DNA from: Acidobacteriota bacterium
GTDB taxonomy: Bacteria > Acidobacteriota > Vicinamibacteria > Vicinamibacterales > JAMQPK01
Length of the DNA: 56,321 nucleotides
Reading direction: 5' to 3'
Assembly: GCA_031395755.1 (NCBI GenBank)
Contig: JANNJO010000029.1
Coordinates: forward strand, 1-56,321
Shown here: positions 1 to 56,321 of the stretch, in pieces
Numbering within the stretch: the first letter of the stretch is position 1
Layout: each line of letters begins with the position of its first letter
Program-made: the position numbers and the translations under genes
The notes under the pieces: generated by a model
Seen by the model: the letters and a program-made list of their open reading frames with translations, nothing else
Told to the model about the DNA's origin: nothing
Database searches by the model: none

Positions 1-762
1 AAGCCGCGTATAACTCGCGCGAACCATGTGTACCACGTGATGAACCGTGCGGCAAAACGTTCGGTTCTGTTTCGGGACGCGAGCGATTACGTGCAATTTG
101 AACGAACGCTTGAGGCGGCCGTAACCCCATTGTCTATGCGAATTCTTGCGTACTGTTTGATGCCTACCCATTGGCATTTGTTGCTATGGCCGAGGAATGA
201 TGGCGATGTCTCGCGCTTCGTCAAATGGCTAACTGCCACCCACGCAATGCGTTGGAATGGGAGTCATGACACCGTCGGCTGTGGTGCAGTTTACCAATCG
301 AGGTTTAAATGCGTCTGGGCAGAGAACGACGAGCACCTCTTACGCGCCTGGAGATATGTCGAGCGGAATCCGCTCACCGCCGACTTGGTGACGCATGCTG
401 AAGATTGGCGTTGGAGCAGCTTGTGGAGGCGACTGCGAGGACCTTATCCGCATCCCCTGTGCGAAGGCCCGATTACCCTGCCGACCGATTGGCAGCACCT
501 GCTCAACGCGGCGTTAACAGGCACCGACAAGCGGCGTCCGCGAAAGCAGGGGTCTGACCCCCGTACCACCCCCGTACCAGTACGGGGGTCAGACCCCGCG
601 GGTTACCTGACCCCTAATGTGTCGGAGGAAAATTCAAGGCCTCTCGGAGCAATCACTACTTTTTTGCTCGCACTCTCTTCGATATGCCCGGCGCGCATGG
701 TTTTGAATGGGAATGCCTGTGCGACTGCTAATACAGCGGTGACGTCCTTCTCCGGCACGTAA
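1..762 (+). CDS. REP-associated tyrosine transposase (RAYT, IS200-like Y1/HUH family); 5' end probably outside the window
   Basis: The frame of ORF 28..762 stays open to base 1 (KPRITRANH-VYHVMNR...), matching the usual ..YHVxNRG.. N-terminal region of this family. HUH motif in MPTHWHLLLWP; catalytic Tyr context RAWRYVERNPL; WRWSSLW. The last ~80 aa are low complexity, read through the hairpin at 549..597 and overlap the purM 3' end, so the functional C-terminus is uncertain. Confidence 0.75.
   Translation, partial: KPRITRANHVYHVMNRAAKRSVLFRDASDYVQFERTLEAAVTPLSMRILAYCLMPTHWHLLLWPRNDGDVSRFVKWLTATHAMRWNGSHDTVGCGAVYQSRFKCVWAENDEHLLRAWRYVERNPLTADLVTHAEDWRWSSLWRRLRGPYPHPLCEGPITLPTDWQHLLNAALTGTDKRRPRKQGSDPRTTPVPVRGSDPAGYLTPNVSEENSRPLGAITTFLLALSSICPARMVLNGNACATANTAVTSFSGT
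549..597. repeat. REP/REPIN-like perfect hairpin
   Basis: GGGGTCTGACCCCCGTAC (549..566) is the exact reverse complement of GTACGGGGGTCAGACCCC (580..597). The 13-nt spacer is part of an 11-nt tandem duplication, CCCCCGTACCA (558..568 and 569..579). It lies 5 nt downstream of the purM stop and inside the RAYT ORF tail. Confidence 0.85.
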
Positions 763-1706
763 ATGGCGAAGCCGGCGCCCATATTGAAATTCCCGTACGC
801 TTCGCTGTCGTCGATGCTGCCCTGCGCCTGCATGAACTCAAACACGGGCTGAAGCCCCGGGACCTGGTCGAAGACGTAGGCAAAGGGAGCCGGCGCCCGC
901 ATCAACTTGCGCCAACCGTGGCCCGTGATATTGACGGCGTAATGAATATCCACCCCGCGATTGAGGCAGTCTTCAATCGCACCGACATAAATATGCGTGG
1001 GGTCGAGGAGGGCTTCTCCGTAGGAGCGACCGTCGCCGAGCGGCGTGAGATAGCCATTCGGGAGGCGCTCGGCAATGGCGCGCGCGAGCGTCAGGCCGTT
1101 CGCGTGGATGCCGGAACTCTCAAAGAGGATGATCACGTCGCCGGCCTGAATGTTCGCGCGAATGAGGCGGCCCTTCGGCTTGATGATCCCGATCGCAGAG
1201 CCGGCGAGCACGACCGTATGGGGCTCGACGATACCGCTCAGCGTCGGCGTCTCCCCGCCGCCCCACGCGCAGCGCGCAAGCTCACACGCCTTCCTCCATC
1301 CCTCCACCAGGTCTTTGGCCCGGCGCTCGTCGCTGAACCACTCGGACGAGCCAGCGCCAAGATGCATCGCGACCGCGAGCGGCAACGCGCCGAGCGTGAC
1401 CATGTCGTTCACGATCATGGCGACGGTATCCTGAGCGATGTGATCGTAGTAGGAGCGGATCCCGGTCAGGCGATACATGGCGTCGGCGACCAAGTTCTTC
1501 GTCCCCAGGCCCTCTTCGACATGCGCCAGGAAGGCGTCTTCGGTTTCGACGAGATACGCGCTCTCACCCCGGCTCATCTCGACTTCGGCCACACCGAGCC
1601 TCCCCAGCGCATCCGCCGTCGAGCGCCCGGCCAGCTGCGCGCGCCGCTTGAACGGATCGAGCACGCCGTAATCCACGCCCGCGCCGGCATACGTCATGCG
1701 TTCCAT
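603..1706 (-). CDS. purM: phosphoribosylformylglycinamidine cyclo-ligase (AIR synthetase)
   Basis: N-terminus MTYAGAGVDYGVLDPFKR, GLGTKNLVA, and full-length colinearity with the PurM family; pur gene context. Confidence 0.9.
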   Translation of the reverse strand: MERMTYAGAGVDYGVLDPFKRRAQLAGRSTADALGRLGVAEVEMSRGESAYLVETEDAFLAHVEEGLGTKNLVADAMYRLTGIRSYYDHIAQDTVAMIVNDMVTLGALPLAVAMHLGAGSSEWFSDERRAKDLVEGWRKACELARCAWGGGETPTLSGIVEPHTVVLAGSAIGIIKPKGRLIRANIQAGDVIILFESSGIHANGLTLARAIAERLPNGYLTPLGDGRSYGEALLDPTHIYVGAIEDCLNRGVDIHYAVNITGHGWRKLMRAPAPFAYVFDQVPGLQPVFEFMQAQGSIDDSEAYGNFNMGAGFAIYVPEKDVTAVLAVAQAFPFKTMRAGHIEESASKKVVIAPRGLEFSSDTLGVR

Positions 1707-1749
1707 GATTGTCGTCTCGAAGGTTACACGCGATGAACTGCGGGAGCGG

Positions 1750-2937
1750 TCAGAATTCCAGCTTCTCGATCAACGCCTGGCCCACCCTGCGGGTCGCAGA
1801 GTCTTCCGCCGCCTGCCAGTAGAGGCGACGGACTGCGGCGAAGAAGCTTTCCTCTTCATAATCTTCCTCGAGCATGTCGAAACCCTCGGCTATCAGGTCG
1901 ATTGCGCCGCCGCGATTCGCGGAGGTCTCGAGAAACGACAGCACCAGCGGCGTGTTCCTGATGGCGACGGTCCCGGCACCGAGCGCCATCGGCGCCCGCG
2001 GCGGATCGGCCGACGGGATGCCGACCTCAAACAACGCGCCGAGCGCCTGCTGATTGCCTGAATTCGCGAGCGCAACGAGCGCGGTCACCGTGTTGCGCAA
2101 CAGCTCCTGGAAGCCCTGGTTCTTCTCGGCGAATCGAAGCGTCTCGATCAGATACGGGACGTGGGCATCGCAGTTGACTCCCAGCAGACAAATCGCGGCG
2201 GCGATCGTCGGCTGACTCTCACGCGGCGCGCTTCGCTGCAACGACGCGAGCGGTTCCATCGCCCTCGAATCCTTCAATTTGCCGAGGGCGACGACCGCAT
2301 CGACCTGAAGCGGCCCAGTCAGCTGCGCAATGCCCATCAGCGGCTCAATGGCGTACGTCGCTCGGTAATCCCCGAGAGCTTCAATGACGGCGCTCCGAAA
2401 GAAATCCTGCCCCCGCCCCACTTCCATCAGCAGCGTCTCGCGCACCCGGGGATCGTTTCCCTGAGCCGCCAGCGCCCGAACGAGCGCAGGCCGCACGAAC
2501 TCGCTCTCTTCGCGCTCGAGCGCCTGCAACAGCGGCGAAATCATGCTCGCCGACGGATGGTGCTCGTAGTACATGTAGGCGACCGTGCGCAGCCGGTCGT
2601 TCGGATTGCTCGCAACCTGCCGCACGAGCTCAGCCGTGCGGCTGTCGTTGAACGCCGTCAGCAGCACGAGCGCACGAAATCTGACGAACTGATCTTTATG
2701 GCTCTCGACGGCCTGCACCAGCGCCGGCGCGACCGCCTCAGCTGGGGCCCGCCGCAGCGCGCGCGCGGCGTTCATGCGCACGGGAAAATCCAGGTTCCCT
2801 AGCGCGTCGATGGAGGATTGGATAGCCGCGCTGGACAGGGGCTGCGGCCCGCGCTCCTGCGAATGAATCGACGCCACAGCTGACGCGGTCAGCAACAGCG
2901 TCGACAGGGCAATGAGCGCGTTATGTTTTGACGGCAT
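1750..2937 (-). CDS. secreted HEAT-repeat protein
   Basis: Signal peptide [26 protein letters not shown]. Repeated ..VR.(A)A..AL..... helical-pair units (VRMNAARALRRAP, VRFRALVLL, LRTVAYMYY, VRPALVRALAA, FRSAVIEALG) typical of PBS-lyase/HEAT repeats. The start overlaps the purF 3' end by 17 nt. Confidence 0.6.
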   Translation of the reverse strand: MPSKHNALIALSTLLLTASAVASIHSQERGPQPLSSAAIQSSIDALGNLDFPVRMNAARALRRAPAEAVAPALVQAVESHKDQFVRFRALVLLTAFNDSRTAELVRQVASNPNDRLRTVAYMYYEHHPSASMISPLLQALEREESEFVRPALVRALAAQGNDPRVRETLLMEVGRGQDFFRSAVIEALGDYRATYAIEPLMGIAQLTGPLQVDAVVALGKLKDSRAMEPLASLQRSAPRESQPTIAAAICLLGVNCDAHVPYLIETLRFAEKNQGFQELLRNTVTALVALANSGNQQALGALFEVGIPSADPPRAPMALGAGTVAIRNTPLVLSFLETSANRGGAIDLIAEGFDMLEEDYEEESFFAAVRRLYWQAAEDSATRRVGQALIEKLEF

Positions 2938-4372
2938 CTGTGTCCAGTTTCAGCGCCAGCTGCAGGTACGCCGCCTCGTTGCGCGGAAAAGCGACGGGGT
3001 ACTGCCCCGTGTAGCACGACGTGCAATACGACGACCGCTTCGTACCGACCGAGGACAACAGGCCCTCGAGGCTCAAATACCCCACGCTGTCCGCGCCGAT
3101 GTACTTCTGAATCTCATCGAGCGTATGGGTGGCCGCGATCAACTCAGAACGACGCGGCGTGTCGACGCCGTAGAAACACGGCGAGATCGTCGGTGGGCAG
3201 CTGATTCTCATGTGTACTTCCTTTGCGCCAGCCGCCTTCACCATCTTCACGATCTTGCGGCTGGTCGTGCCGCGAACGAGCGAGTCGTCCACCAGTACGA
3301 CGCGCCTGCCCTCGAGGATACTGCGCACCGGGTTCAGCTTCACGCGCACGCCGAAATGCCGGATCGATTGCTGCGGCTCAATGAACGTGCGTCCGACGTA
3401 ATGGTTGCGGATCAGCCCGACGCGCATAGGAATGCCTGACTCCTCCGCGTACCCGATCGCCGCACAGACCCCGGAGTCCGGAACGGGGACGATAACATCG
3501 GCGCCGACAGGCTGCTCGCGCGCGAGCAATCGCCCAAGTTCCGTGCGAACCTCGTTGACGCTCTCGCCGAACACGTAGCTGTCCGGCCTCGCGAAATAGA
3601 CATGCTCGAAAATGCAATGCGCCGACGGGGCAGGCGGAAACGGCTTGAAGGATTTCACCCCGGAGGCGCTCACGATGACGACCTCACCCGGCTCGACGTC
3701 GCGAACGTACGTCGCGCCGATCAGATCGAGCGCGCACGTTTCGGAGCACACGATGACAGCCTCGCCCAGGCGGCCGAGCGCCAGCGGGCGGAAGCCGTGC
3801 GGATCCCGCACGGCAATGAGGCGATCTCTGGTCATCAGCACCAGTGAAAAGGCGCCCTGCACGCTGGAAATGGCGTCGACAATCGCTTCGTCGCTCGAGC
3901 CGGCGCGCGATCGCGCGTAGAGGTGCAGGATGACCTCCGTGTCCGTCGACGTCTGGAAGATGGACCCGCGGCTGACGAGCTCGTCCTTGAGCTCGCTCGC
4001 ATTGACGATGTTGCCGTTGTGCCCGATGGCGATTTGCCCATGGGCGCACTCGATCAGGATGGGCTGGGCGTTATCAAGCTTGCTGTCACCTGCCGTCGAA
4101 TAGCGCACGTGTCCGATGGCAATGTGGCCGGGCAGCTTCTCGAGGGTCTTCTCGGAAAACGCATCGGCGACATGGCCCATCGACTTCGAGAGACGCACTT
4201 CGCCGCCGTCCGAGGCCGCGATACCGGCGCTCTCCTGGCCGCGGTGCTGCAGCGCGTAAAGTCCAAGGTAGGTGAGGTTGGCGGCCTCCGGATGGCCGAA
4301 GATCCCAAAAACCCCGCACTCTTCCCTGAACTTGTCGTCGTCAGGAAACTTCTTTCCACGGACCGTGATCAT
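2921..4372 (-). CDS. purF: amidophosphoribosyltransferase
   Basis: CGVFGIFGH Ntn-amidotransferase start, PRTase motif [15 protein letters not shown]-terminal Cys cluster. Start moved to MITVRG (ATGA overlap with the purL stop) rather than ORF start 4414. Confidence 0.9.
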
Positions 4373-6612
4373 GCTGCCTTCTGTTTGAAGTGCTTTTCCA
4401 GGGCGCTGTTCCAAATGGTTTCGGCGTCGCTGACTGCCACGTCGATGAGGTTACGCCCATTGATGGAGACGCTGATCCGTGGGGTGCCGGTTGTGCCGAT
4501 TTCCAGAGCCGGGACGCCGAAGGCCTTGGCGCGGGCGAGGAGAGCCCCAGCCTGATCTCGCGCAACCGAGACAACGACGCGAGAGGCGGACTCCGAGAAC
4601 AACGCGGAGGTTGACATCCACGCGTCTGGCGCGGCAACCGCCGGAATGTCCACCTTCAACCCAATGCCGCCAGCGTCAAACGCGCACTCCGCAAGCGCGA
4701 CAGCCAATCCACCCTCGGCACAGTCGTGCGCGGATCGAATCAGGCATTCCCGAGCGACAGCCACAAGCAGCTGCTGAAGCGCCTTCTCGGCTGTCAAATC
4801 GACTTCAGGAGGGACACCGGCGACAAGGCGCTGGGTCACCTTGAGATACTCGCTGCCCCCGAGCTCGTGTCGTGTCTCACCGAGCAACACGACCACGTCG
4901 CCGCTGGCCTTGAAACTTCGTCCCAGCACCCTGCTCGCGTCCTCAATGAGGCCGACGACGCCAAGAACAGGAGTCGGATAAATCGCCTTCCCGTCAGTTT
5001 CGTTGTAGAGACTGACATTACCGCCGGTGATAGGTAACTCGAGCGCCTTGCAGGCAGCCGTGATGCCTTCAACAGCACGCGCGAACTGCCACATGATCTC
5101 GGGCCGCTCAGGATTGCCGAAGTTGAGGCAGTTGGTTGCGCCAATCGGCTCGCCGCCGGCGCACGCGACGTTGCGCGCGGCCTCCACGACTGCCAGGACG
5201 GCGCCACGATAGGGATCGAGATAGCAGTAGCGGCCGTTGCCGTCGACCGACAGGGCCAGCGCGCGATCCGTTCCCTTGATGCGGACGACGCCCGATCCCA
5301 TCCCGGGAAGCACCAGCGTATTGGTGCGAACCATGTGGTCGTACTGGCGGTACACCCACCGCTTGTTCGCAATCGCTGGCGAGGCGAGCAGCGCGCGCAG
5401 CGCGTCCACGTCCGAGACCGGCGGGCGCTCAGGGAGCGACAGCTTCTGCACCTCGTCCAGGTAGGCCGGCCTCTGCATCGGCCTCTTGTACATCGGGGCA
5501 TCATCTGTCAGCGCGCCCGTCGGAATTTCGGCAACGACCTCTCCCCGCTCGCGGACCCGCATCAGCCCATCGTCTGTCACCTCACCGATATGCGCCGCAT
5601 GCAGATCCCATTTCTCGAAAATCTCCTCGACCTCTCTCTCGCGGCCGCGCTTCACCACCAGCAGCATGCGCTCCTGCGATTCGGAGAGCATGATCTCGTA
5701 TGCCGTCATGCCGGTTTCGCGCTGCGGGACGTGCATGACGTCAATATCAATGCCGGCCCCGCCACGCGAGCCCATCTCGCAGGTCGAACACGTGAGGCCG
5801 GCCGCGCCCATGTCCTGAATACCAATCAGCGCATCACTCTTCATGACCTCGAGGCACGCCTCGAGGAGCAGCTTCTCCATGAAGGGATCGCCGACCTGCA
5901 CCGCCGGGCGCTTCTCAGCCGAGTTCTCGTCGAACTCCGCTGATGCCATCGTCGCACCGTGGATACCGTCCCGGCCGGTTTTCGAGCCCACGTAGTAGAC
6001 GGGATTACCGGTGCCCCTGGCGACTCCCTTGATGATCTCGTCCGCCCTGGCGATGCCGAGGCAGAAGACGTTCACGAGTGGATTTCCCGTGTAGCACTCT
6101 TCGAACGCGATCTCGCCACCGACGGTCGGAATGCCGATGCTGTTGCCGTACCCGGCAATGCCCGCCACGACACCTTCCATGTTCCGGCGCACGCGCGGAT
6201 CGTCGAGCTCGCCGAATCGCAGCGAGTTCATCAGCGCAATCGGGCGCGCCCCCATCGTAAAGATGTCGCGGATGATGCCGCCCACGCCGGTCGCCGCGCC
6301 TTGATACGGCTCGATGAACGAGGGATGGTTGTGCGATTCGATCTTGAAGACAGCGGCAAGGCCCTCGCCGATGTCGACCGCTCCGGCGTTCTCTCCAGGC
6401 CCCTGCAACACGCGGTGCCCGGTGGTCGGCAGATTGCGAAGATGCACCCGTGAGCTTTTGTAGCTGCAGTGCTCGGACCACATCACCGAGAAAATGCCGA
6501 GCTCGGTCAGGCTCGGCTCGCGCCCGAGCGACTGCACGACTCGCTGATACTCTTCGTCGTTCAGACCATGTCGCTGGAGCGCGGCCTTGTCGTGTGCGGG
6601 AGCGGCGCTCAT
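4369..6612 (-). CDS. purL: phosphoribosylformylglycinamidine synthase subunit II
   Basis: 747 aa; [27 protein letters not shown], and the duplicated PurM-like fold typical of small PurL. Followed by purQ/purS neighbours. Confidence 0.9.
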
Positions 6613-7334
6613 ACTGGTGCGCTCCCGGCCGCCGTCAAGGCGCCCGACGCATGCGCCGCCACCACGGACTCGAACATGACGAGCCCATCAGCGCTGCCGA
6701 CGGCCAACTCACACGCGCGCTCGGGATGCGGCATCAACCCGACGACGTTGCGCCGCGCATTGCAGATACCGGCAATGGATTCGACCGACCCGTTGGGATT
6801 GGCGCCATCAGTCACGGTTCCGACCGGATCCACATAACGGAACACAATCTGCCGGTTCTCCTCGAGCTTCCGTAGCTCCTCCGGCGTCGTGAAGTAGTTC
6901 CCTTCGCCGTGGGCGATGGGAATGCGCAGAACCTGCTGTGGGCGGCACGCCATGGTGAACGGCGTGTCCGTGTGCTCGACGCGCACGTGGACGTGCTCGC
7001 AGAGAAATTTCAAGCCGCGGTTGCGGAGCATCGCACCAGGCAGCATGCCCGCCTCGAGGAGAATCTGAAAGCCGTTACAGATCCCCAGCACCGGCCCGCC
7101 GGCCGCCGCGAACTTCTTCACCGCGTCCATCACCGGCGAGAACCGCGCGATGGCCCCGGTCCTGAGGTAGTCGCCGTGAGAGAAACCGCCGGGGAGGATG
7201 ACCACATCAGCTCCGCGAAGGTCGGTCTCCTTGTGCCAGACGAACTCCGCTTCCTGGCCAAGGACCTCCTTCGTCGCGTGGTACGCGTCGTGATCGCAGT
7301 TCGATCCCGGAAACACGACAACGGCGAAGCGCAC
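6609..7334 (-). CDS. purQ: phosphoribosylformylglycinamidine synthase subunit I (glutaminase)
   Basis: [23 protein letters not shown] nucleophile elbow, MPHPER; 4-nt overlap with purL. Confidence 0.9.
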
Positions 7335-7580
7335 TTACTTTCCCTCCACTTCGATGCGGTAGCTCTCGATCACCGGATTCGCCAGCAGCCTGTCGGCGAC
7401 TTCGGAGGCCATCGAGCGCGCCTTCTCGCTCGAATCCGCAGCCAGTTCCAGCTCGAAATACTTGCCCTGCCGGACATCCTCAACGCCGCCGTAACCAAGC
7501 GAATGCAGGGCGTCCACGATAGTCTTACCCTGGGGATCGAACACAGACGGCTTCAACGTCACAAACACTCGCGCACGCAT
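7335..7580 (-). CDS. purS: phosphoribosylformylglycinamidine synthase subunit PurS
   Basis: MRARVFVTLKPSVFDPQGKTIVDALHSLGY...IESYRIEVE is a typical ~80-aa PurS. Start chosen at the internal Met just after the purB stop (ORF track starts at 7643). Confidence 0.85.
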   Translation of the reverse strand: MRARVFVTLKPSVFDPQGKTIVDALHSLGYGGVEDVRQGKYFELELAADSSEKARSMASEVADRLLANPVIESYRIEVEGK

Positions 7581-7581
7581 G

Positions 7582-8922
7582 TCAGGTTTCAGCTCCCAGC
7601 CTTCGGCTCCCGGCCGCTGCCACGGCCGCTGATCCGAACACACGATCGATCACTTTGTCGACGTTCTTCAGTTGCACCTTCAGGTCGAACGCGTCTTCTA
7701 CGGTCTTGCGATCGAGGACGCCCATCACATCCGTGTCCGCCAGCAGCAGTTGTCTGAAGTCTTTCTTGTCGTCGTACGAGCGCATGGCATTGCGCTGCAC
7801 CCACTCGTAGGCCTGCTCGCGCGAGATGCCGCGCTGGGCCAGCTCGAGGAGCACGGTGCCGGAAAACACCACGCCGCGCGACATCTCAAGGTTCTGGAGC
7901 ATGCGATCGGGGTTGACCACAAGGCCCTTCACGATGCGCGTGAAACGCCGCAGCATGTGATCGAGCGCGATGAAGCTGTCCGGGAGAATGACGCGCTCGA
8001 CCGACGAATGCGAAATGTCGCGCTCGTGCCAGAGCGCGATGTTCTCGAGTGCGGCGTGCGCATTGCCACGAAGGAGGCGCGCCAGACCGGTAATCTGCTC
8101 GCAACCGATCGGATTACGCTTGTGCGGCATGGCCGATGAGCCCTTCTGGCCTTTGGCGAACGGCTCCTGCACCTCACCGATTTCCGTTTTCTGAAGGCCG
8201 CGGATCTCCAGCGCGAATTTCTCGAGCGAGGCCCCGGTGATCGCAATCGTCGTCATCAGCTCGGCGTGACGGTCTCTCTGAATCACCTGCGAGGACACCG
8301 GGGCGGGCTCGAGCCCGAGCTTCCCGCAAATGGCCGCTTCGATCGACGGATCGAGGTGGGCAAAGGTGCCAACCGCGCCGGAGATCTTCCCAACCGACAC
8401 GACAGCCCGCGCGCGCGTAAGCCGGTCATGGTCTCGCTGGAGCTCTGCGTACCACAGCGCCAGCTTCAAACCGAATGTCATCGGCTCGGCATGGACGCCG
8501 TGGGTGCGGCCCATCATGGGCGTGCGGCGGTGCTCCTCGGCGCGCACGCGCACGGCATCGAGCAACCCCTCGACATCCTTCAAAAGGAGGTCGGCAGCCT
8601 CGCGCATCTGAATGGCCTGCGCGGTATCGACGACGTCCGAGGACGTCAGACCGAAATGCAGCCAGCGTGCGGACGGTCCGACATGTTCGGCAACCGCTGT
8701 CGTGAAGGCAATGACGTCGTGTTGGGTCGTTTCTTCGATGGCAGCGATGCGGGCGATGTCGACCTTCGAGCGCTCCTTGATGTCGCGCGCGGCGTCCTGT
8801 GGGATGATGCCCGCCTCGGCCATCGCCTCAGCAGCCGCGATCTCAACCTGCAGCCAGGTCTCGAATCTCCGCTCGTCGCTCCAGATGCGCCCCATGTCGG
8901 GGTGGGTGTAGCGAGCAATCAT
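7582..8922 (-). CDS. purB: adenylosuccinate lyase
   Basis: MIARYTHPDMGRIWSDE..., fumarate-lyase signature GSSAMPHKRNP. Confidence 0.9.
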   Translation of the reverse strand: MIARYTHPDMGRIWSDERRFETWLQVEIAAAEAMAEAGIIPQDAARDIKERSKVDIARIAAIEETTQHDVIAFTTAVAEHVGPSARWLHFGLTSSDVVDTAQAIQMREAADLLLKDVEGLLDAVRVRAEEHRRTPMMGRTHGVHAEPMTFGLKLALWYAELQRDHDRLTRARAVVSVGKISGAVGTFAHLDPSIEAAICGKLGLEPAPVSSQVIQRDRHAELMTTIAITGASLEKFALEIRGLQKTEIGEVQEPFAKGQKGSSAMPHKRNPIGCEQITGLARLLRGNAHAALENIALWHERDISHSSVERVILPDSFIALDHMLRRFTRIVKGLVVNPDRMLQNLEMSRGVVFSGTVLLELAQRGISREQAYEWVQRNAMRSYDDKKDFRQLLLADTDVMGVLDRKTVEDAFDLKVQLKNVDKVIDRVFGSAAVAAAGSRRLGAET

Positions 8923-8948
8923 GTCGTCGATCGTCGATCGTTCATCGT

Positions 8949-10208
8949 CTAATTCAGATTAAGTCGCTCTCGCGGAAGTTGGAGCCCATTCACCTGCCCA
9001 AGCACCGTGGCGGCAAGCGACCCGTTCGAGAACAGCTCCACGGCCACGCGCTGGACGTCATCGGGCGATACGCTTTCGATACCCTGCAGCGTCTCATCGA
9101 GGCTGAACTGCCGGTCGAAATAAATTTCCTGGCGGGCCAGGTGCGACATCCGGCTCGACGTGTTCTCGAGGCTCAGCATCACGCTGCCCTTGAGGTGATC
9201 CTTCGCGCGACGCAACTCGCTGTCGGGCACCGGAGACTGCTTGATGATCTTCAGCTCTTCGACGACGAGGTCGATGACTTCGCCGACGGCCTCGTTCGCG
9301 CATCCCGCGTACACAGTGAGGTAGCCGGCATCGCGGTAGGCATTGATGCCTGAGAACACCGAGTACGCGAGGCCGCGCTTCTCGCGGATGTTCTGAAACA
9401 GCCGCGAGCTCATCGAACCACCGAGCATCGTGTTCATGACGTAACTCGCGTAGCGATCACTATGGTTCTGAGGGTAGCTGGGCGTGCCGAGACACACGTG
9501 GCTCTGTTCGAGCTCTTTATTGCGGATCACGACCTTCGGGACGACGTGCGGAGGCGCCCCGCCCTGCGGCCGCCCGGAAGACGGCATCGATCCGAACGCG
9601 TTCTCGAGCGCTTCGCGCAGCTGCGAGTGCTCGAGATTGCCTGCCGCCGAGATGATGACGTTCTCCGCCGCGTACGCGCCCCGGAAATGGTCGCGGAGTC
9701 GATCCTGCGTGATCGCTTCGACGGTGTCCTTGGTGCCGAGGATCGGCCGCCCCAGCGGGTGTCCTTCCCAGAACGCCTGCGTGAAAATCTCGTGGACGAG
9801 ATCGTCGGGCGTGTCCTCGACCATCTTGATCTCTTCGAGGATCACTTTCTTCTCCCGCTCGATATCGATCTCGTGAAACGCGGGCCGCAGGACGATATCG
9901 GAGAGGATGTCGACGGCGAGAGGCAGGTGTTCGTCGAGGACCTTCACGTAGTAGCTGGCGTATTCCTTCGCCGTGAACGCGTCGAGCTGCCCGCCGATGG
10001 AATCAACCGCCTGCGCGATCGCTTCCGCCGTGCGTGTCGCGGTGCCTTTGAAGAGCATGTGCTCCACGAAGTGCGCCATGCCGCTCTCGTCGTCCGTGTC
10101 GTGACGCGATCCACGCGTCAGCCACACGCCCAGGCTCACCGAGCGGACGTGGCTCATGGATTCAGTCACGAGACGAATCCCGTTGTCGAGTGCGTCGCGA
10201 ACAATCAT
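8949..10208 (-). CDS. M16 family zinc peptidase (insulinase-like)
   Basis: Inverted zinc motif HFVEHMLFKGT, 419 aa, two M16 half-domains. Only 26 nt upstream of purB. Confidence 0.8.
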   Translation of the reverse strand: MIVRDALDNGIRLVTESMSHVRSVSLGVWLTRGSRHDTDDESGMAHFVEHMLFKGTATRTAEAIAQAVDSIGGQLDAFTAKEYASYYVKVLDEHLPLAVDILSDIVLRPAFHEIDIEREKKVILEEIKMVEDTPDDLVHEIFTQAFWEGHPLGRPILGTKDTVEAITQDRLRDHFRGAYAAENVIISAAGNLEHSQLREALENAFGSMPSSGRPQGGAPPHVVPKVVIRNKELEQSHVCLGTPSYPQNHSDRYASYVMNTMLGGSMSSRLFQNIREKRGLAYSVFSGINAYRDAGYLTVYAGCANEAVGEVIDLVVEELKIIKQSPVPDSELRRAKDHLKGSVMLSLENTSSRMSHLARQEIYFDRQFSLDETLQGIESVSPDDVQRVAVELFSNGSLAATVLGQVNGLQLPRERLNLN

Positions 10209-10308
10209 GGAATTGATGACAAATGCCCTGAAACCGTTGAAGAAGAAAGGCTTGAGAGAGAGCTTGAAAGGATCTTAACACGAGTACAATCGAGATTATA
10301 GAACCCAG

Positions 10309-11406
10309 ATGCCCAACGTTCGGAACGGCTTAGCGGCAGACGATCGCCCCGATCTCGCGGCGATGGATCTCGCAGAGCTCGAGGCCGCCCTCGAGGGGCG
10401 GGGACATCCGCGCTTCCACGCACGGCAGATCTTCACATGGATCTACGCGAAGGGTGTCGCCGACTTCGAAAGGATGACGGATTTGTCCCGCCAGCTCCGC
10501 GCAGACCTGGCCGGACATTTTCGAATAGGCACACCGGCGCTCGTCCGGAAGGAAACGTCGTCGGACGGAACGGTGAAATTTCTGCTGTCGCTCGAGGACG
10601 GCCGTCACATCGAATCGGTCTTCATTCCAGACACACCGCGACAGACGTTCTGCATCTCGACGCAGGTCGGATGTGCCATGAAATGCGGCTTCTGCCTCAC
10701 CGGCAAAATGGGGCTGGTGCGGAATCTCACCGCTGGCGAAATCGCCGGACAGGTGCGCTTGCTGGCCGGGGAGCTGGGGTTGCGTGGCTCGACATTCAAC
10801 ATCGTGCTCATGGGAATGGGCGAGCCGCTGCACAACTACGACAACACGATGAAAGCCCTCCGGATGCTCAACGACGAGCACGGACTCGCCATTTCGCCGA
10901 AACGGGTCACCCTGTCGACGGTGGGAGTCGTGCCGGGTCTTGAACGCCTGGCCACCGAGCCGTTGATGCCCAACCTGGCGATCTCGCTGCACGCGACGAC
11001 CGAGGAGCAGCGCGATGCGCTCGTGCCCGTGAACCGGAAGTACGGCCTCGAAGACATCCTCGACGCCGCCCGCAAGTTCCCGATGAAGCGCCGCAGCCGA
11101 ATCACGTTCGAATACGTGCTGCTGCGGGGCGTCAACGATACGCCGGAAGACGCTCGCCGGCTGGTTCGCCTGCTCGGCAACATTCGCTGCAAGGTGAACC
11201 TGATTCCGCTGAACGAAGCCGCCGGGATTTCGTTCCAGCGCCCTCCGGATGACCGCGTCAACGCATTCGCGGACATCCTGGCGCACGCACGCCTCACGGT
11301 GTCCGTGCGGAAAAGCCGCGGCCGCGATATTCGTGCCGCCTGCGGTCAGCTGATTGTGGAAGGTACGATGCCGTCGCCGGCGCAGAAAGCGGCGGCGTTG
11401 ATGTAA
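10309..11406 (+). CDS. rlmN: 23S rRNA/tRNA adenine-C2 methyltransferase (radical SAM)
   Basis: HPRFHARQIFTWIY, radical-SAM cluster GCAMKCGFCLTG, C-terminal catalytic Cys context RAACGQL. Confidence 0.9.
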   Translation: MPNVRNGLAADDRPDLAAMDLAELEAALEGRGHPRFHARQIFTWIYAKGVADFERMTDLSRQLRADLAGHFRIGTPALVRKETSSDGTVKFLLSLEDGRHIESVFIPDTPRQTFCISTQVGCAMKCGFCLTGKMGLVRNLTAGEIAGQVRLLAGELGLRGSTFNIVLMGMGEPLHNYDNTMKALRMLNDEHGLAISPKRVTLSTVGVVPGLERLATEPLMPNLAISLHATTEEQRDALVPVNRKYGLEDILDAARKFPMKRRSRITFEYVLLRGVNDTPEDARRLVRLLGNIRCKVNLIPLNEAAGISFQRPPDDRVNAFADILAHARLTVSVRKSRGRDIRAACGQLIVEGTMPSPAQKAAALM

Positions 11407-11412
11407 GGACGT

Positions 11413-12669
11413 CTACGTATTGAGGCGACCAGTCAGATGTTCGCCAGCCAGGCTCAGTTGCACGCTCACCCATTCATTTCTCGGCGGGCCCGCCGGAATT
11501 CTCACCTTCAGGTAATTGTCCGTCACGACCATCGACCCATCTTCTATGGTCAGCCCCGGCCGCACGGCGCCGTCCTGGCTCCGGTGGAATCTTCTCGTCA
11601 ACTCCCGACCGACATCGCGGAGCCGGCTCGCGCGTTCCCGTACGACCGACCCGTGAATCCTGCCGGACATGGCGCTCGCCGCCGTACCTGGCCGATCCGA
11701 ATACGGAAATACGTGGATGTGCGTGAGCGGACAGGACTTGAGATAGCCAAAGAGGGCCTCGAAGTCTTCATCGGTCTCGCCCGGGAACCCGACGATGATG
11801 TCGGAGCCAATGGACGCGTGCGGCATCTCCTCGCGGATGCGCGCGACAAGGCCGCGATAGTACGCGAGCGTATACGGACGCCGCATGGCCACAAGCATGC
11901 GGTCGCTCGCATGCTGCAGGGGAAGATGAAAATGCGGCGCAAAGGACGTCGATCCGGCGACGAGATCGACGATCGCATCTGAGCAATCCATCGGCTCGAG
12001 CGAGCTGACCCGAAAGCGAATCCCAGATGCGTCACGCTCGATCAGCGCCAGGAGACCGGCCAGCGACGATCCGTCGGCGAGATCGCGGCCGTAGGATCCG
12101 AGATGAACGCCGGTGAGCGCAATTTCCCTGTAGCCCGCGTCCCGCACGCGCGAGATCTCAGACATGACTTCCTTCGCCGGCCGGCTGCGGCCCGACCCGC
12201 GCGTCGACGGAATGATGCAGTAGGAACAGGACTGCTCGCAGCCGGTCTGCACGCGAAGGGTAAATGCCGTGCGGCCGGCGAGCCCCGGAGCGATGTCCGC
12301 ACCGCAGGATCCGTCGCCGTCGCCGAAGCGCTCGGCCGTCGTGAGGCCGATGTCCTGGGTGAGCCATTCCTTGCGATCGTTCGGAATAATCTGAACCACG
12401 CCCGGAAGGCCGGCAATCTCGTCCGGCCGCCGGGTGGCGTAGCAGCCCGTGACGACAATTCTCGCAGCTGGATTTTCGCGTGCAACCTTCCGCACGATCT
12501 GGCGGGCCCCCTGGTCGGCGGCACCCGTCACCGAACACGTGTTGACGACGACGAGGTCGGCCTCCCGCGTCCCGGTCGCGGTGCCGCCTGCCGCCAGCAG
12601 CTGCGCCTCTATATGAAGGGAGTCGGCCTGATTGACCCGGCAGCCGAAGGTGATGATGGAGTACTTCAC
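11413..12669 (-). CDS. mtaB: MiaB-like tRNA methylthiotransferase (MtaB type)
   Basis: UPF0004 N-terminus MKYSIITFGCRVNQADS, radical-SAM CEQSCSYCIIP, and a TRAM-like C-terminal region. The subfamily (MtaB versus MiaB/RimO) is assigned from size and N-terminus only. Confidence 0.7.
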   Translation of the reverse strand: MKYSIITFGCRVNQADSLHIEAQLLAAGGTATGTREADLVVVNTCSVTGAADQGARQIVRKVARENPAARIVVTGCYATRRPDEIAGLPGVVQIIPNDRKEWLTQDIGLTTAERFGDGDGSCGADIAPGLAGRTAFTLRVQTGCEQSCSYCIIPSTRGSGRSRPAKEVMSEISRVRDAGYREIALTGVHLGSYGRDLADGSSLAGLLALIERDASGIRFRVSSLEPMDCSDAIVDLVAGSTSFAPHFHLPLQHASDRMLVAMRRPYTLAYYRGLVARIREEMPHASIGSDIIVGFPGETDEDFEALFGYLKSCPLTHIHVFPYSDRPGTAASAMSGRIHGSVVRERASRLRDVGRELTRRFHRSQDGAVRPGLTIEDGSMVVTDNYLKVRIPAGPPRNEWVSVQLSLAGEHLTGRLNT

Positions 12670-13154
12670 AATTTCTTGGCGGCCTCTTCGACTTTGTCGG
12701 CGAGACCTTTCTTATACTTCTCCAGCCGTTCCGCAATCTGCTTGTCGCCGAGCGCGAGGATTTGCGCGGCGAGCACGCCGGCGTTGACGGCGCCGGGCTT
12801 GCCGATGGAAACGGTGGCGACTGGCACGCCGGGCGGCATCTGAACGGTCGAAAGCAGCGCGTCCAACCCGTTGAGTGCCGACGAATCGATCGGCACGCCG
12901 ATGACGGGCTTCGTGACGTGCGCGGCGACGACGCCCCCCAGGTGCGCGGCCGCGCCGGCACCGACGATGAAGACGCTGACGCCGCGCTCCTGCGCTTCGC
13001 CGAGCAGTCGCATCACGCGCTCTGGCGATCGATGTGCGGAGGCGACGGTCATTTCGACCGACACGCCAAGCTCCTTCAGCACATCAACAGCGCCCTGCAT
13101 CACCGGCGCGTCGTTCTGAGAGCCCATCAATATCAATACCTGCAGTGGTGTCAT
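12666..13154 (-). CDS. purE: N5-carboxyaminoimidazole ribonucleotide mutase
   Basis: VLILMGSQNDAPVM, VASAHRSP, GAGAAAHLGGVVA; 162 aa. Confidence 0.9.
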   Translation of the reverse strand: MTPLQVLILMGSQNDAPVMQGAVDVLKELGVSVEMTVASAHRSPERVMRLLGEAQERGVSVFIVGAGAAAHLGGVVAAHVTKPVIGVPIDSSALNGLDALLSTVQMPPGVPVATVSIGKPGAVNAGVLAAQILALGDKQIAERLEKYKKGLADKVEEAAKKL

Positions 13155-13166
13155 TGTTTTCTCCGC

Positions 13167-14450
13167 TTAGCCCAGGGCTTTGGCTCCAATGTCTTTCCGA
13201 TAGTGCATACGATCGAAGCTGATGTGGCCAACCGCTTCGTACGCGCGATCGATCGCCGTCCGATAGTCCGCCCCGGAGGCCACGACCGTCAGGACGCGGC
13301 CCCCGGCCGTCTCGATGTCTTCACCGCGCTTCGCGGTTCCGGAGTGGAAGACGTTGACGCCAGGCAGCGCCTCCGCAGCCGCCAGGCCATGAATCACTTT
13401 GCCGGTCTCGTACGTCTCAGGATATCCGCCCGAGGCGAGGACGACCCCCACGCGCGGCTGCCGAGACATGGAAACAGCCGAGGTGTCGAGCTCACCTGCG
13501 GCAGCGCTCATCAGCAGCCCCGACAGGTCGTCGGCCATCATCGGCAGGATGACCTGCGCCTCCGGATCGCCGAACCGCACGTTGAATTCGATCACCCTGG
13601 GGCCGTCCGCCGTCAGCATCAGGCCGACGAACAGGAATCCGCGGAATTCGCTGCCTTCGCTGCGCATCCCTTCCAGCACAGGAAACACGATCTCGCTCAT
13701 GACGCGCGCCTGCATCGCGGCATCGAACAGCGAGCTCGGCGCGTACGCCCCCATACCGCCCGTGTTGGGGCCCGCATCCTCGTCGAACGCGCGCTTATGA
13801 TCTTCGGCCGAGCCCAGCGGAAGCGCGCGCGTGCCGTCGCTGAGCACAAAAAAGGATGCTTCGCGACCGACGAGCAGCTCTTCCACGACCAGCCGCGCGC
13901 CCGCATGGCCGAACCGCTTGTCGACCATCATCGCGTGAACCTGCACGTCCGCATCCTCCAGATCGGGCGAGATCACGACGCCCTTGCCGGCGGCAAGGCC
14001 ATCGGCCTTCAGCACGACAGGAAACGTGAACTCGCCGGTCCGGAGCACCGCACGCGCCTGCGCCGCCGAGTCGCACGCTTTGTATCGCGCTGTCGGCACG
14101 TTGCAGCGGTGCATGAAATCTTTGGCAAAGACCTTGCTCGACTCGAGAAGCGCGGCGCGCTGCGTGGGGCCGAACAGGAGATGCCCTTCGGCGGCGAACA
14201 CGTCGGCCACGCCGCGGCTGAGCGGCAACTCGGGGCCGATGATGGTGAAGTCGATCCCCTCGCGTCTCGCGATCGCCTCGACGGCGTGCGCGTCGGCGGG
14301 ATCGACGGGAATGCAGCGCGCCAGGCGGCTGATTCCGGCGTTCCCGGGCGCGCACACGATCTCCGCCACGGCGCGTTCTGACGCCAATTTCCACACCAAG
14401 GCGTGTTCGCGTCCGCCGTTTCCGATGACCAACACTCTCGTGGATGCCAC
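13167..14450 (-). CDS. purD: phosphoribosylamine--glycine ligase
   Basis: VLVIGNGGREHALVWKL, an ATP-grasp core, FNVRFGDPE. Confidence 0.9.
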   Translation of the reverse strand: MASTRVLVIGNGGREHALVWKLASERAVAEIVCAPGNAGISRLARCIPVDPADAHAVEAIARREGIDFTIIGPELPLSRGVADVFAAEGHLLFGPTQRAALLESSKVFAKDFMHRCNVPTARYKACDSAAQARAVLRTGEFTFPVVLKADGLAAGKGVVISPDLEDADVQVHAMMVDKRFGHAGARLVVEELLVGREASFFVLSDGTRALPLGSAEDHKRAFDEDAGPNTGGMGAYAPSSLFDAAMQARVMSEIVFPVLEGMRSEGSEFRGFLFVGLMLTADGPRVIEFNVRFGDPEAQVILPMMADDLSGLLMSAAAGELDTSAVSMSRQPRVGVVLASGGYPETYETGKVIHGLAAAEALPGVNVFHSGTAKRGEDIETAGGRVLTVVASGADYRTAIDRAYEAVGHISFDRMHYRKDIGAKALG

Positions 14451-14503
14451 GTCTTCGCAGTAAACTGTTGGATATAAAAGGGTTAATCTGAAGGACTAAT
14501 CCG

Positions 14504-14533
14504 TTGACGGGGCTGCGGATTTGCGCCTACTAT
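14504..14533 (+). promoter_or_regulatory. candidate sigma-70 promoter for rpsU
   Basis: TTGACG (14504..14509), an 18-nt spacer, then TACTAT (14528..14533). It lies about 100 nt upstream of the rpsU start. Sequence match only. Confidence 0.35.
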
Positions 14534-14635
14534 TCGCAGTCCCGAGTTAGCGTAACACAATCGTTATTCAAGTTATCGTGATGGCCGAGGCAGCAATCAT
14601 CACGTTCGCCCGAGTTGAGGGGGGTGTCATTAAGC

Positions 14636-14833
14636 GTGGCGGAAGTTAAAGTCCAGGACGGCGAGTCGATCGAGAGTGCTCTTCGGCGGTTCAAACGGAA
14701 GGTGCAGCAGGAAGATATCATCAAGGATATCAAGAAGCATTCCTTCTATTTGAAGCCCGGAGACAAGCGCAGGGCCAAACAGGCCCTGGCGCGCAAACGT
14801 AACCGCAAGAAAATGCGACGCGACGCAGAGTAA
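14636..14833 (+). CDS. rpsU: 30S ribosomal protein S21
   Basis: (V)AEVKVQDGESIESALRRFKRKVQQEDIIKDIKKHSFYLKPGDKRR..KRNRKK is classic S21. A GTG start at 14636 is preferred (GAGGGGGG Shine-Dalgarno 8-10 nt upstream) over ORF start 14615. Confidence 0.85.
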   Translation: MAEVKVQDGESIESALRRFKRKVQQEDIIKDIKKHSFYLKPGDKRRAKQALARKRNRKKMRRDAE

Positions 14834-14857
14834 AGGGCGCGAGCAAGGGGCGACACG

Positions 14858-15163
14858 ATGGAGTTCCAAGACAAGATCCTGAATTGCGTGGATTGCGGCG
14901 CGGAGTTCGTGTGGACGGCAGGTGAACAGCTCTTTTTTGCGGACAAGAACTTCAAGAACGAGCCGAAGCGATGCAAGGCCTGCAAGACCAAGCGCGCAAC
15001 CCGGGCGGCGTCGCCCGGGATTCGTGAACGCGTCGAAACGACCGCCACGTGCTCTGCATGCGGCAAAGAAACGACCGTTCCCTTCCGTCCAACGCAGGGT
15101 CGCCCTGTGTTTTGCAAAGAGTGTTTTCAACAGAGGAAGTTCGCTGGAGCGGGAGGACTGTAA
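14858..15163 (+). CDS. zinc-ribbon protein (two CxxC pairs repeated, zf-trcl-like)
   Basis: CVDCGAEFVWTAGEQLFF...RCKACK and CSACGKETTVPFRPTQGRPVFCKECF. This small CxxC protein type commonly follows rpsU. Confidence 0.65.
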   Translation: MEFQDKILNCVDCGAEFVWTAGEQLFFADKNFKNEPKRCKACKTKRATRAASPGIRERVETTATCSACGKETTVPFRPTQGRPVFCKECFQQRKFAGAGGL

Positions 15164-15320
15164 GTCCTTCCGCTTCGGATGCCTAGCGATCAGGGCAGCC
15201 GCCCACTCTTCCTAAACCTTCGTGTATCGTTGCATCGCGTTCAGCAAGCGCACACGAGCTGACGCTGCTGACCGAAACGGCGACGCAGCATCGACCGATC
15301 CTGGGGGACTACACCCCAAC

Positions 15321-15589
15321 CTGCTCGATCAGATGATCTCCGTGGTGACGGCCTCGACGCTGATCGCGTACGCGTTCTACACAATCAGCCCCGAAACGAC
15401 CGCGAAATTCGGCACCACGCTGCTGAATCTGACGACTCCGTTTCCACTGTATGGGATTTTCCGCCACCTCTGCCTGGTGCATCGCCGGGACCTCGGCGGA
15501 AGCCCGGCCGATCTGCCGGTCAACGACCGGCCGCTCCTGGTTTGGTCACGCTCTGGGCGCTCTCGGTGATCCTCATCGTTTACCGGTAA
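15321..15589 (+). pseudogene. 3' remnant of a UbiA-family prenyltransferase (decaprenyl-phosphate phosphoribosyltransferase-like), frameshifted
   Basis: LLDQMISVVTASTLIAYAFYTISPE...TTPFPLYGIFRHLCLVHRRDLGGSPADLPVNDRPLL matches only the last ~80 aa of this ~300-aa family. The expected final TM helix (GLVTLWALSVILIVYR*) is encoded in a different frame, ending at TAA 15587..15589. No N-terminal catalytic part is present upstream. Confidence 0.6.
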
Positions 15590-15593
15590 TATT

Positions 15594-16874
15594 GTGGGAA
15601 TGTCCCAAGCCCGCGTGGCCGTCCTGCGGACCAGTCCGGAGACCGTTCTCCGGGACTACCATCGTCTGCTGAACCTCGCCGGGTACCAGAACGTCATCGC
15701 CAAAGATGCCGACACGGCGCTGAAAGTCAACATCTCGTGGCACTTTTTCTTCCCCGGCAGCTCGACGACGCCCTGGCAGCTCGAGGGCGTGATTCGGGGG
15801 ATGAAGAAAGACGGCTACTCGCCCGAATTGATCCACGCGTGCCACAACCGCACGGTCGTCATCGATGCGCGCCTCGGCGAGCGCGAGAACAAGCAGCTTC
15901 CGGTGATCGAGGCGCATGGTCTGCGCAACATCCACACTTACGAAAGCGAAGAGTGGATCAACATCCGCGACGCGGTGGGCGACCTGACGAAGGAGTTTCT
16001 CTGCCTGAACGAGGTCTACCCGCAGGGCTTCATGATTCCGCGCCGGTTCATCGGCGAAAACATCATTCATCTCCCGACGGTTAAAACGCACGTCTTCACG
16101 ACGACGACCGGGGCAATGAAGAACGCGTTTGGGGGGCTGCTCAACGAGCGCAGGCATTGGACGCACCCCGTCATCCATGAAACGCTCGTCGATCTGCTGA
16201 TGATTCAGCAGAAGATCCACCGCGGAGTCTTCGCGGTGATGGACGGGACGTTCGCCGGCGACGGCCCGGGCCCGCGCTGCATGATCCCTTGCGTGAAGAA
16301 CGTGATTCTCGCCAGCGCCGACCAGGTCGCCATCGACGCGATTGCCGCCAGGCTGATGGGGATGGATCCGCTATCGATCAAGTTCATCCGCCTGGCGCAT
16401 GAGCGAGGCCTTGGCTGCGGCGATCCCCGCGACATCGAAATCGTCGGCGATCAGGACGCGGCCGCCGAGAATTGGCATTTTGCGGGGCCGTTCCGGAAGA
16501 TGACCTTCGCGGCCCGCATGCAGCACAAGATCTATTGGGGGCCATGGCGCAAGCCGGTCGAATGGTCCTTGAAAACCGTTCTCGCCCCCTGGGCGTACGC
16601 CGCCAGCGTGGTGTACCACGACAGCTTCTGGTACCCCTTGAAAGCGAAGGGGTTGATGCGCGAAGTGATGGAGAGCCCGTGGGGCAGGTTATTCCGCGGC
16701 TGGGAATCGGCGGTCGCTGATGAGAGCGGCTATCCCAAGGTGGGCGGCGAGCCGGCGGACATCGAGCGCACGGGGCTGAGGGCGCTCGTCCGATCGATCG
16801 GAATTCTGGGAACGTGCCTGAAGGAAGCACCTGAGTTTGCGGCGCGCCGGCGGGTCCAACACACGAAGGTATGA
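15594..16874 (+). CDS. DUF362 domain protein
   Basis: VAVLRTSPETVLRDY...LKVNISW, LPTVKTHVFTTTTGAMKNAFGGL, DGTFAGDGPGP, ILASADQVAIDAIAARLMG follow the DUF362 pattern. The start could be GTG 15594 or ATG 15600. Confidence 0.7.
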   Translation: MGMSQARVAVLRTSPETVLRDYHRLLNLAGYQNVIAKDADTALKVNISWHFFFPGSSTTPWQLEGVIRGMKKDGYSPELIHACHNRTVVIDARLGERENKQLPVIEAHGLRNIHTYESEEWINIRDAVGDLTKEFLCLNEVYPQGFMIPRRFIGENIIHLPTVKTHVFTTTTGAMKNAFGGLLNERRHWTHPVIHETLVDLLMIQQKIHRGVFAVMDGTFAGDGPGPRCMIPCVKNVILASADQVAIDAIAARLMGMDPLSIKFIRLAHERGLGCGDPRDIEIVGDQDAAAENWHFAGPFRKMTFAARMQHKIYWGPWRKPVEWSLKTVLAPWAYAASVVYHDSFWYPLKAKGLMREVMESPWGRLFRGWESAVADESGYPKVGGEPADIERTGLRALVRSIGILGTCLKEAPEFAARRRVQHTKV

Positions 16875-16931
16875 GGGCAGAGGGCAGAGGGCAGAAATAC
16901 ATCTGCCCTCTGCCCTCCTACCTCTGCCCTG
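16873..16931. repeat. heptamer-repeat hairpin, (GAGGGCA)3 facing (TGCCCTC)n
   Basis: 16880..16895 pairs perfectly (16 bp) with 16902..16917 around the loop AATACA. A further 6 bp (16874..16879 with 16925..16930) follows after a 7-nt bulge. It overlaps the DUF362 stop and ends 17 nt before the next start codon. There is no U-tract. Confidence 0.85.
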
Positions 16932-16947
16932 TCTCTATCGAGTGACT

Positions 16948-17994
16948 ATGGCAGATTTCAACATCCGGACAGACGCGGTCGACGTCGAGCAGATCATGCG
17001 CCAGATTCGGGCGCGGATTCACGAAAAGCGGGGCGTCGACTACACCGAGCAGCAGATTCAGGAGCTCGCGAACGTCAAGCTCGAGCGGTTTCTCGATCCC
17101 AAGGGCGTTCGCTCAGACCTCGTCGAGCAGTTCAAGCGACGGCGCGAGGAGAAGCTCGAGCCGTTCCACCTTCATCCCGAGGCGTCGCGCGGTTTTGACG
17201 CGGAGATGCTCTATGGGACGCATCGCGGCATCCTTCGGCTGATCCGCCGTCTGCTCAATCCGATCCTGAAGCTCTTCTTCAATCCGAACACGATCATTCA
17301 TGCGCTTCACAAGCAGAGCGACATCAACGCGCTCTACGAGGGGCAGTTCAACTTCCTCCGGGATAAGAGCCAGCAGCGCGATGACGTCGACGTGCTCTAC
17401 TACGAACTGGTGCACAACCTGGTGCTCGAGCTGACGCGGGTCGGCATCGAGAACCGGAATCTGAAGATGCGGCTCGAGTCTCTATCCAGCCGGATGGACT
17501 TTGATGAGCGGCGCGCGCGCGCGCTCGAAGGGGTGGTCCAGTTTCGGCCCGGCACGGGGCCTGCGCGCGAACCGGTTCAACAGCCGGCCCGATCGTTCAG
17601 CCCATCGGAACCGCCACCGCCCCAACCGGCGGCGCCTTCACAACCGGCCGCACAGCAGGCACAGCAGGCGCCGCAGGCACCGGCGCAGGGAGGTCAGGCT
17701 GCACAGCCACAACTCGACGCAGGCCCCGGCGCCGGCAACGACGACCAGGGCGGCGAATCCGGCACCGCGCGCCGGCGACGCCGGCGCCGACGCGGACGCC
17801 GCGGCGGTCGCGGCCGCACGCCCGGTGACAACGCCGCAGCGTTGACCGATGTCTCGTCATCCGGGAATTCGGCCGCGCCGCCGCATGGCGATCCCACTGC
17901 ACACGCCGCACGAGGGAACGACAGCGATGAAATGGGGCTCGCCGCCGATGCTGATCCGGGCGAAGACGAAGGGCCGGACCCCTCAGAGCAGTGA
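16948..17994 (+). CDS. hypothetical protein: helical N-terminal domain plus disordered P/A/Q-rich, poly-Arg and acidic tail
   Basis: Start chosen at MADFNIRTDAVDVEQIMRQIR (ORF track starts at 16837, inside the hairpin). The C-terminal half contains AQQAQQAPQAPAQ and RRRRRRRGRRGGRGR. The stop overlaps the GTG start of the next glycosyltransferase (GTGA). No family was recognised. Confidence 0.6.
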   Translation: MADFNIRTDAVDVEQIMRQIRARIHEKRGVDYTEQQIQELANVKLERFLDPKGVRSDLVEQFKRRREEKLEPFHLHPEASRGFDAEMLYGTHRGILRLIRRLLNPILKLFFNPNTIIHALHKQSDINALYEGQFNFLRDKSQQRDDVDVLYYELVHNLVLELTRVGIENRNLKMRLESLSSRMDFDERRARALEGVVQFRPGTGPAREPVQQPARSFSPSEPPPPQPAAPSQPAAQQAQQAPQAPAQGGQAAQPQLDAGPGAGNDDQGGESGTARRRRRRRRGRRGGRGRTPGDNAAALTDVSSSGNSAAPPHGDPTAHAARGNDSDEMGLAADADPGEDEGPDPSEQ

Positions 17995-19283
17995 AGCTGG
18001 CGATCGTGGTGCAACGCTACGGCGCCGACATCAACGGCGGCGCCGAGCTGCACGCGCGCTACGTCGCCGAACACCTCTCGCGGCATGCCGAAGTGGAAGT
18101 GCTCACGACGCGGGCCCGTGATTACGTCACGTGGCGTGATGAATACCCGGCAGCCATCGAGCAGGTCAACGGCGTTCCGGTGCGCAGGTTTCCCGTCGAC
18201 CACGAGCGCGACGTCACCGTGTTCGGCCGATGGTCGGAGCTCGTCTTCGGCCAGCAGCACTCGTACCTCGACGAGTTGAAGTGGCTCGATGCCGAGGGGC
18301 CGAAGAGCACGTCGCTGCTGTCGCACGTTCGCTCTGCGCAGGCCGCCTACGACTACGTCTTTTTTTTCAGCTACCGGTACTACCACGCCTACCATGGGGT
18401 GCGTGCGGTGCCGTCGCGCGCGATTCTGGTGCCGACGGCAGAACGCGACCAGGCCATCGGCCTGGCCATCTCGCCACGTATTTTCCGCGGCGTGCGGGCG
18501 CTCATGTACAACAGCCCCGAAGAGCGGCGGCTGATTCAGACCGTGTCGAACAATCACGACGTGCCGGGCGTCGTTGTGGGCATCGGCTCCGCGATTCCCG
18601 AACGACCGCAGGCAGAGCGCTTTAGGCAGAAGTACGGGATCGCGGGCCGTTTTGCGCTGTACGTCGGGCGCATCGATCAGAACAAGGGCTGCAAAGAGCT
18701 GTTCTCGTTCTTCTTGAATGGGCTGCAGGCACTGCCAAGAGGGCTGCGACTCGTGCTGATCGGAAAGGAAATCCTGCCCATCCCCGAGCACCCGCGCATT
18801 CTCCATCTGGGATTTCTCGACGATCAGGATAAGTTCGATGCGCTCGCCGCGGCCGATCTGCTGCTGATGCCGTCATATTATGAAAGCCTCTCGATGGTCG
18901 CACTCGAGGCGTGGGCGCTCGGCAAACCGGTGCTGGCGAACGGCAAGTGCGAGGTGCTCCGGGGACAATGCATCCGGAGCAAGGCGGGCCTTTACTACGA
19001 AACGCAGGCGGAGTTCATCGAGACGCTGCGCGCCATCGCGGAGAGCCGCGGCCTGAACGCGGCATTCGGCGCGAACGGCCGCCAGTTCTTCCAGCAGCAT
19101 TATTCCTGGCCGGTCATCGAGCAGAAGTATCTGGATATGCTGCAGCGGCTGAAGGAAGAAGATGGAAAGGGCCGGACGCGGGGCATGGAGGCCGAGCCGG
19201 GCTTCTTTGCCAGACGCCGCCGAACCCTCCGCGCAGCCATCGACGTGGTATCGGAGCTTCCATCCGGACCGGTGTTGAATTGA
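17991..19283 (+). CDS. glycosyltransferase family 4 (GT-B), paralog type A1
   Basis: MKLAIVVQRYGADINGGAELHARYVAEHLSRH.EVEVLTT.A.DY..W; C-terminal ESLSMVALEAWALGKPVL (E-x7-E region). Alignable by eye with 21574.. and 26456... Confidence 0.8.
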   Translation: MKLAIVVQRYGADINGGAELHARYVAEHLSRHAEVEVLTTRARDYVTWRDEYPAAIEQVNGVPVRRFPVDHERDVTVFGRWSELVFGQQHSYLDELKWLDAEGPKSTSLLSHVRSAQAAYDYVFFFSYRYYHAYHGVRAVPSRAILVPTAERDQAIGLAISPRIFRGVRALMYNSPEERRLIQTVSNNHDVPGVVVGIGSAIPERPQAERFRQKYGIAGRFALYVGRIDQNKGCKELFSFFLNGLQALPRGLRLVLIGKEILPIPEHPRILHLGFLDDQDKFDALAAADLLLMPSYYESLSMVALEAWALGKPVLANGKCEVLRGQCIRSKAGLYYETQAEFIETLRAIAESRGLNAAFGANGRQFFQQHYSWPVIEQKYLDMLQRLKEEDGKGRTRGMEAEPGFFARRRRTLRAAIDVVSELPSGPVLN

Positions 19284-20506
19284 AGCCCAGGATTCATCAG
19301 GTTCTCGCCACGCTCGGCTATGGAGACGCCATTGGCCACGAAGTGCTGGGCATTCAGCGCGTCCTGAAAGGCGCCGGGTTCGAATCCGACATCTTCGTGC
19401 AGACGGCGGACCCTCGCCTCGAGGACCTGACGAAGGATTACCGCGATCTGCTGCAGGCGAGCGACCCGTCCAATATTCTCATCCATCATTTCTCCATCGG
19501 ATCCCGGGCCTCGCGCGTCGCCTACGCCGTTCCCGATCGGCAGATCCTCGTCTACCACAACATCACGCCTCCGGAGTTCTGGGTCAACGTGCACGAACAG
19601 CTCGCGGAGCAGTGCTTCAAGGGGCGGCGGGAGCTCGGTATCTACCCCGCCCGGGTCGATCTCGCGCTCGGCGATTCGGAGTTCAACCGGCAGGAGCTCG
19701 ACGCGCTCGGGTTCAATCCGACGGGCGTGCTGCCTGTCGTGCCGGACTTCTCACATCTGGATGCCGGCGCGAACGATTTGATCACCACGGAGTTCGACGA
19801 CGAGTGGACCAACATTCTCTTCGTGGGCCGCATCATCCCGAACAAGCGCATCGAAGACGTGATCCGGTACTTCCACGCGTATCAGCGGCATTTCAATCCG
19901 CGGTCGCGGCTGCTGCTGGTCGGCTCCTATGGCGGTTTCGACAAATACCTCGCGATGCTTCAACAGCTCGTCGCTCGCCTGGGCGTCGCGAACGTGCACT
20001 TCACGGGGCATGTCACCGATGCCGAGCTCACCGCTTACTACGAGATCGCCGATCTATTTCTCTGCGCGAGCGCGCATGAGGGCTTCTGCGTCCCGATTAC
20101 CGAATCTTTCTATAAGCAGGTTCCCGTCGTGGCTTACGGAGCCACGGCGGTGCCCTCCACGATGGACGGTGCCGGCGTGCTGTTCACCACGCAGGAACCG
20201 CTCGAGGTCGCGGCGATCGTCGATGCGATCGTCGACGACGAGGAGTTGTGCGACCGCATCGTGCGCGGACAGGATGCGGCGCTCCAGCGCCTTCGGGCGA
20301 AGGACTTTGACGGTACGCTGCTGCGGTACGTGGACGCCGTGCTGAACACGCCGAGGAAACCTGCGCCCCAGATTGCCTGGGACTTCTGGGATCAGTTCCG
20401 GCAGGCAGAGGAGCTTTACGAGCTTCAGCAGTACCGTCCGGCGATCTTCCGCGGGCTGCCGGACAGCCCTGAGTCAAAGACCGGGCTCGTCGAGGAAAAG
20501 CGCTGA
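19280..20506 (+). CDS. glycosyltransferase family 4, paralog type B1
   Basis: A TTG start at 19280 (4-nt overlap with the upstream stop) gives (M)KPRIHQVLATLGYGDAIG, colinear with the MRVHQWVPAAHRGDAIG start of the next gene. FVGRIIPNKRIED, HEGFCVPITESF. The ORF-track start 18911 lies inside the upstream gene. Confidence 0.75.
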   Translation: MKPRIHQVLATLGYGDAIGHEVLGIQRVLKGAGFESDIFVQTADPRLEDLTKDYRDLLQASDPSNILIHHFSIGSRASRVAYAVPDRQILVYHNITPPEFWVNVHEQLAEQCFKGRRELGIYPARVDLALGDSEFNRQELDALGFNPTGVLPVVPDFSHLDAGANDLITTEFDDEWTNILFVGRIIPNKRIEDVIRYFHAYQRHFNPRSRLLLVGSYGGFDKYLAMLQQLVARLGVANVHFTGHVTDAELTAYYEIADLFLCASAHEGFCVPITESFYKQVPVVAYGATAVPSTMDGAGVLFTTQEPLEVAAIVDAIVDDEELCDRIVRGQDAALQRLRAKDFDGTLLRYVDAVLNTPRKPAPQIAWDFWDQFRQAEELYELQQYRPAIFRGLPDSPESKTGLVEEKR

Positions 20507-21567
20507 TGCGCGTGCATCAGTGGGTGCCGGCGGCACACAGGGGCGACGCCATAGGCGACAGCGCGCGCCGGGTGCGCGATTTCCTTCGCGCCATGGGACA
20601 CGACTCCGAGGTCTTCGCCCTGGCGATAGACGACGACCTGCGCCACGACGTCCGGCCCTTCTCGGACCCGGCGGCGAAGCGCGGCGACGTAACCATCTTT
20701 CATTTCGCCCTGCCCTCCCCGATGTCCGCGGCGTTTGCGTCGCTCTCCCACGGCCGGGTGCTTCAGTACCACAACGTGACGCCTGCGCGGTTTTTCGCGC
20801 CGTACGCACCGTCGCTGTTTCGTCTGGCATCCATTGCCCGGACGGAGCTGGCGAGCCTGGTCTCCGCGACCGATCTGGCGCTCGGTGATTCCGCATACAA
20901 CCGCCAGGAACTCGATGAGCTCGGGTTCTCGCGAACCGGCATCATGCCGATCGCCGTTGACACCGACCGGCTCACGATGGCCCCCCGCCAGCCCGTGCTT
21001 GAAGAGATTCTGGATGACGGTCTCGTCAATTTTCTGTTCGTCGGCAGGATTGCGCCCAACAAGAGGATTGAGGATCACATCAGGCTGGCCGAACAGTACA
21101 AGCGGTACGTCGACGCTTACTATCGGTTCATTTTCGTGGGGCGCTACGACGTTGTGCCGCAGTACTATGCGGCGATCCGCGCGCTGCTGGCCGAGTACCA
21201 GATGCTGGAAGACCGCTTCATCTTTACCGGGCCGGTGCCCGATGCCGAGCTGGCCGCCTACTATCGCGCGTCGAGCGTGTATATCTCGCTCAGCGAGCAT
21301 GAGGGATTCTGCGTGCCTCTGGTGGAGGCGATGGCCATGGACGTGCCGGTGCTGGCGTACAGCGCGGCGGCGGTGCCCGATACACTTGGCGGGGCCGGCG
21401 TGCAGTTCGCCCCCAAGGATCTGGAGTACGCGGCGGAACTCCTGGGCATGCTGGCCTTCGAGGAGAGTCCGCGGGATCAGGTGCTCGCCGGCCAGCGCCG
21501 GCGGTTGCAGGATTTCGCCGAGCCGGCAATTCAGAAGCAGCTCGTCTCGGTATTGTCAGCGTTCTGA
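20506..21567 (+). CDS. glycosyltransferase family 4, paralog type B2 (tandem duplicate of B1)
   Basis: FVGRIAPNKRIED, HEGFCVPLVEAM; ATGA overlap with B1. Confidence 0.8.
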   Translation: MRVHQWVPAAHRGDAIGDSARRVRDFLRAMGHDSEVFALAIDDDLRHDVRPFSDPAAKRGDVTIFHFALPSPMSAAFASLSHGRVLQYHNVTPARFFAPYAPSLFRLASIARTELASLVSATDLALGDSAYNRQELDELGFSRTGIMPIAVDTDRLTMAPRQPVLEEILDDGLVNFLFVGRIAPNKRIEDHIRLAEQYKRYVDAYYRFIFVGRYDVVPQYYAAIRALLAEYQMLEDRFIFTGPVPDAELAAYYRASSVYISLSEHEGFCVPLVEAMAMDVPVLAYSAAAVPDTLGGAGVQFAPKDLEYAAELLGMLAFEESPRDQVLAGQRRRLQDFAEPAIQKQLVSVLSAF

Positions 21568-21573
21568 CCCCCA

Positions 21574-22797
21574 GTGAGAATCGCCTTCATCGTCCAGCGA
21601 TACGGCGTTGAAATTCTCGGTGGCTCGGAGTACCACTGCCGGCTCATTGCCGAGCGGATGGCCCGCAAACACGACGTCGACGTCGTCACGACCTGCGCGC
21701 GTGATTACATCAGGTGGGAGAACCACTATCCGGAGGGCACCGAACGCGTTCACGGCGTAACCGTTCGGCGCTTCGCGAACGCCCAGACCCGCGATATCGA
21801 CGCTTTCAACCGATACTCAGACTGGATCTTCCATCATCCCCATACGCGCGAAGATGAGATGTCGTGGCTGAAACAACAGGGTCCATGGTGTCCGGCGCTC
21901 ATTGAGTATCTACACGGGCACCATCACTCGTACGACGTGTTGATCTTCTTCACGTACCTGTACGCGCCAACGGTGCTCGGCCTGGAGATCGACCCCGCCA
22001 AGAGCATCCTCGTGCCGACCGCGCACAGGGAACCGGCCATCGGGCTCGACATCTACAAGGCGATGTTCACGAAGCCGTCCGCGATTGCGTTCAATACGGA
22101 GGTCGAGAAGGCTTTTTTGAAGGACACCTTCGACATCCGGGCGCAGGGTGAAGAAACGGTGGGCTGCGGAGTGGATCTGCTTTCAGAGCCGTCGCGGCCG
22201 AGTCTTCCGGATCCCCAGGACTCTCCTCTCGAGTTCTGCCACCGCCACGGCTTCGATGGGCCGTTTCTGCTGTACGGGGGCCGCATCGACGCCGGCAAAG
22301 GGTGCGACGAGCTGATCGACTACTTCACGACCTACCGGGACCAGGGCGGAGACGCGGTGCTGGCGTTGATGGGCGCCAAGTTGATGGCGCTGCCTGCGGT
22401 TCCGTGGGTGCGTTTTGTCGGGCTGTTGTCCGAGCGGGAGCGCCTGCGAGCGCTCGAAGCGGCGACAATCGTCGTCGTGCCGTCTCCGCTCGAGAGCCTT
22501 TCTCTGCTCGCGCTCGAAGGGATGGCTGTCGGCAGGCCTGTGTTGTGCAACGCGCGCGCTGATGTGCTGGTGGACCACTGCAAGCGGAGCCATGCCGGGC
22601 TGTTCTACTCTGATCGCGAGGAGTTCGTGGAGTGCGCGAACCTGCTCCTCGCCGATCGGCAGCTGCGCGAGCGCATGGGACATCGCGGCCAGGCGTACGT
22701 CAGGCAGCACTACCATTGGGACGTGATCCTGTCGAAGTACGACAACCTCATCGCGGCGCTGCCGAAGCCGGCCCCGGACAGCCAGGCACGAAGGTGA
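21574..22797 (+). CDS. glycosyltransferase family 4, paralog type A2
   Basis: MRIAFIVQRYGVEILGGSEYHCRLIAERMARKHDVDVVTTCARDYIRWENHYPEG; ESLSLLALEGMAVGRPVL. Confidence 0.8.
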   Translation: MRIAFIVQRYGVEILGGSEYHCRLIAERMARKHDVDVVTTCARDYIRWENHYPEGTERVHGVTVRRFANAQTRDIDAFNRYSDWIFHHPHTREDEMSWLKQQGPWCPALIEYLHGHHHSYDVLIFFTYLYAPTVLGLEIDPAKSILVPTAHREPAIGLDIYKAMFTKPSAIAFNTEVEKAFLKDTFDIRAQGEETVGCGVDLLSEPSRPSLPDPQDSPLEFCHRHGFDGPFLLYGGRIDAGKGCDELIDYFTTYRDQGGDAVLALMGAKLMALPAVPWVRFVGLLSERERLRALEAATIVVVPSPLESLSLLALEGMAVGRPVLCNARADVLVDHCKRSHAGLFYSDREEFVECANLLLADRQLRERMGHRGQAYVRQHYHWDVILSKYDNLIAALPKPAPDSQARR

Positions 22798-24116
22798 GGG
22801 CGAACACACCCGCGTTTCGGAAGCTCATCTACGCCGCCATTTTTTTCACCGCGTTCGGGGTCTACGTTATGAGGGCGGTGAACAGCGGCGCACTGAGCCA
22901 GCCACCCGAGTCGGGCGACGGACATGATTACGACGCCATCGCATTCAATATCTGGCAGGGCCGCGGGTTCGGCTATCACTGGAGCGCCGAAGCGTGGCGC
23001 CGGCCCTACGTCGGCATTCCGAGATATGCGCTCCTGCTGACCAGGCAGTCGGAGTATTACCCCACCACCTATCGGCCGCCTGCGATGCCGTACCTCTTGT
23101 CTGTCGTCTATGCCCTGACGGACAGAAGCTTCGCCGCCTGGCGGGTTCTCAACTGCGGCATCATGGCCGGGGGCGTCACCACGGCGGCCGTCATCTCGGC
23201 GCAGTTTGCCGGCATCCCCGCGGCGGTTCTCACGACGGCGATCGCGCTCCGCAGCCGGGAGCTGACGCGCTATTCCGGCATGTTCATGACCGAGACCCTC
23301 GCCACGTTTTTCGTGACGCTTCTGGCATGGACGTGGATGCGAAATGCCAGACAGGGATGGTCAACCGGTGGCGCTGCCACCTCCGGCATGGTGTTCGGTG
23401 CGCTGATCGCATCGCGCACGCTGTTTGTCCTCTGGATGCCTCTCGTGCTGATTCTGCCCGGCAGGGACACGTCCCACGACTCAAGGTTCGCGTGGCGGAC
23501 CAAAGCGATCTGCCTCGCCGTGGCGCTCCTCATCATGAGCCCATGGTTTATTCGAAATATGGCCGTCACGAACGCGTTCATGCCGCTCGGAACCCAGGGG
23601 GGCATCAATCTCCCGATGGGGTTTGGCCCGAGGGCTTTCAGGTCACAGGGAATCTGGGCATCGAATCCCGGAGATGGATGGCCAGAAATTGCCGCTCAGA
23701 AACTCGATATCGTCACCTCAGAGGTGCTGCTGGCGAAATATCGATCGACGCTGACCATCACCTGGATGCTGGAGCACCCGTCCCAGGTGCTTCAGCTGAT
23801 GCGCCTGCACGTGTGGCAGGAAATACGGCCCAGGGGCGATTTCCTCGCAAACTGGCTGCTGCCTGTGGCCGGTCTTGCCGTGCTCTTCTTCAGAGAGTCG
23901 CCTGGCGTGTGGGTCATTGTTCTGATGGCGTGCGCGAACATCCTGAGCGTGGCCATGACCTACAGCGCGAGCGGCCGGTTCATGGTACCGCTGCAGCCGC
24001 TGCTCATCGCTCTCGTCGCCGCCATGCTTGCGGATGCTCCGGGCCGATCGATTTCGTACGTGAAGGGGCTGCGCAGGCGAAGCAGCTCTACCGCGATTGA
24101 GTCGCCGCGTCCGTAG
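22794..24116 (+). CDS. polytopic membrane glycosyltransferase, GT-C fold (ArnT/PMT_2-like)
   Basis: A GTG start at 22794 overlaps the upstream TGA. There are about 10 hydrophobic segments. The first loop carries the acidic motif [19 protein letters not shown], as in GT-C enzymes. The family call is by architecture, not by strong motifs. Confidence 0.55.
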
Positions 24117-25059
24117 TGAGGCCGCGAAAGTCTCCCTTGTGTTCGATGAACCACCTGTAGGTCGATTCGACACCTGCTCGGAGTGATCGGCTCGGCGACC
24201 AGCCCAGTTGCCGCAGCAACCCTACGTCCAGCAGCTTCCTCGGAGTCCCATCGGGCTTGGAGGCATCGAACACGATGCGGGCCTCGGGATAGACCACCTC
24301 GCGAACGAGCTCTGCGAGCTCGCCGATGCTCAAATCTTCCCCGGTGCCGACGTTGATGTGCGACTCACCTTCGTAGTGCTTCATCAGATAGACGCACGCG
24401 TCGGCGAGGTCGTCCACGTGGAGGAACTCGCGCCGGGGCCGGCCGCTTCCCCACACCGACACTTCGCCGCTTCGAGCCAGCTTCGCGTCGTGGAACTTGC
24501 GAATCAACGCCGGCAGGACGTGCGAGCTGTTGAGATCGAAATTATCATTGGGGCCGTACAGATTCGTCGGCATAGCCGAGATGAAATTACACCCGTACTG
24601 ACGCCTGTAGGCCTGGCACAGCTTGATCCCCGCGATCTTCGCGACCGCGTAGAACTCATTGGTCGGCTCCAGGGCGCCCGCGAGCAGCGAATCCTCGGGC
24701 ATCGGCTGTGGCGCGTCGCGGGGATAAATGCACGAGCTGCCCAGATACAGCAGCTTGCGCGTCCCATGGCGATAGCACGCATCCACCACGGTCGCGTGGA
24801 TCAGCAGGTTGTCGTAAATGAATTCCGCGGGCCTGGTGCTGTTGGCGAGAATGCCGCCCACGGTCCCCGCCACCAGGTACACGTAGTGGGGCTGATGGAT
24901 TTTGAACCATTCGTTGACGGCCGACTGGTGACGCAGATCGAGCTCATCTCGTGTGGCGGTCAGAGGCGTCACGCCTTCCTGCCTCAAACGCCTCACGACG
25001 GCCGAACCGACCAAACCACGATGGCCGGCGACGAACACTTTCGAACTGCCGTGTTCCAC
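24088..25059 (-). CDS. fcl: GDP-L-fucose synthase (GDP-4-keto-6-deoxymannose 3,5-epimerase/4-reductase)
   Basis: [42 protein letters not shown]; 323 aa. Confidence 0.85.
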
Positions 25060-25075
25060 GAGAAGTCCCGCTCGC

Positions 25076-26410
25076 TTATCGAATACTTCCGAACTTGATG
25101 CGCAGAAGCCCTATCACCGTCATACGAAACAGCACCGCACCGTCCCGGAACCGGTGGATATTCGTGGTCCCGTAGGTTCGCGCCCGATAGTACACAGGGA
25201 CATCGATTATACCGGTAGCCAGTACGGCCGCCGGAAAGAGGAGCTCGAAATCTCCGAACGGATCGAAGTCGCCGAAATCCCGGCGCCATCGCACGAACCG
25301 CTGGTAATCCTGCCGTGTCATCAACTTCGTTCCGCACAGGCTGTCGCCGAGCGGGACGTCGAGGACGTAGCTGAGCGACTTGGCGAAAAACACGTTTCCG
25401 AGCCGGTTGAGGAAGCGCATCGCCTCGCCTTCCATCGGATAGACGAGGCGAGTTCCGTTCACGAAATCGGCGACGCCGTGACGGTACGCGTCGTAAAAGC
25501 GCGTGAGATCTTCCGGCGGCATCGTCAGGTCCGCATCGAGAATGGTCAGAAGTTCTCCCGACGCTTTTGAAAACCCGAGCCGGACAGCGTCTGCCTTGCC
25601 TTTGCCCTCTTGCTGCAGCGCGAGGACCCGCAGACCATTGCGGCCATCCCAGACCGAACGGACGCGCTGGATCTCTTCCCAGGTTCCATCGCTCGAGTGC
25701 CCCTCGACGAAAATCACTTCGGTCGGCGCACGAAAATCAGGAAGGCGGCGAAGCGCGTCCTCGATGTTTCCCCGCTCGTTGCGCGCCGCGATGACCACCG
25801 TCAGCGAAGGACGTTCGTGCCCTGCGCCAGCAACGGGGCGCAGCACGGCAATGCTGACCAAAGACAGCCATCGGACGCCCGGCACCGCGGGCAGGATTGC
25901 GTTCAGCAGCGAACCGATACCGAAGAAATGCCATGGCAGGTACACCACCGGGCGAAGCCGGACGAGCTCGAATCCCGCCAGTCTGGCGAGCTGCAGCAAA
26001 TCTGAGCGGGCAATGAACGTGATGAACGGCGGCCCCTGACGCAGGCCGAGCCGATCGGCCAGCCGGAACAGCCATGCGAAATACCAGTTGTAGAGCACCA
26101 CCACGACACGTCCAGATCGCGCCAGGCGCGGTCGCACGGTCTCGAGGAGGCCCTGGATGTCTGTCGAGTGGTTGAAGTTCCCGTTGAACAGGATGACGGT
26201 GACGCCCGATCCGTCCGACGTGGCGCCCGCGAGCTCGGATGTGCTGACGCTCTTGAGCGGCGCGTCGATGCTTCCCAGCAGTAAGCCCGCATCGCCGGGC
26301 AGAGGATCCAGGTGCACGACGCGGTCGGCGTACCGGGTGATCCGGGAGATCTCCCGTCCGACAAGCGCGTACATCCACGTTCTCACGTGGCGGGAAAATG
26401 CGAGACGCAA
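25076..26410 (-). CDS. glycosyltransferase family 2 (polyprenyl-phosphate sugar synthase-like) with a degenerate methyltransferase-like N-terminal domain
   Basis: The C-terminal ~240 aa show [40 protein letters not shown] (DxD), GDSLCGTKL. The N-terminal ~190 aa resemble the distal half of a class I SAM methyltransferase ([33 protein letters not shown]) but no GxGxG was seen. The first in-frame start is TTG at 26410; ATG at 26374 is also possible. Confidence 0.7.
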
Positions 26411-26455
26411 AGGAATTTATGTCGCATGCTAGCATAGACCTCTTGACCTCATAAC

Positions 26456-27751
26456 GTGCGAATCGCCTTCATCATTCAACGATACGGGACAGAGATCCTC
26501 GGCGGCCCCGAATACGCGTGCCGTCTCATGGCCGAGCAGCTCGCTGAGCGGCACGACGTGGACGTGCTGACCACGTGCGCGCAGGACTACGTCACCTGGA
26601 AGAACGAGTACCCGGAGGGCGCCGACCGCATTCGGGGGGTGACGGTGCGGCGTTTCGCCAGTTCCCAGGTCCGAGACGTCGATGACTTCAACCGGTACTC
26701 GGACTGGATTTTCCAGAATCCGCACGACAGCGCCGATGAGATGGAGTGGCTCAGGCGGCAGGGGCCCTGGTCGCCGGGTCTCATCGATTACCTCAAGCGG
26801 CATCACAAGCAGTACGAATCGCTGATCTTCTTCACCTACCGGTACGCGACGACCGTGCTCGGCCTGCAGATCGATCCGGGCAGAAGCATACTGATTCCCG
26901 CGGCTCACGACGAGCCCCCGATTCATCTCGGCATCTTTCTCGACGTGTTTCGTTTGCCAAAGGCGATCGGATATCTCAGCGAGCCGGAGCGGAAGTTCGT
27001 GACCGAGACATTCGACCGTCACGCGGTCATTGAAGAGACCGTCGGCTGCGGCGTCGAGATTCCACCCCACCATGCCTATCCGCGTTCATCGTCGCAGCCC
27101 GGAACAGATGCCGAGCCGGGAGCCGAAGTGGGCCCAAGTGACACCGAAGACGCCGCCTTGGGCGGCGACGGCGAGCGTTTTCCTTCGCACGTGTCCTCGC
27201 GCGGGGCGGGCTTCCGGCGCCGCCACCGGATTCACGGCACCTTCGCGCTCTATGGCGGCCGTATCGATCCGGGAAAAGGCTGTGAGGAACTCATCGAGTA
27301 CTTCAGCACGTACGTGAACGGCGGCGGCGACGCATCGCTCGTATTGATGGGCGTGAAGCTGATGCCGCTTCCAGAGGAACCATTCATCAATTTCGCCGGC
27401 ATGCTCTCGGATCAGGAACGGCTTCAGGCCCTCGAAGCGGCAACCGTGGTCGTCTGCCCGTCTCCATACGAAAGCCTCTCGCTCATTGCCCTCGAGTCCC
27501 TGGCCGTCGGCACGCCCATTCTCTGCAACGCGCGCAGCGAGGTCTTGGTCGACCATTGCCTGCGCAGCAACGGCGGTCTGTTTTACCGGGACCGCGACGA
27601 GTTCGAGGAGTGTTTCAAACTGCTGGTGGCCGACGAGCGCCTCAGAGCGGCGATGGGCCGCTCCGGGCGCGATTACGCCCGCCGGAATTACCGGTGGGAC
27701 GTGGTGCTGGGAAAGCTTGACAGAATGATCGCGAGGGTGAGACAGAGCTGA
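26456..27751 (+). CDS. glycosyltransferase family 4, paralog type A3 (with an expanded interdomain linker)
   Basis: (V)RIAFIIQRYGTEILGGPEYACRLMAEQLAERHDVDVLTTCAQDYVTWKNEYPEG; ESLSLIALESLAVGTPIL. There is an extra S/P/G/D-rich linker relative to A2. Confidence 0.8.
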   Translation: MRIAFIIQRYGTEILGGPEYACRLMAEQLAERHDVDVLTTCAQDYVTWKNEYPEGADRIRGVTVRRFASSQVRDVDDFNRYSDWIFQNPHDSADEMEWLRRQGPWSPGLIDYLKRHHKQYESLIFFTYRYATTVLGLQIDPGRSILIPAAHDEPPIHLGIFLDVFRLPKAIGYLSEPERKFVTETFDRHAVIEETVGCGVEIPPHHAYPRSSSQPGTDAEPGAEVGPSDTEDAALGGDGERFPSHVSSRGAGFRRRHRIHGTFALYGGRIDPGKGCEELIEYFSTYVNGGGDASLVLMGVKLMPLPEEPFINFAGMLSDQERLQALEAATVVVCPSPYESLSLIALESLAVGTPILCNARSEVLVDHCLRSNGGLFYRDRDEFEECFKLLVADERLRAAMGRSGRDYARRNYRWDVVLGKLDRMIARVRQS

Positions 27752-27762
27752 GTCATGTAAAT

Positions 27763-28094
27763 GAGAAGGAAGAAGTAGGAAGTAAGACGGGGAACCGTAA
27801 CTGAAATTTCAACTTCGACCTCGAGCGGCGTTTGCGCGCGCGGTTTGTAGGGCGGTCCCGAAAATCCTTCGCAGTTGTTGTGCTTCCAACAGCAACTCGG
27901 TATCCGATGCGACATCAGCGTCTCGCATGTATTCGAGCCACACGACTGATTCGTCCACTTCTTCGACCACTGTTCCCAGTTTTGCGATGAACTCGGCGCG
28001 CGACCGTCCGCGCTGGGCCGCATGGTAATTCAGCGAAGCAACCGGATGGATCGCAGTTCTGCACTCCCTTCTTCCTTCTCCCTTCTTCCTTACT
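27763..28094. repeat. split heptamer-repeat element: purine-unit arm (27763..27786) and pyrimidine-unit arm (28064..28094) bracketing a gene remnant
   Basis: The left arm is GAGAAGG AAGAAGT AGGAAGT AAG. The right arm is CTCCCTT CTTCCTT CTCCCTT CTTCCTT ACTCC. 27763..27775 is the exact reverse complement of 28068..28080 (13 nt). The right arm overlaps the response-regulator stop codon. Confidence 0.6.
27809..28060 (-). pseudogene. truncated four-helix-bundle protein gene (23S rRNA intervening-sequence protein / Avd family)
   Basis: My own minus-strand translation gives RTAIHPVASLNYHAAQRGRSRAEFIAKLGTVVEEVDESVVWLEYMRDADVASDTELLLEAQQLRRIFGTALQTARANAARGRS* (stop at 27809..27811). This matches the ..GANYR.A.RARS.AEFI.KL.IV.EE.DET.YWLELL.. 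core of the family. There is no start codon and about 50 N-terminal residues are missing. It is not in the supplied ORF track; ORF 27688..28023 is a different frame. Confidence 0.7.
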
Positions 28095-29541
28095 CCGGTA
28101 CAGATACCGCCTCCCTCTCGCCGCTCTCCTGCTCCGCTCTCGATTCGCTCGTCCGCTTCCGTCGCGGCCGGATGTCGTAACGCTTGATCATTTCGTTCAA
28201 CGTCGTCGGCTTGATTCGGAGAAGCTCCGCGGCGCGCTTCTGAACGCCGCCGGCCGCCTCGAGGGTCGACTCGATGAGGCGCTTCTCAAAATCGGTAATC
28301 ACGTCCTTGAACGAAATGCCTTCCGGCGGAACAACGAATCGCGGCATCTGGAAGATCGTGGGCCGCCCGATGTGATCGGGCAGCAGATCGGGACCGATAC
28401 GGCGGCCGGTCGAAAGAACCACGGCTCGCTCGATCACGTTTTCCAGCTCCCGGACGTTGCCGGGCCAGTCGTAGGACATCATGATATCCAGCGCGTCGGG
28501 CACCAGCTCGAGGTCCGGCTTGCGATTTTCCTCGCCGTACTTCTCGATGAAGTGCTGCACGAGCAGCGGAATATCGTCCTTGCGATCGCGCAGAGGCGGC
28601 AGCACCACGTTGACGACGTTCAGCCTGTAGAAGAGATCCTCGCGAAAGCGCCCCTCCTCCATCGTCTTCTTCAGGTCCACGTTGGTGGCGGCGACAATCC
28701 GCACATCGACCTTGATGACTTCCATGCCGCCCAGGCGCATGAACTCCCGCTCCTGCATGACGCGGAGCAGCTTGGCCTGAGTCTCGAGCGGGATGTTGCC
28801 GATTTCGTCGAGGAAAATGGTTCCCTTGTCCGCGAGGTCGAAGAGCCCCTTCTTGGGGTAGACGGCGCCGGTAAACGCGCCTTTCACGTGCCCGAAGAGC
28901 GTCGACTCCAGCAGATCGGGCGGAAGGTTGCCCGAATTCACCGTCACGAAAGCGCGGTCTTTCCGCTGCGAGTGCGTGTGAATCGCGCGCGCGACGAGCT
29001 CCTTGCCAGTGCCGCTCTCGCCCTGAATGAGGATCGTCGAACGGCTCGGCGCCGCCTGGATGATCAGGTCGAACACCCGGCGCATCGCCGGACCGCGCCC
29101 GACGATGTTGTCGAAGTGGCTGTACTGTTCCTGGATGTTCTGCCGCAGCGGGCGATTCTCGTTGACCAGGCGACGGAGACCGAGGGCGTTCTTGACGACC
29201 ACCATCACCTCGTCGTTCTTGAACGGCTTGGTGATGTAGTCGAAGGCCCCGCGCTTCATCGACGTGATGGCATTCTCGACCGATGCGTACGCCGTCACCA
29301 TGATGACCGCCAGCTCATCGTCCAGCTTCTTGAGCGATTCGAGCGTGGTCATCCCATCAATGCCGGGCATCATGAGGTCGACAATCGCGGCGTCGAACGG
29401 GATATTGCGCGCCAGCTCGATGCCTTCCTCTCCGCTGGCGGCGAGACGCACGGAGTACCCCTCGCCCTTCAGCAGGGTTTCGAGGATCTCGCGCATGATT
29501 TCTTCGTCGTCGACTACGAGAATCGAACCATTCTTCTGCAT
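28090..29541 (-). CDS. sigma-54-dependent response regulator (NtrC family)
   Basis: Receiver domain ILVVDDEEIMREIL...DLMMPGIDG. AAA+ domain GESGTGKELVARAIH with GAFTGA. C-terminal Fis-type HTH AAELLRIKPTTLNEMIKRY. Start chosen at MQKNGS, 9 nt after the kinase stop. Confidence 0.9.
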   Translation of the reverse strand: MQKNGSILVVDDEEIMREILETLLKGEGYSVRLAASGEEGIELARNIPFDAAIVDLMMPGIDGMTTLESLKKLDDELAVIMVTAYASVENAITSMKRGAFDYITKPFKNDEVMVVVKNALGLRRLVNENRPLRQNIQEQYSHFDNIVGRGPAMRRVFDLIIQAAPSRSTILIQGESGTGKELVARAIHTHSQRKDRAFVTVNSGNLPPDLLESTLFGHVKGAFTGAVYPKKGLFDLADKGTIFLDEIGNIPLETQAKLLRVMQEREFMRLGGMEVIKVDVRIVAATNVDLKKTMEEGRFREDLFYRLNVVNVVLPPLRDRKDDIPLLVQHFIEKYGEENRKPDLELVPDALDIMMSYDWPGNVRELENVIERAVVLSTGRRIGPDLLPDHIGRPTIFQMPRFVVPPEGISFKDVITDFEKRLIESTLEAAGGVQKRAAELLRIKPTTLNEMIKRYDIRPRRKRTSESRAEQESGEREAVSVPE

Positions 29542-29549
29542 ATGCTCAC

Positions 29550-32447
29550 TCAATTCCTGGCCGCGCCCGGACGCGCGGACGCGACAGACTCCGGCAACGA
29601 CACGGTGAACCGCGTCCCCTGACCGACTGCGCTCTGGCATGTCAACGTGCCCTCGTGCTCGCGCACAATGCCGTAGGTAATCGAGAGCCCGAGGCCCGTA
29701 CCCTTGCCGATCAGCTTGGTCGTGAAGAACGGGTCGTAAATCCGCGAAAGGTGCTCGCTGGGAATTCCGGAACCCGTGTCTCCAACTTCCGCCAGCACGC
29801 CCCCACCCTCGATGCGAGTCGACACCGACAACCAGCCGCCCTTCGGCATGGCATCTCGTGCGTTGAGAAACAGATTCAGGAACACCTGCTGCAGCTTGTG
29901 CTCAATGCCTGTGACGAGGGCCGGCGAGGGGCACAGCTCGCGCCGTACCTTGATTTTGCCGGCCAAGAGCTGAGGCTCCAGGAGCGACAGCACATCGCTG
30001 ATGATGGCGTTCAGATCCACAGGACCGGTTTCCTCAGGGTTCGATCCGCTCGAGCGAGACAGGTTGAGCAGCCCGTTGACGATCTTGGCGGCGCGGAACG
30101 TCTGCTGTTCGATCTTCTCGAGCATCCGCGTCCTCGGGTCGTCGGGATCCGCGTTGCTCAACAGCATCTGCGTGAAGCTCGAGATGCCGGTCAGCGGCGT
30201 GTTCACTTCGTGCGCCACGCCTGCGGCCAGCAGGCCGACCGAGGCCATCTTGTCGGAAATCTGGAGCTGCTCCTCGAGGTGCACGCGCTCGGTGACGTCT
30301 TCGATGATGATGATGTTGCCCACCGTCGACATCGCGAACTGGCCGCTCGGCGCCTTCAGCGGGGCGGTCGCGATGTTCACGCGCAGCCGCTCGCCGGCTT
30401 TCGCTGCACGCCCCGCGAGCGGAACGCGGTAGAGCGACGCGCCGGCGGGAGCTTCGCGCTGCGCCGCCCGCAGCGCTTCGACAAACGGCCCGTCCAATAC
30501 CTCTTCGAGCTTGTGCCCGATGGCCTCTGTCGCCGACAGACCGTACATATCCGCGAGCGCGCGATTCCACCGAAGGACGCGGCCGTCCAAATCCTCGACG
30601 ACGAGCCCGTTATCGAGCGACTCCACGATGTTCTCGTTGAACTCCTGGAGCCGCTGCAGTTCGCTCGCTTTCAGCTGGAGCTGCCGGTAGAGGCGCCCGT
30701 TCTCGAGCGCCGTCGCGACATGGCTGCCAACGGCTGACAGCAGACCCAAGTCCTCGCTGCTGAGCGGCTCGCCCTGGCCCCGCTGGCCGAGCGCAAGCAC
30801 TGCAATCGTTCCACCCTTCGACACGCACGGCACGAAGTAGTGCACGCCGCGGAGCCGCCAGAACGCAATCTCCTCCGGCGGAAACGCGCCGTGGAGGGTC
30901 GGATCGTCGAGCGACAGCGCCATCCCGCCGGCCAGGCTCGCGGCGAGTTGCGAGTGCCGGCTCAAGCCGGGCACCGAAAGATCGCCGAACCCTTCGGCGC
31001 GGATGACTTCGTAGTTGCCGGACGCTTCGTCGACCAGCAGCAGCGCCATCCGATCGATCACGAACGTGTCGCGAACACGCGCGACAAGCCGCTCCCCGAG
31101 CCGATCGAGATCGAGGTCGCTGTTGAGGTCGCGCGCAAATCCGACGAGCGCTCTGCGATAGTCGTATTGGTCCCGATAGAAGGCGCGGTCGAGCGCGTTC
31201 TGAATGGCGCTCTTGACGGGGCTGAAGAGCAGCACGACCACGATCGTCGCGAGCATCGCGATGATCATGTTGTGACGCTCGGCCGCGTCGAGAAACACGA
31301 CGCCCGCAAGCCGGAGCAGTGTGGCGTAAATCGTGAAGATGGCGAGAATCACCGCCGTGTACACCAGGCTGCGCTTGACGATGACCTCGACATCCATCAG
31401 CCGGTAGCGGATCAGCGCCGACGCGAAGGCGAGCGGCACGAGGCTGAGCGGAATCACCGACAGCTCCATCGGCAGCGACGTGCGCAGGCCCAGCGCATAC
31501 GGCAGGGCGTAGCCGAACGCGAATGGGCCAGCCCCGAATGCGGTGCCCCAGATGATCCACCGCAGCTGGCGGCGTGCGGTCGCCGACCGCACGCGATCCA
31601 TGGCGCGCATCAGCACGACCAGGCCCGCAATCATGAAGATCGAGAGATACAACGGCTCGAGTTGATCGAGCAGCGTCAGCACGCGCGAATAGAGCGGCGT
31701 GTTTGTGGAGAGCCGGCCGACGGCGAGCACGTTCACGGCGAACAGCAGGACAGCGGCGGCATAAAACAGCGCCACGAGACGCCGTCCGCGGCCCCGAATC
31801 CATGCGGATGGACGATCGGGAAAGACGAGCGTGAAATGCAGGAACAGTGGTGCGAGGAGGAGGGTGGCGACGACATCCGCCCAGTAGAAGTACCAGTCGA
31901 GCCGATCGAGCCGGCTGAACGAGAACGTCAGTGTGCCGAAAAACGCGAGGCACAGCCAGAAGAAGTGCAGGGTCGCAGGATCGCTGGGCCGGCGCAGCCG
32001 CACGGAGGCGCCGACGAGCAGCGTGAAGATTCCGATCGCGGCGCCGATGACGTACAGCGTGGGGTTGCCGCCCGGAACAGGTGCGACGTCAACGTTGAGC
32101 ATGGTGCGCTCGCCCAGGCGGAGCACCGTATAGGACAGCGGGTCTGACTCCGTTGCCTGACCCAGCGCGTGATGAACCGCATCGACGCTCTCCAGAGGAA
32201 CGCCGTCGATAGCGATGAGCACATCGCCCGGCCGGATACCGGCAGCCTTCGCGCCGCCGTGCGCCGCCACGTCCGCAGCTGTGACACCCTCGGGGCGCGC
32301 TTCCCACAGCACGCCGTCCTCGAGCTTGTGCGAGGTCGCGCGCACCGCGATGTTCAGGGCGCCGAAGCAAAGCAGGACTCCGACCAGGGCAAAGAGGCTC
32401 CACCCTGCCAACGGACGCCGGTGCGTTCGACGGGGTTGACTTTTCAT
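29550..32447 (-). CDS. sensor histidine kinase: N-terminal PDZ, multi-TM region, GAF, PAS, HisKA, HATPase_c
   Basis: One TM segment, then a PDZ-like GIRPGDVLIAIDGVPLESVDAV...YTVLRLGERTM. About 7 hydrophobic helices follow. GAF-like region (DRMALLLVDEASGNY...), PAS (NIVESLDNGLVVEDLDGRVLRWNRAL), H-box GVAHEVNTPL, N-box LNLFLNARDAM, G-boxes GDTGSGIP and GTGLGLSI. Confidence 0.85.
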   Translation of the reverse strand: MKSQPRRTHRRPLAGWSLFALVGVLLCFGALNIAVRATSHKLEDGVLWEARPEGVTAADVAAHGGAKAAGIRPGDVLIAIDGVPLESVDAVHHALGQATESDPLSYTVLRLGERTMLNVDVAPVPGGNPTLYVIGAAIGIFTLLVGASVRLRRPSDPATLHFFWLCLAFFGTLTFSFSRLDRLDWYFYWADVVATLLLAPLFLHFTLVFPDRPSAWIRGRGRRLVALFYAAAVLLFAVNVLAVGRLSTNTPLYSRVLTLLDQLEPLYLSIFMIAGLVVLMRAMDRVRSATARRQLRWIIWGTAFGAGPFAFGYALPYALGLRTSLPMELSVIPLSLVPLAFASALIRYRLMDVEVIVKRSLVYTAVILAIFTIYATLLRLAGVVFLDAAERHNMIIAMLATIVVVLLFSPVKSAIQNALDRAFYRDQYDYRRALVGFARDLNSDLDLDRLGERLVARVRDTFVIDRMALLLVDEASGNYEVIRAEGFGDLSVPGLSRHSQLAASLAGGMALSLDDPTLHGAFPPEEIAFWRLRGVHYFVPCVSKGGTIAVLALGQRGQGEPLSSEDLGLLSAVGSHVATALENGRLYRQLQLKASELQRLQEFNENIVESLDNGLVVEDLDGRVLRWNRALADMYGLSATEAIGHKLEEVLDGPFVEALRAAQREAPAGASLYRVPLAGRAAKAGERLRVNIATAPLKAPSGQFAMSTVGNIIIIEDVTERVHLEEQLQISDKMASVGLLAAGVAHEVNTPLTGISSFTQMLLSNADPDDPRTRMLEKIEQQTFRAAKIVNGLLNLSRSSGSNPEETGPVDLNAIISDVLSLLEPQLLAGKIKVRRELCPSPALVTGIEHKLQQVFLNLFLNARDAMPKGGWLSVSTRIEGGGVLAEVGDTGSGIPSEHLSRIYDPFFTTKLIGKGTGLGLSITYGIVREHEGTLTCQSAVGQGTRFTVSLPESVASARPGAARN

Positions 32448-32534
32448 CTAGTTAGGCCATGGGATAGCCTTGGAACTGCAAAGCCCATACCCCAATAATC
32501 CTTTTATCTACAGTAACTTATCGGCTACTAGCTG

Positions 32535-32567
32535 TGGAAAATCCATGCAAATGGATGAAAAGATCCA
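32535..32567. promoter_or_regulatory. cluster of TGGA/TCCA half-site palindromes upstream of the kinase operon (candidate operator)
   Basis: The sequence is TGGAaaaTCCAtgcaaaTGGAtgaaaagaTCCA. It includes the perfect hairpin ATCCAT-gcaa-ATGGAT and sits in the unusually AT-rich spacer 32448..32622. Pattern only. Confidence 0.25.
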
Positions 32568-32622
32568 CAATTTTGAATTCTAATGCCGTCGGAAAGGAAG
32601 AAAGAAAGGGACGGGGACCCCT

Positions 32623-34515
32623 CTAGAACTTGACCAGCAGGCCTCCGACGATGCGCTTGGGGGCGCGGATCGCGAGCGCTTCGTCGTAGATCGAGGCCTC
32701 AGCGGCCGCCTCTCGGAACATGTTGCGGACGTCGACCAGCGCTTCCCAGTCCGTGTTGGAAAAACGGAGGAAGGGCAGCGCCTGATTCACACGAACGTTG
32801 AACCGCGCGTTCGCCGTAGAGCGCAGGTGCGCGTCCGGCTCGGCGCTCCAGAATGCGGTGTTGACGCGATAGGTCGCAAACAGCCGGGTCGCCGTCTGTG
32901 GGATCGTGGCTTCGACCGATGTGTGCAGATCGTGAACTCTTTCCGCGCTCAACGGCAGCGACCGGACCGCGCGCACGATGGAGCCGTCCCCCACCTGGGC
33001 CCAGTACGCCGTCGACACCGTGTACTCGATGCTGCCGCGAAGGTAGCCGGGGACTTCCTGCGTCATCCCCACGCCCCAGCCGCGGGCGTCGATGTTGCCT
33101 GCGGTTGCCACGTAGTAATGACCAAGCGGCGCCTCGACGCGCCCCGGGACGGCATCAAAGATTTCAATGAGTTGATCGGTGGTCTGCTGATCGAAGCCAC
33201 GCAGCGAGACGGTGACCCCCGGTGCCAGGTCGCGCTCGATCGACAACTGCAGGTGACGGGTCTGCTCAGCGGTGAACCGACCGTCATGAGCGAGCGACGA
33301 GAACGTCCGCTCGGGAGGCAACCACACACCAGTCACCGACGGCGCGAATTCCTCGGCGCCGGGTACGACCGCCCGCTGCGATGCGAGCGCCTTGACGCGG
33401 ACTCCGTTCAGCGGCACTGTGACGCTGAGGCGCGGGCTCCAGACTCCCGAGCCGCCGAGATAGTCATACCGCGCGTAGCCGGTACCGTATCCAAGCACCA
33501 GCCGCGGCGACACGGTCCACTCGTCGTACCCGTACACGCTGCCGACATTCCTTGCACTGTCGCGAATGGCGCCGAGCGCTGCCGCATTTCCGCCGTCGTA
33601 GCGCTGCGTGCTGTAGGACAGCCCCAGCTCGTACGCGTGATTCGCGGACTCAATCGATTTGTAAGATCCGGCGACGATCCATGACGACAAATCGCCTTGC
33701 GTCATCGCGCCCTGCATCGACCAGGCACCGCCGGCCGCCTGGGTATTGACCGACAGGAACGCGACGCTGCGCGCGGCGTTGGCGGCGAAGATTTCACCGG
33801 GCCGGTGGAATGATTCAATCGTCATCAGGTTCACCTGCCCCGACAGCGGAAGATCGCTGAAGAAGGCGATGGGAACCAGCGAACCTGAGTGCCCGCCCAG
33901 CCACCGTGCGGGCTCGAGTTCTCCGCTGTCGGCCCAGACGGCGTCGGTGGCAGCGTCCTTCAAAATGCTGCGTGGAAGATGCCGCAGCCGCCAGGCGGTT
34001 TCCCCCGCTCCGCTCTCATCGGCGTCCTCGACCGTACCCGCAGGTTTCGCGGCGGGCTGCGCCGCCTCGAGGCTGAATCCAGCGAGCTGCGTGGTGGGAA
34101 CGACGGGCACGACGGGAACGGTCTCGGCCATGACGACCGGAGCCTTCGGCGCACTCGCCCGCGCCAGCCGTATTTCGGGAACTGCCACGTTGGTCGTGGT
34201 GAGGTGAACCGTGCGCCCGCGCGACTTGAAATAGCCGCGCGAGTGCACGCTGAGAATATAGGGACCGTAGGGAAGCTCTCGCAGTGTGTAGCGTCCGTCG
34301 CGGTCCGTGCTTGCGGCCGCGGTGGTCCGGCCGATGACCGAGACCATGGCGCCCGGTATGGGAACCTGCGTGTCGTCGAGCACCCGGCCTTCGATGCTGC
34401 CGGCCGGAAACGCGTTCCGCGGCGAGCGAGCTTCCGTGGAAGGAGTCTGCGGGTACGCAGCCCCGGCGCCAAGCACGAGCACCGCGATAGCCGCCGCAGG
34501 GAACAACCGGGTCAT
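32623..34515 (-). CDS. outer-membrane beta-barrel protein with an N-terminal carboxypeptidase-regulatory-like domain (TonB-dependent-receptor-like, no obvious plug)
   Basis: Signal peptide. CarboxypepD_reg pattern GSIEGRVLDD...PGAMVSVIGR...TDRDGRYTLRELPYGPYILSVHSRGY. Alternating beta-strand-like C-terminal ~450 aa ending ..GGLLVKF (terminal Phe). Confidence 0.7.
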   Translation of the reverse strand: MTRLFPAAAIAVLVLGAGAAYPQTPSTEARSPRNAFPAGSIEGRVLDDTQVPIPGAMVSVIGRTTAAASTDRDGRYTLRELPYGPYILSVHSRGYFKSRGRTVHLTTTNVAVPEIRLARASAPKAPVVMAETVPVVPVVPTTQLAGFSLEAAQPAAKPAGTVEDADESGAGETAWRLRHLPRSILKDAATDAVWADSGELEPARWLGGHSGSLVPIAFFSDLPLSGQVNLMTIESFHRPGEIFAANAARSVAFLSVNTQAAGGAWSMQGAMTQGDLSSWIVAGSYKSIESANHAYELGLSYSTQRYDGGNAAALGAIRDSARNVGSVYGYDEWTVSPRLVLGYGTGYARYDYLGGSGVWSPRLSVTVPLNGVRVKALASQRAVVPGAEEFAPSVTGVWLPPERTFSSLAHDGRFTAEQTRHLQLSIERDLAPGVTVSLRGFDQQTTDQLIEIFDAVPGRVEAPLGHYYVATAGNIDARGWGVGMTQEVPGYLRGSIEYTVSTAYWAQVGDGSIVRAVRSLPLSAERVHDLHTSVEATIPQTATRLFATYRVNTAFWSAEPDAHLRSTANARFNVRVNQALPFLRFSNTDWEALVDVRNMFREAAAEASIYDEALAIRAPKRIVGGLLVKF

Positions 34516-34551
34516 GAACCCTCCCCCACACTTTTCAATTGACGAACGCGC

Positions 34552-35610
34552 CTACAAGACGGTGAACGGAACGTTCCGCGTAATCGTTTGACTGTTGGTC
34601 TTATCGGTAATCTTGATTTCCAGCCGGTAGTCACCCGGCGCGAACGTCATCGCCGGGCTCTTGAGCGGAATTCCCTGGCCGACGAACACCTGGTGGCCCG
34701 CGTTCAGGTCGAACTGGCCCGGCAGCGTCGTTGCGTTGAACGACTGCGTGGCGAGCTTCGTAAACGGCTTTTCTTCCGCGGCGCGGAAGAAATTGTACTC
34801 CACGTCCAGATCCGGCTTTCCGCTGGCGGCGACCCCTTCATTATAAATGAAAAACACGAACAAAAGCTCCCCAGATTGCGGGATGGTCGGGGTGAAGGCC
34901 GGGGTGACCCGGTAGCCCGAAATCGTGAAGGGCTGCTCGAGCTGCTGCTGGCCCGTCAGCTGCTCCGGGGCCGGGTCCAGCGCCCTGGCCAGGATGACGC
35001 TGCTCGTCGTCAGGCCCTTGTTCATGTCGGGAACCGACAACGGCTGCGCGAAGACCACCGCTTTCGGCGGACCCTGCTTCTTGTCCTTCGGCTGGCGCTC
35101 GCGCATGGCGACATACAGCGTGTATTCGCCGGGAGGGAGGGCAAGCGCGCGGGGAACTTCGGTCACGTCCGCCGCGGTCGTCACGTTCTTCTCGTTCAGG
35201 AAGTAGACGTCCGCGAACGGCCAGTCAGCAGGCTTGTCGCCGGGCTTCGCGGGCGCGCTTGCGGGACCCGCTCCGGCGGCCGGAGCCTTCTGCACCGCGC
35301 GCACGTACATCGCAACCGGGAAGGAGTTGAACGTGCCGCCGCCGACCTCGACGATGTAGGGGATGTAGACACTGTCGTTCGACTTCAGGAAGTGGTTCTG
35401 AAACTTGAGTTTGAGGTCGGCGGGAGCCGGCTGTTTGCCGGCAATCACGGCGTCCACGAGTTCGTTCAGCGCCACATATTCGCGCCGCTCGTCATTGCTG
35501 AGCTTTCTCTGCCCTTGTTCCTGATTCTTCTCTTGCGCGTAGGAGCCGGTCGTGAGGGATGCCGTGAAGGCCAGCGCACCGAAGACTGCGAAAGCGCGAC
35601 GGAAGTTCAT
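34552..35610 (-). CDS. secreted hypothetical protein with an internal duplication
   Basis: Start at MNFRRAFAVFGALAFTASLTTGSYAQE (signal peptide). Two modules end in LPPGEYTLYVAMRE and FAPGDYRLEIKITD. It lies 36 nt upstream of the OM barrel gene. No family was recognised. Confidence 0.6.
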   Translation of the reverse strand: MNFRRAFAVFGALAFTASLTTGSYAQEKNQEQGQRKLSNDERREYVALNELVDAVIAGKQPAPADLKLKFQNHFLKSNDSVYIPYIVEVGGGTFNSFPVAMYVRAVQKAPAAGAGPASAPAKPGDKPADWPFADVYFLNEKNVTTAADVTEVPRALALPPGEYTLYVAMRERQPKDKKQGPPKAVVFAQPLSVPDMNKGLTTSSVILARALDPAPEQLTGQQQLEQPFTISGYRVTPAFTPTIPQSGELLFVFFIYNEGVAASGKPDLDVEYNFFRAAEEKPFTKLATQSFNATTLPGQFDLNAGHQVFVGQGIPLKSPAMTFAPGDYRLEIKITDKTNSQTITRNVPFTVL

Positions 35611-35731
35611 CTCAAAAATCTCCTGTAATTCAAACTTAAAAGCCGAAAAGCGTAATTTATGATGATAGGACGGTGTCACGAATCAAGTCAAACGGGTTGC
35701 GTCCGAACTCTTTCTGATCAAGGGTTCTATC

Positions 35732-37000
35732 GTGGTTGACGACGCGCTGGTCATTCTGCTCGCCGGGGGGGCGGGAGAGCGGCTGTACCCGCTCACCAGA
35801 GATCGCGCAAAGCCGGCGGTCTTTTTCGGCGGCCCGTACCGCATCATCGACTTCACGTTGAGCAACTGCATCAATTCCGGGCTGCGCCGCATTTTCATCG
35901 CGACCCAGTACAAGTCGCTCTCGCTCAACCGTCACATCCGAATGGGCTGGAACATCGTCTCGGAAGAGCTCGGCGAGTTCGTCGAGATTCTTCCGCCGCA
36001 AAAGCGGGTAAGCGAGCATTGGTACCAAGGCACGGCTGACGCGGTCTATCAGAATCTCTACTCAATCGTCCAGGAAACGCCGCAGCACGTCATCGTGCTC
36101 TCTGGCGACCACGTCTACAAGATGGACTACGCCAAGATGCTCCGCTTTCACAAGGAGCGGGGCGCGGCGGTCACGCTCGCCTCCATCGAGATTCCGATTC
36201 AGGAAGCCTATCGATTCGGGGTCCTGTCGGTCGACGAGCAGGACAAGGTCACCGGTTTTATCGAGAAATCGACGAACGCCCCGACGATCCCGGGCTCGCC
36301 CGATTGTGCGCTCGGATCGATGGGGATTTACATCTTCGACACCGATATCCTGCTGAAAGCGCTCGAGGCCGACGCGGCGCGGCCGTCGAGCCACGACTTC
36401 GGCAAGGACATCATCCCCGCGCTGATCACCGAGCTGCCGACCTACGCGTACCGTTTTTACGACGAGAACAAGAAAGTGTCGAAATACTGGCGCGACATCG
36501 GCACGCTCGATGCGTTTTTTGACGCGAACATGGATCTCTGCGGCGTCGACCCGGAGTTCAACCTCTACGATCCCGAGTGGCCGATGCGCACCTACCAGCC
36601 GCAGGCGCCGCCCGCGAAGTTCGTGTTCGCGGAAAAGGGGCGGCGCGCCGGCGAGGCGCTCGACTCGATCATCTCACCAGGCTGCATCATTTCGGGGAGC
36701 CGCGTCGTGGGCAGCGTGCTGTGCCCGAACGTTCGCGTGCACAGCTACGGCGAGATCGAGCAGTGCATCCTGATGCCCGGCGTGCGCATCGGTCGCCACG
36801 CGCGCATTCGCCGCGCCATCATCGACCGCGACGTGCTCATTCCGCGCGGTGCGGTCATCGGATTCAACCCCGAAGAAGATCGAAAGCGACATACCGTGAC
36901 GGATCTCGGAGTTGTCGTCGTCACCGGAGACGACGACCCGCTTGTTGAGCCCATCAGCGAAGAAGCCCTCCGCATCGAAGCCGAAGACGACGGGAGATAA
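35732..37000 (+). CDS. glgC: glucose-1-phosphate adenylyltransferase
   Basis: ILLAGGAGERLYPLTRDRAKPAVFFGGPYRIIDFTLSNCINSG, and a left-handed beta-helix C-terminus; GTG start. Confidence 0.9.
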   Translation: MVDDALVILLAGGAGERLYPLTRDRAKPAVFFGGPYRIIDFTLSNCINSGLRRIFIATQYKSLSLNRHIRMGWNIVSEELGEFVEILPPQKRVSEHWYQGTADAVYQNLYSIVQETPQHVIVLSGDHVYKMDYAKMLRFHKERGAAVTLASIEIPIQEAYRFGVLSVDEQDKVTGFIEKSTNAPTIPGSPDCALGSMGIYIFDTDILLKALEADAARPSSHDFGKDIIPALITELPTYAYRFYDENKKVSKYWRDIGTLDAFFDANMDLCGVDPEFNLYDPEWPMRTYQPQAPPAKFVFAEKGRRAGEALDSIISPGCIISGSRVVGSVLCPNVRVHSYGEIEQCILMPGVRIGRHARIRRAIIDRDVLIPRGAVIGFNPEEDRKRHTVTDLGVVVVTGDDDPLVEPISEEALRIEAEDDGR

Positions 37001-39870
<2,870 letters not shown>

Positions 39871-39873
39871 GGA

Positions 39874-39939
39874 GTAGGGATTGGTGATTGGGGACTAGCT
39901 CTGCCCGCTAGTCCCTAATCCCTGGTCCCCAATCCCTGC
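39874..39939. terminator. heptamer-repeat hairpin filling the convergent gpmI / small-ORF spacer (candidate bidirectional terminator)
   Basis: Left units are AGGGATT GGTGATT GGGGACT AGC. Right units are GCT AGTCCCT AATCCCT GGTCCCC AATCCCT. The inner stem 39886..39899 pairs with 39907..39920 (14 bp including one G:T), with a 7-nt loop. The outer stem 39876..39884 pairs with 39929..39937 (9 bp), separated by an internal loop. There is no clean U-tract. Confidence 0.6.
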
Positions 39940-39940
39940 T

Positions 39941-40258
39941 TTACTCAACTTCTTCCTTCTTGGGCTGCTCGTCCGCGGCGATTCGCAGCGAGCGGAGGAA
40001 CCGGCGGTCGTTCGCCGTCATGTCCTGGGACTTGCGGGCGGCCACCTTGGCGGCGGCCGGAACCTTGACGATGGCACCGCCCTTTTCGGTGGTGCTCGTG
40101 CGGTTGACGAAGCCGACGACCGCTTCAAGGGTGACCTTCATTTCAAACCCCGCCGCGCGCGCCTTCTCTCGGCACGCCTCGACTTGAGGATCATCTGCAA
40201 CGGCGGCAGCAATGGCATCGGCGAGCTCTCGGGCCAGCCGGTTCACGGTGTCATCCAT
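39941..40258 (-). CDS. hypothetical small protein (105 aa)
   Basis: GC3-rich codon usage. GGAGGA sits 7 nt upstream of the second ATG (MDDTVNRLAREL...), so 40258 is preferred over 40273. No recognisable family. Confidence 0.5.
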   Translation of the reverse strand: MDDTVNRLARELADAIAAAVADDPQVEACREKARAAGFEMKVTLEAVVGFVNRTSTTEKGGAIVKVPAAAKVAARKSQDMTANDRRFLRSLRIAADEQPKKEEVE

Positions 40259-40475
40259 TGATTGATCCTCCATCTCGGGGCTCAGACCCCTACAAGTGGT
40301 GTTCTCGGGTGGGCGTATCGCAATCGAATTCCCGCCTACACCATTGGCTCGACAGGAATCTGTCCACCTGCTCGGTCATTTTTTCAGAATAACGGTCTCG
40401 GGAAAGGACGAGTTTCATTGTAGGCCCGTGATTCTGTGGTGTCAAGAAACGATAGAATCCCCAGTACTGCCTTAT

Positions 40476-42029
40476 ATGGTTGATTCTTCTCGCGTTCCGG
40501 CCGATCTCGCGGGCTTCGATCCCGACCGGGATCTCGGCCTGCCGGGCCAGTTTCCCTTCACGCGTGGCATTCAGTCCACGATGTATCGCGGCCGGCTGTG
40601 GACGATGCGGCAGTATGCCGGGTTCGGCACGGCCAGCGGGTCCAACCAGCGCTACAGGCACCTTCTGGGGCAGGGTGTGACCGGTCTCAGCGTCGCGTTC
40701 GACCTTCCCACCCAAATGGGGTATGACTCCGACCACACGCTGGCCGCAGGCGAAGTGGGGCGCGTCGGCGTGGCGATCGACAGCCTCGATGACATGGCGG
40801 AGCTGTTCAAAGAGATTCCGCTCGACCGCGTCTCGACATCGATGACGATCAACTCGACGGCGACCATCCTGCTCGCGATGTACGTGGCGCTGGCGGATCG
40901 TCACGGCGTGCCGCGCGGGCAGCTATCGGGCACCGTGCAGAACGATATCCTGAAGGAATACCTCGCGCGCGGCACCTACATCTATCCCCCTCAGGCGTCG
41001 CTGCGGCTGGTCACCGACATTTTCTCGTTCTGCGAGCGGGAGCTCCCTCAGTGGAATGCGATTTCGGTGAGCGGCTACCACATTCGCGAGGCCGGCTCGA
41101 CAGCGGTGCAGGAAGTCGCGTTCACGCTGGCGAACGGCATCGCCTACATCGAAGCGGGCCGCGCTCGCGGGCTGTCGCCGGAATCGCTCGGCGGGCGCAT
41201 GTCCTTCTTCTTTGCCGCGCACAACGACTTTCTCGAAGAAATCGCGAAGTTCCGCGCGGCGCGACGCCTGTGGGCGCGCATCATGAAGGACCGCTTCGAC
41301 GTATCGAATCCGCGCGCGCAGCAGCTCCGCTTCCATGCGCAGACCGCGGGCAGCACGCTCACGGCTCAGCAGCCCGACAACAACCTGGTGCGCGTGACGG
41401 TGCAGGCGCTGGCCGCGGTCCTCGGGGGCGCGCAATCTCTGCACTGCAACGGGCGCGACGAAGCGCTTGCGCTTCCGACGGAAGACTCTGCGACGCTGGC
41501 ATTGCGCACGCAGCAAATCGTCGCCTTCGAGTCGGGGGTGGCGAACACCGTCGATCCGGTCGGCGGCTCATATGAGATCGAACGGCGGACCAACGACATC
41601 GAGGAGGCGGCGCGCGCGCTGCTGAAACACATCGATACGAGCGGCGGCACGCTGGCCGCAATCGAGTCGGGGATGATTCAACGCGAGATTCAGGAGTCGG
41701 CGTTCCGCGCGCAGCGCGCGATCGACACGGGTGAGTCGACGGTCGTCGGCGTGACACGCTTTCAGACGGAGGAGGCCGCGACGATTCCGACCTTTACCAT
41801 CGACCCCGACATCGAGCGCGTCCAGCAGGAGCGGGTGCGGTCCCTCCGCGCCGCGCGTGACCCCGGCGCGTGGCGGGCATCGCTCGATTCTGTTCGCCGC
41901 GCCGCCGAGGGAAGCGCGAACCTGATGCCTCCCATTATTGCGGCGGTGCTCGCCAAGGCGACGGTCGGAGAAATCTCGGATACCCTGCGAGCGGTGTTCG
42001 GCGAACATCGCGAGACGTTTGTTGTTTAG
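40476..42029 (+). CDS. methylmalonyl-CoA mutase family, catalytic (TIM-barrel) subunit without a B12-binding domain
   Basis: [67 protein letters not shown]. It ends at ~517 aa, before the cobalamin-binding module. Start chosen at MVDSSRV (ORF track 40296). Confidence 0.85.
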
Positions 42030-42116
42030 GCCGCGTTGGGGCCCCACCCCCAACGCGCTGCCGTCGCTGACGCTCCGGATCTTGATACCATCGCTTGTCT
42101 GCTTAGCTATCGCGCC

Positions 42117-43100
42117 ATGACTGCCGAGCAACCCCTTCTGCGCGTCGAGGCGCTGACCACCACCTTCAAGATCTCCACGGGGGTCGTGCGCGCGGTCGAC
42201 CAGGTGGGTTTTGAGCTACGGCGCGGCGAGACGCTCGGCATCGTCGGCGAGTCCGGAAGCGGCAAGTCGATGACCGCCCTGTCGATCCTTCGCCTCGTTC
42301 AACCGCCGGGGCAGATTCAGGGGGGGCCCATCAGCTTCAACGGCCGGCACGATCTGCTCGAGCTCAGCGAACGCGACATGCGCGCGATCCGCGGCGCAGA
42401 GATCGGCTTCATTTTTCAGGAGCCGATGACGGCGCTGAATCCGGTCTTCACCATCGGCGATCAAATTGCGGAAGCGCTGCTGGTCCATCGTAAGGTGAGA
42501 CGGTCCGAGGCGCGCGGCAAGGCTCTGGAACTGCTCGGAGCGGTGCGGCTTCCGGATCCGGCACGGCGCCTGCGCGATTATCCGCACCAGTTGTCGGGAG
42601 GAATGCGCCAGCGCGTGCTCATCGCCATCGCGCTCGCCTGCCAGCCGGTGCTGCTCATCGCGGATGAGCCGACGACCGCGCTCGACGTGACGATCCAGGC
42701 GGAGATTCTCGATCTGCTACAGGAGATGAAAGAGAAGTTCCACCTCGCGCTGCTGCTCATCACGCATGACCTCGGCGTCGTGGCGGGTCACGCCGATCGG
42801 GTCGCGGTCATGTATGCCGGACGGATCGTGGAAGAGGGTCCGATGCGCCAGGTGTTTCGATCGCCGGCGCATCCGTACACCCGCGGCCTCCTCGCGTCGA
42901 TTCCTGGCGGCACGCCCGGGCAGCGGCTTCAGGCCATCGAGGGTACGGTCCCGAACCTGGCGAACCTTCCCCCGGGTTGCGCCTTCGAGCCGCGATGTCC
43001 GAACCGCTTCGAACTGTGCCCCACGGCGCCCCCCCCGCCGTACGCCGTCGGGCCGGATCAGCGCGCGCGCTGCTATCTCTACGACCCGAGGCGGGCCTGA
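42117..43100 (+). CDS. ABC transporter ATP-binding protein (oligopeptide/dipeptide DppD/OppD type)
   Basis: Walker A GESGSGKS, signature LSGGMRQR, Walker [14 protein letters not shown]-terminal oligo_HPY region HPYTRGLL...CAFEPRCP. Confidence 0.85.
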
Positions 43101-43981
43101 TGGCGCCGCTCGTCGAGGTCCGTCATCTGGTCAAGCAGTTCACTCGACGTGAAGGGTTTCTCACCAGGCCCAGCGTCGTCCGCGCAGTCAGCGACGTAAG
43201 CTTCACGGTGGATGAAGGGGAAACCTTCGGGCTCGTGGGTGAGTCGGGCAGCGGGAAGACCACGACGGGGCGATGCATTCTTCGCTTGATTGAGCCGACG
43301 TCGGGCGAGGTGCTTTTCCGCGGCCAGAACGTGCTCAAGTTCTCGCGCGAGGAGCTTCGTCAGGCCCGCCGACACATGCAGATCGTGTTTCAGGATCCGT
43401 ATTCGTCGCTGAACCCTCGTATGCGCGTCCGACAGATTATCGAGGAGCCTCTCATCATCCACAAGATGGGTAGCCGCGAGGAACGGAGGGCGCGCGTCGC
43501 CGATCTCTACCGCCTCGTCGGATTGGATCCCACAACCATCAATCGTTACCCCCACGAGTTCAGTGGCGGACAGCGGCAGCGCATCGGCGTCGCCCGGGCG
43601 CTCGCCCTGAATCCGTCTTTCATCATCGCCGACGAGCCGGTGTCGGCGCTCGATGTGTCGATTCAGGCGCAGGTGGTCAATCTGCTCATAGAGCTTCAGC
43701 AGAAGCTCGGCCTGGCGTACCTGTTCATCGCTCACGACCTTCGCCTGGTCGAGCACATCTGCCGCCGCACGGCGGTCATGTATCTCGGCCGCATCGTCGA
43801 GATGGCCGACACGGCACGGCTTTTCATCAACCCGCAGCACGCCTACACGAAAGCGCTGCTCTCGGCGATACCGGTTCCCGACCCCGATCACAGGCCCGTG
43901 CGCATCCTGCTGAACCCGAAGGATATGAACGTCGACGCCCCGCTGCGCGAAGTCGACCCGGGTCACTGGGCCGCAGTCTGA
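43100..43981 (+). CDS. ABC transporter ATP-binding protein (DppF/OppF type)
   Basis: [41 protein letters not shown]; ATG overlaps the upstream TGA. Confidence 0.85.
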
Positions 43982-44679
43982 CGAGCTGCCGGGGCACGCT
44001 TTTCGTGGACGTCTCTCTCGACCACGCCGTCGCGCAGATGCAGCGTGCGATGCGCGTATGCGGCCACGTCCGCTTCGTGCGTCACGAGGATGATGGTGTT
44101 GCCGCCCTCGTGAAGGCGCGCGAACAGGCCCATGATCTCGGCGCCGGTCTTCGAGTCGAGGTTCCCGGTCGGTTCGTCGGCCAGCAGGATCGAGGGGTTG
44201 TTCACCAGCGCCCGCGCGATCGCGACGCGCTGCCGCTGTCCACCCGACAGCTCGTTAGGACGATGCGACATGCGGCTCGTGAGCTCGACCTTGTCGAGCG
44301 CCGCCTTCGCGCGCGCCTGGCGATCGGCGGCGGGCACGCCGGCGTACACGAGGGGCAGTTCGACGTTGTGAAGGGCGGTCGCCCGAGGCAGCAGGTTGAA
44401 GGTCTGGAACACGAACCCGATTTCCTCGTTGCGGATGCGCGCCAGCTCGTTGTCGTTCATGCGCGCCACTTCGTGCCCGTTCAGCAGGTAGCTGCCTTTG
44501 CTGGGGGTGTCGAGGCAGCCGATCAGGTTCATGAGCGTGGACTTGCCCGATCCCGACGGTCCCATGATGGCCACGTACTCTCCGCTCTCGATGGACGTCG
44601 ACACGCCCCTGAGCGCGTGAATCTCTTCCTCGCCCATGAGGTAGGTCTTCCAAAGATCGTGGGTTTCAATGAGTGCCAT
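43963..44679 (-). CDS. ABC transporter ATP-binding protein (MacB/LolD/FtsE-like)
   Basis: [38 protein letters not shown]. No FtsX-type permease lies next to it. Its 3' end overlaps dppF-like by 19 nt (convergent). Confidence 0.85.
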
Positions 44680-44781
44680 GGTGACTGATACGAGCGGCGT
44701 CGCAGGACGGTTCCCATCTTACATGGCGATCAACAGATTCCCCACAACGCATCACATCGGAATACCACGAACCGGTAACGA

Positions 44782-45597
44782 TCACCGCCCGGCCGTGGGG
44801 AAGGCCGGGCGGTCGAGCTCCAAACGCCGCGGTAGCCCCTCCGCGGTGACAATGACGACCGCGTCGGGCTCGATGGAACGCACCACCGCCGATCCAACTC
44901 GATCCCCCACTCTCACGATGCGGCCGTCGATGAGCGCTACGCGCCGCCGACTCGAGAAGAGGATGCTGCTGACGACCGGATCGCGTTGCGGTGGGACGCG
45001 TTCGCGCCGCGCCAGAGCGGCCGACGGCACCTCCGCCGCTGGCGTGAACGGGTTCGGTTTCTCCTCCGGAGCCGACGAAAGGTCGGCCTTGCGTTGCCTG
45101 ACAAAGAGGACGACGCTTGCGTGCGTGGACGGCGCGCGACCCGGCGTCAACTCGACAGAGCGGAGCTCGAAGGTCGTCGGCAGCGTCCGGAGGTTCCAGA
45201 AGAAACGGCCTATCTGATCATAGCGTGCGTCAAACGACATGGTCACCGGCGTAGAAACCAACTGCGGGCCGAACGTCGCAGCGCCCGTCTCAATGGACAG
45301 ATCCGCCACGCCACCCACAGCCGGGCTGTTCAGAAGCGCTTCGAGCGCCTGGGGTACTTCCCCGGCGCTCCCGGTATCGGGCGTGCGCGATTCAAACTGA
45401 CTGATCGGCGATAGCTGATTAGTGCTCGGCGCGCGCCGAACGAACGCGCGCTCCTTGCCGAGCTTCGCGTTGGCATCTGCGAGCTCCTGCTGGACGGCAC
45501 GGGCCGCGGCGCGCTGAGGCTCAATCGCAAGCATGTAGAGAACACCGAAGATAACGACGGGGCCCACGGCCGCCATAGTGGTGGTCAGGCTCCTCAT
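44782..45597 (-). CDS. PilO-like / PilP(GspB-C)-like fusion protein (MshJ-MshK-like)
   Basis: N-terminal TM plus coiled coil, then a PilO-type core ..VTMSFDARYDQIGRFFWNLRTLPTTFELRSVELTP. The C-terminus SSILFSSRRRVALIDGRIVRVGDRVGSAVVRSIEPDAVVIV resembles PilP/GspB-type beta domains. Assigned by pattern similarity only. Confidence 0.5.
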   Translation of the reverse strand: MRSLTTTMAAVGPVVIFGVLYMLAIEPQRAAARAVQQELADANAKLGKERAFVRRAPSTNQLSPISQFESRTPDTGSAGEVPQALEALLNSPAVGGVADLSIETGAATFGPQLVSTPVTMSFDARYDQIGRFFWNLRTLPTTFELRSVELTPGRAPSTHASVVLFVRQRKADLSSAPEEKPNPFTPAAEVPSAALARRERVPPQRDPVVSSILFSSRRRVALIDGRIVRVGDRVGSAVVRSIEPDAVVIVTAEGLPRRLELDRPAFPTAGR

Positions 45598-47099
45598 TTG
45601 CGCACCCTGTACGCGGCGGCGAGTTCGATCCCGCTCCGTTTGCCATCGACAATTCGCCGGGTCGGCGGCTGGAGCGGTGCCCCGAACGACGTCGATGCTT
45701 CAAGCGCTCGAAGAAAACTCTCTGATGCGTCACGCGCCCGGACGAAATCGGGGCCGGCCGCGAATGCTTCGATCGCGACGCTCCACGCGTCGCCGTCAGG
45801 CAGGGCGCGCAACGATTCCACAGTCACGTCACTCGGCGCGGCATTCGCCAACGCCTCGAGCAGTCGAGCCATCGATGGCCCCTGGGCGTCCAGCGCGCTG
45901 AGCGCAGCGCGCTGAACCGGTTCGGTCTTCGGGAGCACCTGCGAGGCAGCGAGCGCGGAGACGGCCGGCTGCAACAGCGAGATCTCGCGTCGCACTAACG
46001 TCAACTGACGATCGGCTTCGGCGCGGGCGGCGCTTGCCTGCGCGTAGAGGAAGGCACCGAGCGCAACCGCGGCCGCGGTCCCAGCCACGAAAATGCGCGG
46101 GCCTGTTTGAGACGGGCGGTCGGCGGTAATCTCCACGGGTAGGAGATTCACAGGCGGAGGCTCGGCCGCGATCGAAGATGCCAGGCGGTAGGTTGCCGCC
46201 TGTTCGCCAAAACCCACAGGAAGCGATGCTGTGTCGATGCCTTCCAGGGTATCGAGTGTTTCCACTTCGATGTTCAATCGCTCGATCAGCGGCGCGGTCA
46301 GCGATCGAATTTCCGGCATGTCGCCGCACAGGAGAATCTGTGAAACCTCTTCTTCCCAGTACTGCTTCAGGTAGAGAAACGAGCGACGCAGCTCCGCGGA
46401 CAATCGTCCGGCGAGATCTTCTCGATTCATCGGCGCGGGCGCACCGAGCGTCGGCGTGGCGTAGCCCCAGTCAAGATCGCGCCCGTACAGCAGGGACCCG
46501 TTGCTGAAGATGCCAAGCGCCGACTGTGTAACACCGAGGGCCACGTGTGCGTGGACCTCTCCTGGCAGCGAGGGCCGGCGTAATCTCGCCTGCGACCAGA
46601 GCGCGCCACACGGGGTCGTCACACCCTCGATTTCGAAACCCGCTTCGACGAGCGGCCTCAGCCGCTCCCGTACGTCCTGGGAGCCCGCGGCGAAGAACGA
46701 GACTTCCGTTTTCGAGTGGTGGCCCGGCTCGCCGCGCGTCGATCCGATCGTCGTGGCCACGGTGACCTCGGCGTCCGTCATCCCCAGCGCGGAGGCGCCG
46801 TGGTGTCGCACCATCGATTCGAGCTCGGATGCCTGGCCCGACGGCAGCAGCACGTACTGGTGGCTGCTCCTGACCTCCCACAGATTCACCCACGCGCGAC
46901 GCGGAAACGCCTTCCGCTCGACAAGCACCTTCAGCTCCGCCGTCAGCGCCCTGCTGTCGGCACTGGAAAGCGATGCGAAGTGATGGACGCGCAGCGTGCC
47001 GGGGTCGCCCTTGCGGCGGCGTCCGGACGTCTCAGCGTCGACGACGATGCATCTGGCAGGAGACAGGTCTATTCCGGTCCGTCGCACACGTGGCCCCAC
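45594..47099 (-). CDS. PilM-PilN fusion (type IV pilus/MSHA MshI-like assembly protein)
   Basis: Actin-like N-terminal domain starting GIDLSPARCIVVDAE. The PilN hallmark VNLLP is followed by a TM (IFVAGTAAAVALGAFLY) and a periplasmic domain. GTG start; 4-nt overlap with the PilO-like gene. Confidence 0.6.
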   Translation of the reverse strand: MGPRVRRTGIDLSPARCIVVDAETSGRRRKGDPGTLRVHHFASLSSADSRALTAELKVLVERKAFPRRAWVNLWEVRSSHQYVLLPSGQASELESMVRHHGASALGMTDAEVTVATTIGSTRGEPGHHSKTEVSFFAAGSQDVRERLRPLVEAGFEIEGVTTPCGALWSQARLRRPSLPGEVHAHVALGVTQSALGIFSNGSLLYGRDLDWGYATPTLGAPAPMNREDLAGRLSAELRRSFLYLKQYWEEEVSQILLCGDMPEIRSLTAPLIERLNIEVETLDTLEGIDTASLPVGFGEQAATYRLASSIAAEPPPVNLLPVEITADRPSQTGPRIFVAGTAAAVALGAFLYAQASAARAEADRQLTLVRREISLLQPAVSALAASQVLPKTEPVQRAALSALDAQGPSMARLLEALANAAPSDVTVESLRALPDGDAWSVAIEAFAAGPDFVRARDASESFLRALEASTSFGAPLQPPTRRIVDGKRSGIELAAAYRVRK

Positions 47100-47140
47100 C
47101 TCATAATTTCGGCACGCCGGACCGGGTCCGGTAGGCGGTA

Positions 47141-49147
47141 CTAGCCCGCCTCCTCGTACTCGGTCTTCAATTTGGCAATCACGCTGGGATCGGCCAGCGT
47201 GGTGGTATCGCCCAGCGCCTTGCCTTCGGCGATATCCTTCAAAAGGCGCCGCATGATTTTGCCCGAGCGGGTCTTGGGAAGATCCGCTGCGAAGAGAATG
47301 TCCTCGGGCCGCGCGATCGCCCCGATTTTCTTGACAACATGCTCTTTGAGCTCAGCCATCAGCGCCGGGCTCGCGACGTTCCCTTCCTTCAGGATGACGA
47401 ACGCTGAAATGGCCTGCCCCTTCAGCTCGTGCGCGCGGCCGACGACGGCGGCCTCCGCCACTTTCGGGTGATCGACGAGCGCGCTCTCGATTTCCATCGT
47501 CCCGATCCGATGTCCCGCCACGTTAATCACGTCGTCCACGCGGCCGAGCACCCAGAAATATCCGTCTTCGTCGCGCTTGGCGCCATCGCCCGTAAAGTAC
47601 GTGGCGCGATCCCATTTGCTCCAGTACTGCGTCACGAAGCGCTCGGGATCGCCGTAGATTCCTCGAAGCATCGCGGGCCACGGCCGGGTCAGCGCAAGGA
47701 GCCCGCCCCCGACTGCAATCGGCTCGCCGGATACCGTCCGGATTTCTGCTTTGATGCCTGGAAAGGGCTGCGTCGCAGAACCCGGCTTGAGCCGCGTGAT
47801 CCCAGGCAGCGGCGTGATCATGATCATTCCGGTCTCCGTCTGCCACCACGTGTCGACGATCGGGCACCGCTCGCCGCCGATGTTCTTGTGGTACCAGATC
47901 CACGCTTCGGGGTTGATGGGCTCACCAACCGATCCCAGCAGCCTCAGACCCGACAGGTTGCGGCGCTTCGGCCAGTCGGTGCCCCACTTCATGAACGCGC
48001 GGATCGCCGTCGGCGCGGTGTAGAAGATGGTCACGCCGTACCGCTCGATGATCTCCCACAGCCGGTCTTTCTGCGGCCAGTCCGGTGCCCCTTCGTACAT
48101 CACGACAGTGGCGCCGTTGGCGAGAGGGCCATAGACAACATAACTGTGGCCCGTGACCCACCCGATATCGGCGGTACACCAGTATACATCGTCTTCCTTA
48201 AGATCGAAGACCCACTTCGCCGTCGCGTACGTGCCGGTGAGATATCCGCCGGTCGTGTGCATGATGCCCTTGGGCTTCCCCGTCGTGCCGGACGTGTAAA
48301 GAATGTAGAGAAGGTCTTCGGAGTCCATCGGCTCGGGCGCGCAGTCCAAGGGTGCCTTCGCAAGTAGCTGATGCCAGTCATGCTCGCGCACTTGACGGGC
48401 TTCTGGCTCCGGGCTTCGGACTTCCGGCCTGGAGTCTGGAGCCTGGAGCCTGGAGTCCGCTGCCTGGAGTCTGCGAAGCACGATCATGTGTTCAATCGAA
48501 GGCGTACCTTCGACGGCTTCGTCCGCGATTTTCTTGAGCGGCACGACCGAGCCCCTTCGATATCCACCATCGGCGGTCACGAGCACCTTGCACTGGGCGT
48601 CGTTGATGCGGTCGCGCAGCGACTCGGCGCTGAATCCGCCGAACACAATGCTGTGCGGCGCGCCGATCCGCGCGCAGGCGAGCATCGCGATAGCGAGCTC
48701 GGGCACCAGGGGCATGTAGATCGCCACGCGATCGCCCTTTCTGACCCCGAGCGATTTCAGGACGTTGGCACACGCGCTGACCTGGCGGTAGAGATCGAAG
48801 TACGTGAGCGTCCGGCGATCGCCGGGCTCGCCTTCCCAGATGATGGCGGCTTTGTTCCGGCGCGCGGTCTTGACGTGTCGATCGACGCAATTGACCGACG
48901 CATTGATCTGACCGCCGACGAACCACTTCGCATGCGGTGGATTGGTCCAGTCGAGAACCTTCGTCCACGTGCGGGTCCACTCGAGCTCGGACGCAAACTT
49001 CGCCCAGAAGCCTTCGTAATCACGCTCGGCTTCTTCGTAGGGTGTCGTGTCGCCGACGATGGCCGTTGCGCGGAACTCGGAGGGGGGCTCGAACACGCGG
49101 TCCTCATGGAGGAGCGCCGAAATTTCGGGATCGACTGGGTCGGACAT
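47141..49147 (-). CDS. acs: acetyl-CoA synthetase
   Basis: [14 protein letters not shown]-binding motif, [31 protein letters not shown]. 668 aa, with an extra repeat-encoded loop (see 48396..48475). Confidence 0.95.
48396..48475. repeat. heptamer-repeat imperfect hairpin inside the acs coding sequence, in frame
   Basis: GGCTYCN units (48398..48427) face CTGGAGY units (48428..48475). 48396..48427 pairs with 48428..48459 as 24 Watson-Crick pairs, 6 G:T pairs and 2 mismatches out of 32 (my hand count). It encodes [26 protein letters not shown] on the minus strand. Confidence 0.8.
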
Positions 49148-49167
49148 GGAGGAAGAATACTGGAAAA

Positions 49168-50262
49168 TTACCTGCCGAGACTATCGACGCGCTTCCGTAC
49201 TTCTCCAACCAAGGCGGGGTAGCCGGCGGCACCATGCTGCAGGAACGCGCGATAGTGAACGAGTGCCCGATCTCTGTTGCCCGTCTCGTCTTCGAGCAGC
49301 GCAAAGTTGTAGTGCGCCTCGGCGTTGCGCGTGTCGATCTCCAGCGCGCGGACGAGCGCGGCGCGGGCGCCTTCGCGGCGCCCCGCTTCTCTCTCGACCG
49401 TCGAGAGGTTCACAAGCGACTCGACGTTCCTGGAATCGATCGCCAGCGCCGTGTGGAACTCTGACGCAGCCATATCCAGCTTGCCCTGATTCAGGTAGGC
49501 CACGCCGAGGTTGTTGCGCGCCCGCGCGTAACGCGGTTCGATGGCGATGGCGCGCTGAAATTCCTTGACGGCGTCCTCCACAAGCCCCTTGTCGCGATAC
49601 AGCAGCCCCAGGTTGTTGTGCGCTTCGGCGTTGAGGTCGTCGCGCTGCAGCAGCTGCTTGTAATGGAAGAGCGCGTTGGCGAAGTCGCCCATGCGCTGGT
49701 ACATGAGGGCACGCCCAAAATGGTCCTCGCCGGTCGTGACCGTCGCGCTGCTGACACCGGCCGCCGTGGACAGCGCGGTGCGTGACGGCGCGCCCGTCGG
49801 CGGCGTCGGCGCACTCGCCGACACCTCGGGACGCCGCGAGGTCTGAACGATCGGCTGAGTGGCAGGAAGCCTGTCGGCAGCGGCCGCAGGCGGCGGCTTG
49901 GCCGCGGATGATTGGGGTGCGACAAGTGCGATCGGTGCGGCGGGTGCGACAGGCTTGCCCGCCGTAGCGCCTGAAGGCGCGGAGGCGGGCGGTGCCGAGG
50001 CGGGGGCGTTGTACACCACCGTCGGATTCGGCGTCAGATACGCCTTCGCCGTCCAGATGACGACGGCCCACAACACGATCGCGCACAGGAGACCGGCCGC
50101 CAGATAGCCAAGGAAACGTTTGAGTCGACTGGACGGCGAGGCAGGGTTGAATCGCCCATAGCCGAGCGTCTGCAGGACGACGTCGGTTTGCGCCGCATTG
50201 GGATTGGGTCGCGACATCTCTGGTCCACGCCCGCGACGCAGCGCGTCAAGGATGATGCTCAT
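49168..50262 (-). CDS. GspB/ExeB-like N-terminus, TM segment, P/A-rich linker and TPR repeats (MshN-like)
   Basis: [13 protein letters not shown] is the characteristic GspB-type N-terminus. One TM ([18 protein letters not shown]). About 5 TPR units ([42 protein letters not shown]...). Confidence 0.65.
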
Positions 50263-50271
50263 TACTCCTGG

Positions 50272-51624
50272 TTAGTCCTCGATCACATACGCGTCGCTGA
50301 ACGCAGCCATCTCGTGCAGCCGGACGGCTTCGGCTTTCGCCTCCGCCAGCGTCGCGAACGTGCCTACCAGCACGCGGCGCCATTCGCCTCGCGCGCGCAA
50401 ATCCACGTCCTCCAGCCGGACATCGTAGCCCTGGCCCTGCAGCTGCCGCAACGCGGCCTCGAGCCGCGCACTCGCCGCTGAGTCGGCGCGCGACACGTCC
50501 GCCATCGGAATCGAGGCCGCGAGTACCGAATATCGTGGTGCCGGCTGTTCCGCCGCCGGCGTCAATTGTTCCGGCGCCGGCGCGGGGGCGGCGTCAACGG
50601 ACGCTGCGGCCGGAACAGGCGCCTCCACGTGAAACGTCTCCGGCGCAGGCGCTTCCGTATCAGCAGTGGCCGAGGCACGGAGAACGGGCGCCACGAAGCT
50701 ACCCGCCACGGCTAGCGAGACCGTCGCACCTGCTGCGGCAACCACCACCGAGGCGCGGCGGCGAAACCAGCCGAAGCGTGAAGGCCGGTCTTCGACCAGC
50801 TCGAGATTCTCGGCGGCCTGATACACCATGTCCGGCGACACACGGTTGGCGCGTGCGGAGTACGCCGCGAGCAGCGAGCGATCGCACACGAGGTTCACCA
50901 GCCGCGGAATGCCGCCCGTCCGCCGGTGCACCATGTCGAGCGCCTTCGGCTGGAACGTCACCGACGCGGATCCGCCGGCGATCATCAGACGATGAGACAC
51001 ATACGACGCCACTTCGTCGCGGGTCAACGGGCGCAGCTGATAGCGGATGGAGACGCGCTGATCGAGCTGGCGCATCTGCGGCGCCTTCAGCAGCGGCTGA
51101 AGGTTCAGCTGTCCCACGAGCACGATCTGCAGCAGCTTGTCCTTGTCGGTCTCGAGGTTCGACAGGATGCGAATCTGCTCGAGCACGGGGATCGGGAGGT
51201 TCTGCGCTTCGTCGATGATCAGCACGGCGGTGGCGCGCAGGGGCAGCAGGCTGAGCAGAAAATCGTAGATGGCCTCGATCAGCTCCTGCTTGCTGACGTT
51301 CGCGAGGCGGCCTCGCTTGACGTCTTCGCGTGACACGACGCCGAAGTCCTGCAGAATCAGCTTCAGCAGATCTTCCTCGGAAAGGAACGGGTTCAGCACG
51401 AGCGCCGTGAACGTGTTCCTGTCGATCTCCTCCAGCAGCACGCGGCAGAGAGTGGTCTTGCCGGTGCCGATGTCGCCGGTGATGACGACGAACCCTTCGC
51501 GGCGGCGAACGGCGTACTGAAGCAGCTCGTACGCATTGGCGTGCGACTCGCTCTTGAAGAGATACTTTGGGTCCGGCGTCAGGCTGAACGGCTTTTCGGT
51601 GAACCCGTAATAGTCTTCGTACAT
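50272..51624 (-). CDS. ExeA/GspA/MshM-like AAA+ ATPase with a TM segment and a C-terminal SPOR domain
   Basis: YYGFTEKPFSLTPDPKYLF, Walker A GDIGTGKTT, Walker B LIIDEAQNL. TM VVVAAAGATVSLAVAGSF. The C-terminus YSVLAASIP...GYDVRLEDVDLRARGEWRRVLVGTFATLAEAKAEAVRL fits a SPOR fold pattern. Confidence 0.75.
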   Translation of the reverse strand: MYEDYYGFTEKPFSLTPDPKYLFKSESHANAYELLQYAVRRREGFVVITGDIGTGKTTLCRVLLEEIDRNTFTALVLNPFLSEEDLLKLILQDFGVVSREDVKRGRLANVSKQELIEAIYDFLLSLLPLRATAVLIIDEAQNLPIPVLEQIRILSNLETDKDKLLQIVLVGQLNLQPLLKAPQMRQLDQRVSIRYQLRPLTRDEVASYVSHRLMIAGGSASVTFQPKALDMVHRRTGGIPRLVNLVCDRSLLAAYSARANRVSPDMVYQAAENLELVEDRPSRFGWFRRRASVVVAAAGATVSLAVAGSFVAPVLRASATADTEAPAPETFHVEAPVPAAASVDAAPAPAPEQLTPAAEQPAPRYSVLAASIPMADVSRADSAASARLEAALRQLQGQGYDVRLEDVDLRARGEWRRVLVGTFATLAEAKAEAVRLHEMAAFSDAYVIED

Positions 51625-51633
51625 ATCGTTCTC

Positions 51634-53112
51634 CTAACGAACGCGTTCCAGCTCTTTGGCGACAGACGGCGCCACGCGCGCGGGGGTCATGATCGTCGGC
51701 GTCAGCAGAATCACGAGATCGGTCTTGCGGCGGCTCATCGTCTCGCCGCGGAAGATGGCGCCGATTCCCGGCAGGTCGCCGAGGAACGGCACCTTTCGTA
51801 CCTCGCGGCGCAGCCGCTCCTCCATCAGGCCTGCAATGACGATCGTTTCCTTTTCGTGAACGCGCACCATCGTGTCCGCCTCGCGCACGCTGAGAATCGG
51901 CACCGTGTCCCCGAACCGCGAGGTGGCCTGACCCGTCCGCTCGGTCAGACTCGGCGTGATGCTCATGTTGATCATGCCGTCGCTTGAGATCTGTGGCGTG
52001 ACGCTCAGCACGACCCCCTCCGTAATCGCCTGCGGCTCGACCGTCGTCTGAAGAATCCGTCCCGACACGCCGTCGGTCTGCGTTGTCGTCCTGAAGAACA
52101 CGTCCTGCGTGCCGACACGCATGATGGCGGGCTCGTTGTTGAGCGCGTTCACGGTCGGGCTGGCCATGACGTTGACTTTTCCTTGCGTGGCAAACGCGTT
52201 GAGGAGCCCGGTGAAGTCCTTGATGTTGAGGCCCGCGGTGAAGGTGCCGCCAGAGGTCGGCACGACGTTCTGCGTCAGCGATACCGCGTCGCCTGCGCGC
52301 TCGATGACGAGACTCCAGTTGATGCCGGCCGAGAACTCGTCGCTGAGCGTCACCTCGATGACCTTCGCCTGGATCTGCACCTGGCGCGTCGCGCGGTTCT
52401 GCACGGCTTCGAGATAGAGCTGGATCTGATCGAGCCGGTCTGGATAGTCGGTGGCCTGCAGCAAGGCCGCCTTCTTGTCCATGTTGAAGCGCCCGTCGGG
52501 CGACAGCAGCGTCTGCACACCGGCAGACACGTCGCTGAAGATGTCGCCGTTGTCCGAGCCGGTGACCTCCGCCGAGCTCCCCTGGCCGCCGGCCTGCGTT
52601 CCCGGATTCATTCCCGACGCGCCTGACGGCGTAATGGAGTTCGAGGCGGCCAGCGTGCGCGACCCCGAGCGGCGTGTCACGACGTAGTTCAGGTCGAAGC
52701 GGCGTGTTTCAAATCGGCGCTTGAACACGCGGATGACGTTCCCCTGCATCGAGTAGTCGAAACCATGCGGCTGCAGGATCATCTCGAGCGCCTGACGCAG
52801 GGTGACATCTTTGAGGTCGCCGCGAAACGTGCCCTGCACGTCCGGGTCGGGCACGACGCTGAGCCTCGTGTCCCGAACGAGCATGAGCAGCAGATCGGTG
52901 ATGGGCGTCGAATCGGAAAGCGTGATCGTGACAGGACGCGTACTGTCGAGATCGCTTCCCTGCTGGCGCTCGTCGAGTTGGGTCACCGCGAGCGGCCGAA
53001 GCGGCGTCTGGCTGGTTTGGGCCGGCGGCGCCGGCACCTGAGCGGCGCCCTGGACGGTTGCCATGAGCAGCACCGCCACCGCGCCGATGCGGATCCGCCG
53101 AATCACAAACAC
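51634..53112 (-). CDS. secretin (GspD/PilQ/MshL family)
   Basis: Signal peptide. Secretin C-domain VMASPTVNALNNEPAIMRVGTQ, VLSVTPQIS, VPFLGDLPGIGAIFR, DLVILLTPTI. Confidence 0.85.
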   Translation of the reverse strand: MFVIRRIRIGAVAVLLMATVQGAAQVPAPPAQTSQTPLRPLAVTQLDERQQGSDLDSTRPVTITLSDSTPITDLLLMLVRDTRLSVVPDPDVQGTFRGDLKDVTLRQALEMILQPHGFDYSMQGNVIRVFKRRFETRRFDLNYVVTRRSGSRTLAASNSITPSGASGMNPGTQAGGQGSSAEVTGSDNGDIFSDVSAGVQTLLSPDGRFNMDKKAALLQATDYPDRLDQIQLYLEAVQNRATRQVQIQAKVIEVTLSDEFSAGINWSLVIERAGDAVSLTQNVVPTSGGTFTAGLNIKDFTGLLNAFATQGKVNVMASPTVNALNNEPAIMRVGTQDVFFRTTTQTDGVSGRILQTTVEPQAITEGVVLSVTPQISSDGMINMSITPSLTERTGQATSRFGDTVPILSVREADTMVRVHEKETIVIAGLMEERLRREVRKVPFLGDLPGIGAIFRGETMSRRKTDLVILLTPTIMTPARVAPSVAKELERVR

Positions 53113-53182
53113 TACGAGCGCACTCCCACGACAGATATTTCGGTCCTTCGAGAGCTAAACGATAGGAAGCGGAGGACTTTAT

Positions 53183-53256
53183 GGGGTTCAGGGGTTGGGG
53201 ATTAGGGATTGGGGATTAGGGATTAGGGATTAGGGACTAGGGCTTAGGGATTAGGG
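53183..53256. repeat. tandem heptamer array, (GGGATTR)n, about 10.5 units, one-armed
   Basis: The units are GGGGTTCA GGGGTTG GGGATTA GGGATTG GGGATTA GGGATTA GGGATTA GGGACTA GGGCTTA GGGATTA GGG. There are eleven G3-4 runs with 4-nt spacers. No complementary arm lies nearby. It sits between the ino1 stop (53304) and the secretin start (53112). Confidence 0.9.
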
Positions 53257-53303
53257 CTGCACAGGATTACCCGCAGGTGCACGCCGTCTACAAAGCACCC
53301 CGC

Positions 53304-54623
<1,320 letters not shown>

Positions 54624-54639
54624 CTATATCATTGTTGCC

Positions 54640-55209
54640 ATGGGAATCTTCCGCAGAGGCGGAGGTAAGCATGCCCTGGCCGTGGCGATGGCCGGCGTCA
54701 CTCTCGGCGATCGTTTGTTGAATATCGGCTGCACCGATGCGTCGCTGCTCGGCGCGCTGATCGCGAAAGTCGGCCTCAGCGGGCGCGCGTGCGCAGTCGT
54801 TCCGAACGAGACGGAAGCGTCGCGTGCGCGACGCGGCGCGGAGGAGGCAGGTGCCCTGCTCGAGATCGAGACCGGACACCTCGACACGTTTCCGTTCGAA
54901 GACGCCGCATTCAATTTGATCGTCATCGATAACCAGGAAGGGCTGGTGTCGAGGGTGCGGCCGGAGCAACGCGTGGCGATACTGCAGCAGGCGTTCCGCA
55001 CCCTCGCTCCCCGCGGCCGCATCATCATCATCGAGCGCGCACCGCGCGCGGGCCTCGGCGCCCTGTTCAGGTCGCCGGATTCCATGGCAATCGATCCGCA
55101 TTACCAGTCCTCAGGCGGGGCGATCGCCGCCCTGCAGGCGGAAGGCTTCCGCGCAGCCAGGTCGCTGGCGGACCGTGACGGCCTGTCCTTCTTCGAAGGC
55201 GTACGTTAG
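54640..55209 (+). CDS. class I SAM-dependent methyltransferase-like protein
   Basis: Start at MGIFRRGG (ORF track 54391 overlaps ino1). RLLNIGCTDASLLGALI is a degenerate motif I. FPFEDAAFNLIVI and LAPRGRIIIIE are post-I/II-type motifs. Confidence 0.55.
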   Translation: MGIFRRGGGKHALAVAMAGVTLGDRLLNIGCTDASLLGALIAKVGLSGRACAVVPNETEASRARRGAEEAGALLEIETGHLDTFPFEDAAFNLIVIDNQEGLVSRVRPEQRVAILQQAFRTLAPRGRIIIIERAPRAGLGALFRSPDSMAIDPHYQSSGGAIAALQAEGFRAARSLADRDGLSFFEGVR

Positions 55210-55240
55210 CGGGGACACTCCCGCAATAACTCCCTTTTTT
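55209..55240 (+). terminator. weak intrinsic-terminator candidate after the methyltransferase gene
   Basis: GCGGGG-acac-TCCCGC stem-loop at 55209..55224, then a T6 run at 55235..55240. The 10-nt gap between stem and T-run is longer than canonical. Confidence 0.25.
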
Positions 55241-55305
55241 CCAACCAATTCGCTCGATAAGTACGGCAAGGCTTTTGCCTCTCAGTTGGGTAGGCATATC
55301 CCTAC

Positions 55306-56321
55306 ATGGCATTGACACCGAAGAACCCACCAGTGGACGTGTATTCGCTCAGCGAAATCGCGCAGGCGGCCGGCGTCCCGCTACCGCGCGTCGAGGCACT
55401 GGTGGCGGAGGGGAAGGTCACGCCAATAACTCTGGGCCTGGGGGTTGGCTACTTCGCCCCCGATCAGGCCATTGCGGCCGTGCGCTCGCTTCGCGCCGAC
55501 GGCGGCCGCAGCGCGGCGATGCTCTTTGACACTCAACCGGAGTTCGTCCACGCGTCTCCACGGCTGCCGATTGCCGTGTCGAGCGCCGTTCACGCCGGCA
55601 TTGCGGCTTCGCTCATCTTGCTCAGCACGATCGGCCTGCCGCAGGCAGCCGAGCCCGAACGCGTCCGCCTCGAGCCTGTGACCACACGCCTGGTGTTCAT
55701 TGCCACGCCTGGTCCGGGTGGTGGCGGAGGCGGAGGCGGCCTTCGCCAGAAAGCGCCTCCACCCCGCGCGGAGCGCAAGGGCAAGTCATCGCTCAGCAGC
55801 CCTGTTCCCGTTCGGAAAGCGCCGAAGCCCATCGAGGCCGCGCCGCTGCCGGAACCGCCGCCGCCGCCCGTGGCGAAGCCGGAGCCGCTCCCGCCGGTCG
55901 TCGCACCGGTCGCGACTGTGGCGGCGAACGAGCAGGACCGTCCGGGCGTCATCGACACGCCGGCGGCGAAAGACAGCACCAGCCGCGGACCGGGCGTGGG
56001 CGGTGGCGTCGGCACGGGAAAGGGCACCGGTCTCGGAAGCGGCGACGGAACAGGCATCGGTGACGGCTCCGGTGGCGGCATGGGCGGAGGCCCGTATCGT
56101 CCCGGGAGCGGCATCAGACCGCCGCGGCTGCTCAGAGAAGTGAAGGCCGGTTACACGGAAGAAGCCCGCGTCAGAAACCTCGAAGGCGAAGTCGTGCTGG
56201 AGATCGTCGTGCGCCGCGATGGATCGGTGAGCGACGTCAAGCTCATCAGCGGGCTTCCAAGCGGATTGAACGAACGCGCCATCGCTGCCGTGCGACAGTG
56301 GCGGTTTTCGCCGGCCACGAG
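55306..56321 (+). CDS. tonB: TonB family energy transducer, 3' end outside the window
   Basis: My own translation from ATG 55306 has no stop before the window end. It shows one TM (IAVSSAVHAGIAASLILL), Pro-rich PLPEPPPPPVAKPEPLPPVV, a Gly-rich tract, and the TonB C-terminal domain PPRLLREVKAGYTEEARVRNLEGEVVLEIVVRRDGSVSDVKLISGL...AIAAVRQWRFSPAT. It is absent from the ORF track because it is open-ended. Confidence 0.8.
   Translation, partial: MALTPKNPPVDVYSLSEIAQAAGVPLPRVEALVAEGKVTPITLGLGVGYFAPDQAIAAVRSLRADGGRSAAMLFDTQPEFVHASPRLPIAVSSAVHAGIAASLILLSTIGLPQAAEPERVRLEPVTTRLVFIATPGPGGGGGGGGLRQKAPPPRAERKGKSSLSSPVPVRKAPKPIEAAPLPEPPPPPVAKPEPLPPVVAPVATVAANEQDRPGVIDTPAAKDSTSRGPGVGGGVGTGKGTGLGSGDGTGIGDGSGGGMGGGPYRPGSGIRPPRLLREVKAGYTEEARVRNLEGEVVLEIVVRRDGSVSDVKLISGLPSGLNERAIAAVRQWRFSPAT

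Follow-up and report, generated by a model that had tools for sequence, protein, structure and literature searches.

Heptanucleotide repeat hairpins at gene ends of an acidobacterium and their likeness to the IVS-type stems that bracket four-helix-bundle protein genes

Results

Repeat loci in the window

A 56,321-nt stretch of DNA from a soil acidobacterium (Vicinamibacterales, Acidobacteriota), called the window below, was searched for tandem repeats with TRF and analyzed by folding. A preceding sequence-only reading had reported five loci built from 7-nt units. All five were recovered at the positions given (Table 1), and they are heptamer-built hairpins or half-hairpins located at gene ends. 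Three stringent period-7 arrays were detected in the window, compared with 0.0 in 20 dinucleotide shuffles, and no stringent array had a period of 8-13. In an 822-kb sample consisting of the window and related contigs, the best TRF rows had a period of 7 in 50 cases, of 14 in 20 and of 21 in 12, while other periods were represented by 7 (period 8), 13 (period 10), 21 (period 11) and 10 (period 13) rows. Period-7 arrays are thus more frequent than expected by chance. Dimers of each unit are confined to their own locus and only loci 3 and 5 have a common unit family, as had been noticed before.

Table 1. Repeat loci and associated features in the window.
Feature	Coordinates	Strand	Basis
Possible sixth member, (GACGATC)x3.7, one arm	8924..8949	-	TRF score 38, weak
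Locus 1, cargo-less hairpin	16868..16928	.	TRF, folding, relatives
Locus 2, whole insert	27752..28089	.	Two arms and gene remnant, IVS-type cassette
Locus 2 G/A-rich arm, GAAGNAR units	27763..27791	.	Complementary arm pair
Locus 2 5'-truncated four-helix-bundle (23S rRNA IVS protein family) gene remnant	27809..28057	-	TIGR02436 profile, homologues
Locus 2 C/T-rich arm, CCTTCTT units	28063..28096	.	TRF
Locus 3, cargo-less hairpin, GGGATTG-type facing AATCCCT-type units	39868..39938	.	TRF, folding
Locus 4, repeat insert in variable loop of acs	48396..48473	.	TRF, in-frame, relatives
Locus 5, one-armed (GGGATTR)x~10	53182..53256	+	TRF, relatives

At locus 1, TRF identified a 5' arm of GAGGGCA x3.3 (16873-16895, 100% matches) and, after a 6-nt loop, a 3' arm of TCTGCCC x4.1 (16902-16930). 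The arms can pair in several registers that are 7 nt apart and fold with -47.4 and -46.9 kcal/mol on the two strands (z -6.9 and -7.2; 0/200 shuffles as good). Upstream, the first unit shares bases with the TGA stop of a DUF362 gene; downstream, the next gene starts with an ATG at 16948. Locus 3 (TRF array 39908-39938; -45.5 and -40.7 kcal/mol, z -7.8 and -5.9) reaches from the TAG stop of iPGM to 2 nt before the stop of a convergent small gene (39941). Locus 4 is in frame within acs and is read as a 24-residue peptide stretch; its two TRF arrays (48396-48428 and 48427-48473) form a strong hairpin only antisense to acs (-53.3 kcal/mol, z -4.9, versus -34.3, z -1.7). Locus 5, for which TRF reported AGGGATT x9.6 at 53190-53256, lies in the spacer that separates the minus-strand genes for inositol-1-phosphate synthase and secretin, and folding found no structure there. 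The possible sixth array occupies the entire 26-nt spacer between two co-directional genes. Ordinary intrinsic transcription terminators with incidentally repetitive stems would fit the location directly after the stops of co-directional or convergent genes and the great stability of the stems. However, no stem is followed by a T-run, a pattern scan yielded 0 sites at loci 1, 2, 3 and 5, locus 4 is intragenic, locus 5 is stemless and stems of 25-30 bp far exceed the typical terminator length, which leaves this explanation with a very low probability.

All loci belong to one class, in which approximately 3-12 tandem 7-nt units (8-nt units in some relatives) are situated in tight spacers at gene 3' ends, usually opposite a complementary array with which they form a 20-30-bp stem. 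Among the upstream arrays, 44 of 51 begin no more than 10 nt from a stop codon. The arrays directly follow stops between co-directional or convergent genes and are rare between divergent genes; the gene map behind the position statistics is crude. The period, layout and gene-end position that the earlier reading had found to be shared, despite locus-specific units, thus define a real class that recurs in relatives with further units. GAAGTAR units occur as solo arrays in contigs L002 and L119 and also around an IVS-protein gene. The first (5') arm contains more G than C in 18 of 19 solo (cargo-less) hairpins and in all 11 that adjoin an IVS-protein gene (29/30 together).

A cassette with a decayed IVS-protein gene

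Locus 2 fills the junction where a GT4 glycosyltransferase gene and a sigma-54 response-regulator gene meet with convergent stops, and its C/T-rich arm overlaps the stop of the latter (28090-28092). The two arms (27766-27791 and 28066-28091) are 81% complementary and 274 nt apart. The sequence-only reading had counted the locus among those with an arm-loop-arm layout; the period-7 arrays are real, but these arms enclose a gene remnant instead of a loop, and a plain hairpin was rejected for this locus. The remnant matches TIGR02436 with an E value of 1.4e-6 and 28.5 bits (cutoff 24) over profile positions 40-107 of 109, and an HMM of our own with 122 bits over positions 44-116. Its homologues number 122, the closest with 83-92% identity.

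Compared with the intact copy of relatives, the remnant is inverted. Window positions 27765-28031 correspond to L084 5141-5398 on the opposite strand, the flanks have stayed collinear and the inversion end points fall within the arrays. The unit family of the G/A-rich arm is also found in arrays of L084, L091 and L092. An intact cassette occupies the same junction in L084-L086. L004 lacks locus 2, its two stops being separated by 3-5 nt; the junction is empty in L031 as well, and the window, L084, L032 and L036 carry differing elements. The comparison shows that exchange between the inverted arms flipped the cargo of locus 2 and that partial deletion took place afterwards.

Gain and turnover in relatives

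Contigs L084, L085 and L086 are 99.5-99.6% identical over approximately 5 kb, with 4 substitutions, and differ mainly in unit number: the arrays on one side have 7, 6 and 4 units, those on the other about 7, 5.6 and 11. Arrays alter their unit number by slippage while their flanks barely change. The array at locus 5 has 10 units in the window, and its orthologues have 4 (L001) and 5 (L002). L003 lacks this array and also locus 3, at whose position the two stops adjoin each other. At the locus 1 junction, which reads TGA-AAC-CTGTCTC without a hairpin in L004, none of 13 relatives has a repeat hairpin and in 11 of them the spacer measures -1 to 22 nt, which identifies locus 1 as a derived gain. 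Entire hairpins and cassettes were gained in particular lineages, at junctions that span just a few nucleotides in relatives. Comparison of acs in relatives revealed that the older arm of locus 4 (GGGCTTC-type on the plus strand) is common to them and that the complementary CCTGGAG-type arm is lineage-specific, so that a second arm can arise next to an existing one-armed array. These observations fit the local generating mechanism that had been suggested for the loci, and the comparison of orthologous spacers recommended along with it showed both presence/absence (loci 1, 2, 3 and 5) and unit-number variation.

Clean presence/absence at orthologous sites would also be left by non-autonomous REP/MITE-like mobile elements moved in trans by a transposase, e.g. 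the IS200-type Y1 enzyme at the window start. Positions 28-598 hold a Y1 transposase-like ORF that has a hairpin of its own, and the rarity of arrays between divergent genes is REP-like. Yet the copies lack a common sequence, no target-site duplication was seen at locus 1 or 2, the Y1-associated hairpin is neither heptameric nor related to them, and unit number varies within a single locus; mobility of this type is considered quite unlikely. REP/BIME elements resemble the class as extragenic hairpins at gene 3' ends in operons, and this placement suggests a comparable effect on mRNA ends. They differ from it in that REPs, which are linked to RAYT transposases, have a palindromic sequence that is conserved among the copies of a genome and are not based on tandem repeats.

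Arrays around IVS-protein genes across phyla

A set of 85 IVS-protein-family genes of one subfamily, picked by two peptide patterns and spanning more than 10 phyla, was inspected. Their hosts include Acidobacteriota, Bacteroidota, Verrucomicrobiota, Nitrospirota, Chloroflexota, Planctomycetota, Patescibacteria and others, plus a cyanobacterium. Approximately 88% of these genes are framed by inverted arrays with a unit length of 7 or 8 nt; an array lies within 350 nt upstream in 72, downstream in 70 and on both sides in 60 of the 85. Within 250 nt of the gene, 7-family arrays have a density of 2.10 per kb, and beyond 400 nt one of 0.198 per kb; the corresponding values are 0.95 and 0.078 for the 8-family and 0.65 and 0.42 for other periods. 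Complementarity between upstream and downstream flanks exceeds that of every shuffle in 71 of 81 loci. The units vary by locus and most of them (GAAGTAA, GATTTGC, GATCTGGT) have no G runs. Four to five units are the mode beside the gene (54/146 arrays), whereas elsewhere the numbers are more spread and most arrays fall into the 2-3-unit bin. In Xanthomonas campestris, the start codon of XCC0516, a crystallised family member, is overlapped by a GGGAATC array.

Across phyla, the similarity of the units was not related to that of the proteins (rho 0.06; 53/500 permutations as high), and wobble positions (200 sense versus 248 antisense) gave no G.U asymmetry in favor of the sense RNA of the gene. 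Besides locus 2, no four-helix-bundle gene or remnant was found in 766 kb of related contigs that contain about 80 period-7-family arrays, and solo hairpins need not descend from cassettes.

The arrays could alternatively be a pure mutational by-product of slippage in dispensable spacers and quasi-palindrome template switching, with neither element identity nor function. The IVS-protein genes would then merely share permissive spacers, or any insertion would soon be framed by repeats. Unit-number change and the birth of an arm were directly observed, units are locus-specific and arrays far outnumber the genes. Moreover, as cited in a later paper, Mrazek (2007) ascribed the over-representation of heptamers in many large high-GC genomes to polymerase slippage. 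Coexistence alone can nevertheless hardly account for an array density per kb that is tenfold higher at the gene, in more than 10 phyla, or for the inverted symmetry in 71 of 81 loci. In addition, the G-first polarity in 29 of 30 cases, the 4-5-unit mode beside the gene and the restriction to periods 7 and 8 argue for constraint. The by-product explanation deserves serious weight but is rather unlikely.

Discussion

Several known repeat systems share features with this class. STRR elements of heterocystous cyanobacteria likewise have a period of 7, and the sequence-only reading had given STRR1 as CCCCA(A/G)T, with a complement that is a rotation of the unit of locus 3. The GGGGA(C/T)T repeats of Nostoc PCC 7120 (Rehm et al. 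2015, PMC4692102) support this definition indirectly, as their reverse complement is a rotation of CCCCA(A/G)T. The GGGATT(A/G) units of loci 3 and 5 are one base off GGGGATT of the STRR1 complement family. STRRs belong to another phylum, comprise few genome-wide unit families and are mostly described as one-armed. Xanthomonas (65% GC) contains approximately 185 GGGAATC arrays per genome, with 70-75 convergent inverted pairs adjoining gene ends (Rehm et al. 2015, PMC4692102). The assumption that such elements had not been described for high-GC genomes was consequently wrong. Like the arrays analyzed here, the Xanthomonas and Nostoc repeats consist of tandem 7-nt units whose copy number varies between close relatives, are mostly intergenic, hug the end of the upstream gene and are rare between divergent genes, and the convergent pairs of Xanthomonas have the G-rich arm first (PMC4692102). 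In those genomes one unit family dominates, in contrast to the locus-specific units of the acidobacterium.

For the Xanthomonas and Nostoc heptamers, a role as G-quadruplex-forming regulatory repeats was proposed, and G-quadruplexes were demonstrated in vitro for GGGAATC and GGGGATT oligonucleotides. GGG recurs ten times at 7-nt intervals in locus 5, and loci 1 and 3 also contain GGG tracts. Locus 1 possesses only three G tracts, however, loci 2 and 4 have none of at least 3 nt in series, most units around IVS-protein genes lack G runs and paired arms favor a duplex. As units are locus-specific and often without a G tract, quadruplex formation cannot be the common denominator, and we give this explanation hardly any credence. 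TAACTGA direct repeats of Beggiatoaceae, Cyanobacteria and Bacteroidetes (MacGregor 2015, PMC4679880) are also intergenic tandem heptamers, with 2-6 or more copies and a patchy distribution across phyla. They differ in having one fixed unit, mostly just upstream of start codons, and are almost never inverted pairs (one indirect repeat among 170 sets), which are usual here.

An experimentally studied parallel to locus 2 is the IVS of Coxiella burnetii, in which an S23p ORF follows 2-3 tandem GACAGAT heptamers of strain-variable number and RNase III cuts at the first repeat, within a 28-bp stem (Warrier et al. 2016, PMC4990558). Locus 2 has the same layout, with a heptameric 5' arm and a decaying ORF, and shares with the Coxiella and Leptospira IVS (PMC4990558; Ralph & McClelland 1993) an ORF of the same family between terminal inverted repeats with a stem of approximately 28 bp. 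The rRNA IVS interrupt helix 45 (or 9/25) of 23S rRNA, from which RNase III excises them, whereas the elements described here lie between protein-coding genes and in most copies have no ORF.

Since the same architecture brackets PF05635/TIGR02436 genes across bacteria, the loci are read as repeat-stem hairpins of the IVS type that lie outside rRNA, may or may not carry a gene and evolve by slippage and strand switching (probability roughly 0.55). On this reading, the gene carried by the locus 2 cassette has decayed, loci 1 and 3 are cargo-less hairpins, locus 5 and perhaps the array at 8924 consist of a single arm, and locus 4 is an in-frame copy in acs. Second arms may originate from fold-back or template switching after synthesis of the G-rich array, which would explain the fixed polarity. 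When transcribed, a stem of approximately 30 bp could act like an IVS stem, as a double-stranded RNase III-type substrate or as a 3'-end structure, and would insulate the insert from its neighbors. Solo arrays without a gene, the missing relation of unit to protein similarity, the missing G.U asymmetry and the weakness of the acs hairpin on the mRNA strand were counted against this reading, as were the sampling of genes from one subfamily and the crude gene map.

The sequence-only reading recognized the class and offered, as one of two options, a local generating mechanism that fits the data; besides its mistaken assumption on high-GC genomes, it overlooked the IVS-protein gene in locus 2, the bracketing across phyla and the G-rich-5' polarity. 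A link between heptamer arrays and the four-helix-bundle gene family is not drawn by Rehm et al. 2015 (PMC4692102). The association of repeat stems with IVS-protein genes ties the old puzzle of abundant bacterial 7-base repeats to a specific gene family.

Arrays of 7-nt units in the window

Tandem Repeats Finder (TRF) returned a period of 7 at all five loci (5/5) for which a sequence-only reading had proposed an architecture of tandem 7-nt units, and the repeat sequences matched those described there, with the units GAGGGCA, GAAGNAR, GGGATTR and GGGCTTC/CTGGAGC. The accompanying claim that the unit sequence is specific to each locus was borne out as well, since dimers of the units occur at their own loci alone and loci 3 and 5 are the sole sharers of a unit family. 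Three stringent period-7 arrays were detected in the window compared to 0.0 in dinucleotide shuffles, and the number of stringent arrays of period 8-13 in the window was 0. Among the best TRF rows for 822 kb, comprising the window and related contigs, period 7 was found 50 times, period 14 20 times and period 21 12 times, next to 7, 13, 21 and 10 rows for periods 8, 10, 11 and 13. Approximately 80 arrays were located in the related contigs and their units differ among arrays.

Repeat arrays and neighbouring features of the window
Feature	Position	Content	Method
Locus 1	16873-16895, facing 16902-16930	GAGGGCA x3.3, perfect	Tandem Repeats Finder
Locus 2 array	28063-28096		Tandem Repeats Finder
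Locus 3 array	39908-39938		Tandem Repeats Finder
Locus 4	48396-48473		Tandem Repeats Finder
Locus 5	53190-53256	x9.6	Tandem Repeats Finder
Weak array	8924-8949, - strand	(GACGATC)x3.7
Y1 transposase-like ORF	28-598	PF01797, E 1.8e-10
Hairpin after Y1 ORF	549-566 / 580-597	perfect 18-bp stem
S21-like and zinc-ribbon ORFs	14640-15163		by eye
Putative truncated membrane-protein ORF	15222-15569
acs	47141-49147

The hairpins at loci 1 and 3 are predicted to fold with about -45 to -47 kcal/mol on either strand (z -6 to -8, 0 shuffles as good), and the arms of locus 1 can pair in several registers that are 7 nt apart. At locus 4, a strong hairpin is obtained solely antisense to the acetyl-CoA synthetase gene acs (-53.3 vs -34.3 kcal/mol). 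Locus 5 is a single arm without a fold and, with regard to G-quadruplex formation, is the only locus with runs of at least four consecutive GGG tracts. Locus 2 had been listed as a hairpin with a loop, a description that has to be dropped as its arms are 274 nt apart.

The window has a G+C content of 60-66%. Close homologues of its acs protein number in the hundreds, and those with names belong to Vicinamibacterales / Acidobacteriota. The gene map placed loci 1, 3 and 5 at gene ends or in spacers, in line with the proposed position at gene boundaries. The first base of locus 1 falls within the TGA stop codon of a DUF362 gene, and 17 nt separate its far end from the ATG that follows. Locus 3 runs from the TAG of the iPGM gene to within 2 nt of the stop codon of a small convergent gene, and locus 5 is located in the spacer of two co-directional genes. 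Locus 4 lies in frame within acs. In the related contigs, array densities based on a crude gene map were 0.08 per kb in coding sequence, 0.6-1.3 in co-directional spacers, 0.36 in convergent spacers and 0.13 in divergent spacers. Intrinsic terminators were considered and rejected, as a pattern scan detected 0 terminator-like sites at loci 1, 2, 3 and 5 and no T-run follows the stems. The Rfam scan of the window gave 0 family matches and no rRNA. Exact-protein look-up of the inositol-phosphate synthase of the window and of the protein P0194 returned no match.

Several further features were noted. The weak array on the minus strand fills the entire 26-nt spacer of two co-directional genes and could represent a sixth, one-armed member beyond the five listed at first. 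The Y1 transposase-like ORF is of the IS200/IS605 type and the hairpin behind it contains a period-11 direct repeat (ACCCCCGTACC x2.1); the two look like a RAYT/REP-type pair, and this hairpin shows no sequence relationship to the heptamer hairpins. By eye, a putative ORF for a small S21-like ribosomal protein and a putative zinc-ribbon ORF of the CxxC type were recognized in a stretch that is intergenic in the crude gene map.

A four-helix-bundle gene between the arms of locus 2

On the minus strand between the arms of locus 2 lies the remnant of a gene for a 'four helix bundle protein' (4HB), a member of the '23S rRNA intervening-sequence protein' family; the C-terminal two thirds of the protein are retained. 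The remnant matches TIGR02436 with an E value of 1.4e-6 and 28.5 bits (cutoff 24) over profile positions 40-107 of 109, and its score for PF05635 is 14.5, under the cutoff of 33.8. It has 122 homologues of 115-140 residues, the closest with 83-92% identity and many from named Vicinamibacterales. Most contigs that carry close homologues (P0121-P0240) are just 0.5-2 kb long, which suggests that short-read assemblies break at repeat-framed 4HB cassettes.

The complete 338-nt insert is absent from the relative L004, in which the convergent stops are 3-5 nt apart. Three contigs of other samples (L084-L086) contain an intact 120-residue copy at this junction, in the order stop, (GAAGTAR)n, 7-nt loop, (TTACTTC)n, about 70 nt, ORF, (YTACTTC)n and stop of the convergent gene. 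These contigs are mutually 99.5-99.6% identical, with 4 substitutions in approximately 5 kb, and their arrays have 7, 6 and 4 units on one side and about 7, 5.6 and 11 units on the other. The repeat stems turn over very rapidly. Positions 27765-28031 of the window are the reverse complement of L084 5141-5398 and both flanks are collinear; this inversion has its end points within the arrays, and the 4HB gene has lost its 5' part. Two other relatives, L032 and L036, have unrelated inserts with other units at the locus 2 junction. The 252-nt insert at the GT4/response-regulator junction of L036 carries inverted period-7 arms (CTCGGCT... / GAGAGCC...), is devoid of a recognisable 4HB gene and has the unusual order of the C-rich arm first.

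Inverted arrays frame 4HB genes in many phyla

An alignment of 44 full-length proteins was used to collect 80 further 4HB loci from named genomes, which together with L084-L088 resulted in 85 genes. These were obtained from Vicinamibacterales, Acidobacteriaceae/Terriglobales, Pyrinomonadaceae, Bacteroidota, Chlorobi, Verrucomicrobiota, Lentisphaerae, Nitrospirota, Chloroflexota, Planctomycetota, Patescibacteria, Bipolaricaulota and Binatia. A tandem array is present within 350 nt upstream of the gene in 72/85 cases, downstream in 70/85 and on both sides in 60/85, and the periods are 7 or 8 or their multiples. The density of 7-family arrays is 2.10 per kb up to 250 nt from the 4HB gene vs 0.198 per kb at more than 400 nt, and the corresponding values are 0.95 vs 0.078 for the 8-family and 0.65 vs 0.42 for other periods. 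Upstream and downstream flanks were more complementary than the best of 20 shuffles at 71 of 81 loci (median score 21 vs 8.5).

The units vary by locus, with GATTnnn, GAnGTnn and GATCTGGT as recurrent families, and the number of units shows a clear mode at 4-5 next to the 4HB gene and is more spread elsewhere. Many cassettes (L087, L088, L090, L136, L139, L140, L142, L145) are built from 8-nt units such as GATCTGGT, AGATCTAC and ATTTGGTC, and similar 8-mers are found in Vicinamibacterales and Nitrospiraceae. Most upstream arrays (44/51) start within 10 nt of the stop codon of the preceding gene. In the cyanobacterium Planktothrix, heptamer hairpins flank a 4HB gene on both sides within a chemotaxis operon. 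According to the supplement of Rehm et al. 2015 (PMC4692102), XCC0516 of Xanthomonas campestris carries an overlapping GGGAATC array at its start codon; XCC0516 is a member of the 4HB family with a solved, pentameric structure. The solved structure closest to the 4HB protein described here is 2RLD. The Acidobacteriaceae cassettes (L093-L114) have a conserved stretch of about 90 nt from arm to ORF, which includes a small hairpin (CACATTCTCGATGTGAG) and a pair resembling a promoter (TTGAAA...TAGAAT), and in many of them the gene is flanked by two complete hairpins, one per side.

Hairpins share a G-first polarity

On the sense strand around 4HB genes, the outer upstream arrays contain 11% C and the downstream arrays contain 10% G. 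As an inverted repeat is identical on both strands, this combination of a C-poor 5' side and a G-poor 3' side is a handedness that belongs to the hairpin as such. The 5' arm is the G-rich one in 18/19 short-loop hairpins without a 4HB gene within 400 nt (p about 8e-5) and in all 11 short-loop hairpins next to such a gene, which amounts to 29/30 hairpins from the window, the relatives and the 4HB loci. Loci 1-3 of the window follow the same order. Solo hairpins and cassette stems thus have their period, polarity and abutment to stop codons in common and, in Vicinamibacterales, also the GAAGTAR unit family.

Gain and turnover of arrays among relatives

The comparison set consisted of three acs neighbourhoods (L001-L003) and 80 relatives of the gene between loci 1 and 2 (L004-L083). 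The sequence of L004 is 87-89% identical to the window across 19 kb and lacks locus 1: it reads TGA-AAC-CTGTCTC where the window has TGA, a hairpin of approximately 55 nt and CTGTCTC. The junction measures -1 to 22 nt in 11/13 relatives and a repeat hairpin was found in 0/13, and the locus 1 hairpin is therefore a derived gain. Locus 3 is absent from L003, in which two stop codons abut. The array of locus 5 has 10 units in the window, 4 in L001 and 5 in L002 at the same place and is absent from L003. Within the same spacer, (GTAAGAA)x11.7 was gained in L002 (5496-5577) and a period-9 array, GGTGCGATN x5.5, in L001 (5578-5630), both directly after the stop codon. One arm in acs is an in-frame array that is common to relatives and encodes PE(V/A)(R/G)SP(E/K)PEA, and the complementary arm is confined to the window lineage. 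Across the clade (P0001-P0120), the loop between 'RR' and 'HDWH' of the enzyme accommodates 0 to approximately 17 extra repeat-like residues. Peptides such as GSGLQASGSGPDQA.SPKS recur in this loop, and a repeat-derived insert therefore persists in an enzyme. A local generating mechanism had been suggested from the window alone, and the relatives support a fast one that combines slippage with the emergence of a second arm next to one already present.

About 480 nt of L004 (3203-3682), representing the 5' part of a membrane-protein ORF, are missing at approximately position 15233 of the window, and the window ORF at this site looks like a 5'-truncated copy.

Relation to known repeat systems

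The belief that such elements were undescribed in high-GC genomes proved mistaken, as published work covers heptamer SSRs, their over-abundance in large genomes of high G+C content and inverted pairs adjoining gene ends (Rehm 2015, PMC4692102). The Xanthomonas type of that study shares tandem 7-nt units in at least 2 copies with all five loci, but its unit is GGGNATC with at least one GGGAATC, a pattern that is not found among the window units. In its 70-75 'convergent' pairs, the G-rich array comes first near the upstream gene end, which is also the polarity of loci 1-3. The STRR1 unit of cyanobacteria is CCCCA(A/G)T; loci 3 and 5 differ from the STRR unit by one base (GGGATTR vs GGGGATT) and the other loci are unrelated. 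STRR hosts are heterocystous cyanobacteria, whereas the closest proteins here are from Vicinamibacterales / Acidobacteriota. REP/BIME membership was rejected, given the lack of a consensus palindrome, the confinement of unit dimers to their loci and the diversity of units in the approximately 80 related arrays. Filled and empty sites of loci 1 and 2 revealed no target-site duplication and no common sequence exists, which argues against MITEs. CRISPR arrays have 23-47-nt repeats and unique spacers and differ from the spacer-free 7-nt units arranged head to tail.

Terminal inverted repeats with a long stem are a feature shared with 23S rRNA intervening sequences (IVSs), which are inserted in a 23S helix, whereas the window loci are flanked by protein-coding genes. 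An S23p / PF05635 ORF is carried by some IVSs and is found here at locus 2 only, in truncated form. In the IVS of Coxiella burnetii, 2-3 GACAGAT heptamers, depending on the strain, lie ahead of this ORF, and the first of these repeats, located in a 28-bp stem, is the site of RNase III cleavage; excision by RNase III is known for Coxiella and other IVSs (PMC4990558). TAACTGA represents another heptamer repeat family (PMC4679880). Both IVSs with a 4HB ORF and a 4HB gene between cas genes are already present in the literature. Beyond the Coxiella note, a limited literature search found no paper on a general framing of the 4HB family by inverted 7/8-nt arrays, on a locus-specificity of the units or on a G-first handedness common to solo and cassette hairpins.

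Proposed mechanism and origin

Read as sequence histories, the comparisons show that slippage alters the number of units, that tight junctions acquire hairpins and cassettes, that a new arm can emerge next to an array and that exchange between arms inverts the cargo, which then decays. Once a G-rich array is in place, fold-back or template switching could produce the second arm, and this would account for the G-first polarity. Once transcribed, the stem of approximately 30 bp may act like the stem of the Coxiella burnetii IVS and would insulate the insert from flanking messages or, by analogy to REP elements, which stabilise 3' ends, protect the ends of transcripts.

A search for decayed 4HB remnants in or beside solo hairpins gave 0 cases in 766 kb of related contigs with approximately 80 arrays, in which no further 4HB gene was detected either; the sole marginal match was spurious. 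The similarity of units and proteins correlated significantly for all pairs (rho 0.27), which can be explained by vertical inheritance, and not significantly across phyla (rho 0.06), where 53/500 permutations were as high. Selection on the sense transcript of the 4HB gene found no support in the asymmetry of G.U vs C.A pairs (200 sense vs 248 antisense), and long GC-rich flanks dominate the outcome of a duplex-energy version of this RNA-strand test. Closure of all three reading frames by stop codons, an effect expected of a period not divisible by 3, was rejected, as 18/63 5' arrays close all frames vs 20.8 expected from column-permuted arrays. Because of the missing remnants, the low correlation across phyla and the absent wobble asymmetry, the repeat-stem hairpin is treated as the basic and abundant element and the 4HB gene as an occasional cargo, similar to rRNA IVSs, of which only some contain an ORF.

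A more far-reaching scenario, which we consider improbable (roughly 15%), is that 4HB proteins and repeat-stem hairpins form a widespread unrecognised selfish cassette system in which the protein acts on the 7-8-nt repeats. The 4HB protein, a relative of the pentameric DGR accessory factor Avd, would then bind, for example, about one repeat unit per subunit. Alternatively, it might help a polymerase to add repeats to two converging 3' ends, which would result in G-first polarity. Solo arrays (STRR, Xanthomonas GGGAATC and those described here) would be footprints of this system and 23S rRNA IVSs would be the special case of elements that landed in rRNA.

Heptamer repeats have been known in cyanobacteria since 1990, and their over-representation in many bacterial genomes has reportedly been known since the work of Mrazek in 2007. 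We know of no accepted cause or role for them, and to our knowledge the origin of rRNA IVSs and the function of their 4HB ORF are equally without a settled answer. In practical terms, the elements probably break short-read assemblies, with most contigs of close homologues being about 1 kb long, and can insert repeat-encoded peptides into enzymes such as the acs product. The data tie the heptamer-repeat puzzle and the IVS/4HB puzzle together, as G-first stems of 7/8-nt units frame the 4HB family in many phyla and are also found without cargo at gene ends.

Follow-up and report, generated by a model that had tools for sequence, protein, structure and literature searches.

A start-less four-helix-bundle gene between inverted heptamer arrays, probably an eroding copy of a small gene cassette

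In the window, by which we mean the whole 56,321-nucleotide stretch of Acidobacteriota DNA analysed here, the spacer between a family-4 glycosyltransferase (GT4) gene and a convergent sigma-54 response-regulator gene holds what is probably a dead, eroding copy of a small four-helix-bundle (4HB) gene cassette (Table 1). The intact cassette most likely consists of a gene of about 120 codons from the S23p / TIGR02436 / Avd fold family, a short leader and, at its ends, two inverted arms, each a tandem array of about 4-8 degenerate units of 7 nt, or of 8 nt in other lineages. Overall, the window was compared with about 90 intact relatives across many bacterial phyla; the 80 genome loci referred to below are the closest relatives of one subfamily within the PF05635 family.

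Table 1. Coordinates of the relic, its arms and the adjoining stop codons in the window
Feature	Position	Strand	Details
GT4 stop codon TGA	27749-27751	+	ends glycosyltransferase gene 26456-27751
Left arm (3' arm in relic orientation)	27757-27791	+	purine-rich tandem heptamers GAGAAGG AAGAAGT AGGAAGT AAGACGG
4HB gene relic	27809-28033	-	codons for ...LNYHAAQRGRSRAEFIAKLGTVVEEVDESVVWLEYM...ARGRS and stop codon 27809-27811
Junction remnant between 5' arm and relic	28034-28064	-	GTGCAGAACTGCGATCCATCCGGTTGCTTCG
Right arm (5' arm in relic orientation)	28065-28094	+	pyrimidine tract; minus strand AAGGAAG AAGGGAG AAGGAAG AAGGGAG
Sigma-54 response-regulator stop codon TAA	28090-28092	-	gene 28090-29640; codon lies in the right arm's first unit

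The spacer measures 338 nt between the two stop codons (27752-28089), with the cassette starting 6-12 nt past the GT4 stop codon, and is arranged identically in assembled contigs from three sequencing runs. The preliminary description of this DNA had reported a convergent spacer of this length with a start-less 4HB fragment on its minus strand, which is borne out by the reading frame and by a match to the NCBIfam model TIGR02436. The response regulator is of the NtrC/AtoC type, and a histidine kinase is encoded nearby, as is also the case in the related loci L001 and L166. The names PrsR and PrsK were considered for regulator and kinase and dropped: NCBIfam equivalog cut-offs were not reached (the regulator scores 393.8 bits against the PEP-CTERM PrsR model, with a cut-off of 502.6), and generic names are therefore used for both. 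Searches detected no 4HB gene besides the relic and no match to rRNA or any other Rfam family in the window, and no sigma-70 promoter-like or terminator-like site in the spacer.

The translated relic matches TIGR02436 ('four helix bundle protein') with an E-value of 1.3e-6 and 28.6 bits (cut-off 24), the residues encoded at 28033-27842 aligning to profile positions 40-107 of 109; it comprises helices 2b-4 of the fold, that is, the C-terminal two thirds. Against PF05635, the profile originally proposed for it, the relic remains below threshold (E 0.039, 14.6 vs 33.8 bits), and the family assignment is carried by TIGR02436 and by direct homologues: the search at E<=1e-3 gave 235 database proteins, with a best E-value of 1e-33 and 92% identity, and PF05635 is present in most homologues among the matches listed. 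Intact relatives match TIGR02436 across positions 3-108 and contain no other Pfam/NCBIfam family; PADLOC anti-phage defence models gave no family match with P0002, P0012 or P0059. The gene is truncated, as had been proposed. In an alignment with the intact same-site copy of L166, ~200 nt are missing, which comprise leader, start codon and ~40 N-terminal codons, and with helix 1 and half of helix 2 the near-invariant family positions L7, R10, F14 and Q37 (alignment A2) are gone. Being a partial domain without a start codon, the relic is classified as a gene remnant and not as a member protein of TIGR02436/PF05635.

On the minus strand, the frame that terminates at 27809 stays open for 159 codons, since it continues into the regulator gene in a different reading frame. 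Among the in-frame ATG/GTG/TTG codons of the relic frame the earliest is a GTG at 27970, which would leave just 53 codons, so the relic is without a usable start. A GTG at 28064, suggested as the original start codon by likeness to the start region of L001, was rejected because in L166 the leader begins with that stretch and the real start lies ~95 nt further downstream; the first bases of the junction remnant match the start of the post-arm leader in L166 and in a further relative, L085. Over the 73 retained codons, relic and L085 differ by 29 synonymous and 7 non-synonymous changes, and the resulting pN/pS of 0.086 is unexpectedly low for an old pseudogene.

Both arms of the relic are shortened and degenerate. 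The left arm belongs to the unit class GAAGTAG, common to L001, L004, L085 and L166, and the right arm, which includes the stop codon of the regulator, has 4 units vs 7-8 in L166 and L085. Seven is the strongest period in either arm (self-match 0.61 on the left and 0.78 on the right), and Tandem Repeats Finder reports the right arm at 28067-28091 with the same period. The 13-nt perfect complement recorded earlier (27763-27775 vs 28068-28080) is real and part of a 26-nt pair (27766-27791 vs 28066-28091) with 81% complementarity. The arms reach an inverted-repeat score of 13.5, higher than any of 7,861 control pairs of segments with equal spacing from the 56-kb stretch (maximum 13.0), which upholds the placement of the relic between complementary heptamer arms. 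Folding of the relic spacer as RNA, a check put forward in the preliminary description, pairs the arms with each other in the minimum-energy fold of either strand (z-scores -1.9 and -2.8). The right arm of the window has lost the stop codons usual for such arms, so that just one frame is closed.

Between the same two genes, L166 carries an intact 4HB copy in the same orientation, with 7-unit GAAGTAG/GAAGTAA arms, and L085 a less eroded one, equal in site and orientation, from which ~115 nt of N-terminal coding sequence are missing; the deletions in L085 and in the window copy are different. L001-3 contain an intact copy in the opposite orientation, plus an extra complete hairpin. In L086, the nearest relative of the window by GT4 sequence and its sister in the GT4 phylogeny, the site is empty and 3 nt separate the two stop codons; the spacers of L086, L087, L088 and L090 are short and hold neither hairpin nor gene (about 25-41 nt when taken from tblastn ends). 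Comparison of the filled sites (window, L166) with the empty L086 shows an insertion between the two stop codons with no recognisable target duplication. In other lineages the spacer is occupied by solo hairpins with other units, by arms around non-coding DNA or, in L137 and L160, by unrelated 4HB cassettes with other arms, while the cassette family of the window is found at other sites in L004, L167 and L168. The 4HB sequences of window and L001 are 83.8% identical, similar to the flanking genes (80.7-93.5%). Short hairpins had been proposed as gene-less derivatives of the same element; the decay series and the variable occupancy of this spacer favour that proposal, and the other hairpins of the window may have the same origin.

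Intact paralogues lacking period-7 arms had been named in advance as an outcome that would make the association of gene and arms coincidental. The outcome was the opposite: a flank inverted-repeat score of at least 20 is reached at 45 of 76 4HB loci and at none of 81 control genes, which were drawn from the same loci and serve as the null, a permutation null (null maximum 60) being unusable because the arms of different loci share units and pair. Period-7 arrays number 34 within 150 nt of the 80 4HB genes vs 20 in the 332 kb elsewhere in the same loci, a density 23 times higher beside a 4HB gene. For period 8 the numbers are 13 and 11, and arm units can accordingly be 8 nt long, which corrects a heptamer-only view; arrays with periods of 4-6 and 9-12 amount to 0-5 in all, none of them beside a 4HB gene. 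Most loci stem from metagenome assemblies, where inverted repeats could in principle be mis-oriented. Mis-assembly is countered by the imperfection of the arms, by their length, which is below that of a read, and by finished plasmids of isolates with the same anatomy: seven 4HB genes on such plasmids, from cultured Nostoc, Gloeocapsa, Planktothrix, Chlorohelix, Bernardetia and Treponema, carry arrays, those of Planktothrix being (AATCCCC)n. A Bacteroides 4HB gene located between araD and araA is flanked by (TTGACAA)n and (TTGTCAA)n, and encodes a protein with 98% identity to that of PDB entry 2RLD. Profile and sequence searches of PDB sequences reached only 2RLD, and neither 2GSC (Xanthomonas S23p) nor Avd, whose structures were likewise not reached with profile A2; because 2GSC was not reached, the GGGAATC repeats of Xanthomonas are without a direct tie to its 4HB gene. 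Outward three-frame stop codons were tried as a defining property of the arms and abandoned, as the bias is only modest, and they are kept as a tendency: reading inward, 38 of 118 arms close all three frames, vs 21 outward, with 6.9 vs 4.4 stop triplets per 100 nt.

The two arms of a cassette stay complementary through compensatory changes: 95% of cells are paired, double changes occur in 7 of 28 pairs, and none of 500 shuffles reaches the score. G:U-compatible and A:C mismatches show no asymmetry (78 vs 73), so nothing indicates a strand-specific RNA stem, and an RNase III step is an analogy only. The more alike two 4HB proteins are, the more alike are their arms (Mantel r 0.62, 0 of 2000 permutations; cross-phylum Spearman 0.30), a correlation of which part could come from co-inheritance alone. 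Period (7 or 8 nt) and unit sequence of the arms follow the protein tree, across phyla too, and genes with 7-nt and with 8-nt arms form largely separate protein clades even inside one bacterial family. Since the arms accompany the gene, and their period and units follow its protein tree, we regard arms and gene as one horizontally moving cassette. Armed 4HB cassettes across many phyla appear to be undescribed: a literature search for a link between 4HB/PF05635 and heptamer arrays, with literal repeat strings included and a coverage that mostly excludes subscription journals, returned nothing.

That the heptamer tracts are generic intergenic repeats or hairpins, such as slippage products or terminators, with a 4HB pseudogene between two of them by accident, is strongly disfavoured and to our mind exceedingly improbable. 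The window does contain heptamer arrays without a 4HB gene (16873-16930, 39869-39938, 53182-53256), and intergenic heptamers are over-represented in some bacteria, for which polymerase slippage has been proposed (PMC4692102, PMC4679880). A chance juxtaposition, however, does not agree with the restriction of strong flanking inverted arms to 4HB genes as compared with neighbouring controls, with arm units that follow the protein tree across phyla, with the GAAGTAG-type arms shared by intact cassettes of the same family here and elsewhere, or with an arm pair in the window that outscores every control pair. Retention of the stem by the host, whose two convergent genes it would supply with a terminator for both directions, a 3' stem that stabilises transcripts or an RNase III site, with the gene remnant as loop filler, would fit the position exactly between convergent stop codons, the presence of some hairpin with varied units in this spacer in many lineages, and the pairing of the arms in the folds of both strands. 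We nevertheless consider it unlikely: the closest relatives have a spacer of 3-41 nt without a hairpin, a U-tract and a terminator-like site are absent, arms generally lack the G:U asymmetry, and those of the window are degenerating in complementarity and unit number.

It is quite unlikely that the relic still works as a gene, with translation of a truncated 4HB protein (helices 2b-4) that begins at a non-canonical start or follows a -1 frame change out of the overlapping response-regulator gene. Helix 1 and half of helix 2 are missing together with their near-invariant residues, the open frame has no ATG/GTG/TTG ahead of its codon 106, a slippery sequence was not seen, the deletions of L085 and the window differ, and the arms are short and degenerate. 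The strong purifying selection on the retained codons relative to L085 points the other way, as do the opening of the frame from inside the regulator gene through the arm, the loss of the usual stop codons from the right arm with closure of one frame only, and a purine-rich arm that resembles a ribosome-binding site; recent independent truncation could, however, account for the selection signal, and so could gene conversion with intact, arm-sharing paralogues as donors. We judge as very unlikely an invertible phase-variable switch, in which the arms would be recombination sites, the segment would flip, and the two orientations in relatives would be two states. Both orientations are indeed found intact between the same two genes (L001-3 vs L166), and 4HB and flanking genes are similarly diverged, but four runs gave no junction reads or alternative contigs (in assembled contigs only, which are blind to rare variants), a recombinase gene is not adjacent, and in the GT4 tree the two orientations are separated by sites that are empty or otherwise occupied, so that independent insertion is at least as good an explanation.

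For an eroded cassette, the following mechanism may be envisaged. The arms would be the cassette ends, and their repeat units would most likely be bound by the 4HB protein of the cassette itself, a nucleic-acid-binding pentamer, in analogy to the several subterminal sites at transposon ends; PDB entry 2RLD contains five chains. The paired arms could be acted on by host functions: in DNA, recombination or slippage at the arms might lead to insertion, flipping and internal deletion, and in read-through RNA the long stem might be cut by RNase III, as in 23S rRNA intervening sequences (IVSs). We infer both the mode of movement and the recognition by the protein of its own repeats; no mobility enzyme is encoded in the cassette, and no target-site duplication was seen. 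The window remnant, with an imperfect stem of ~26 bp and a loop of ~270 nt, would be an intermediate towards a gene-less heptamer hairpin, and with its gene destroyed it is presumably inert.

The 23S rRNA IVSs of Coxiella burnetii, Leptospira and Brucella, like the relic, have terminal inverted repeats that pair into a long stem, and a 4HB-family ORF in its loop. This likeness had already been drawn in the preliminary description and is apt, the Coxiella IVS having a 28-bp stem with an S23p/4HB ORF in its loop (PMC4990558). IVSs are sporadic, are thought to move horizontally and encode a protein without known function; they are processed by RNase III, S23p is a pentameric toroid, and gene-less IVS hairpins of Salmonella and Yersinia parallel the gene-less hairpins at this site (PMC4990558). 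Unlike IVSs, which lie in helix 9, 25 or 45 of 23S rRNA, the relic sits between GT4 and response-regulator genes, and its arms are tandem 7-nt arrays, unreported for IVSs. The likeness is one of architecture, and the RNase III processing of IVSs would extend to the relic cassette by analogy. Intergenic heptamers, among them the STRR of heterocystous cyanobacteria, GGGAATC in Xanthomonas, GGGGA(T/C)T in Nostoc and TAACTGA in Beggiatoaceae, are tandem, lie near gene ends, vary in length between relatives and sometimes form inverted stem-loop pairs; TAACTGA arrays contain stop codons in all three frames (PMC4692102, PMC4679880). The arms of the relic conform to the STRR-like pattern, being intergenic head-to-tail 7-nt units by Tandem Repeats Finder and autocorrelation. 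The published heptamers were treated as simple-sequence repeats, G-quadruplex motifs or regulatory elements, and the texts of PMC4692102 and PMC4679880 make no mention of a 4HB/S23p gene; arrays of the relic type, in contrast, form both ends of a cassette and vary in step with the protein that it encodes.

REP/REPIN elements with their RAYT genes share with the cassette a small gene between inverted short repeats, gene-less intergenic hairpins and several families per genome. RAYT, however, is an HUH (Y1) tyrosine transposase whose catalytic motif is known; for the 4HB fold no catalytic activity is known, and REP arms are single palindromic units in place of tandem 7-8-nt arrays. Transposon ends (Tn7, Mu) and MITEs, like the cassette, combine an array of direct repeats at each end, mutually inverted ends and gene-less, internally deleted derivatives; the cassette differs in being without a transposase and in units of 7-8 nt vs about 22 nt, and no target-site duplication was seen at its ends. 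Avd, a pentameric, basic, nucleic-acid-binding four-helix bundle related to PF05635 (PMC10053308), connects DGRs to the fold family of the relic, but unlike in a DGR there is no reverse transcriptase, template or variable repeat beside the relic or the intact same-site copies.

A wider proposal, which we put forward tentatively and consider possible but doubtful, is that 4HB genes with inverted 7-8-nt arrays are widespread, horizontally transferred cassettes whose pentameric protein recognises its own units, that 23S rRNA IVSs are such cassettes landed in rRNA, and that gene-less derivatives or landing sites make up many of the unexplained heptamers and hairpins between bacterial genes (cyanobacterial STRR, GGGAATC/GGGGATT arrays, the solo hairpins of the window). 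Followed through its relatives, the relic links three puzzles that have been treated separately: the function of S23p/4HB proteins, for which structures are solved and a role is not known, the origin of 23S rRNA IVSs, and the excess of intergenic heptamers in cyanobacteria, Xanthomonas and others. Gene and repeat arrays are inherited and transferred as one unit, in which period and sequence of the repeats track the protein lineage. As the gene of the solved Bacteroides thetaiotaomicron protein has the same arms within the arabinose operon, experiments in a model organism are feasible. In annotation, a heptamer hairpin near the end of a gene, or a host protein whose C-terminus is slightly extended into it, may be a cassette footprint.

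Among the repeats of the window, three arrays are free of a 4HB gene, as listed above, AGGGATT arrays are of the Nostoc type (GGGGA(T/C)T), and the 'hairpin' at 48396-48473 lies within a coding gene.

Between the convergent genes for a GT4 glycosyltransferase and a sigma-54-dependent response regulator (NtrC/AtoC type; the cut-off for PEP-CTERM PrsR was not reached), a spacer of 338 nt contains a minus-strand frame that terminates at 27809 (...SLNYHAAQRGRSRAEFIAKLGTVVEEVDESVVWLEYMRDADVASDTELLLEAQQLRRIFGTALQTARANAARGRS*). As proposed in the preliminary description, it is a four-helix-bundle (4HB) frame without a start codon: its translation matches the NCBIfam profile TIGR02436 ('four helix bundle protein') from profile position 40 to 107 (of 109) with 28.6 bits (cut-off 24; E 1.3e-6), and the earliest canonical start, a GTG at 27970, lies deep within the domain. 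The 159 open codons of the frame are due solely to its continuation, out of phase, into the regulator gene. The Pfam profile PF05635, proposed earlier for the check, stayed below threshold on the relic translation, TIGR02436 passing instead. Database homologues numbered 235 (best, 92% identity); among those listed, most carry PF05635, many bear the source annotation 'four helix bundle protein', and several are from Vicinamibacterales.

The relic is flanked by inverted repeat arrays (arms), in both of which the strongest period is 7. The 13-nt perfect complement noted previously is present within a 26-nt pair of 81% complementarity; none of the 7,861 control pairs taken at equal spacing from the window scores as high as this arm pair, and the arms are paired in the minimum-energy fold of either strand. 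The TAA stop of the regulator gene lies inside the first unit of the right arm, and the GT4 stop 6-12 nt ahead of the left arm.

Coordinates of the relic's surroundings, of other heptamer arrays in the window and of the Bacteroides 4HB locus L177
Feature	Coordinates	Strand	Remarks
GT4 glycosyltransferase gene	26456-27751	+	converges on spacer
Sigma-54-dependent response-regulator gene	28090-29640	minus	converges on spacer
Left arm	27757-27791	+	GAGAAGG AAGAAGT AGGAAGT AAGACGG
Right arm	28065-28094	minus	AAGGAAG AAGGGAG AAGGAAG AAGGGAG
Complete hairpin, gene-less	16872-16930		(GAGGGCA)x3, loop AAATACA, (TCTGCCC)x4
Complete hairpin, AGGGATT-type units	39868-39938		AGGGAGT AGGGATT GGTGATT GGGGACT ... 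and complement
Period-7 imperfect palindrome	48396-48473		within acetyl-CoA synthetase gene (47141-49147, minus; AMP-binding domain)
Lone unpaired array	53182-53256		~10 AGGGATT/GGGGATT units, between minus-strand ORFs 51634-53112 and 53304-54623
L177, 4HB locus in Bacteroides arabinose operon	1434-1935	same as araD, araA	positions in L177

Relatives of the intact 4HB protein were sampled at 80 loci from species-representative genomes of Acidobacteriota, Bacteroidota, Chloroflexota, Planctomycetota, Verrucomicrobiota, Nitrospirota and other phyla. Period-7 arrays numbered 34 within 150 nt of the 4HB gene versus 20 in the remaining 332 kb, a 23-fold density, and period-8 arrays 13 versus 11; arrays of periods 4-6 and 9-12 were almost absent from these loci, with none beside the 4HB gene. 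For each gene, the upstream 200 nt and the reverse-complemented downstream 200 nt were aligned, with a threshold score of 20. The link between gene and arms, initially read from the window copy, was borne out in the intact relatives: scores of at least 20 were obtained for 45 of 76 testable 4HB loci and for none of 81 other genes from the same loci (control maximum 19.5). Nearly all aligned arms consist of tandem 7-8-nt units, and variant units occur in mirrored order in the two arms; a gap of 10-150 nt separates the upstream arm from the 4HB start, and one of 0-60 nt separates the stop from the downstream arm. A complete hairpin stands on one or both sides of the gene in 11/76 loci, and two loci (L017, L077) have hairpin-gene-hairpin as direct repeats.

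The same arm anatomy was found on seven finished plasmids from strains that had been cultured or enriched (two Nostoc, Gloeocapsa, Planktothrix, Chlorohelix, Bernardetia, Treponema) and, as (TTGACAA)n and (TTGTCAA)n, at the sides of a Bacteroides gene between araD and araA, which encodes a protein 98% identical to crystallised 2RLD; this anatomy is therefore not a product of metagenome assembly. At this locus (L177), a (TTGACAA)4-(TTGTCAA)3 hairpin precedes the 4HB gene and (TTGTCAA)4 follows it. The 2RLD protein is functionally uncharacterised, and the araD-araA locus offers a tractable model for the whole cassette class. The plasmid cassettes of Gloeocapsa, Planktothrix and Chlorohelix (L171, L172, L173) lie within rows of defence or restriction-modification genes (DUF1156 / Swt1-HEPN; DISARM drmD / MmeI; helicase / N6-methylase), and those of Nostoc (L169, L170) directly 5' of a site-specific integrase gene. 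Near the cassettes of L006, L060, L077 and L081, solo arrays or hairpins occur in intergenic spacers 0.6-2.3 kb from the 4HB gene, often sharing the unit of the local arms, which hints at gene-less copies spread locally.

In the 4HB protein tree, loci group by arm class and not by host. The 8-nt-armed genes of Nitrospirota, Verrucomicrobiota, Bacteroidota and Terriglobia largely form one group, with a few 7-nt-armed genes nested inside; AGATTTC-armed genes of Chloroflexota, Desulfobacterota and Planctomycetota cluster, and Acidobacteriaceae hold 7-nt- and 8-nt-armed clades far apart. Arm similarity followed protein identity (Mantel r 0.62, 0/2000 permutations as high), also among cross-phylum pairs alone (Spearman 0.30), and in the eight cross-phylum pairs with at least 70% protein identity it equalled that of same-phylum pairs. 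Among the 13 loci of one clade, pairing between the arms stays at 95% via compensatory changes; double changes of this kind occurred in 7/28 pairs (22 cells; 0/500 shuffles as high), with registers chosen to maximise pairing. From the clustering, the correlation and the compensatory pairing, we conclude that gene and arms together are the unit of inheritance and horizontal transfer. Arm mismatches had no G:U bias on the coding strand (78 vs 73); complementarity may be preserved by concerted evolution or in the DNA itself rather than by a strand-specific RNA. The coding-strand 5' arm is G-rich and C-poor (694 G vs 277 C), so that the purine arm comes first when read on either strand; from this polarity results an enrichment, only modest, of stop codons facing incoming reading frames.

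The GT4-regulator site itself was compared among relatives. Between the same two host genes, locus L166 has an intact 134-aa 4HB gene, 81% identical and oriented as the relic, with a leader of ~95 nt and 7-unit GAAGTAG/GAAGTAA arms starting at both host stop codons. The gene of L085 (92% identical, same orientation) is without ~115 nt spanning codons 2-39, and the window copy, with only four arm units, is without ~200 nt (leader and ~40 codons); the window copy is thus one stage in a decay series from L166 over L085. In L001-L003, an intact gene (84% identical) lies in the opposite orientation, with a further complete hairpin between it and GT4. In L086, the window's sister in the GT4 tree, the stop codons are just 3 nt apart, and the spacer is likewise empty in L087, L088 and L090. 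Other lineages have, at this spacer, solo hairpins of very different units (AGATTGG, GAACTAG, AGTCACT, AACGAAG), arms enclosing non-coding DNA, nested once (L125, L127), or 4HB genes that are unrelated and have arms of their own (L137, L160). With such varied occupancy, the site has been gained, lost and re-used. Cassettes of the relic's family also occupy other convergent spacers, namely epimerase / CDP-alcohol phosphatidyltransferase (L004, L167), with 7-nt arms in one lineage and 8-nt arms in another, and ABC transporter / DUF3617 (L168).

Changes in the relic's retained codons relative to L085 are mostly synonymous (pN/pS 0.086). Therefore, either the truncations arose recently and independently, or conversion from intact paralogues renews the relic; that it is still in use is the least likely reading, because the start and helices are missing.

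Intervening sequences (IVSs) of 23S rRNA that contain 4HB-family (S23p) ORFs are already known, and intergenic heptamer repeats are on record as Calothrix STRR, Xanthomonas GGGAATC, Nostoc GGGGA(T/C)T and Beggiatoaceae TAACTGA (PMC4692102, PMC4679880); nothing linking the two was found in the searchable literature. By its location, the window feature does not qualify as an rRNA IVS; it was rejected as Avd, the accessory protein of DGRs, for want of a reverse transcriptase, and as REPIN/RAYT for want of an HUH enzyme. It was filed as a decayed IVS-like 4HB cassette with repeat-array arms, and we take it to be, by analogy, a decayed member of the IVS-type selfish cassettes. The arms would be the ends of the cassette, and their units most likely binding sites of its own pentameric 4HB protein, because period and sequence are kept along the protein lineage far past the retention of neutral DNA. 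The cassette encodes neither recombinase nor transposase, and no target duplication was seen at its ends; as the inferred route of movement, the inverted arms would predispose it to insertion, flipping and internal deletion, each of them seen in the comparative series. In read-through transcripts, the arms would provide RNase III with a substrate, a step demonstrated for 23S rRNA IVSs including that of Coxiella (PMC4990558).

In the nested structures of L125 and L127, outer arms (GACGACA)n / (TGTCGTC)n surround inner arrays CACAAAG / CTTTGTG, and in L127 alone (at roughly 100-480 in the stretch extracted 3' of GT4) also a ~50-bp perfect palindrome; this suggests that hairpins were repeatedly inserted in loops of older hairpins. 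In several relatives (L095, L097, L098, L091, L101), the GT4 frame enters the repeat array and takes its stop from a repeat unit, as it does in L001 (4838-4850; tail ..RLGKK*), yielding lineage-specific C-terminal tails such as ..KLDKDRDKDRDR... A near-consensus candidate sigma-54 promoter (TGGGCACG TGTC ATGCA vs consensus TGGCACG-N4-TTGCW) lies at 4975-4995 of L001, and in L002 and L003, just 5' of the oppositely oriented 4HB gene, ~20 nt before a GAGGAG ribosome-binding site and ~28 nt before the ATG, and adjoins a sigma-54 activator gene; neither L004 nor L166 showed it, and the match could be chance.

Elsewhere in the window, the first unit of the gene-less GAGGGCA hairpin overlaps the stop (TGA) of the preceding DUF362-family gene (15594-16874), and the AGGGATT-type hairpin, which has its unit class in common with the G-quadruplex-forming GGGGATT repeats of Nostoc (PMC4692102), begins at the TAG stop of a phosphoglycerate-mutase gene (38293-39870). 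The lone array is followed by no complementary arm within the window. The palindrome in the acetyl-CoA synthetase gene codes in frame for a low-complexity stretch, and the Pfam match there is ~26 residues longer than the profile; it looks like a heptamer hairpin inserted into a surface loop, and may be likened to the Rickettsia palindromic elements, which reportedly insert in frame within genes. On the antisense strand, most mismatches between its arms would become G:U pairs.

Follow-up and report, generated by a model that had tools for sequence, protein, structure and literature searches.

In Xanthomonas, the heptamer GGGAATC occurs in 70-75 convergent pairs (Rehm et al. 2015, PMC4692102), and Nostoc carries repeats of the heptanucleotide GGGGA(T/C)T (PMC4692102). 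As cited in the same paper, Calothrix has three tandemly repeated heptanucleotides, and an earlier survey found heptamers to be over-represented in many bacteria. The TAACTGA heptamer repeats of Beggiatoaceae and cyanobacteria are intergenic, with a few in ORFs (PMC4679880). The documented heptanucleotide tracts that are phase-variable have 13-38 uninterrupted copies, with 3 copies serving as a permissive survey threshold (PMC2651432). The RPEs of Rickettsia are dispersed families of about 150 bp, with a conserved sequence and peptide, that provide examples of in-frame palindromic insertions in metabolic genes (PMC10969869), and in Borg elements tandem repeats create disordered protein regions under selection (PMC9879509). 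For Acidobacteria or Vicinamibacter, our literature search brought up no specific account of heptamer repeats.

We analysed a stretch of 56,321 nucleotides, here called the window, from an Acidobacteriota bacterium of the order Vicinamibacterales, in which a heptamer hairpin lies within acs, the gene for acetyl-CoA synthetase (Table 1). Like the Xanthomonas and Nostoc repeats, the arrays of this lineage are built of tandem 7-nt units, with an excess of period 7 found both within the 56 kb and in orthologous neighbourhoods. They frequently occur as opposite-orientation pairs able to form stem-loops, and their length differs between relatives while the array type is retained. The (AGGGATT)n family of the window has approximately the same G-rich unit as the Xanthomonas and Nostoc repeats. 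The differences are that these arrays belong to Acidobacteriota (Vicinamibacterales), that they use many unit sequences rather than one dominant one, and that the GGCTCCR unit of acs is not a G-quadruplex motif. The class is also mostly intergenic, as in Xanthomonas and Nostoc, but the acs copy is not: together with a copy in a hypothetical protein, it lies within an ORF and is translated in frame.

Three other comparisons are instructive. Like RPEs and intragenic MITEs (PMC10969869), the acs segment is an in-frame palindrome in a conserved metabolic gene that adds peptide to an apparently functional protein; unlike RPEs, it consists of 64-80 nt of 7-nt units, lacks a conserved core or ends, has no second copy in the window, and spreads between strains by homologous recombination that carries diverged flanks. 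With the H. influenzae hmw1a and hmw2a tracts (PMC2651432) it shares, within coding sequence, a unit length not divisible by three, but those tracts are uninterrupted (13-38 copies, 14 in the ORF), vary between strains and belong to surface or modification genes, whereas the acs tract is interrupted and sits in a housekeeping gene. Like Borg repeats (PMC9879509), it is a DNA-level repeat read through as a low-complexity, probably disordered peptide. Borg repeats, however, are perfect and direct, with genic units that are multiples of three, whereas the acs array combines a 7-nt unit with an inverted pair, and its peptide cycles through three frames because the unit is 7 nt.

Table 1. Features of the acs locus and other heptamer arrays in the window.
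Feature	Coordinates	Strand	Basis
acs, acetyl-CoA synthetase (acetate--CoA ligase), 668 aa	47141..49147	-	ORF; Pfam PF16177/PF00501/PF13193; homologs
Hypervariable loop, residues 227-252	48392..48469	-	alignment of 120 homologs; AF2
Hairpin arm A plus extra units; coding strand about 6.7 AGGCTCC/AGACTCC units (GGCTCCR type), R225-R240	48428..48475	-	TRF; codon map
Hairpin arm B, CGGAAGT CCGAAGC CCGGAGC CAGAAGC (CCGRAGC type), P241-R251	48396..48427	-	TRF; inverted repeat
21-nt direct duplication, three heptamers or seven codons (DSRLQAP/DSRLQAA)	48427..48468		repeat search; TRF period 21
Recombining cassette, approximate extent; bounds inferred from relatives, not measured in the window	48371..48553	-	L168/L082 and L165/L169 comparisons
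Intergenic (GAGGGCA)3, 6-nt loop, (TCTGCCC)~4	16873..16930		TRF; sequence; fold
Intergenic inverted AGGGATT-type pair	39870..39937		sequence; DNA fold
Intergenic (AGGGATT)x9.6, G-rich, one orientation only	53190..53256		TRF score 99; sequence
Intergenic (TCGTCGA)x3.7, the whole 26-nt spacer of two minus-strand ORFs (ends 8922, 8949)	8924..8949		TRF; ORF ends
Intergenic (CCTTCTT)x3.6, adjoining the stop codon of ORF 28090..29640	28067..28091		TRF; ORF map

The identity of the host protein is well defined. It comprises ACAS_N, AMP-binding and AMP-binding_C domains (Pfam), with the Acs motif at residues 284-294. Vicinamibacterales homologs 83-93% identical to it are named acetate--CoA ligase, the closest relative (P0002) being 93% identical, and a PDB search returned Acs matches with E-values down to 9e-217. 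When the protein was scanned against genome and metagenome contigs, the matches listed were mostly 64-76% identical and had ordinary short loops; the close relatives among the matches listed were L001, L002, L081-L083 and L115. Across 120 aligned homologs, the slice corresponding to residues 214-268 ranged from 38 to 56 residues, and the loop alleles fell into at least three classes. The sequence-only reading had judged the segment to be an insertion, about twice the length of the corresponding segment in E. coli Acs. Measured from RR to WH, the loop has 35 residues in the window versus 19 in short-loop relatives, 16 residues longer, and the alignment with the nearest solved Acs structure, 8rpk, has 17 gap positions at this loop, which confirms the size of the insertion. 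In an AF2 model built from 40 homologs at least 83% identical, residues 229-251 have pLDDT values below 50 and are flanked by the confident strands E220-224 and E254-257; the model is poor overall (mean pLDDT 46.9), and only this local contrast was used. The loop is predicted to be disordered, lying between two β-strands.

The tract itself forms a loopless palindrome. On the plus strand, arms 48396-48427 and 48428-48459 form 24 Watson-Crick and 6 G:T pairs with 2 mismatches over 32 positions, a recount identical to the original hand count, and an independent inverted-repeat search placed 0 bases between both arms. The G:T pairs are confined to this strand, as first proposed; the acs mRNA strand has 24 Watson-Crick pairs, no G:T pairs and 8 mismatches. 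Extra units continue beyond the palindrome to 48475, again as described, and the tract is indeed in frame, encoding residues 225-252 of an intact 668-residue ORF on the minus strand. By TRF, head-to-tail period-7 repeats span 48396-48428 (4.7 copies, 73% matches) and 48427-48473 (6.7 copies, 72%); a period of 21 was also reported (2.2 copies), and a repeat search found the two copies of the 21-nt duplication to be 86% identical at a spacing of 21 nt. Within the tract, identity is 0.61 at both lag 7 and lag 14, 0.57 at lag 21 and 0.19 at lag 3, with other lags near 0.2. A seven-residue protein repeat, with a period of 21 only, was ruled out because the signal at lag 21 does not exceed that at lags 7 and 14. 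The array architecture is a property of the DNA, with a period of 7 and not 3 or 21, and is common to relatives.

This structure is hard to obtain by chance. Lag-7 identity reaches 0.64 over 84 nt, against a window mean of 0.255 (sd 0.056), and the tract is the second strongest of only five places with high lag-7 identity within the window. Only two loopless palindromes with at least 24 of 32 Watson-Crick pairs were found there, the acs tract and an intergenic hairpin centred on 16898, and the best such palindrome in 100 Markov resamples of the window had 23. The 20-mer CTGGAGCCTGGAGCCTGGAG has a chance expectation of 0.01 occurrences. Folded as RNA, the plus strand reaches -54.5 kcal/mol (z = -5.07; 0 of 200 shuffles as good) and the acs mRNA strand -38.1 kcal/mol (z = -2.56). 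The units GGCTCCA/G, GGCTTCG and GGCTCTG contain no stop codons in any of the six frames, while AGGGATT is not stop-free; a gene can therefore tolerate a GGCTCCR array, and either orientation is readable.

The same design, [(GGCTCCR)~4][centre GGCCTGATCAGGCC][(CCGRAGC)~4], occupies the loop in five Vicinamibacterales relatives (L164-L168), where the arm A unit type also recurs. Together with the window these give a consensus hairpin of 26 pairs common to six sequences; the window palindrome is loopless because the centre has been lost. L162 matches arm B at almost every base, and L163 has (CGGAAGC)x4. The sequence-only reading would have been undermined by close relatives with a similar loop and no period-7 signal in their DNA. 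We found instead that, of ten relatives whose loops were read as DNA, nine have lag-7 identities of 0.45-0.61 and the tenth, L081, has 0.32; a lag-3 signal was absent from these loops. All ten of the non-short-loop relatives read as DNA are in frame, with length changes in multiples of 3 nt, and of the 120 proteins listed, each of the 98 with a non-short loop is full-length and keeps the frame. In these sequences, the acs array varies among relatives by in-frame changes only. Steps of seven residues, or three units, were not enriched among the nearest relatives (6 of 44 non-zero differences in loop length); the differences are not quantised at seven residues, and three-unit slippage is thus not the dominant mode of change. 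These data support a DNA-level heptamer hairpin that lies in frame within a length-tolerant loop of Acs.

The array persists in a clade with Acs identities of only 83-93%, and it occurs on at least two backbones whose nearest relatives have the short loop; this could reflect selection rather than neutrality. Near-identical gene backgrounds carry array-loop versus short-loop alleles, as in P0017 and P0087, which otherwise hardly differ. Between L168 and L082, and between L165 and L169, acs is 90-100% identical except for about 170-240 nt. The divergent tract comprises the loop and roughly 80-100 nt 5' of it, and ends at the HDWH codons. Such a mosaic shows that strains exchange the loop region by homologous recombination, in a cassette of about 200 nt, between genes with 93-100% identity elsewhere. 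This exchange was an unexpected result, one not visible from a single sequence.

Heptamer arrays are abundant around this gene and in its lineage of soil Acidobacteria. Apart from acs, all five mapped period-7 sites of the window are intergenic, the acs copy being the exception. The hairpin at 16873..16930 (-47.6 kcal/mol, z = -7.2) lies between ORF 15594..16874 and the next plus-strand gene. The array at 39870..39937, with units GGGAGTA GGGATTG GTGATTG GGGACTA ... CTAGTCC CTAATCC CTGGTCC CCAATCC, directly follows an ORF ending at 39870 and has a DNA fold z of -4.85. In L162-L165, AGGGATT-type arrays precede the inositol-1-phosphate synthase gene, probably at the intergenic position orthologous to that of 53190..53256. 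Counting arrays of at least 3 copies and a score of at least 36, the window has seven of period 7 versus one, two and one of periods 6, 9 and 12; in about 200 kb of the close clade, 22 period-7 arrays compare with two of period 8 and three of period 9. In orthologous neighbourhoods around acs, plus the 56 kb of the window's own genome, period-7 arrays number 11 per 100 kb in the close clade and 3.7 in other Acidobacteriota, whereas Dehalococcoidia have 0.2 and Gemmatimonadota 0.4. Adjacent period-7 arrays are reverse complements in 23 of 40 pairs, and 80 of 93 arrays across all loci do not lie deep within a coding-like ORF. Across 226 kb from the close clade, the AGGGATT type alone recurs 15 times.

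A second translated case occurs in L162-L165, where a hypothetical protein of about 265 residues contains an in-frame (GGGATTR)n...(YAATCCC)n read as QGIRDLGLGIRG...EPITNPQPLITGP; here, unit variants eliminate the in-frame TAG. In L127 and L129, an array GGCTCCA GGCTCCG GGCTTCA GGCCTGA directly follows the acs stop codon, and a related array lies 4.5 kb away in L127. For the array after the stop codon, a shared origin with the acs loop array and coincidence could not be told apart.

We favour the view that the acs tract is a neutral, translated inverted heptanucleotide-repeat array, a tolerated passenger at the DNA level and not a switch or an antisense RNA, and give this a probability of about 0.6. 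The initial observation is confirmed, and its interpretation partly supported. The suggestion of a contingency locus, in which gain or loss of one 7-nt unit toggles acs, is not supported. The unit length is no multiple of three, the tract lies within an ORF, and an intragenic (AATTTTG)14 with frameshift provides a precedent in H. influenzae hmw1a (PMC2651432), but the long uninterrupted tract typical of such loci is missing from acs: the longest perfect run is 20 nt, or 2.9 units, and units match at only 72-73%. Combined with the in-frame state of every non-short relative and homolog reported above, and with the role of acs as a housekeeping metabolic enzyme having no surface or restriction-modification function, this makes a switch very improbable. 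The strand-confined G:T pairs had also been taken to hint at antisense RNA, one form of a wider proposal in which the hairpin acts as a nucleic-acid structure, whether in DNA, in an antisense RNA or in acs mRNA, where it would pause translation or serve as a site for RNase III or for stability. The strong plus-strand fold, the pairing of all six G:T positions on the antisense strand of the window, and the retention of a strong hairpin in six lineages (better-strand z values of -2.4 to -5.1) speak for function. The better-folding strand, however, is antisense in the window, L167 and L168 and sense in L164, L165 and L166, so that the preferred strand is not conserved, and L161, L162, L163 and L083 have no significant hairpin, L162 and L163 being the closest of these at 92% identity. 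Covariation counts against the consensus fold (term +1.75), with both-side changes in 4 of 26 pairs; support for compensatory evolution of the two arms was unconvincing on these figures. An Rfam search of the tract matched no family, and no promoter or terminator consensus was found at it on either strand. The comparison of relatives indicates that the acs hairpin is dispensable, and we regard a selected nucleic-acid function as quite unlikely.

Two further explanations are each unlikely in our estimate. If the hairpin belonged to a dispersed family of transposing miniature elements (RPE, MITE or REPIN-like) and had inserted in frame, the Rickettsia RPEs would be its precedent (PMC10969869), and the ORF-preserving insertion that makes the loop 16 residues longer than the short allele, the array allele on two different backbones, the like-unit arrays of L127/L129 and the dispersed AGGGATT-type arrays of the close clade would all fit. 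Dispersed copies with conserved sequence are nevertheless missing: no second GGCTCCR-type copy exists in the 56-kb window, and 2.3 Mb of related DNA contains the type outside acs at only two sites, which belong to a single lineage (L127/L129). Unit sequences vary from locus to locus, fitting local generation better than the copying of one element; inspection by eye showed nothing beyond the heptamer arms in the way of terminal inverted repeats, target-site duplications or a conserved non-repeat core; and appearance on a new backbone is explained by homologous recombination carrying diverged flanks rather than by clean insertion. Alternatively, the loop may be a selected diversifying or regulatory disordered segment, such as a docking or phosphorylation site, with the DNA repeats as its raw material. 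Its hypervariability, with at least three allele classes, the swapping of cassettes between near-identical genes and the clade-wide persistence of the array allele are consistent with such protein-level adaptation, as is the example of the Borg elements (PMC9879509). SP(K/E)P motifs recur in the Acs loop. Recurring peptide motifs are, however, encoded by the heptamers themselves (SPKPEA, for instance, is AGC CCG AAG CCC GAA GCC), 9 to 27 residues of unrelated sequence are all tolerated, the invariant columns of the alignment include no loop residue, and host or phage recognition pressure is unlikely because Acs is cytoplasmic. Finally, a chimeric palindrome from library preparation or assembly is hardly credible: loopless palindromes can arise in amplified metagenomic DNA, but the acs ORF is intact, JGI and ENA assemblies made independently have this architecture at the same codons, the corresponding peptide is present in NCBI homologs, and L162 shares arm B nearly base for base.

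On the favoured reading of a neutral passenger array, the lineage would build and keep many inverted arrays, usually intergenic, in each of which a series of 7-nt units gives way to a series of their reverse complements, and this one is translated because it is located in the length-tolerant loop of Acs. We suggest that arrays expand and contract by replication slippage, and that the second arm arises, or stays similar to the first, through intrastrand template switching. Selection on acs would purge frameshifted variants and favour interrupted units, which would stabilise the tract. The encoded peptide, rich in Pro, Glu, Ser, Arg and Ala, may then be a disordered spacer of no specific role, and the hairpin potential would be a by-product of array construction and not a selected RNA or DNA structure.

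A repeat of 7-base units would be expected to poison a gene, since gaining or losing a single unit alters the reading frame. Yet such a repeat has persisted throughout a clade in an enzyme of central metabolism. It does so because the unit is stop-free, the units are interrupted and the loop tolerates 9 to 27 residues. The array does not turn acs into a switchable gene or point to a new RNA; it connects three subjects generally considered separately, the unexplained excess of heptamers in bacteria, the intergenic hairpin repeats and the birth of disordered protein segments, and the pairs of array-loop and short-loop alleles offer a tractable test case for passenger neutrality and for recombination focused by hairpins. 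More speculatively, and with rather less confidence than we place in the passenger reading, Vicinamibacterales and, less markedly, other Acidobacteriota might carry self-renewing inverted heptamer arrays, possibly hundreds per genome, that arise locally with arbitrary units; those that are stop-free would seed disordered segments in conserved proteins, and hairpin-focused recombination would spread or remove the alleles. If this is true, heptamer arrays would be a previously undescribed source of protein-loop innovation as well as local hot spots of recombination.

The heptamer tract lies within a 668-aa acetyl-CoA synthetase (acs) ORF that comprises all three Acs domains and matches solved Acs structures with E-values down to 9e-217. 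Homologs of the protein, 83-93% identical and annotated as acetate--CoA ligase, belong to the Vicinamibacterales (Acidobacteriota). The peptide encoded by the tract corresponds to residues 225-252. On the + strand, the loopless palindrome formed by arms 48396-48427 and 48428-48459 has 24 Watson-Crick pairs, six G:T pairs and two mismatches, reproducing the hand count of the sequence-only reading; as that reading had also stated, C/A mismatches take the place of the six G:T pairs on the acs mRNA strand. By TRF, both arms have period 7, and the right arm also has period 21. Lag-7 identity, the share of positions matching the base 7 nt away, is 0.64 in the tract versus a window mean of 0.255 (sd 0.056). 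The + strand RNA folds at -54.5 kcal/mol (z = -5.07; equalled by 0 of 200 shuffles), and loopless palindromes with 24/32 Watson-Crick pairs occur at just two places in the window, Markov resamples peaking at 23. The hairpin tract is a non-chance feature.

The tract had been suspected to be an insertion, and the loop from RR to WH indeed measures 35 aa in the window compared with 19 aa in short-loop relatives, e.g. RRTGAGELPEGKIKWHWWH. More distant Acs proteins, from the 160 loci listed, have a similarly short loop, and the best PDB match shows 17 gap positions across it. Among the 120 homologs listed (83-93% identical), the slice spanning residues 214-268 ranges from 38 to 56 aa, and the sequence of the loop is highly diverse. 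An AlphaFold2 model, poor overall (mean pLDDT 46.9), gives pLDDT <50 at residues 229-251, bordered by confident strands E220-224 and E254-257; the prediction fits a disordered excursion.

To compare the loop at the DNA level, we read it in ten relatives, all with a loop other than the short type. Lag-7 identity was 0.45-0.61 in nine of these loops, the exception being locus L081 (0.32), so that a period-7 signal accompanies the loop in close relatives as well, the opposite of the outcome named as refuting the sequence-only reading; no lag-3 signal was seen in any of the ten. Within the window loop, lag 7 and lag 14 (both 0.61) match lag 21 (0.57) in strength, so the tract repeats every 7 nt as DNA and not every seven residues as protein. 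The coding strands of loci L164-L168 share the design (GGCTCCR)~4, then a centre, for example GGCCTGATCAGGCC encoding PDQA, then (CCGRAGC)~4. Both arms are present in the window, whose palindrome is loopless because the centre has been lost. L162 and L163, with Acs 92% identical to the window's, retain the second arm alone, which in L163 is (CGGAAGC)x4, and the loop of L083 carries (GCCCAAA)x4.4. A consensus hairpin of 26 pairs is common to the six two-armed sequences.

Array alleles, with heptamer units in the loop, and short alleles, with a 19-aa loop, occur on closely similar backgrounds. With the loop excluded, the array-allele protein P0017 is 97.5% identical to short-allele P0087, whereas its identity to the other array-bearing Acs proteins among the homologs listed does not exceed 91%. 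Outside the loop, P0012 is 97.6% identical to short-loop P0057, and the loops of P0012 and P0017 are almost the same. The acs DNA of L168 (array) and L082 (short) is 93-100% identical except for ~170 nt at 54-71%, comprising the loop and ~80 nt on its 5' side and ending sharply at the HDWH codons. Between L165 (array) and L169, which carries a 17-aa LAPADAAKASDLKLSSK allele, four 60-nt windows fall to 82, 63, 58 and 55%, with 88-100% elsewhere, giving a divergent span of ~170-240 nt across the two pairs. The loop region is thus a mosaic segment, swapped between lineages by homologous recombination.

The acs tract is a member of a lineage-wide class of period-7 arrays. We ran TRF on the window and 2.3 Mb of loci from relatives, and period 7 dominated. 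At thresholds of at least 3 copies and a score of at least 36, the window holds seven arrays at period 7 but one at period 6, two at period 9 and one at period 12. In the ~200 kb from the close clade, period 7 accounts for 22 arrays, period 8 for 2 and period 9 for 3. Densities per 100 kb, which describe orthologous neighbourhoods around acs rather than independent genome samples, fall from 11 in the close clade to 3.7 in the remaining Acidobacteriota; Gemmatimonadota give 0.4 and Dehalococcoidia 0.2. Reverse-complement pairs make up 23 of 40 adjacent period-7 array pairs. All five other period-7 sites listed in the window are intergenic, and the acs tract is genic. A candidate inside an ORF at 45891-45912 (TRF 3.1 copies, 73% matches, score 30) was dropped as insignificant.

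Period-7 arrays and associated genes in the window and in loci of relatives (L-numbers)
Feature	Coordinates	Strand	Context	Fold
acs ORF, 668 aa	window 47141..49147	minus	contains tract 48396-48475	
Conserved block flanking acs	window 49168-53112		TPR protein, AAA_16/AAA_22 ATPase, secretin-domain protein included; gene order retained in close relatives (syntenic genes in L162-L165)	
(GAGGGCA)3, 6-nt loop, (TCTGCCC)~4 hairpin	window 16873-16930		between two + strand genes	-47.6 kcal/mol, z = -7.2
Inverted pair, AGGGATT-type units	window 39870-39937		intergenic, begins right at an ORF end	
(AGGGATT)x9.6, G-rich	window 53190-53256		adjoins likely inositol-1-phosphate synthase gene	
(TCGTCGA)x3.7	window 8924-8949		intergenic, occupies whole 26-nt spacer between genes	
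(CCTTCTT)x3.6	window 28067-28091		intergenic, adjoins a stop codon	
(TAGAAAG)7/(ACTTTCT)5.6, loopless inverted	L164 9895-9984		at most ~20 nt upstream of acs start codon	z = -7.9
Loopless inverted array, variant of L164 TAGAAAG unit	L163 9914-9984		at most ~20 nt upstream of acs start codon	
~265-aa hypothetical protein gene	L162 1689-2495, L163 1604-2407, L164 4633-5424, L165 262-1107	minus		

The (GAGGGCA)3 hairpin is the sole other window palindrome at 24/32 Watson-Crick pairs, and no T-run follows it. The AGGGATT unit differs little from two quadruplex-forming repeats, GGGGATT of Nostoc and GGGAATC of Xanthomonas. AGGGATT arrays of other copy numbers lie near the same synthase gene in L162 (5672), L163 (5639), L164 (8585) and L165 (4391), probably at the orthologous intergenic position. 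The inverted arrays found upstream of acs in L163 and L164 are absent at that position in the window, where the spacer is just 20 nt. At L119 2874-3018, near-perfect (GCAGCTC)6, (GTGGCTC)3 and (GGGGCTC)8 abut and are followed by (CGAAGCG)x2.7, which looks like stepwise unit drift along one array. Units of the acs insertion also occur as a GGCTCCA GGCTCCG GGCTTCA GGCCTGA array directly 3' of the acs stop at L127 9297-9330, with an identical array at L129 2707-2740 and a further L127 site at 4737-4757. Acs of this lineage has an ordinary short loop, and the array may share an origin with the acs insertion or resemble it by coincidence.

A second array is translated in L162-L165, within a conserved predicted gene whose product, a hypothetical protein of ~265 aa, has an N-terminal hydrophobic segment resembling a membrane anchor. 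There, (GGGATTR)n and (YAATCCC)n, separated by a spacer, lie in frame and translate as QGIRDLGLGIRG...EPITNPQPLITGP, in the linker ahead of a conserved C-terminal domain, and GGGATCT-like unit variants abolish the TAG that perfect units would make. Because all three frames are cycled every 21 nt, a heptamer array is readable only if its unit is stop-free in every frame, and an inverted pair only if it is stop-free on both strands too. GGCTCCA/G, GGCTTCG and GGCTCTG lack stops in all six frames, a property not shared by AGGGATT, TAGAAAG or CTAGTCC.

We favour, at a probability of about 0.6, a translated inverted heptamer-repeat array of DNA-level origin that is tolerated in acs. Replication slippage would have produced the array and template switching its second arm; it would be tolerated because its units are stop-free, its repeats interrupted and its loop permissive, and neither the peptide nor the hairpin would have a specific role. 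Rickettsia RPEs are in-frame palindromic insertions (PMC10969869), and a mobile palindromic element of that kind is conceivable here though unlikely; unit sequences vary between the sites of the present class. Selection for the loop as protein is likewise improbable.

A functional RNA or DNA structure we consider quite unlikely, and the antisense pairing suggested from sequence alone found no support. The better-folding strand differs among relatives, being antisense in the window (-54.5 versus -38.1 kcal/mol for sense), L168 (-51.5 versus -34.6) and L167 (-54.7 versus -47.5), and sense in L164 (-49.0 versus -40.0 for antisense), L166 (-43.7 versus -31.8) and L165 (-49.4 versus -45.4). Loop z-scores of -0.6 to +1.1 in L161, L162, L163 and L083 indicate no significant hairpin, and the covariation term of the consensus fold is unfavourable (+1.75). 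The window's antisense bias follows simply from its two arms, one built of CTCC-type units and the other of GAAG-type units. No Rfam family matched the acs hairpin, and no promoter or terminator consensus was found at the tract. The proposed contingency locus fared no better and is very doubtful: no uninterrupted run exceeds 20 nt (2.9 units), unit identity is 72-73% and the reading frame is kept in all ten relatives read. Heptanucleotide switches on record carry 13-38 copies, with 14 in a tract inside an ORF, and a permissive survey threshold is 3 copies (PMC2651432). With the design recurring in relatives, an artefact is scarcely credible.

Each of the phenomena that the acs case combines is known already. 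Heptameric repeats are reported to be over-represented in many bacteria, Xanthomonas having 70-75 convergent GGGAATC pairs per genome and Nostoc GGGGATT repeats (PMC4692102). Beggiatoaceae and cyanobacteria carry TAACTGA arrays, a few within ORFs (PMC4679880), and tandem repeats create disordered regions in Borg elements (PMC9879509). We found no literature report of heptamer arrays in Acidobacteria. What is new here is the lineage and the setting: an inverted array of 7-nt units translated in frame as part of a conserved housekeeping enzyme.
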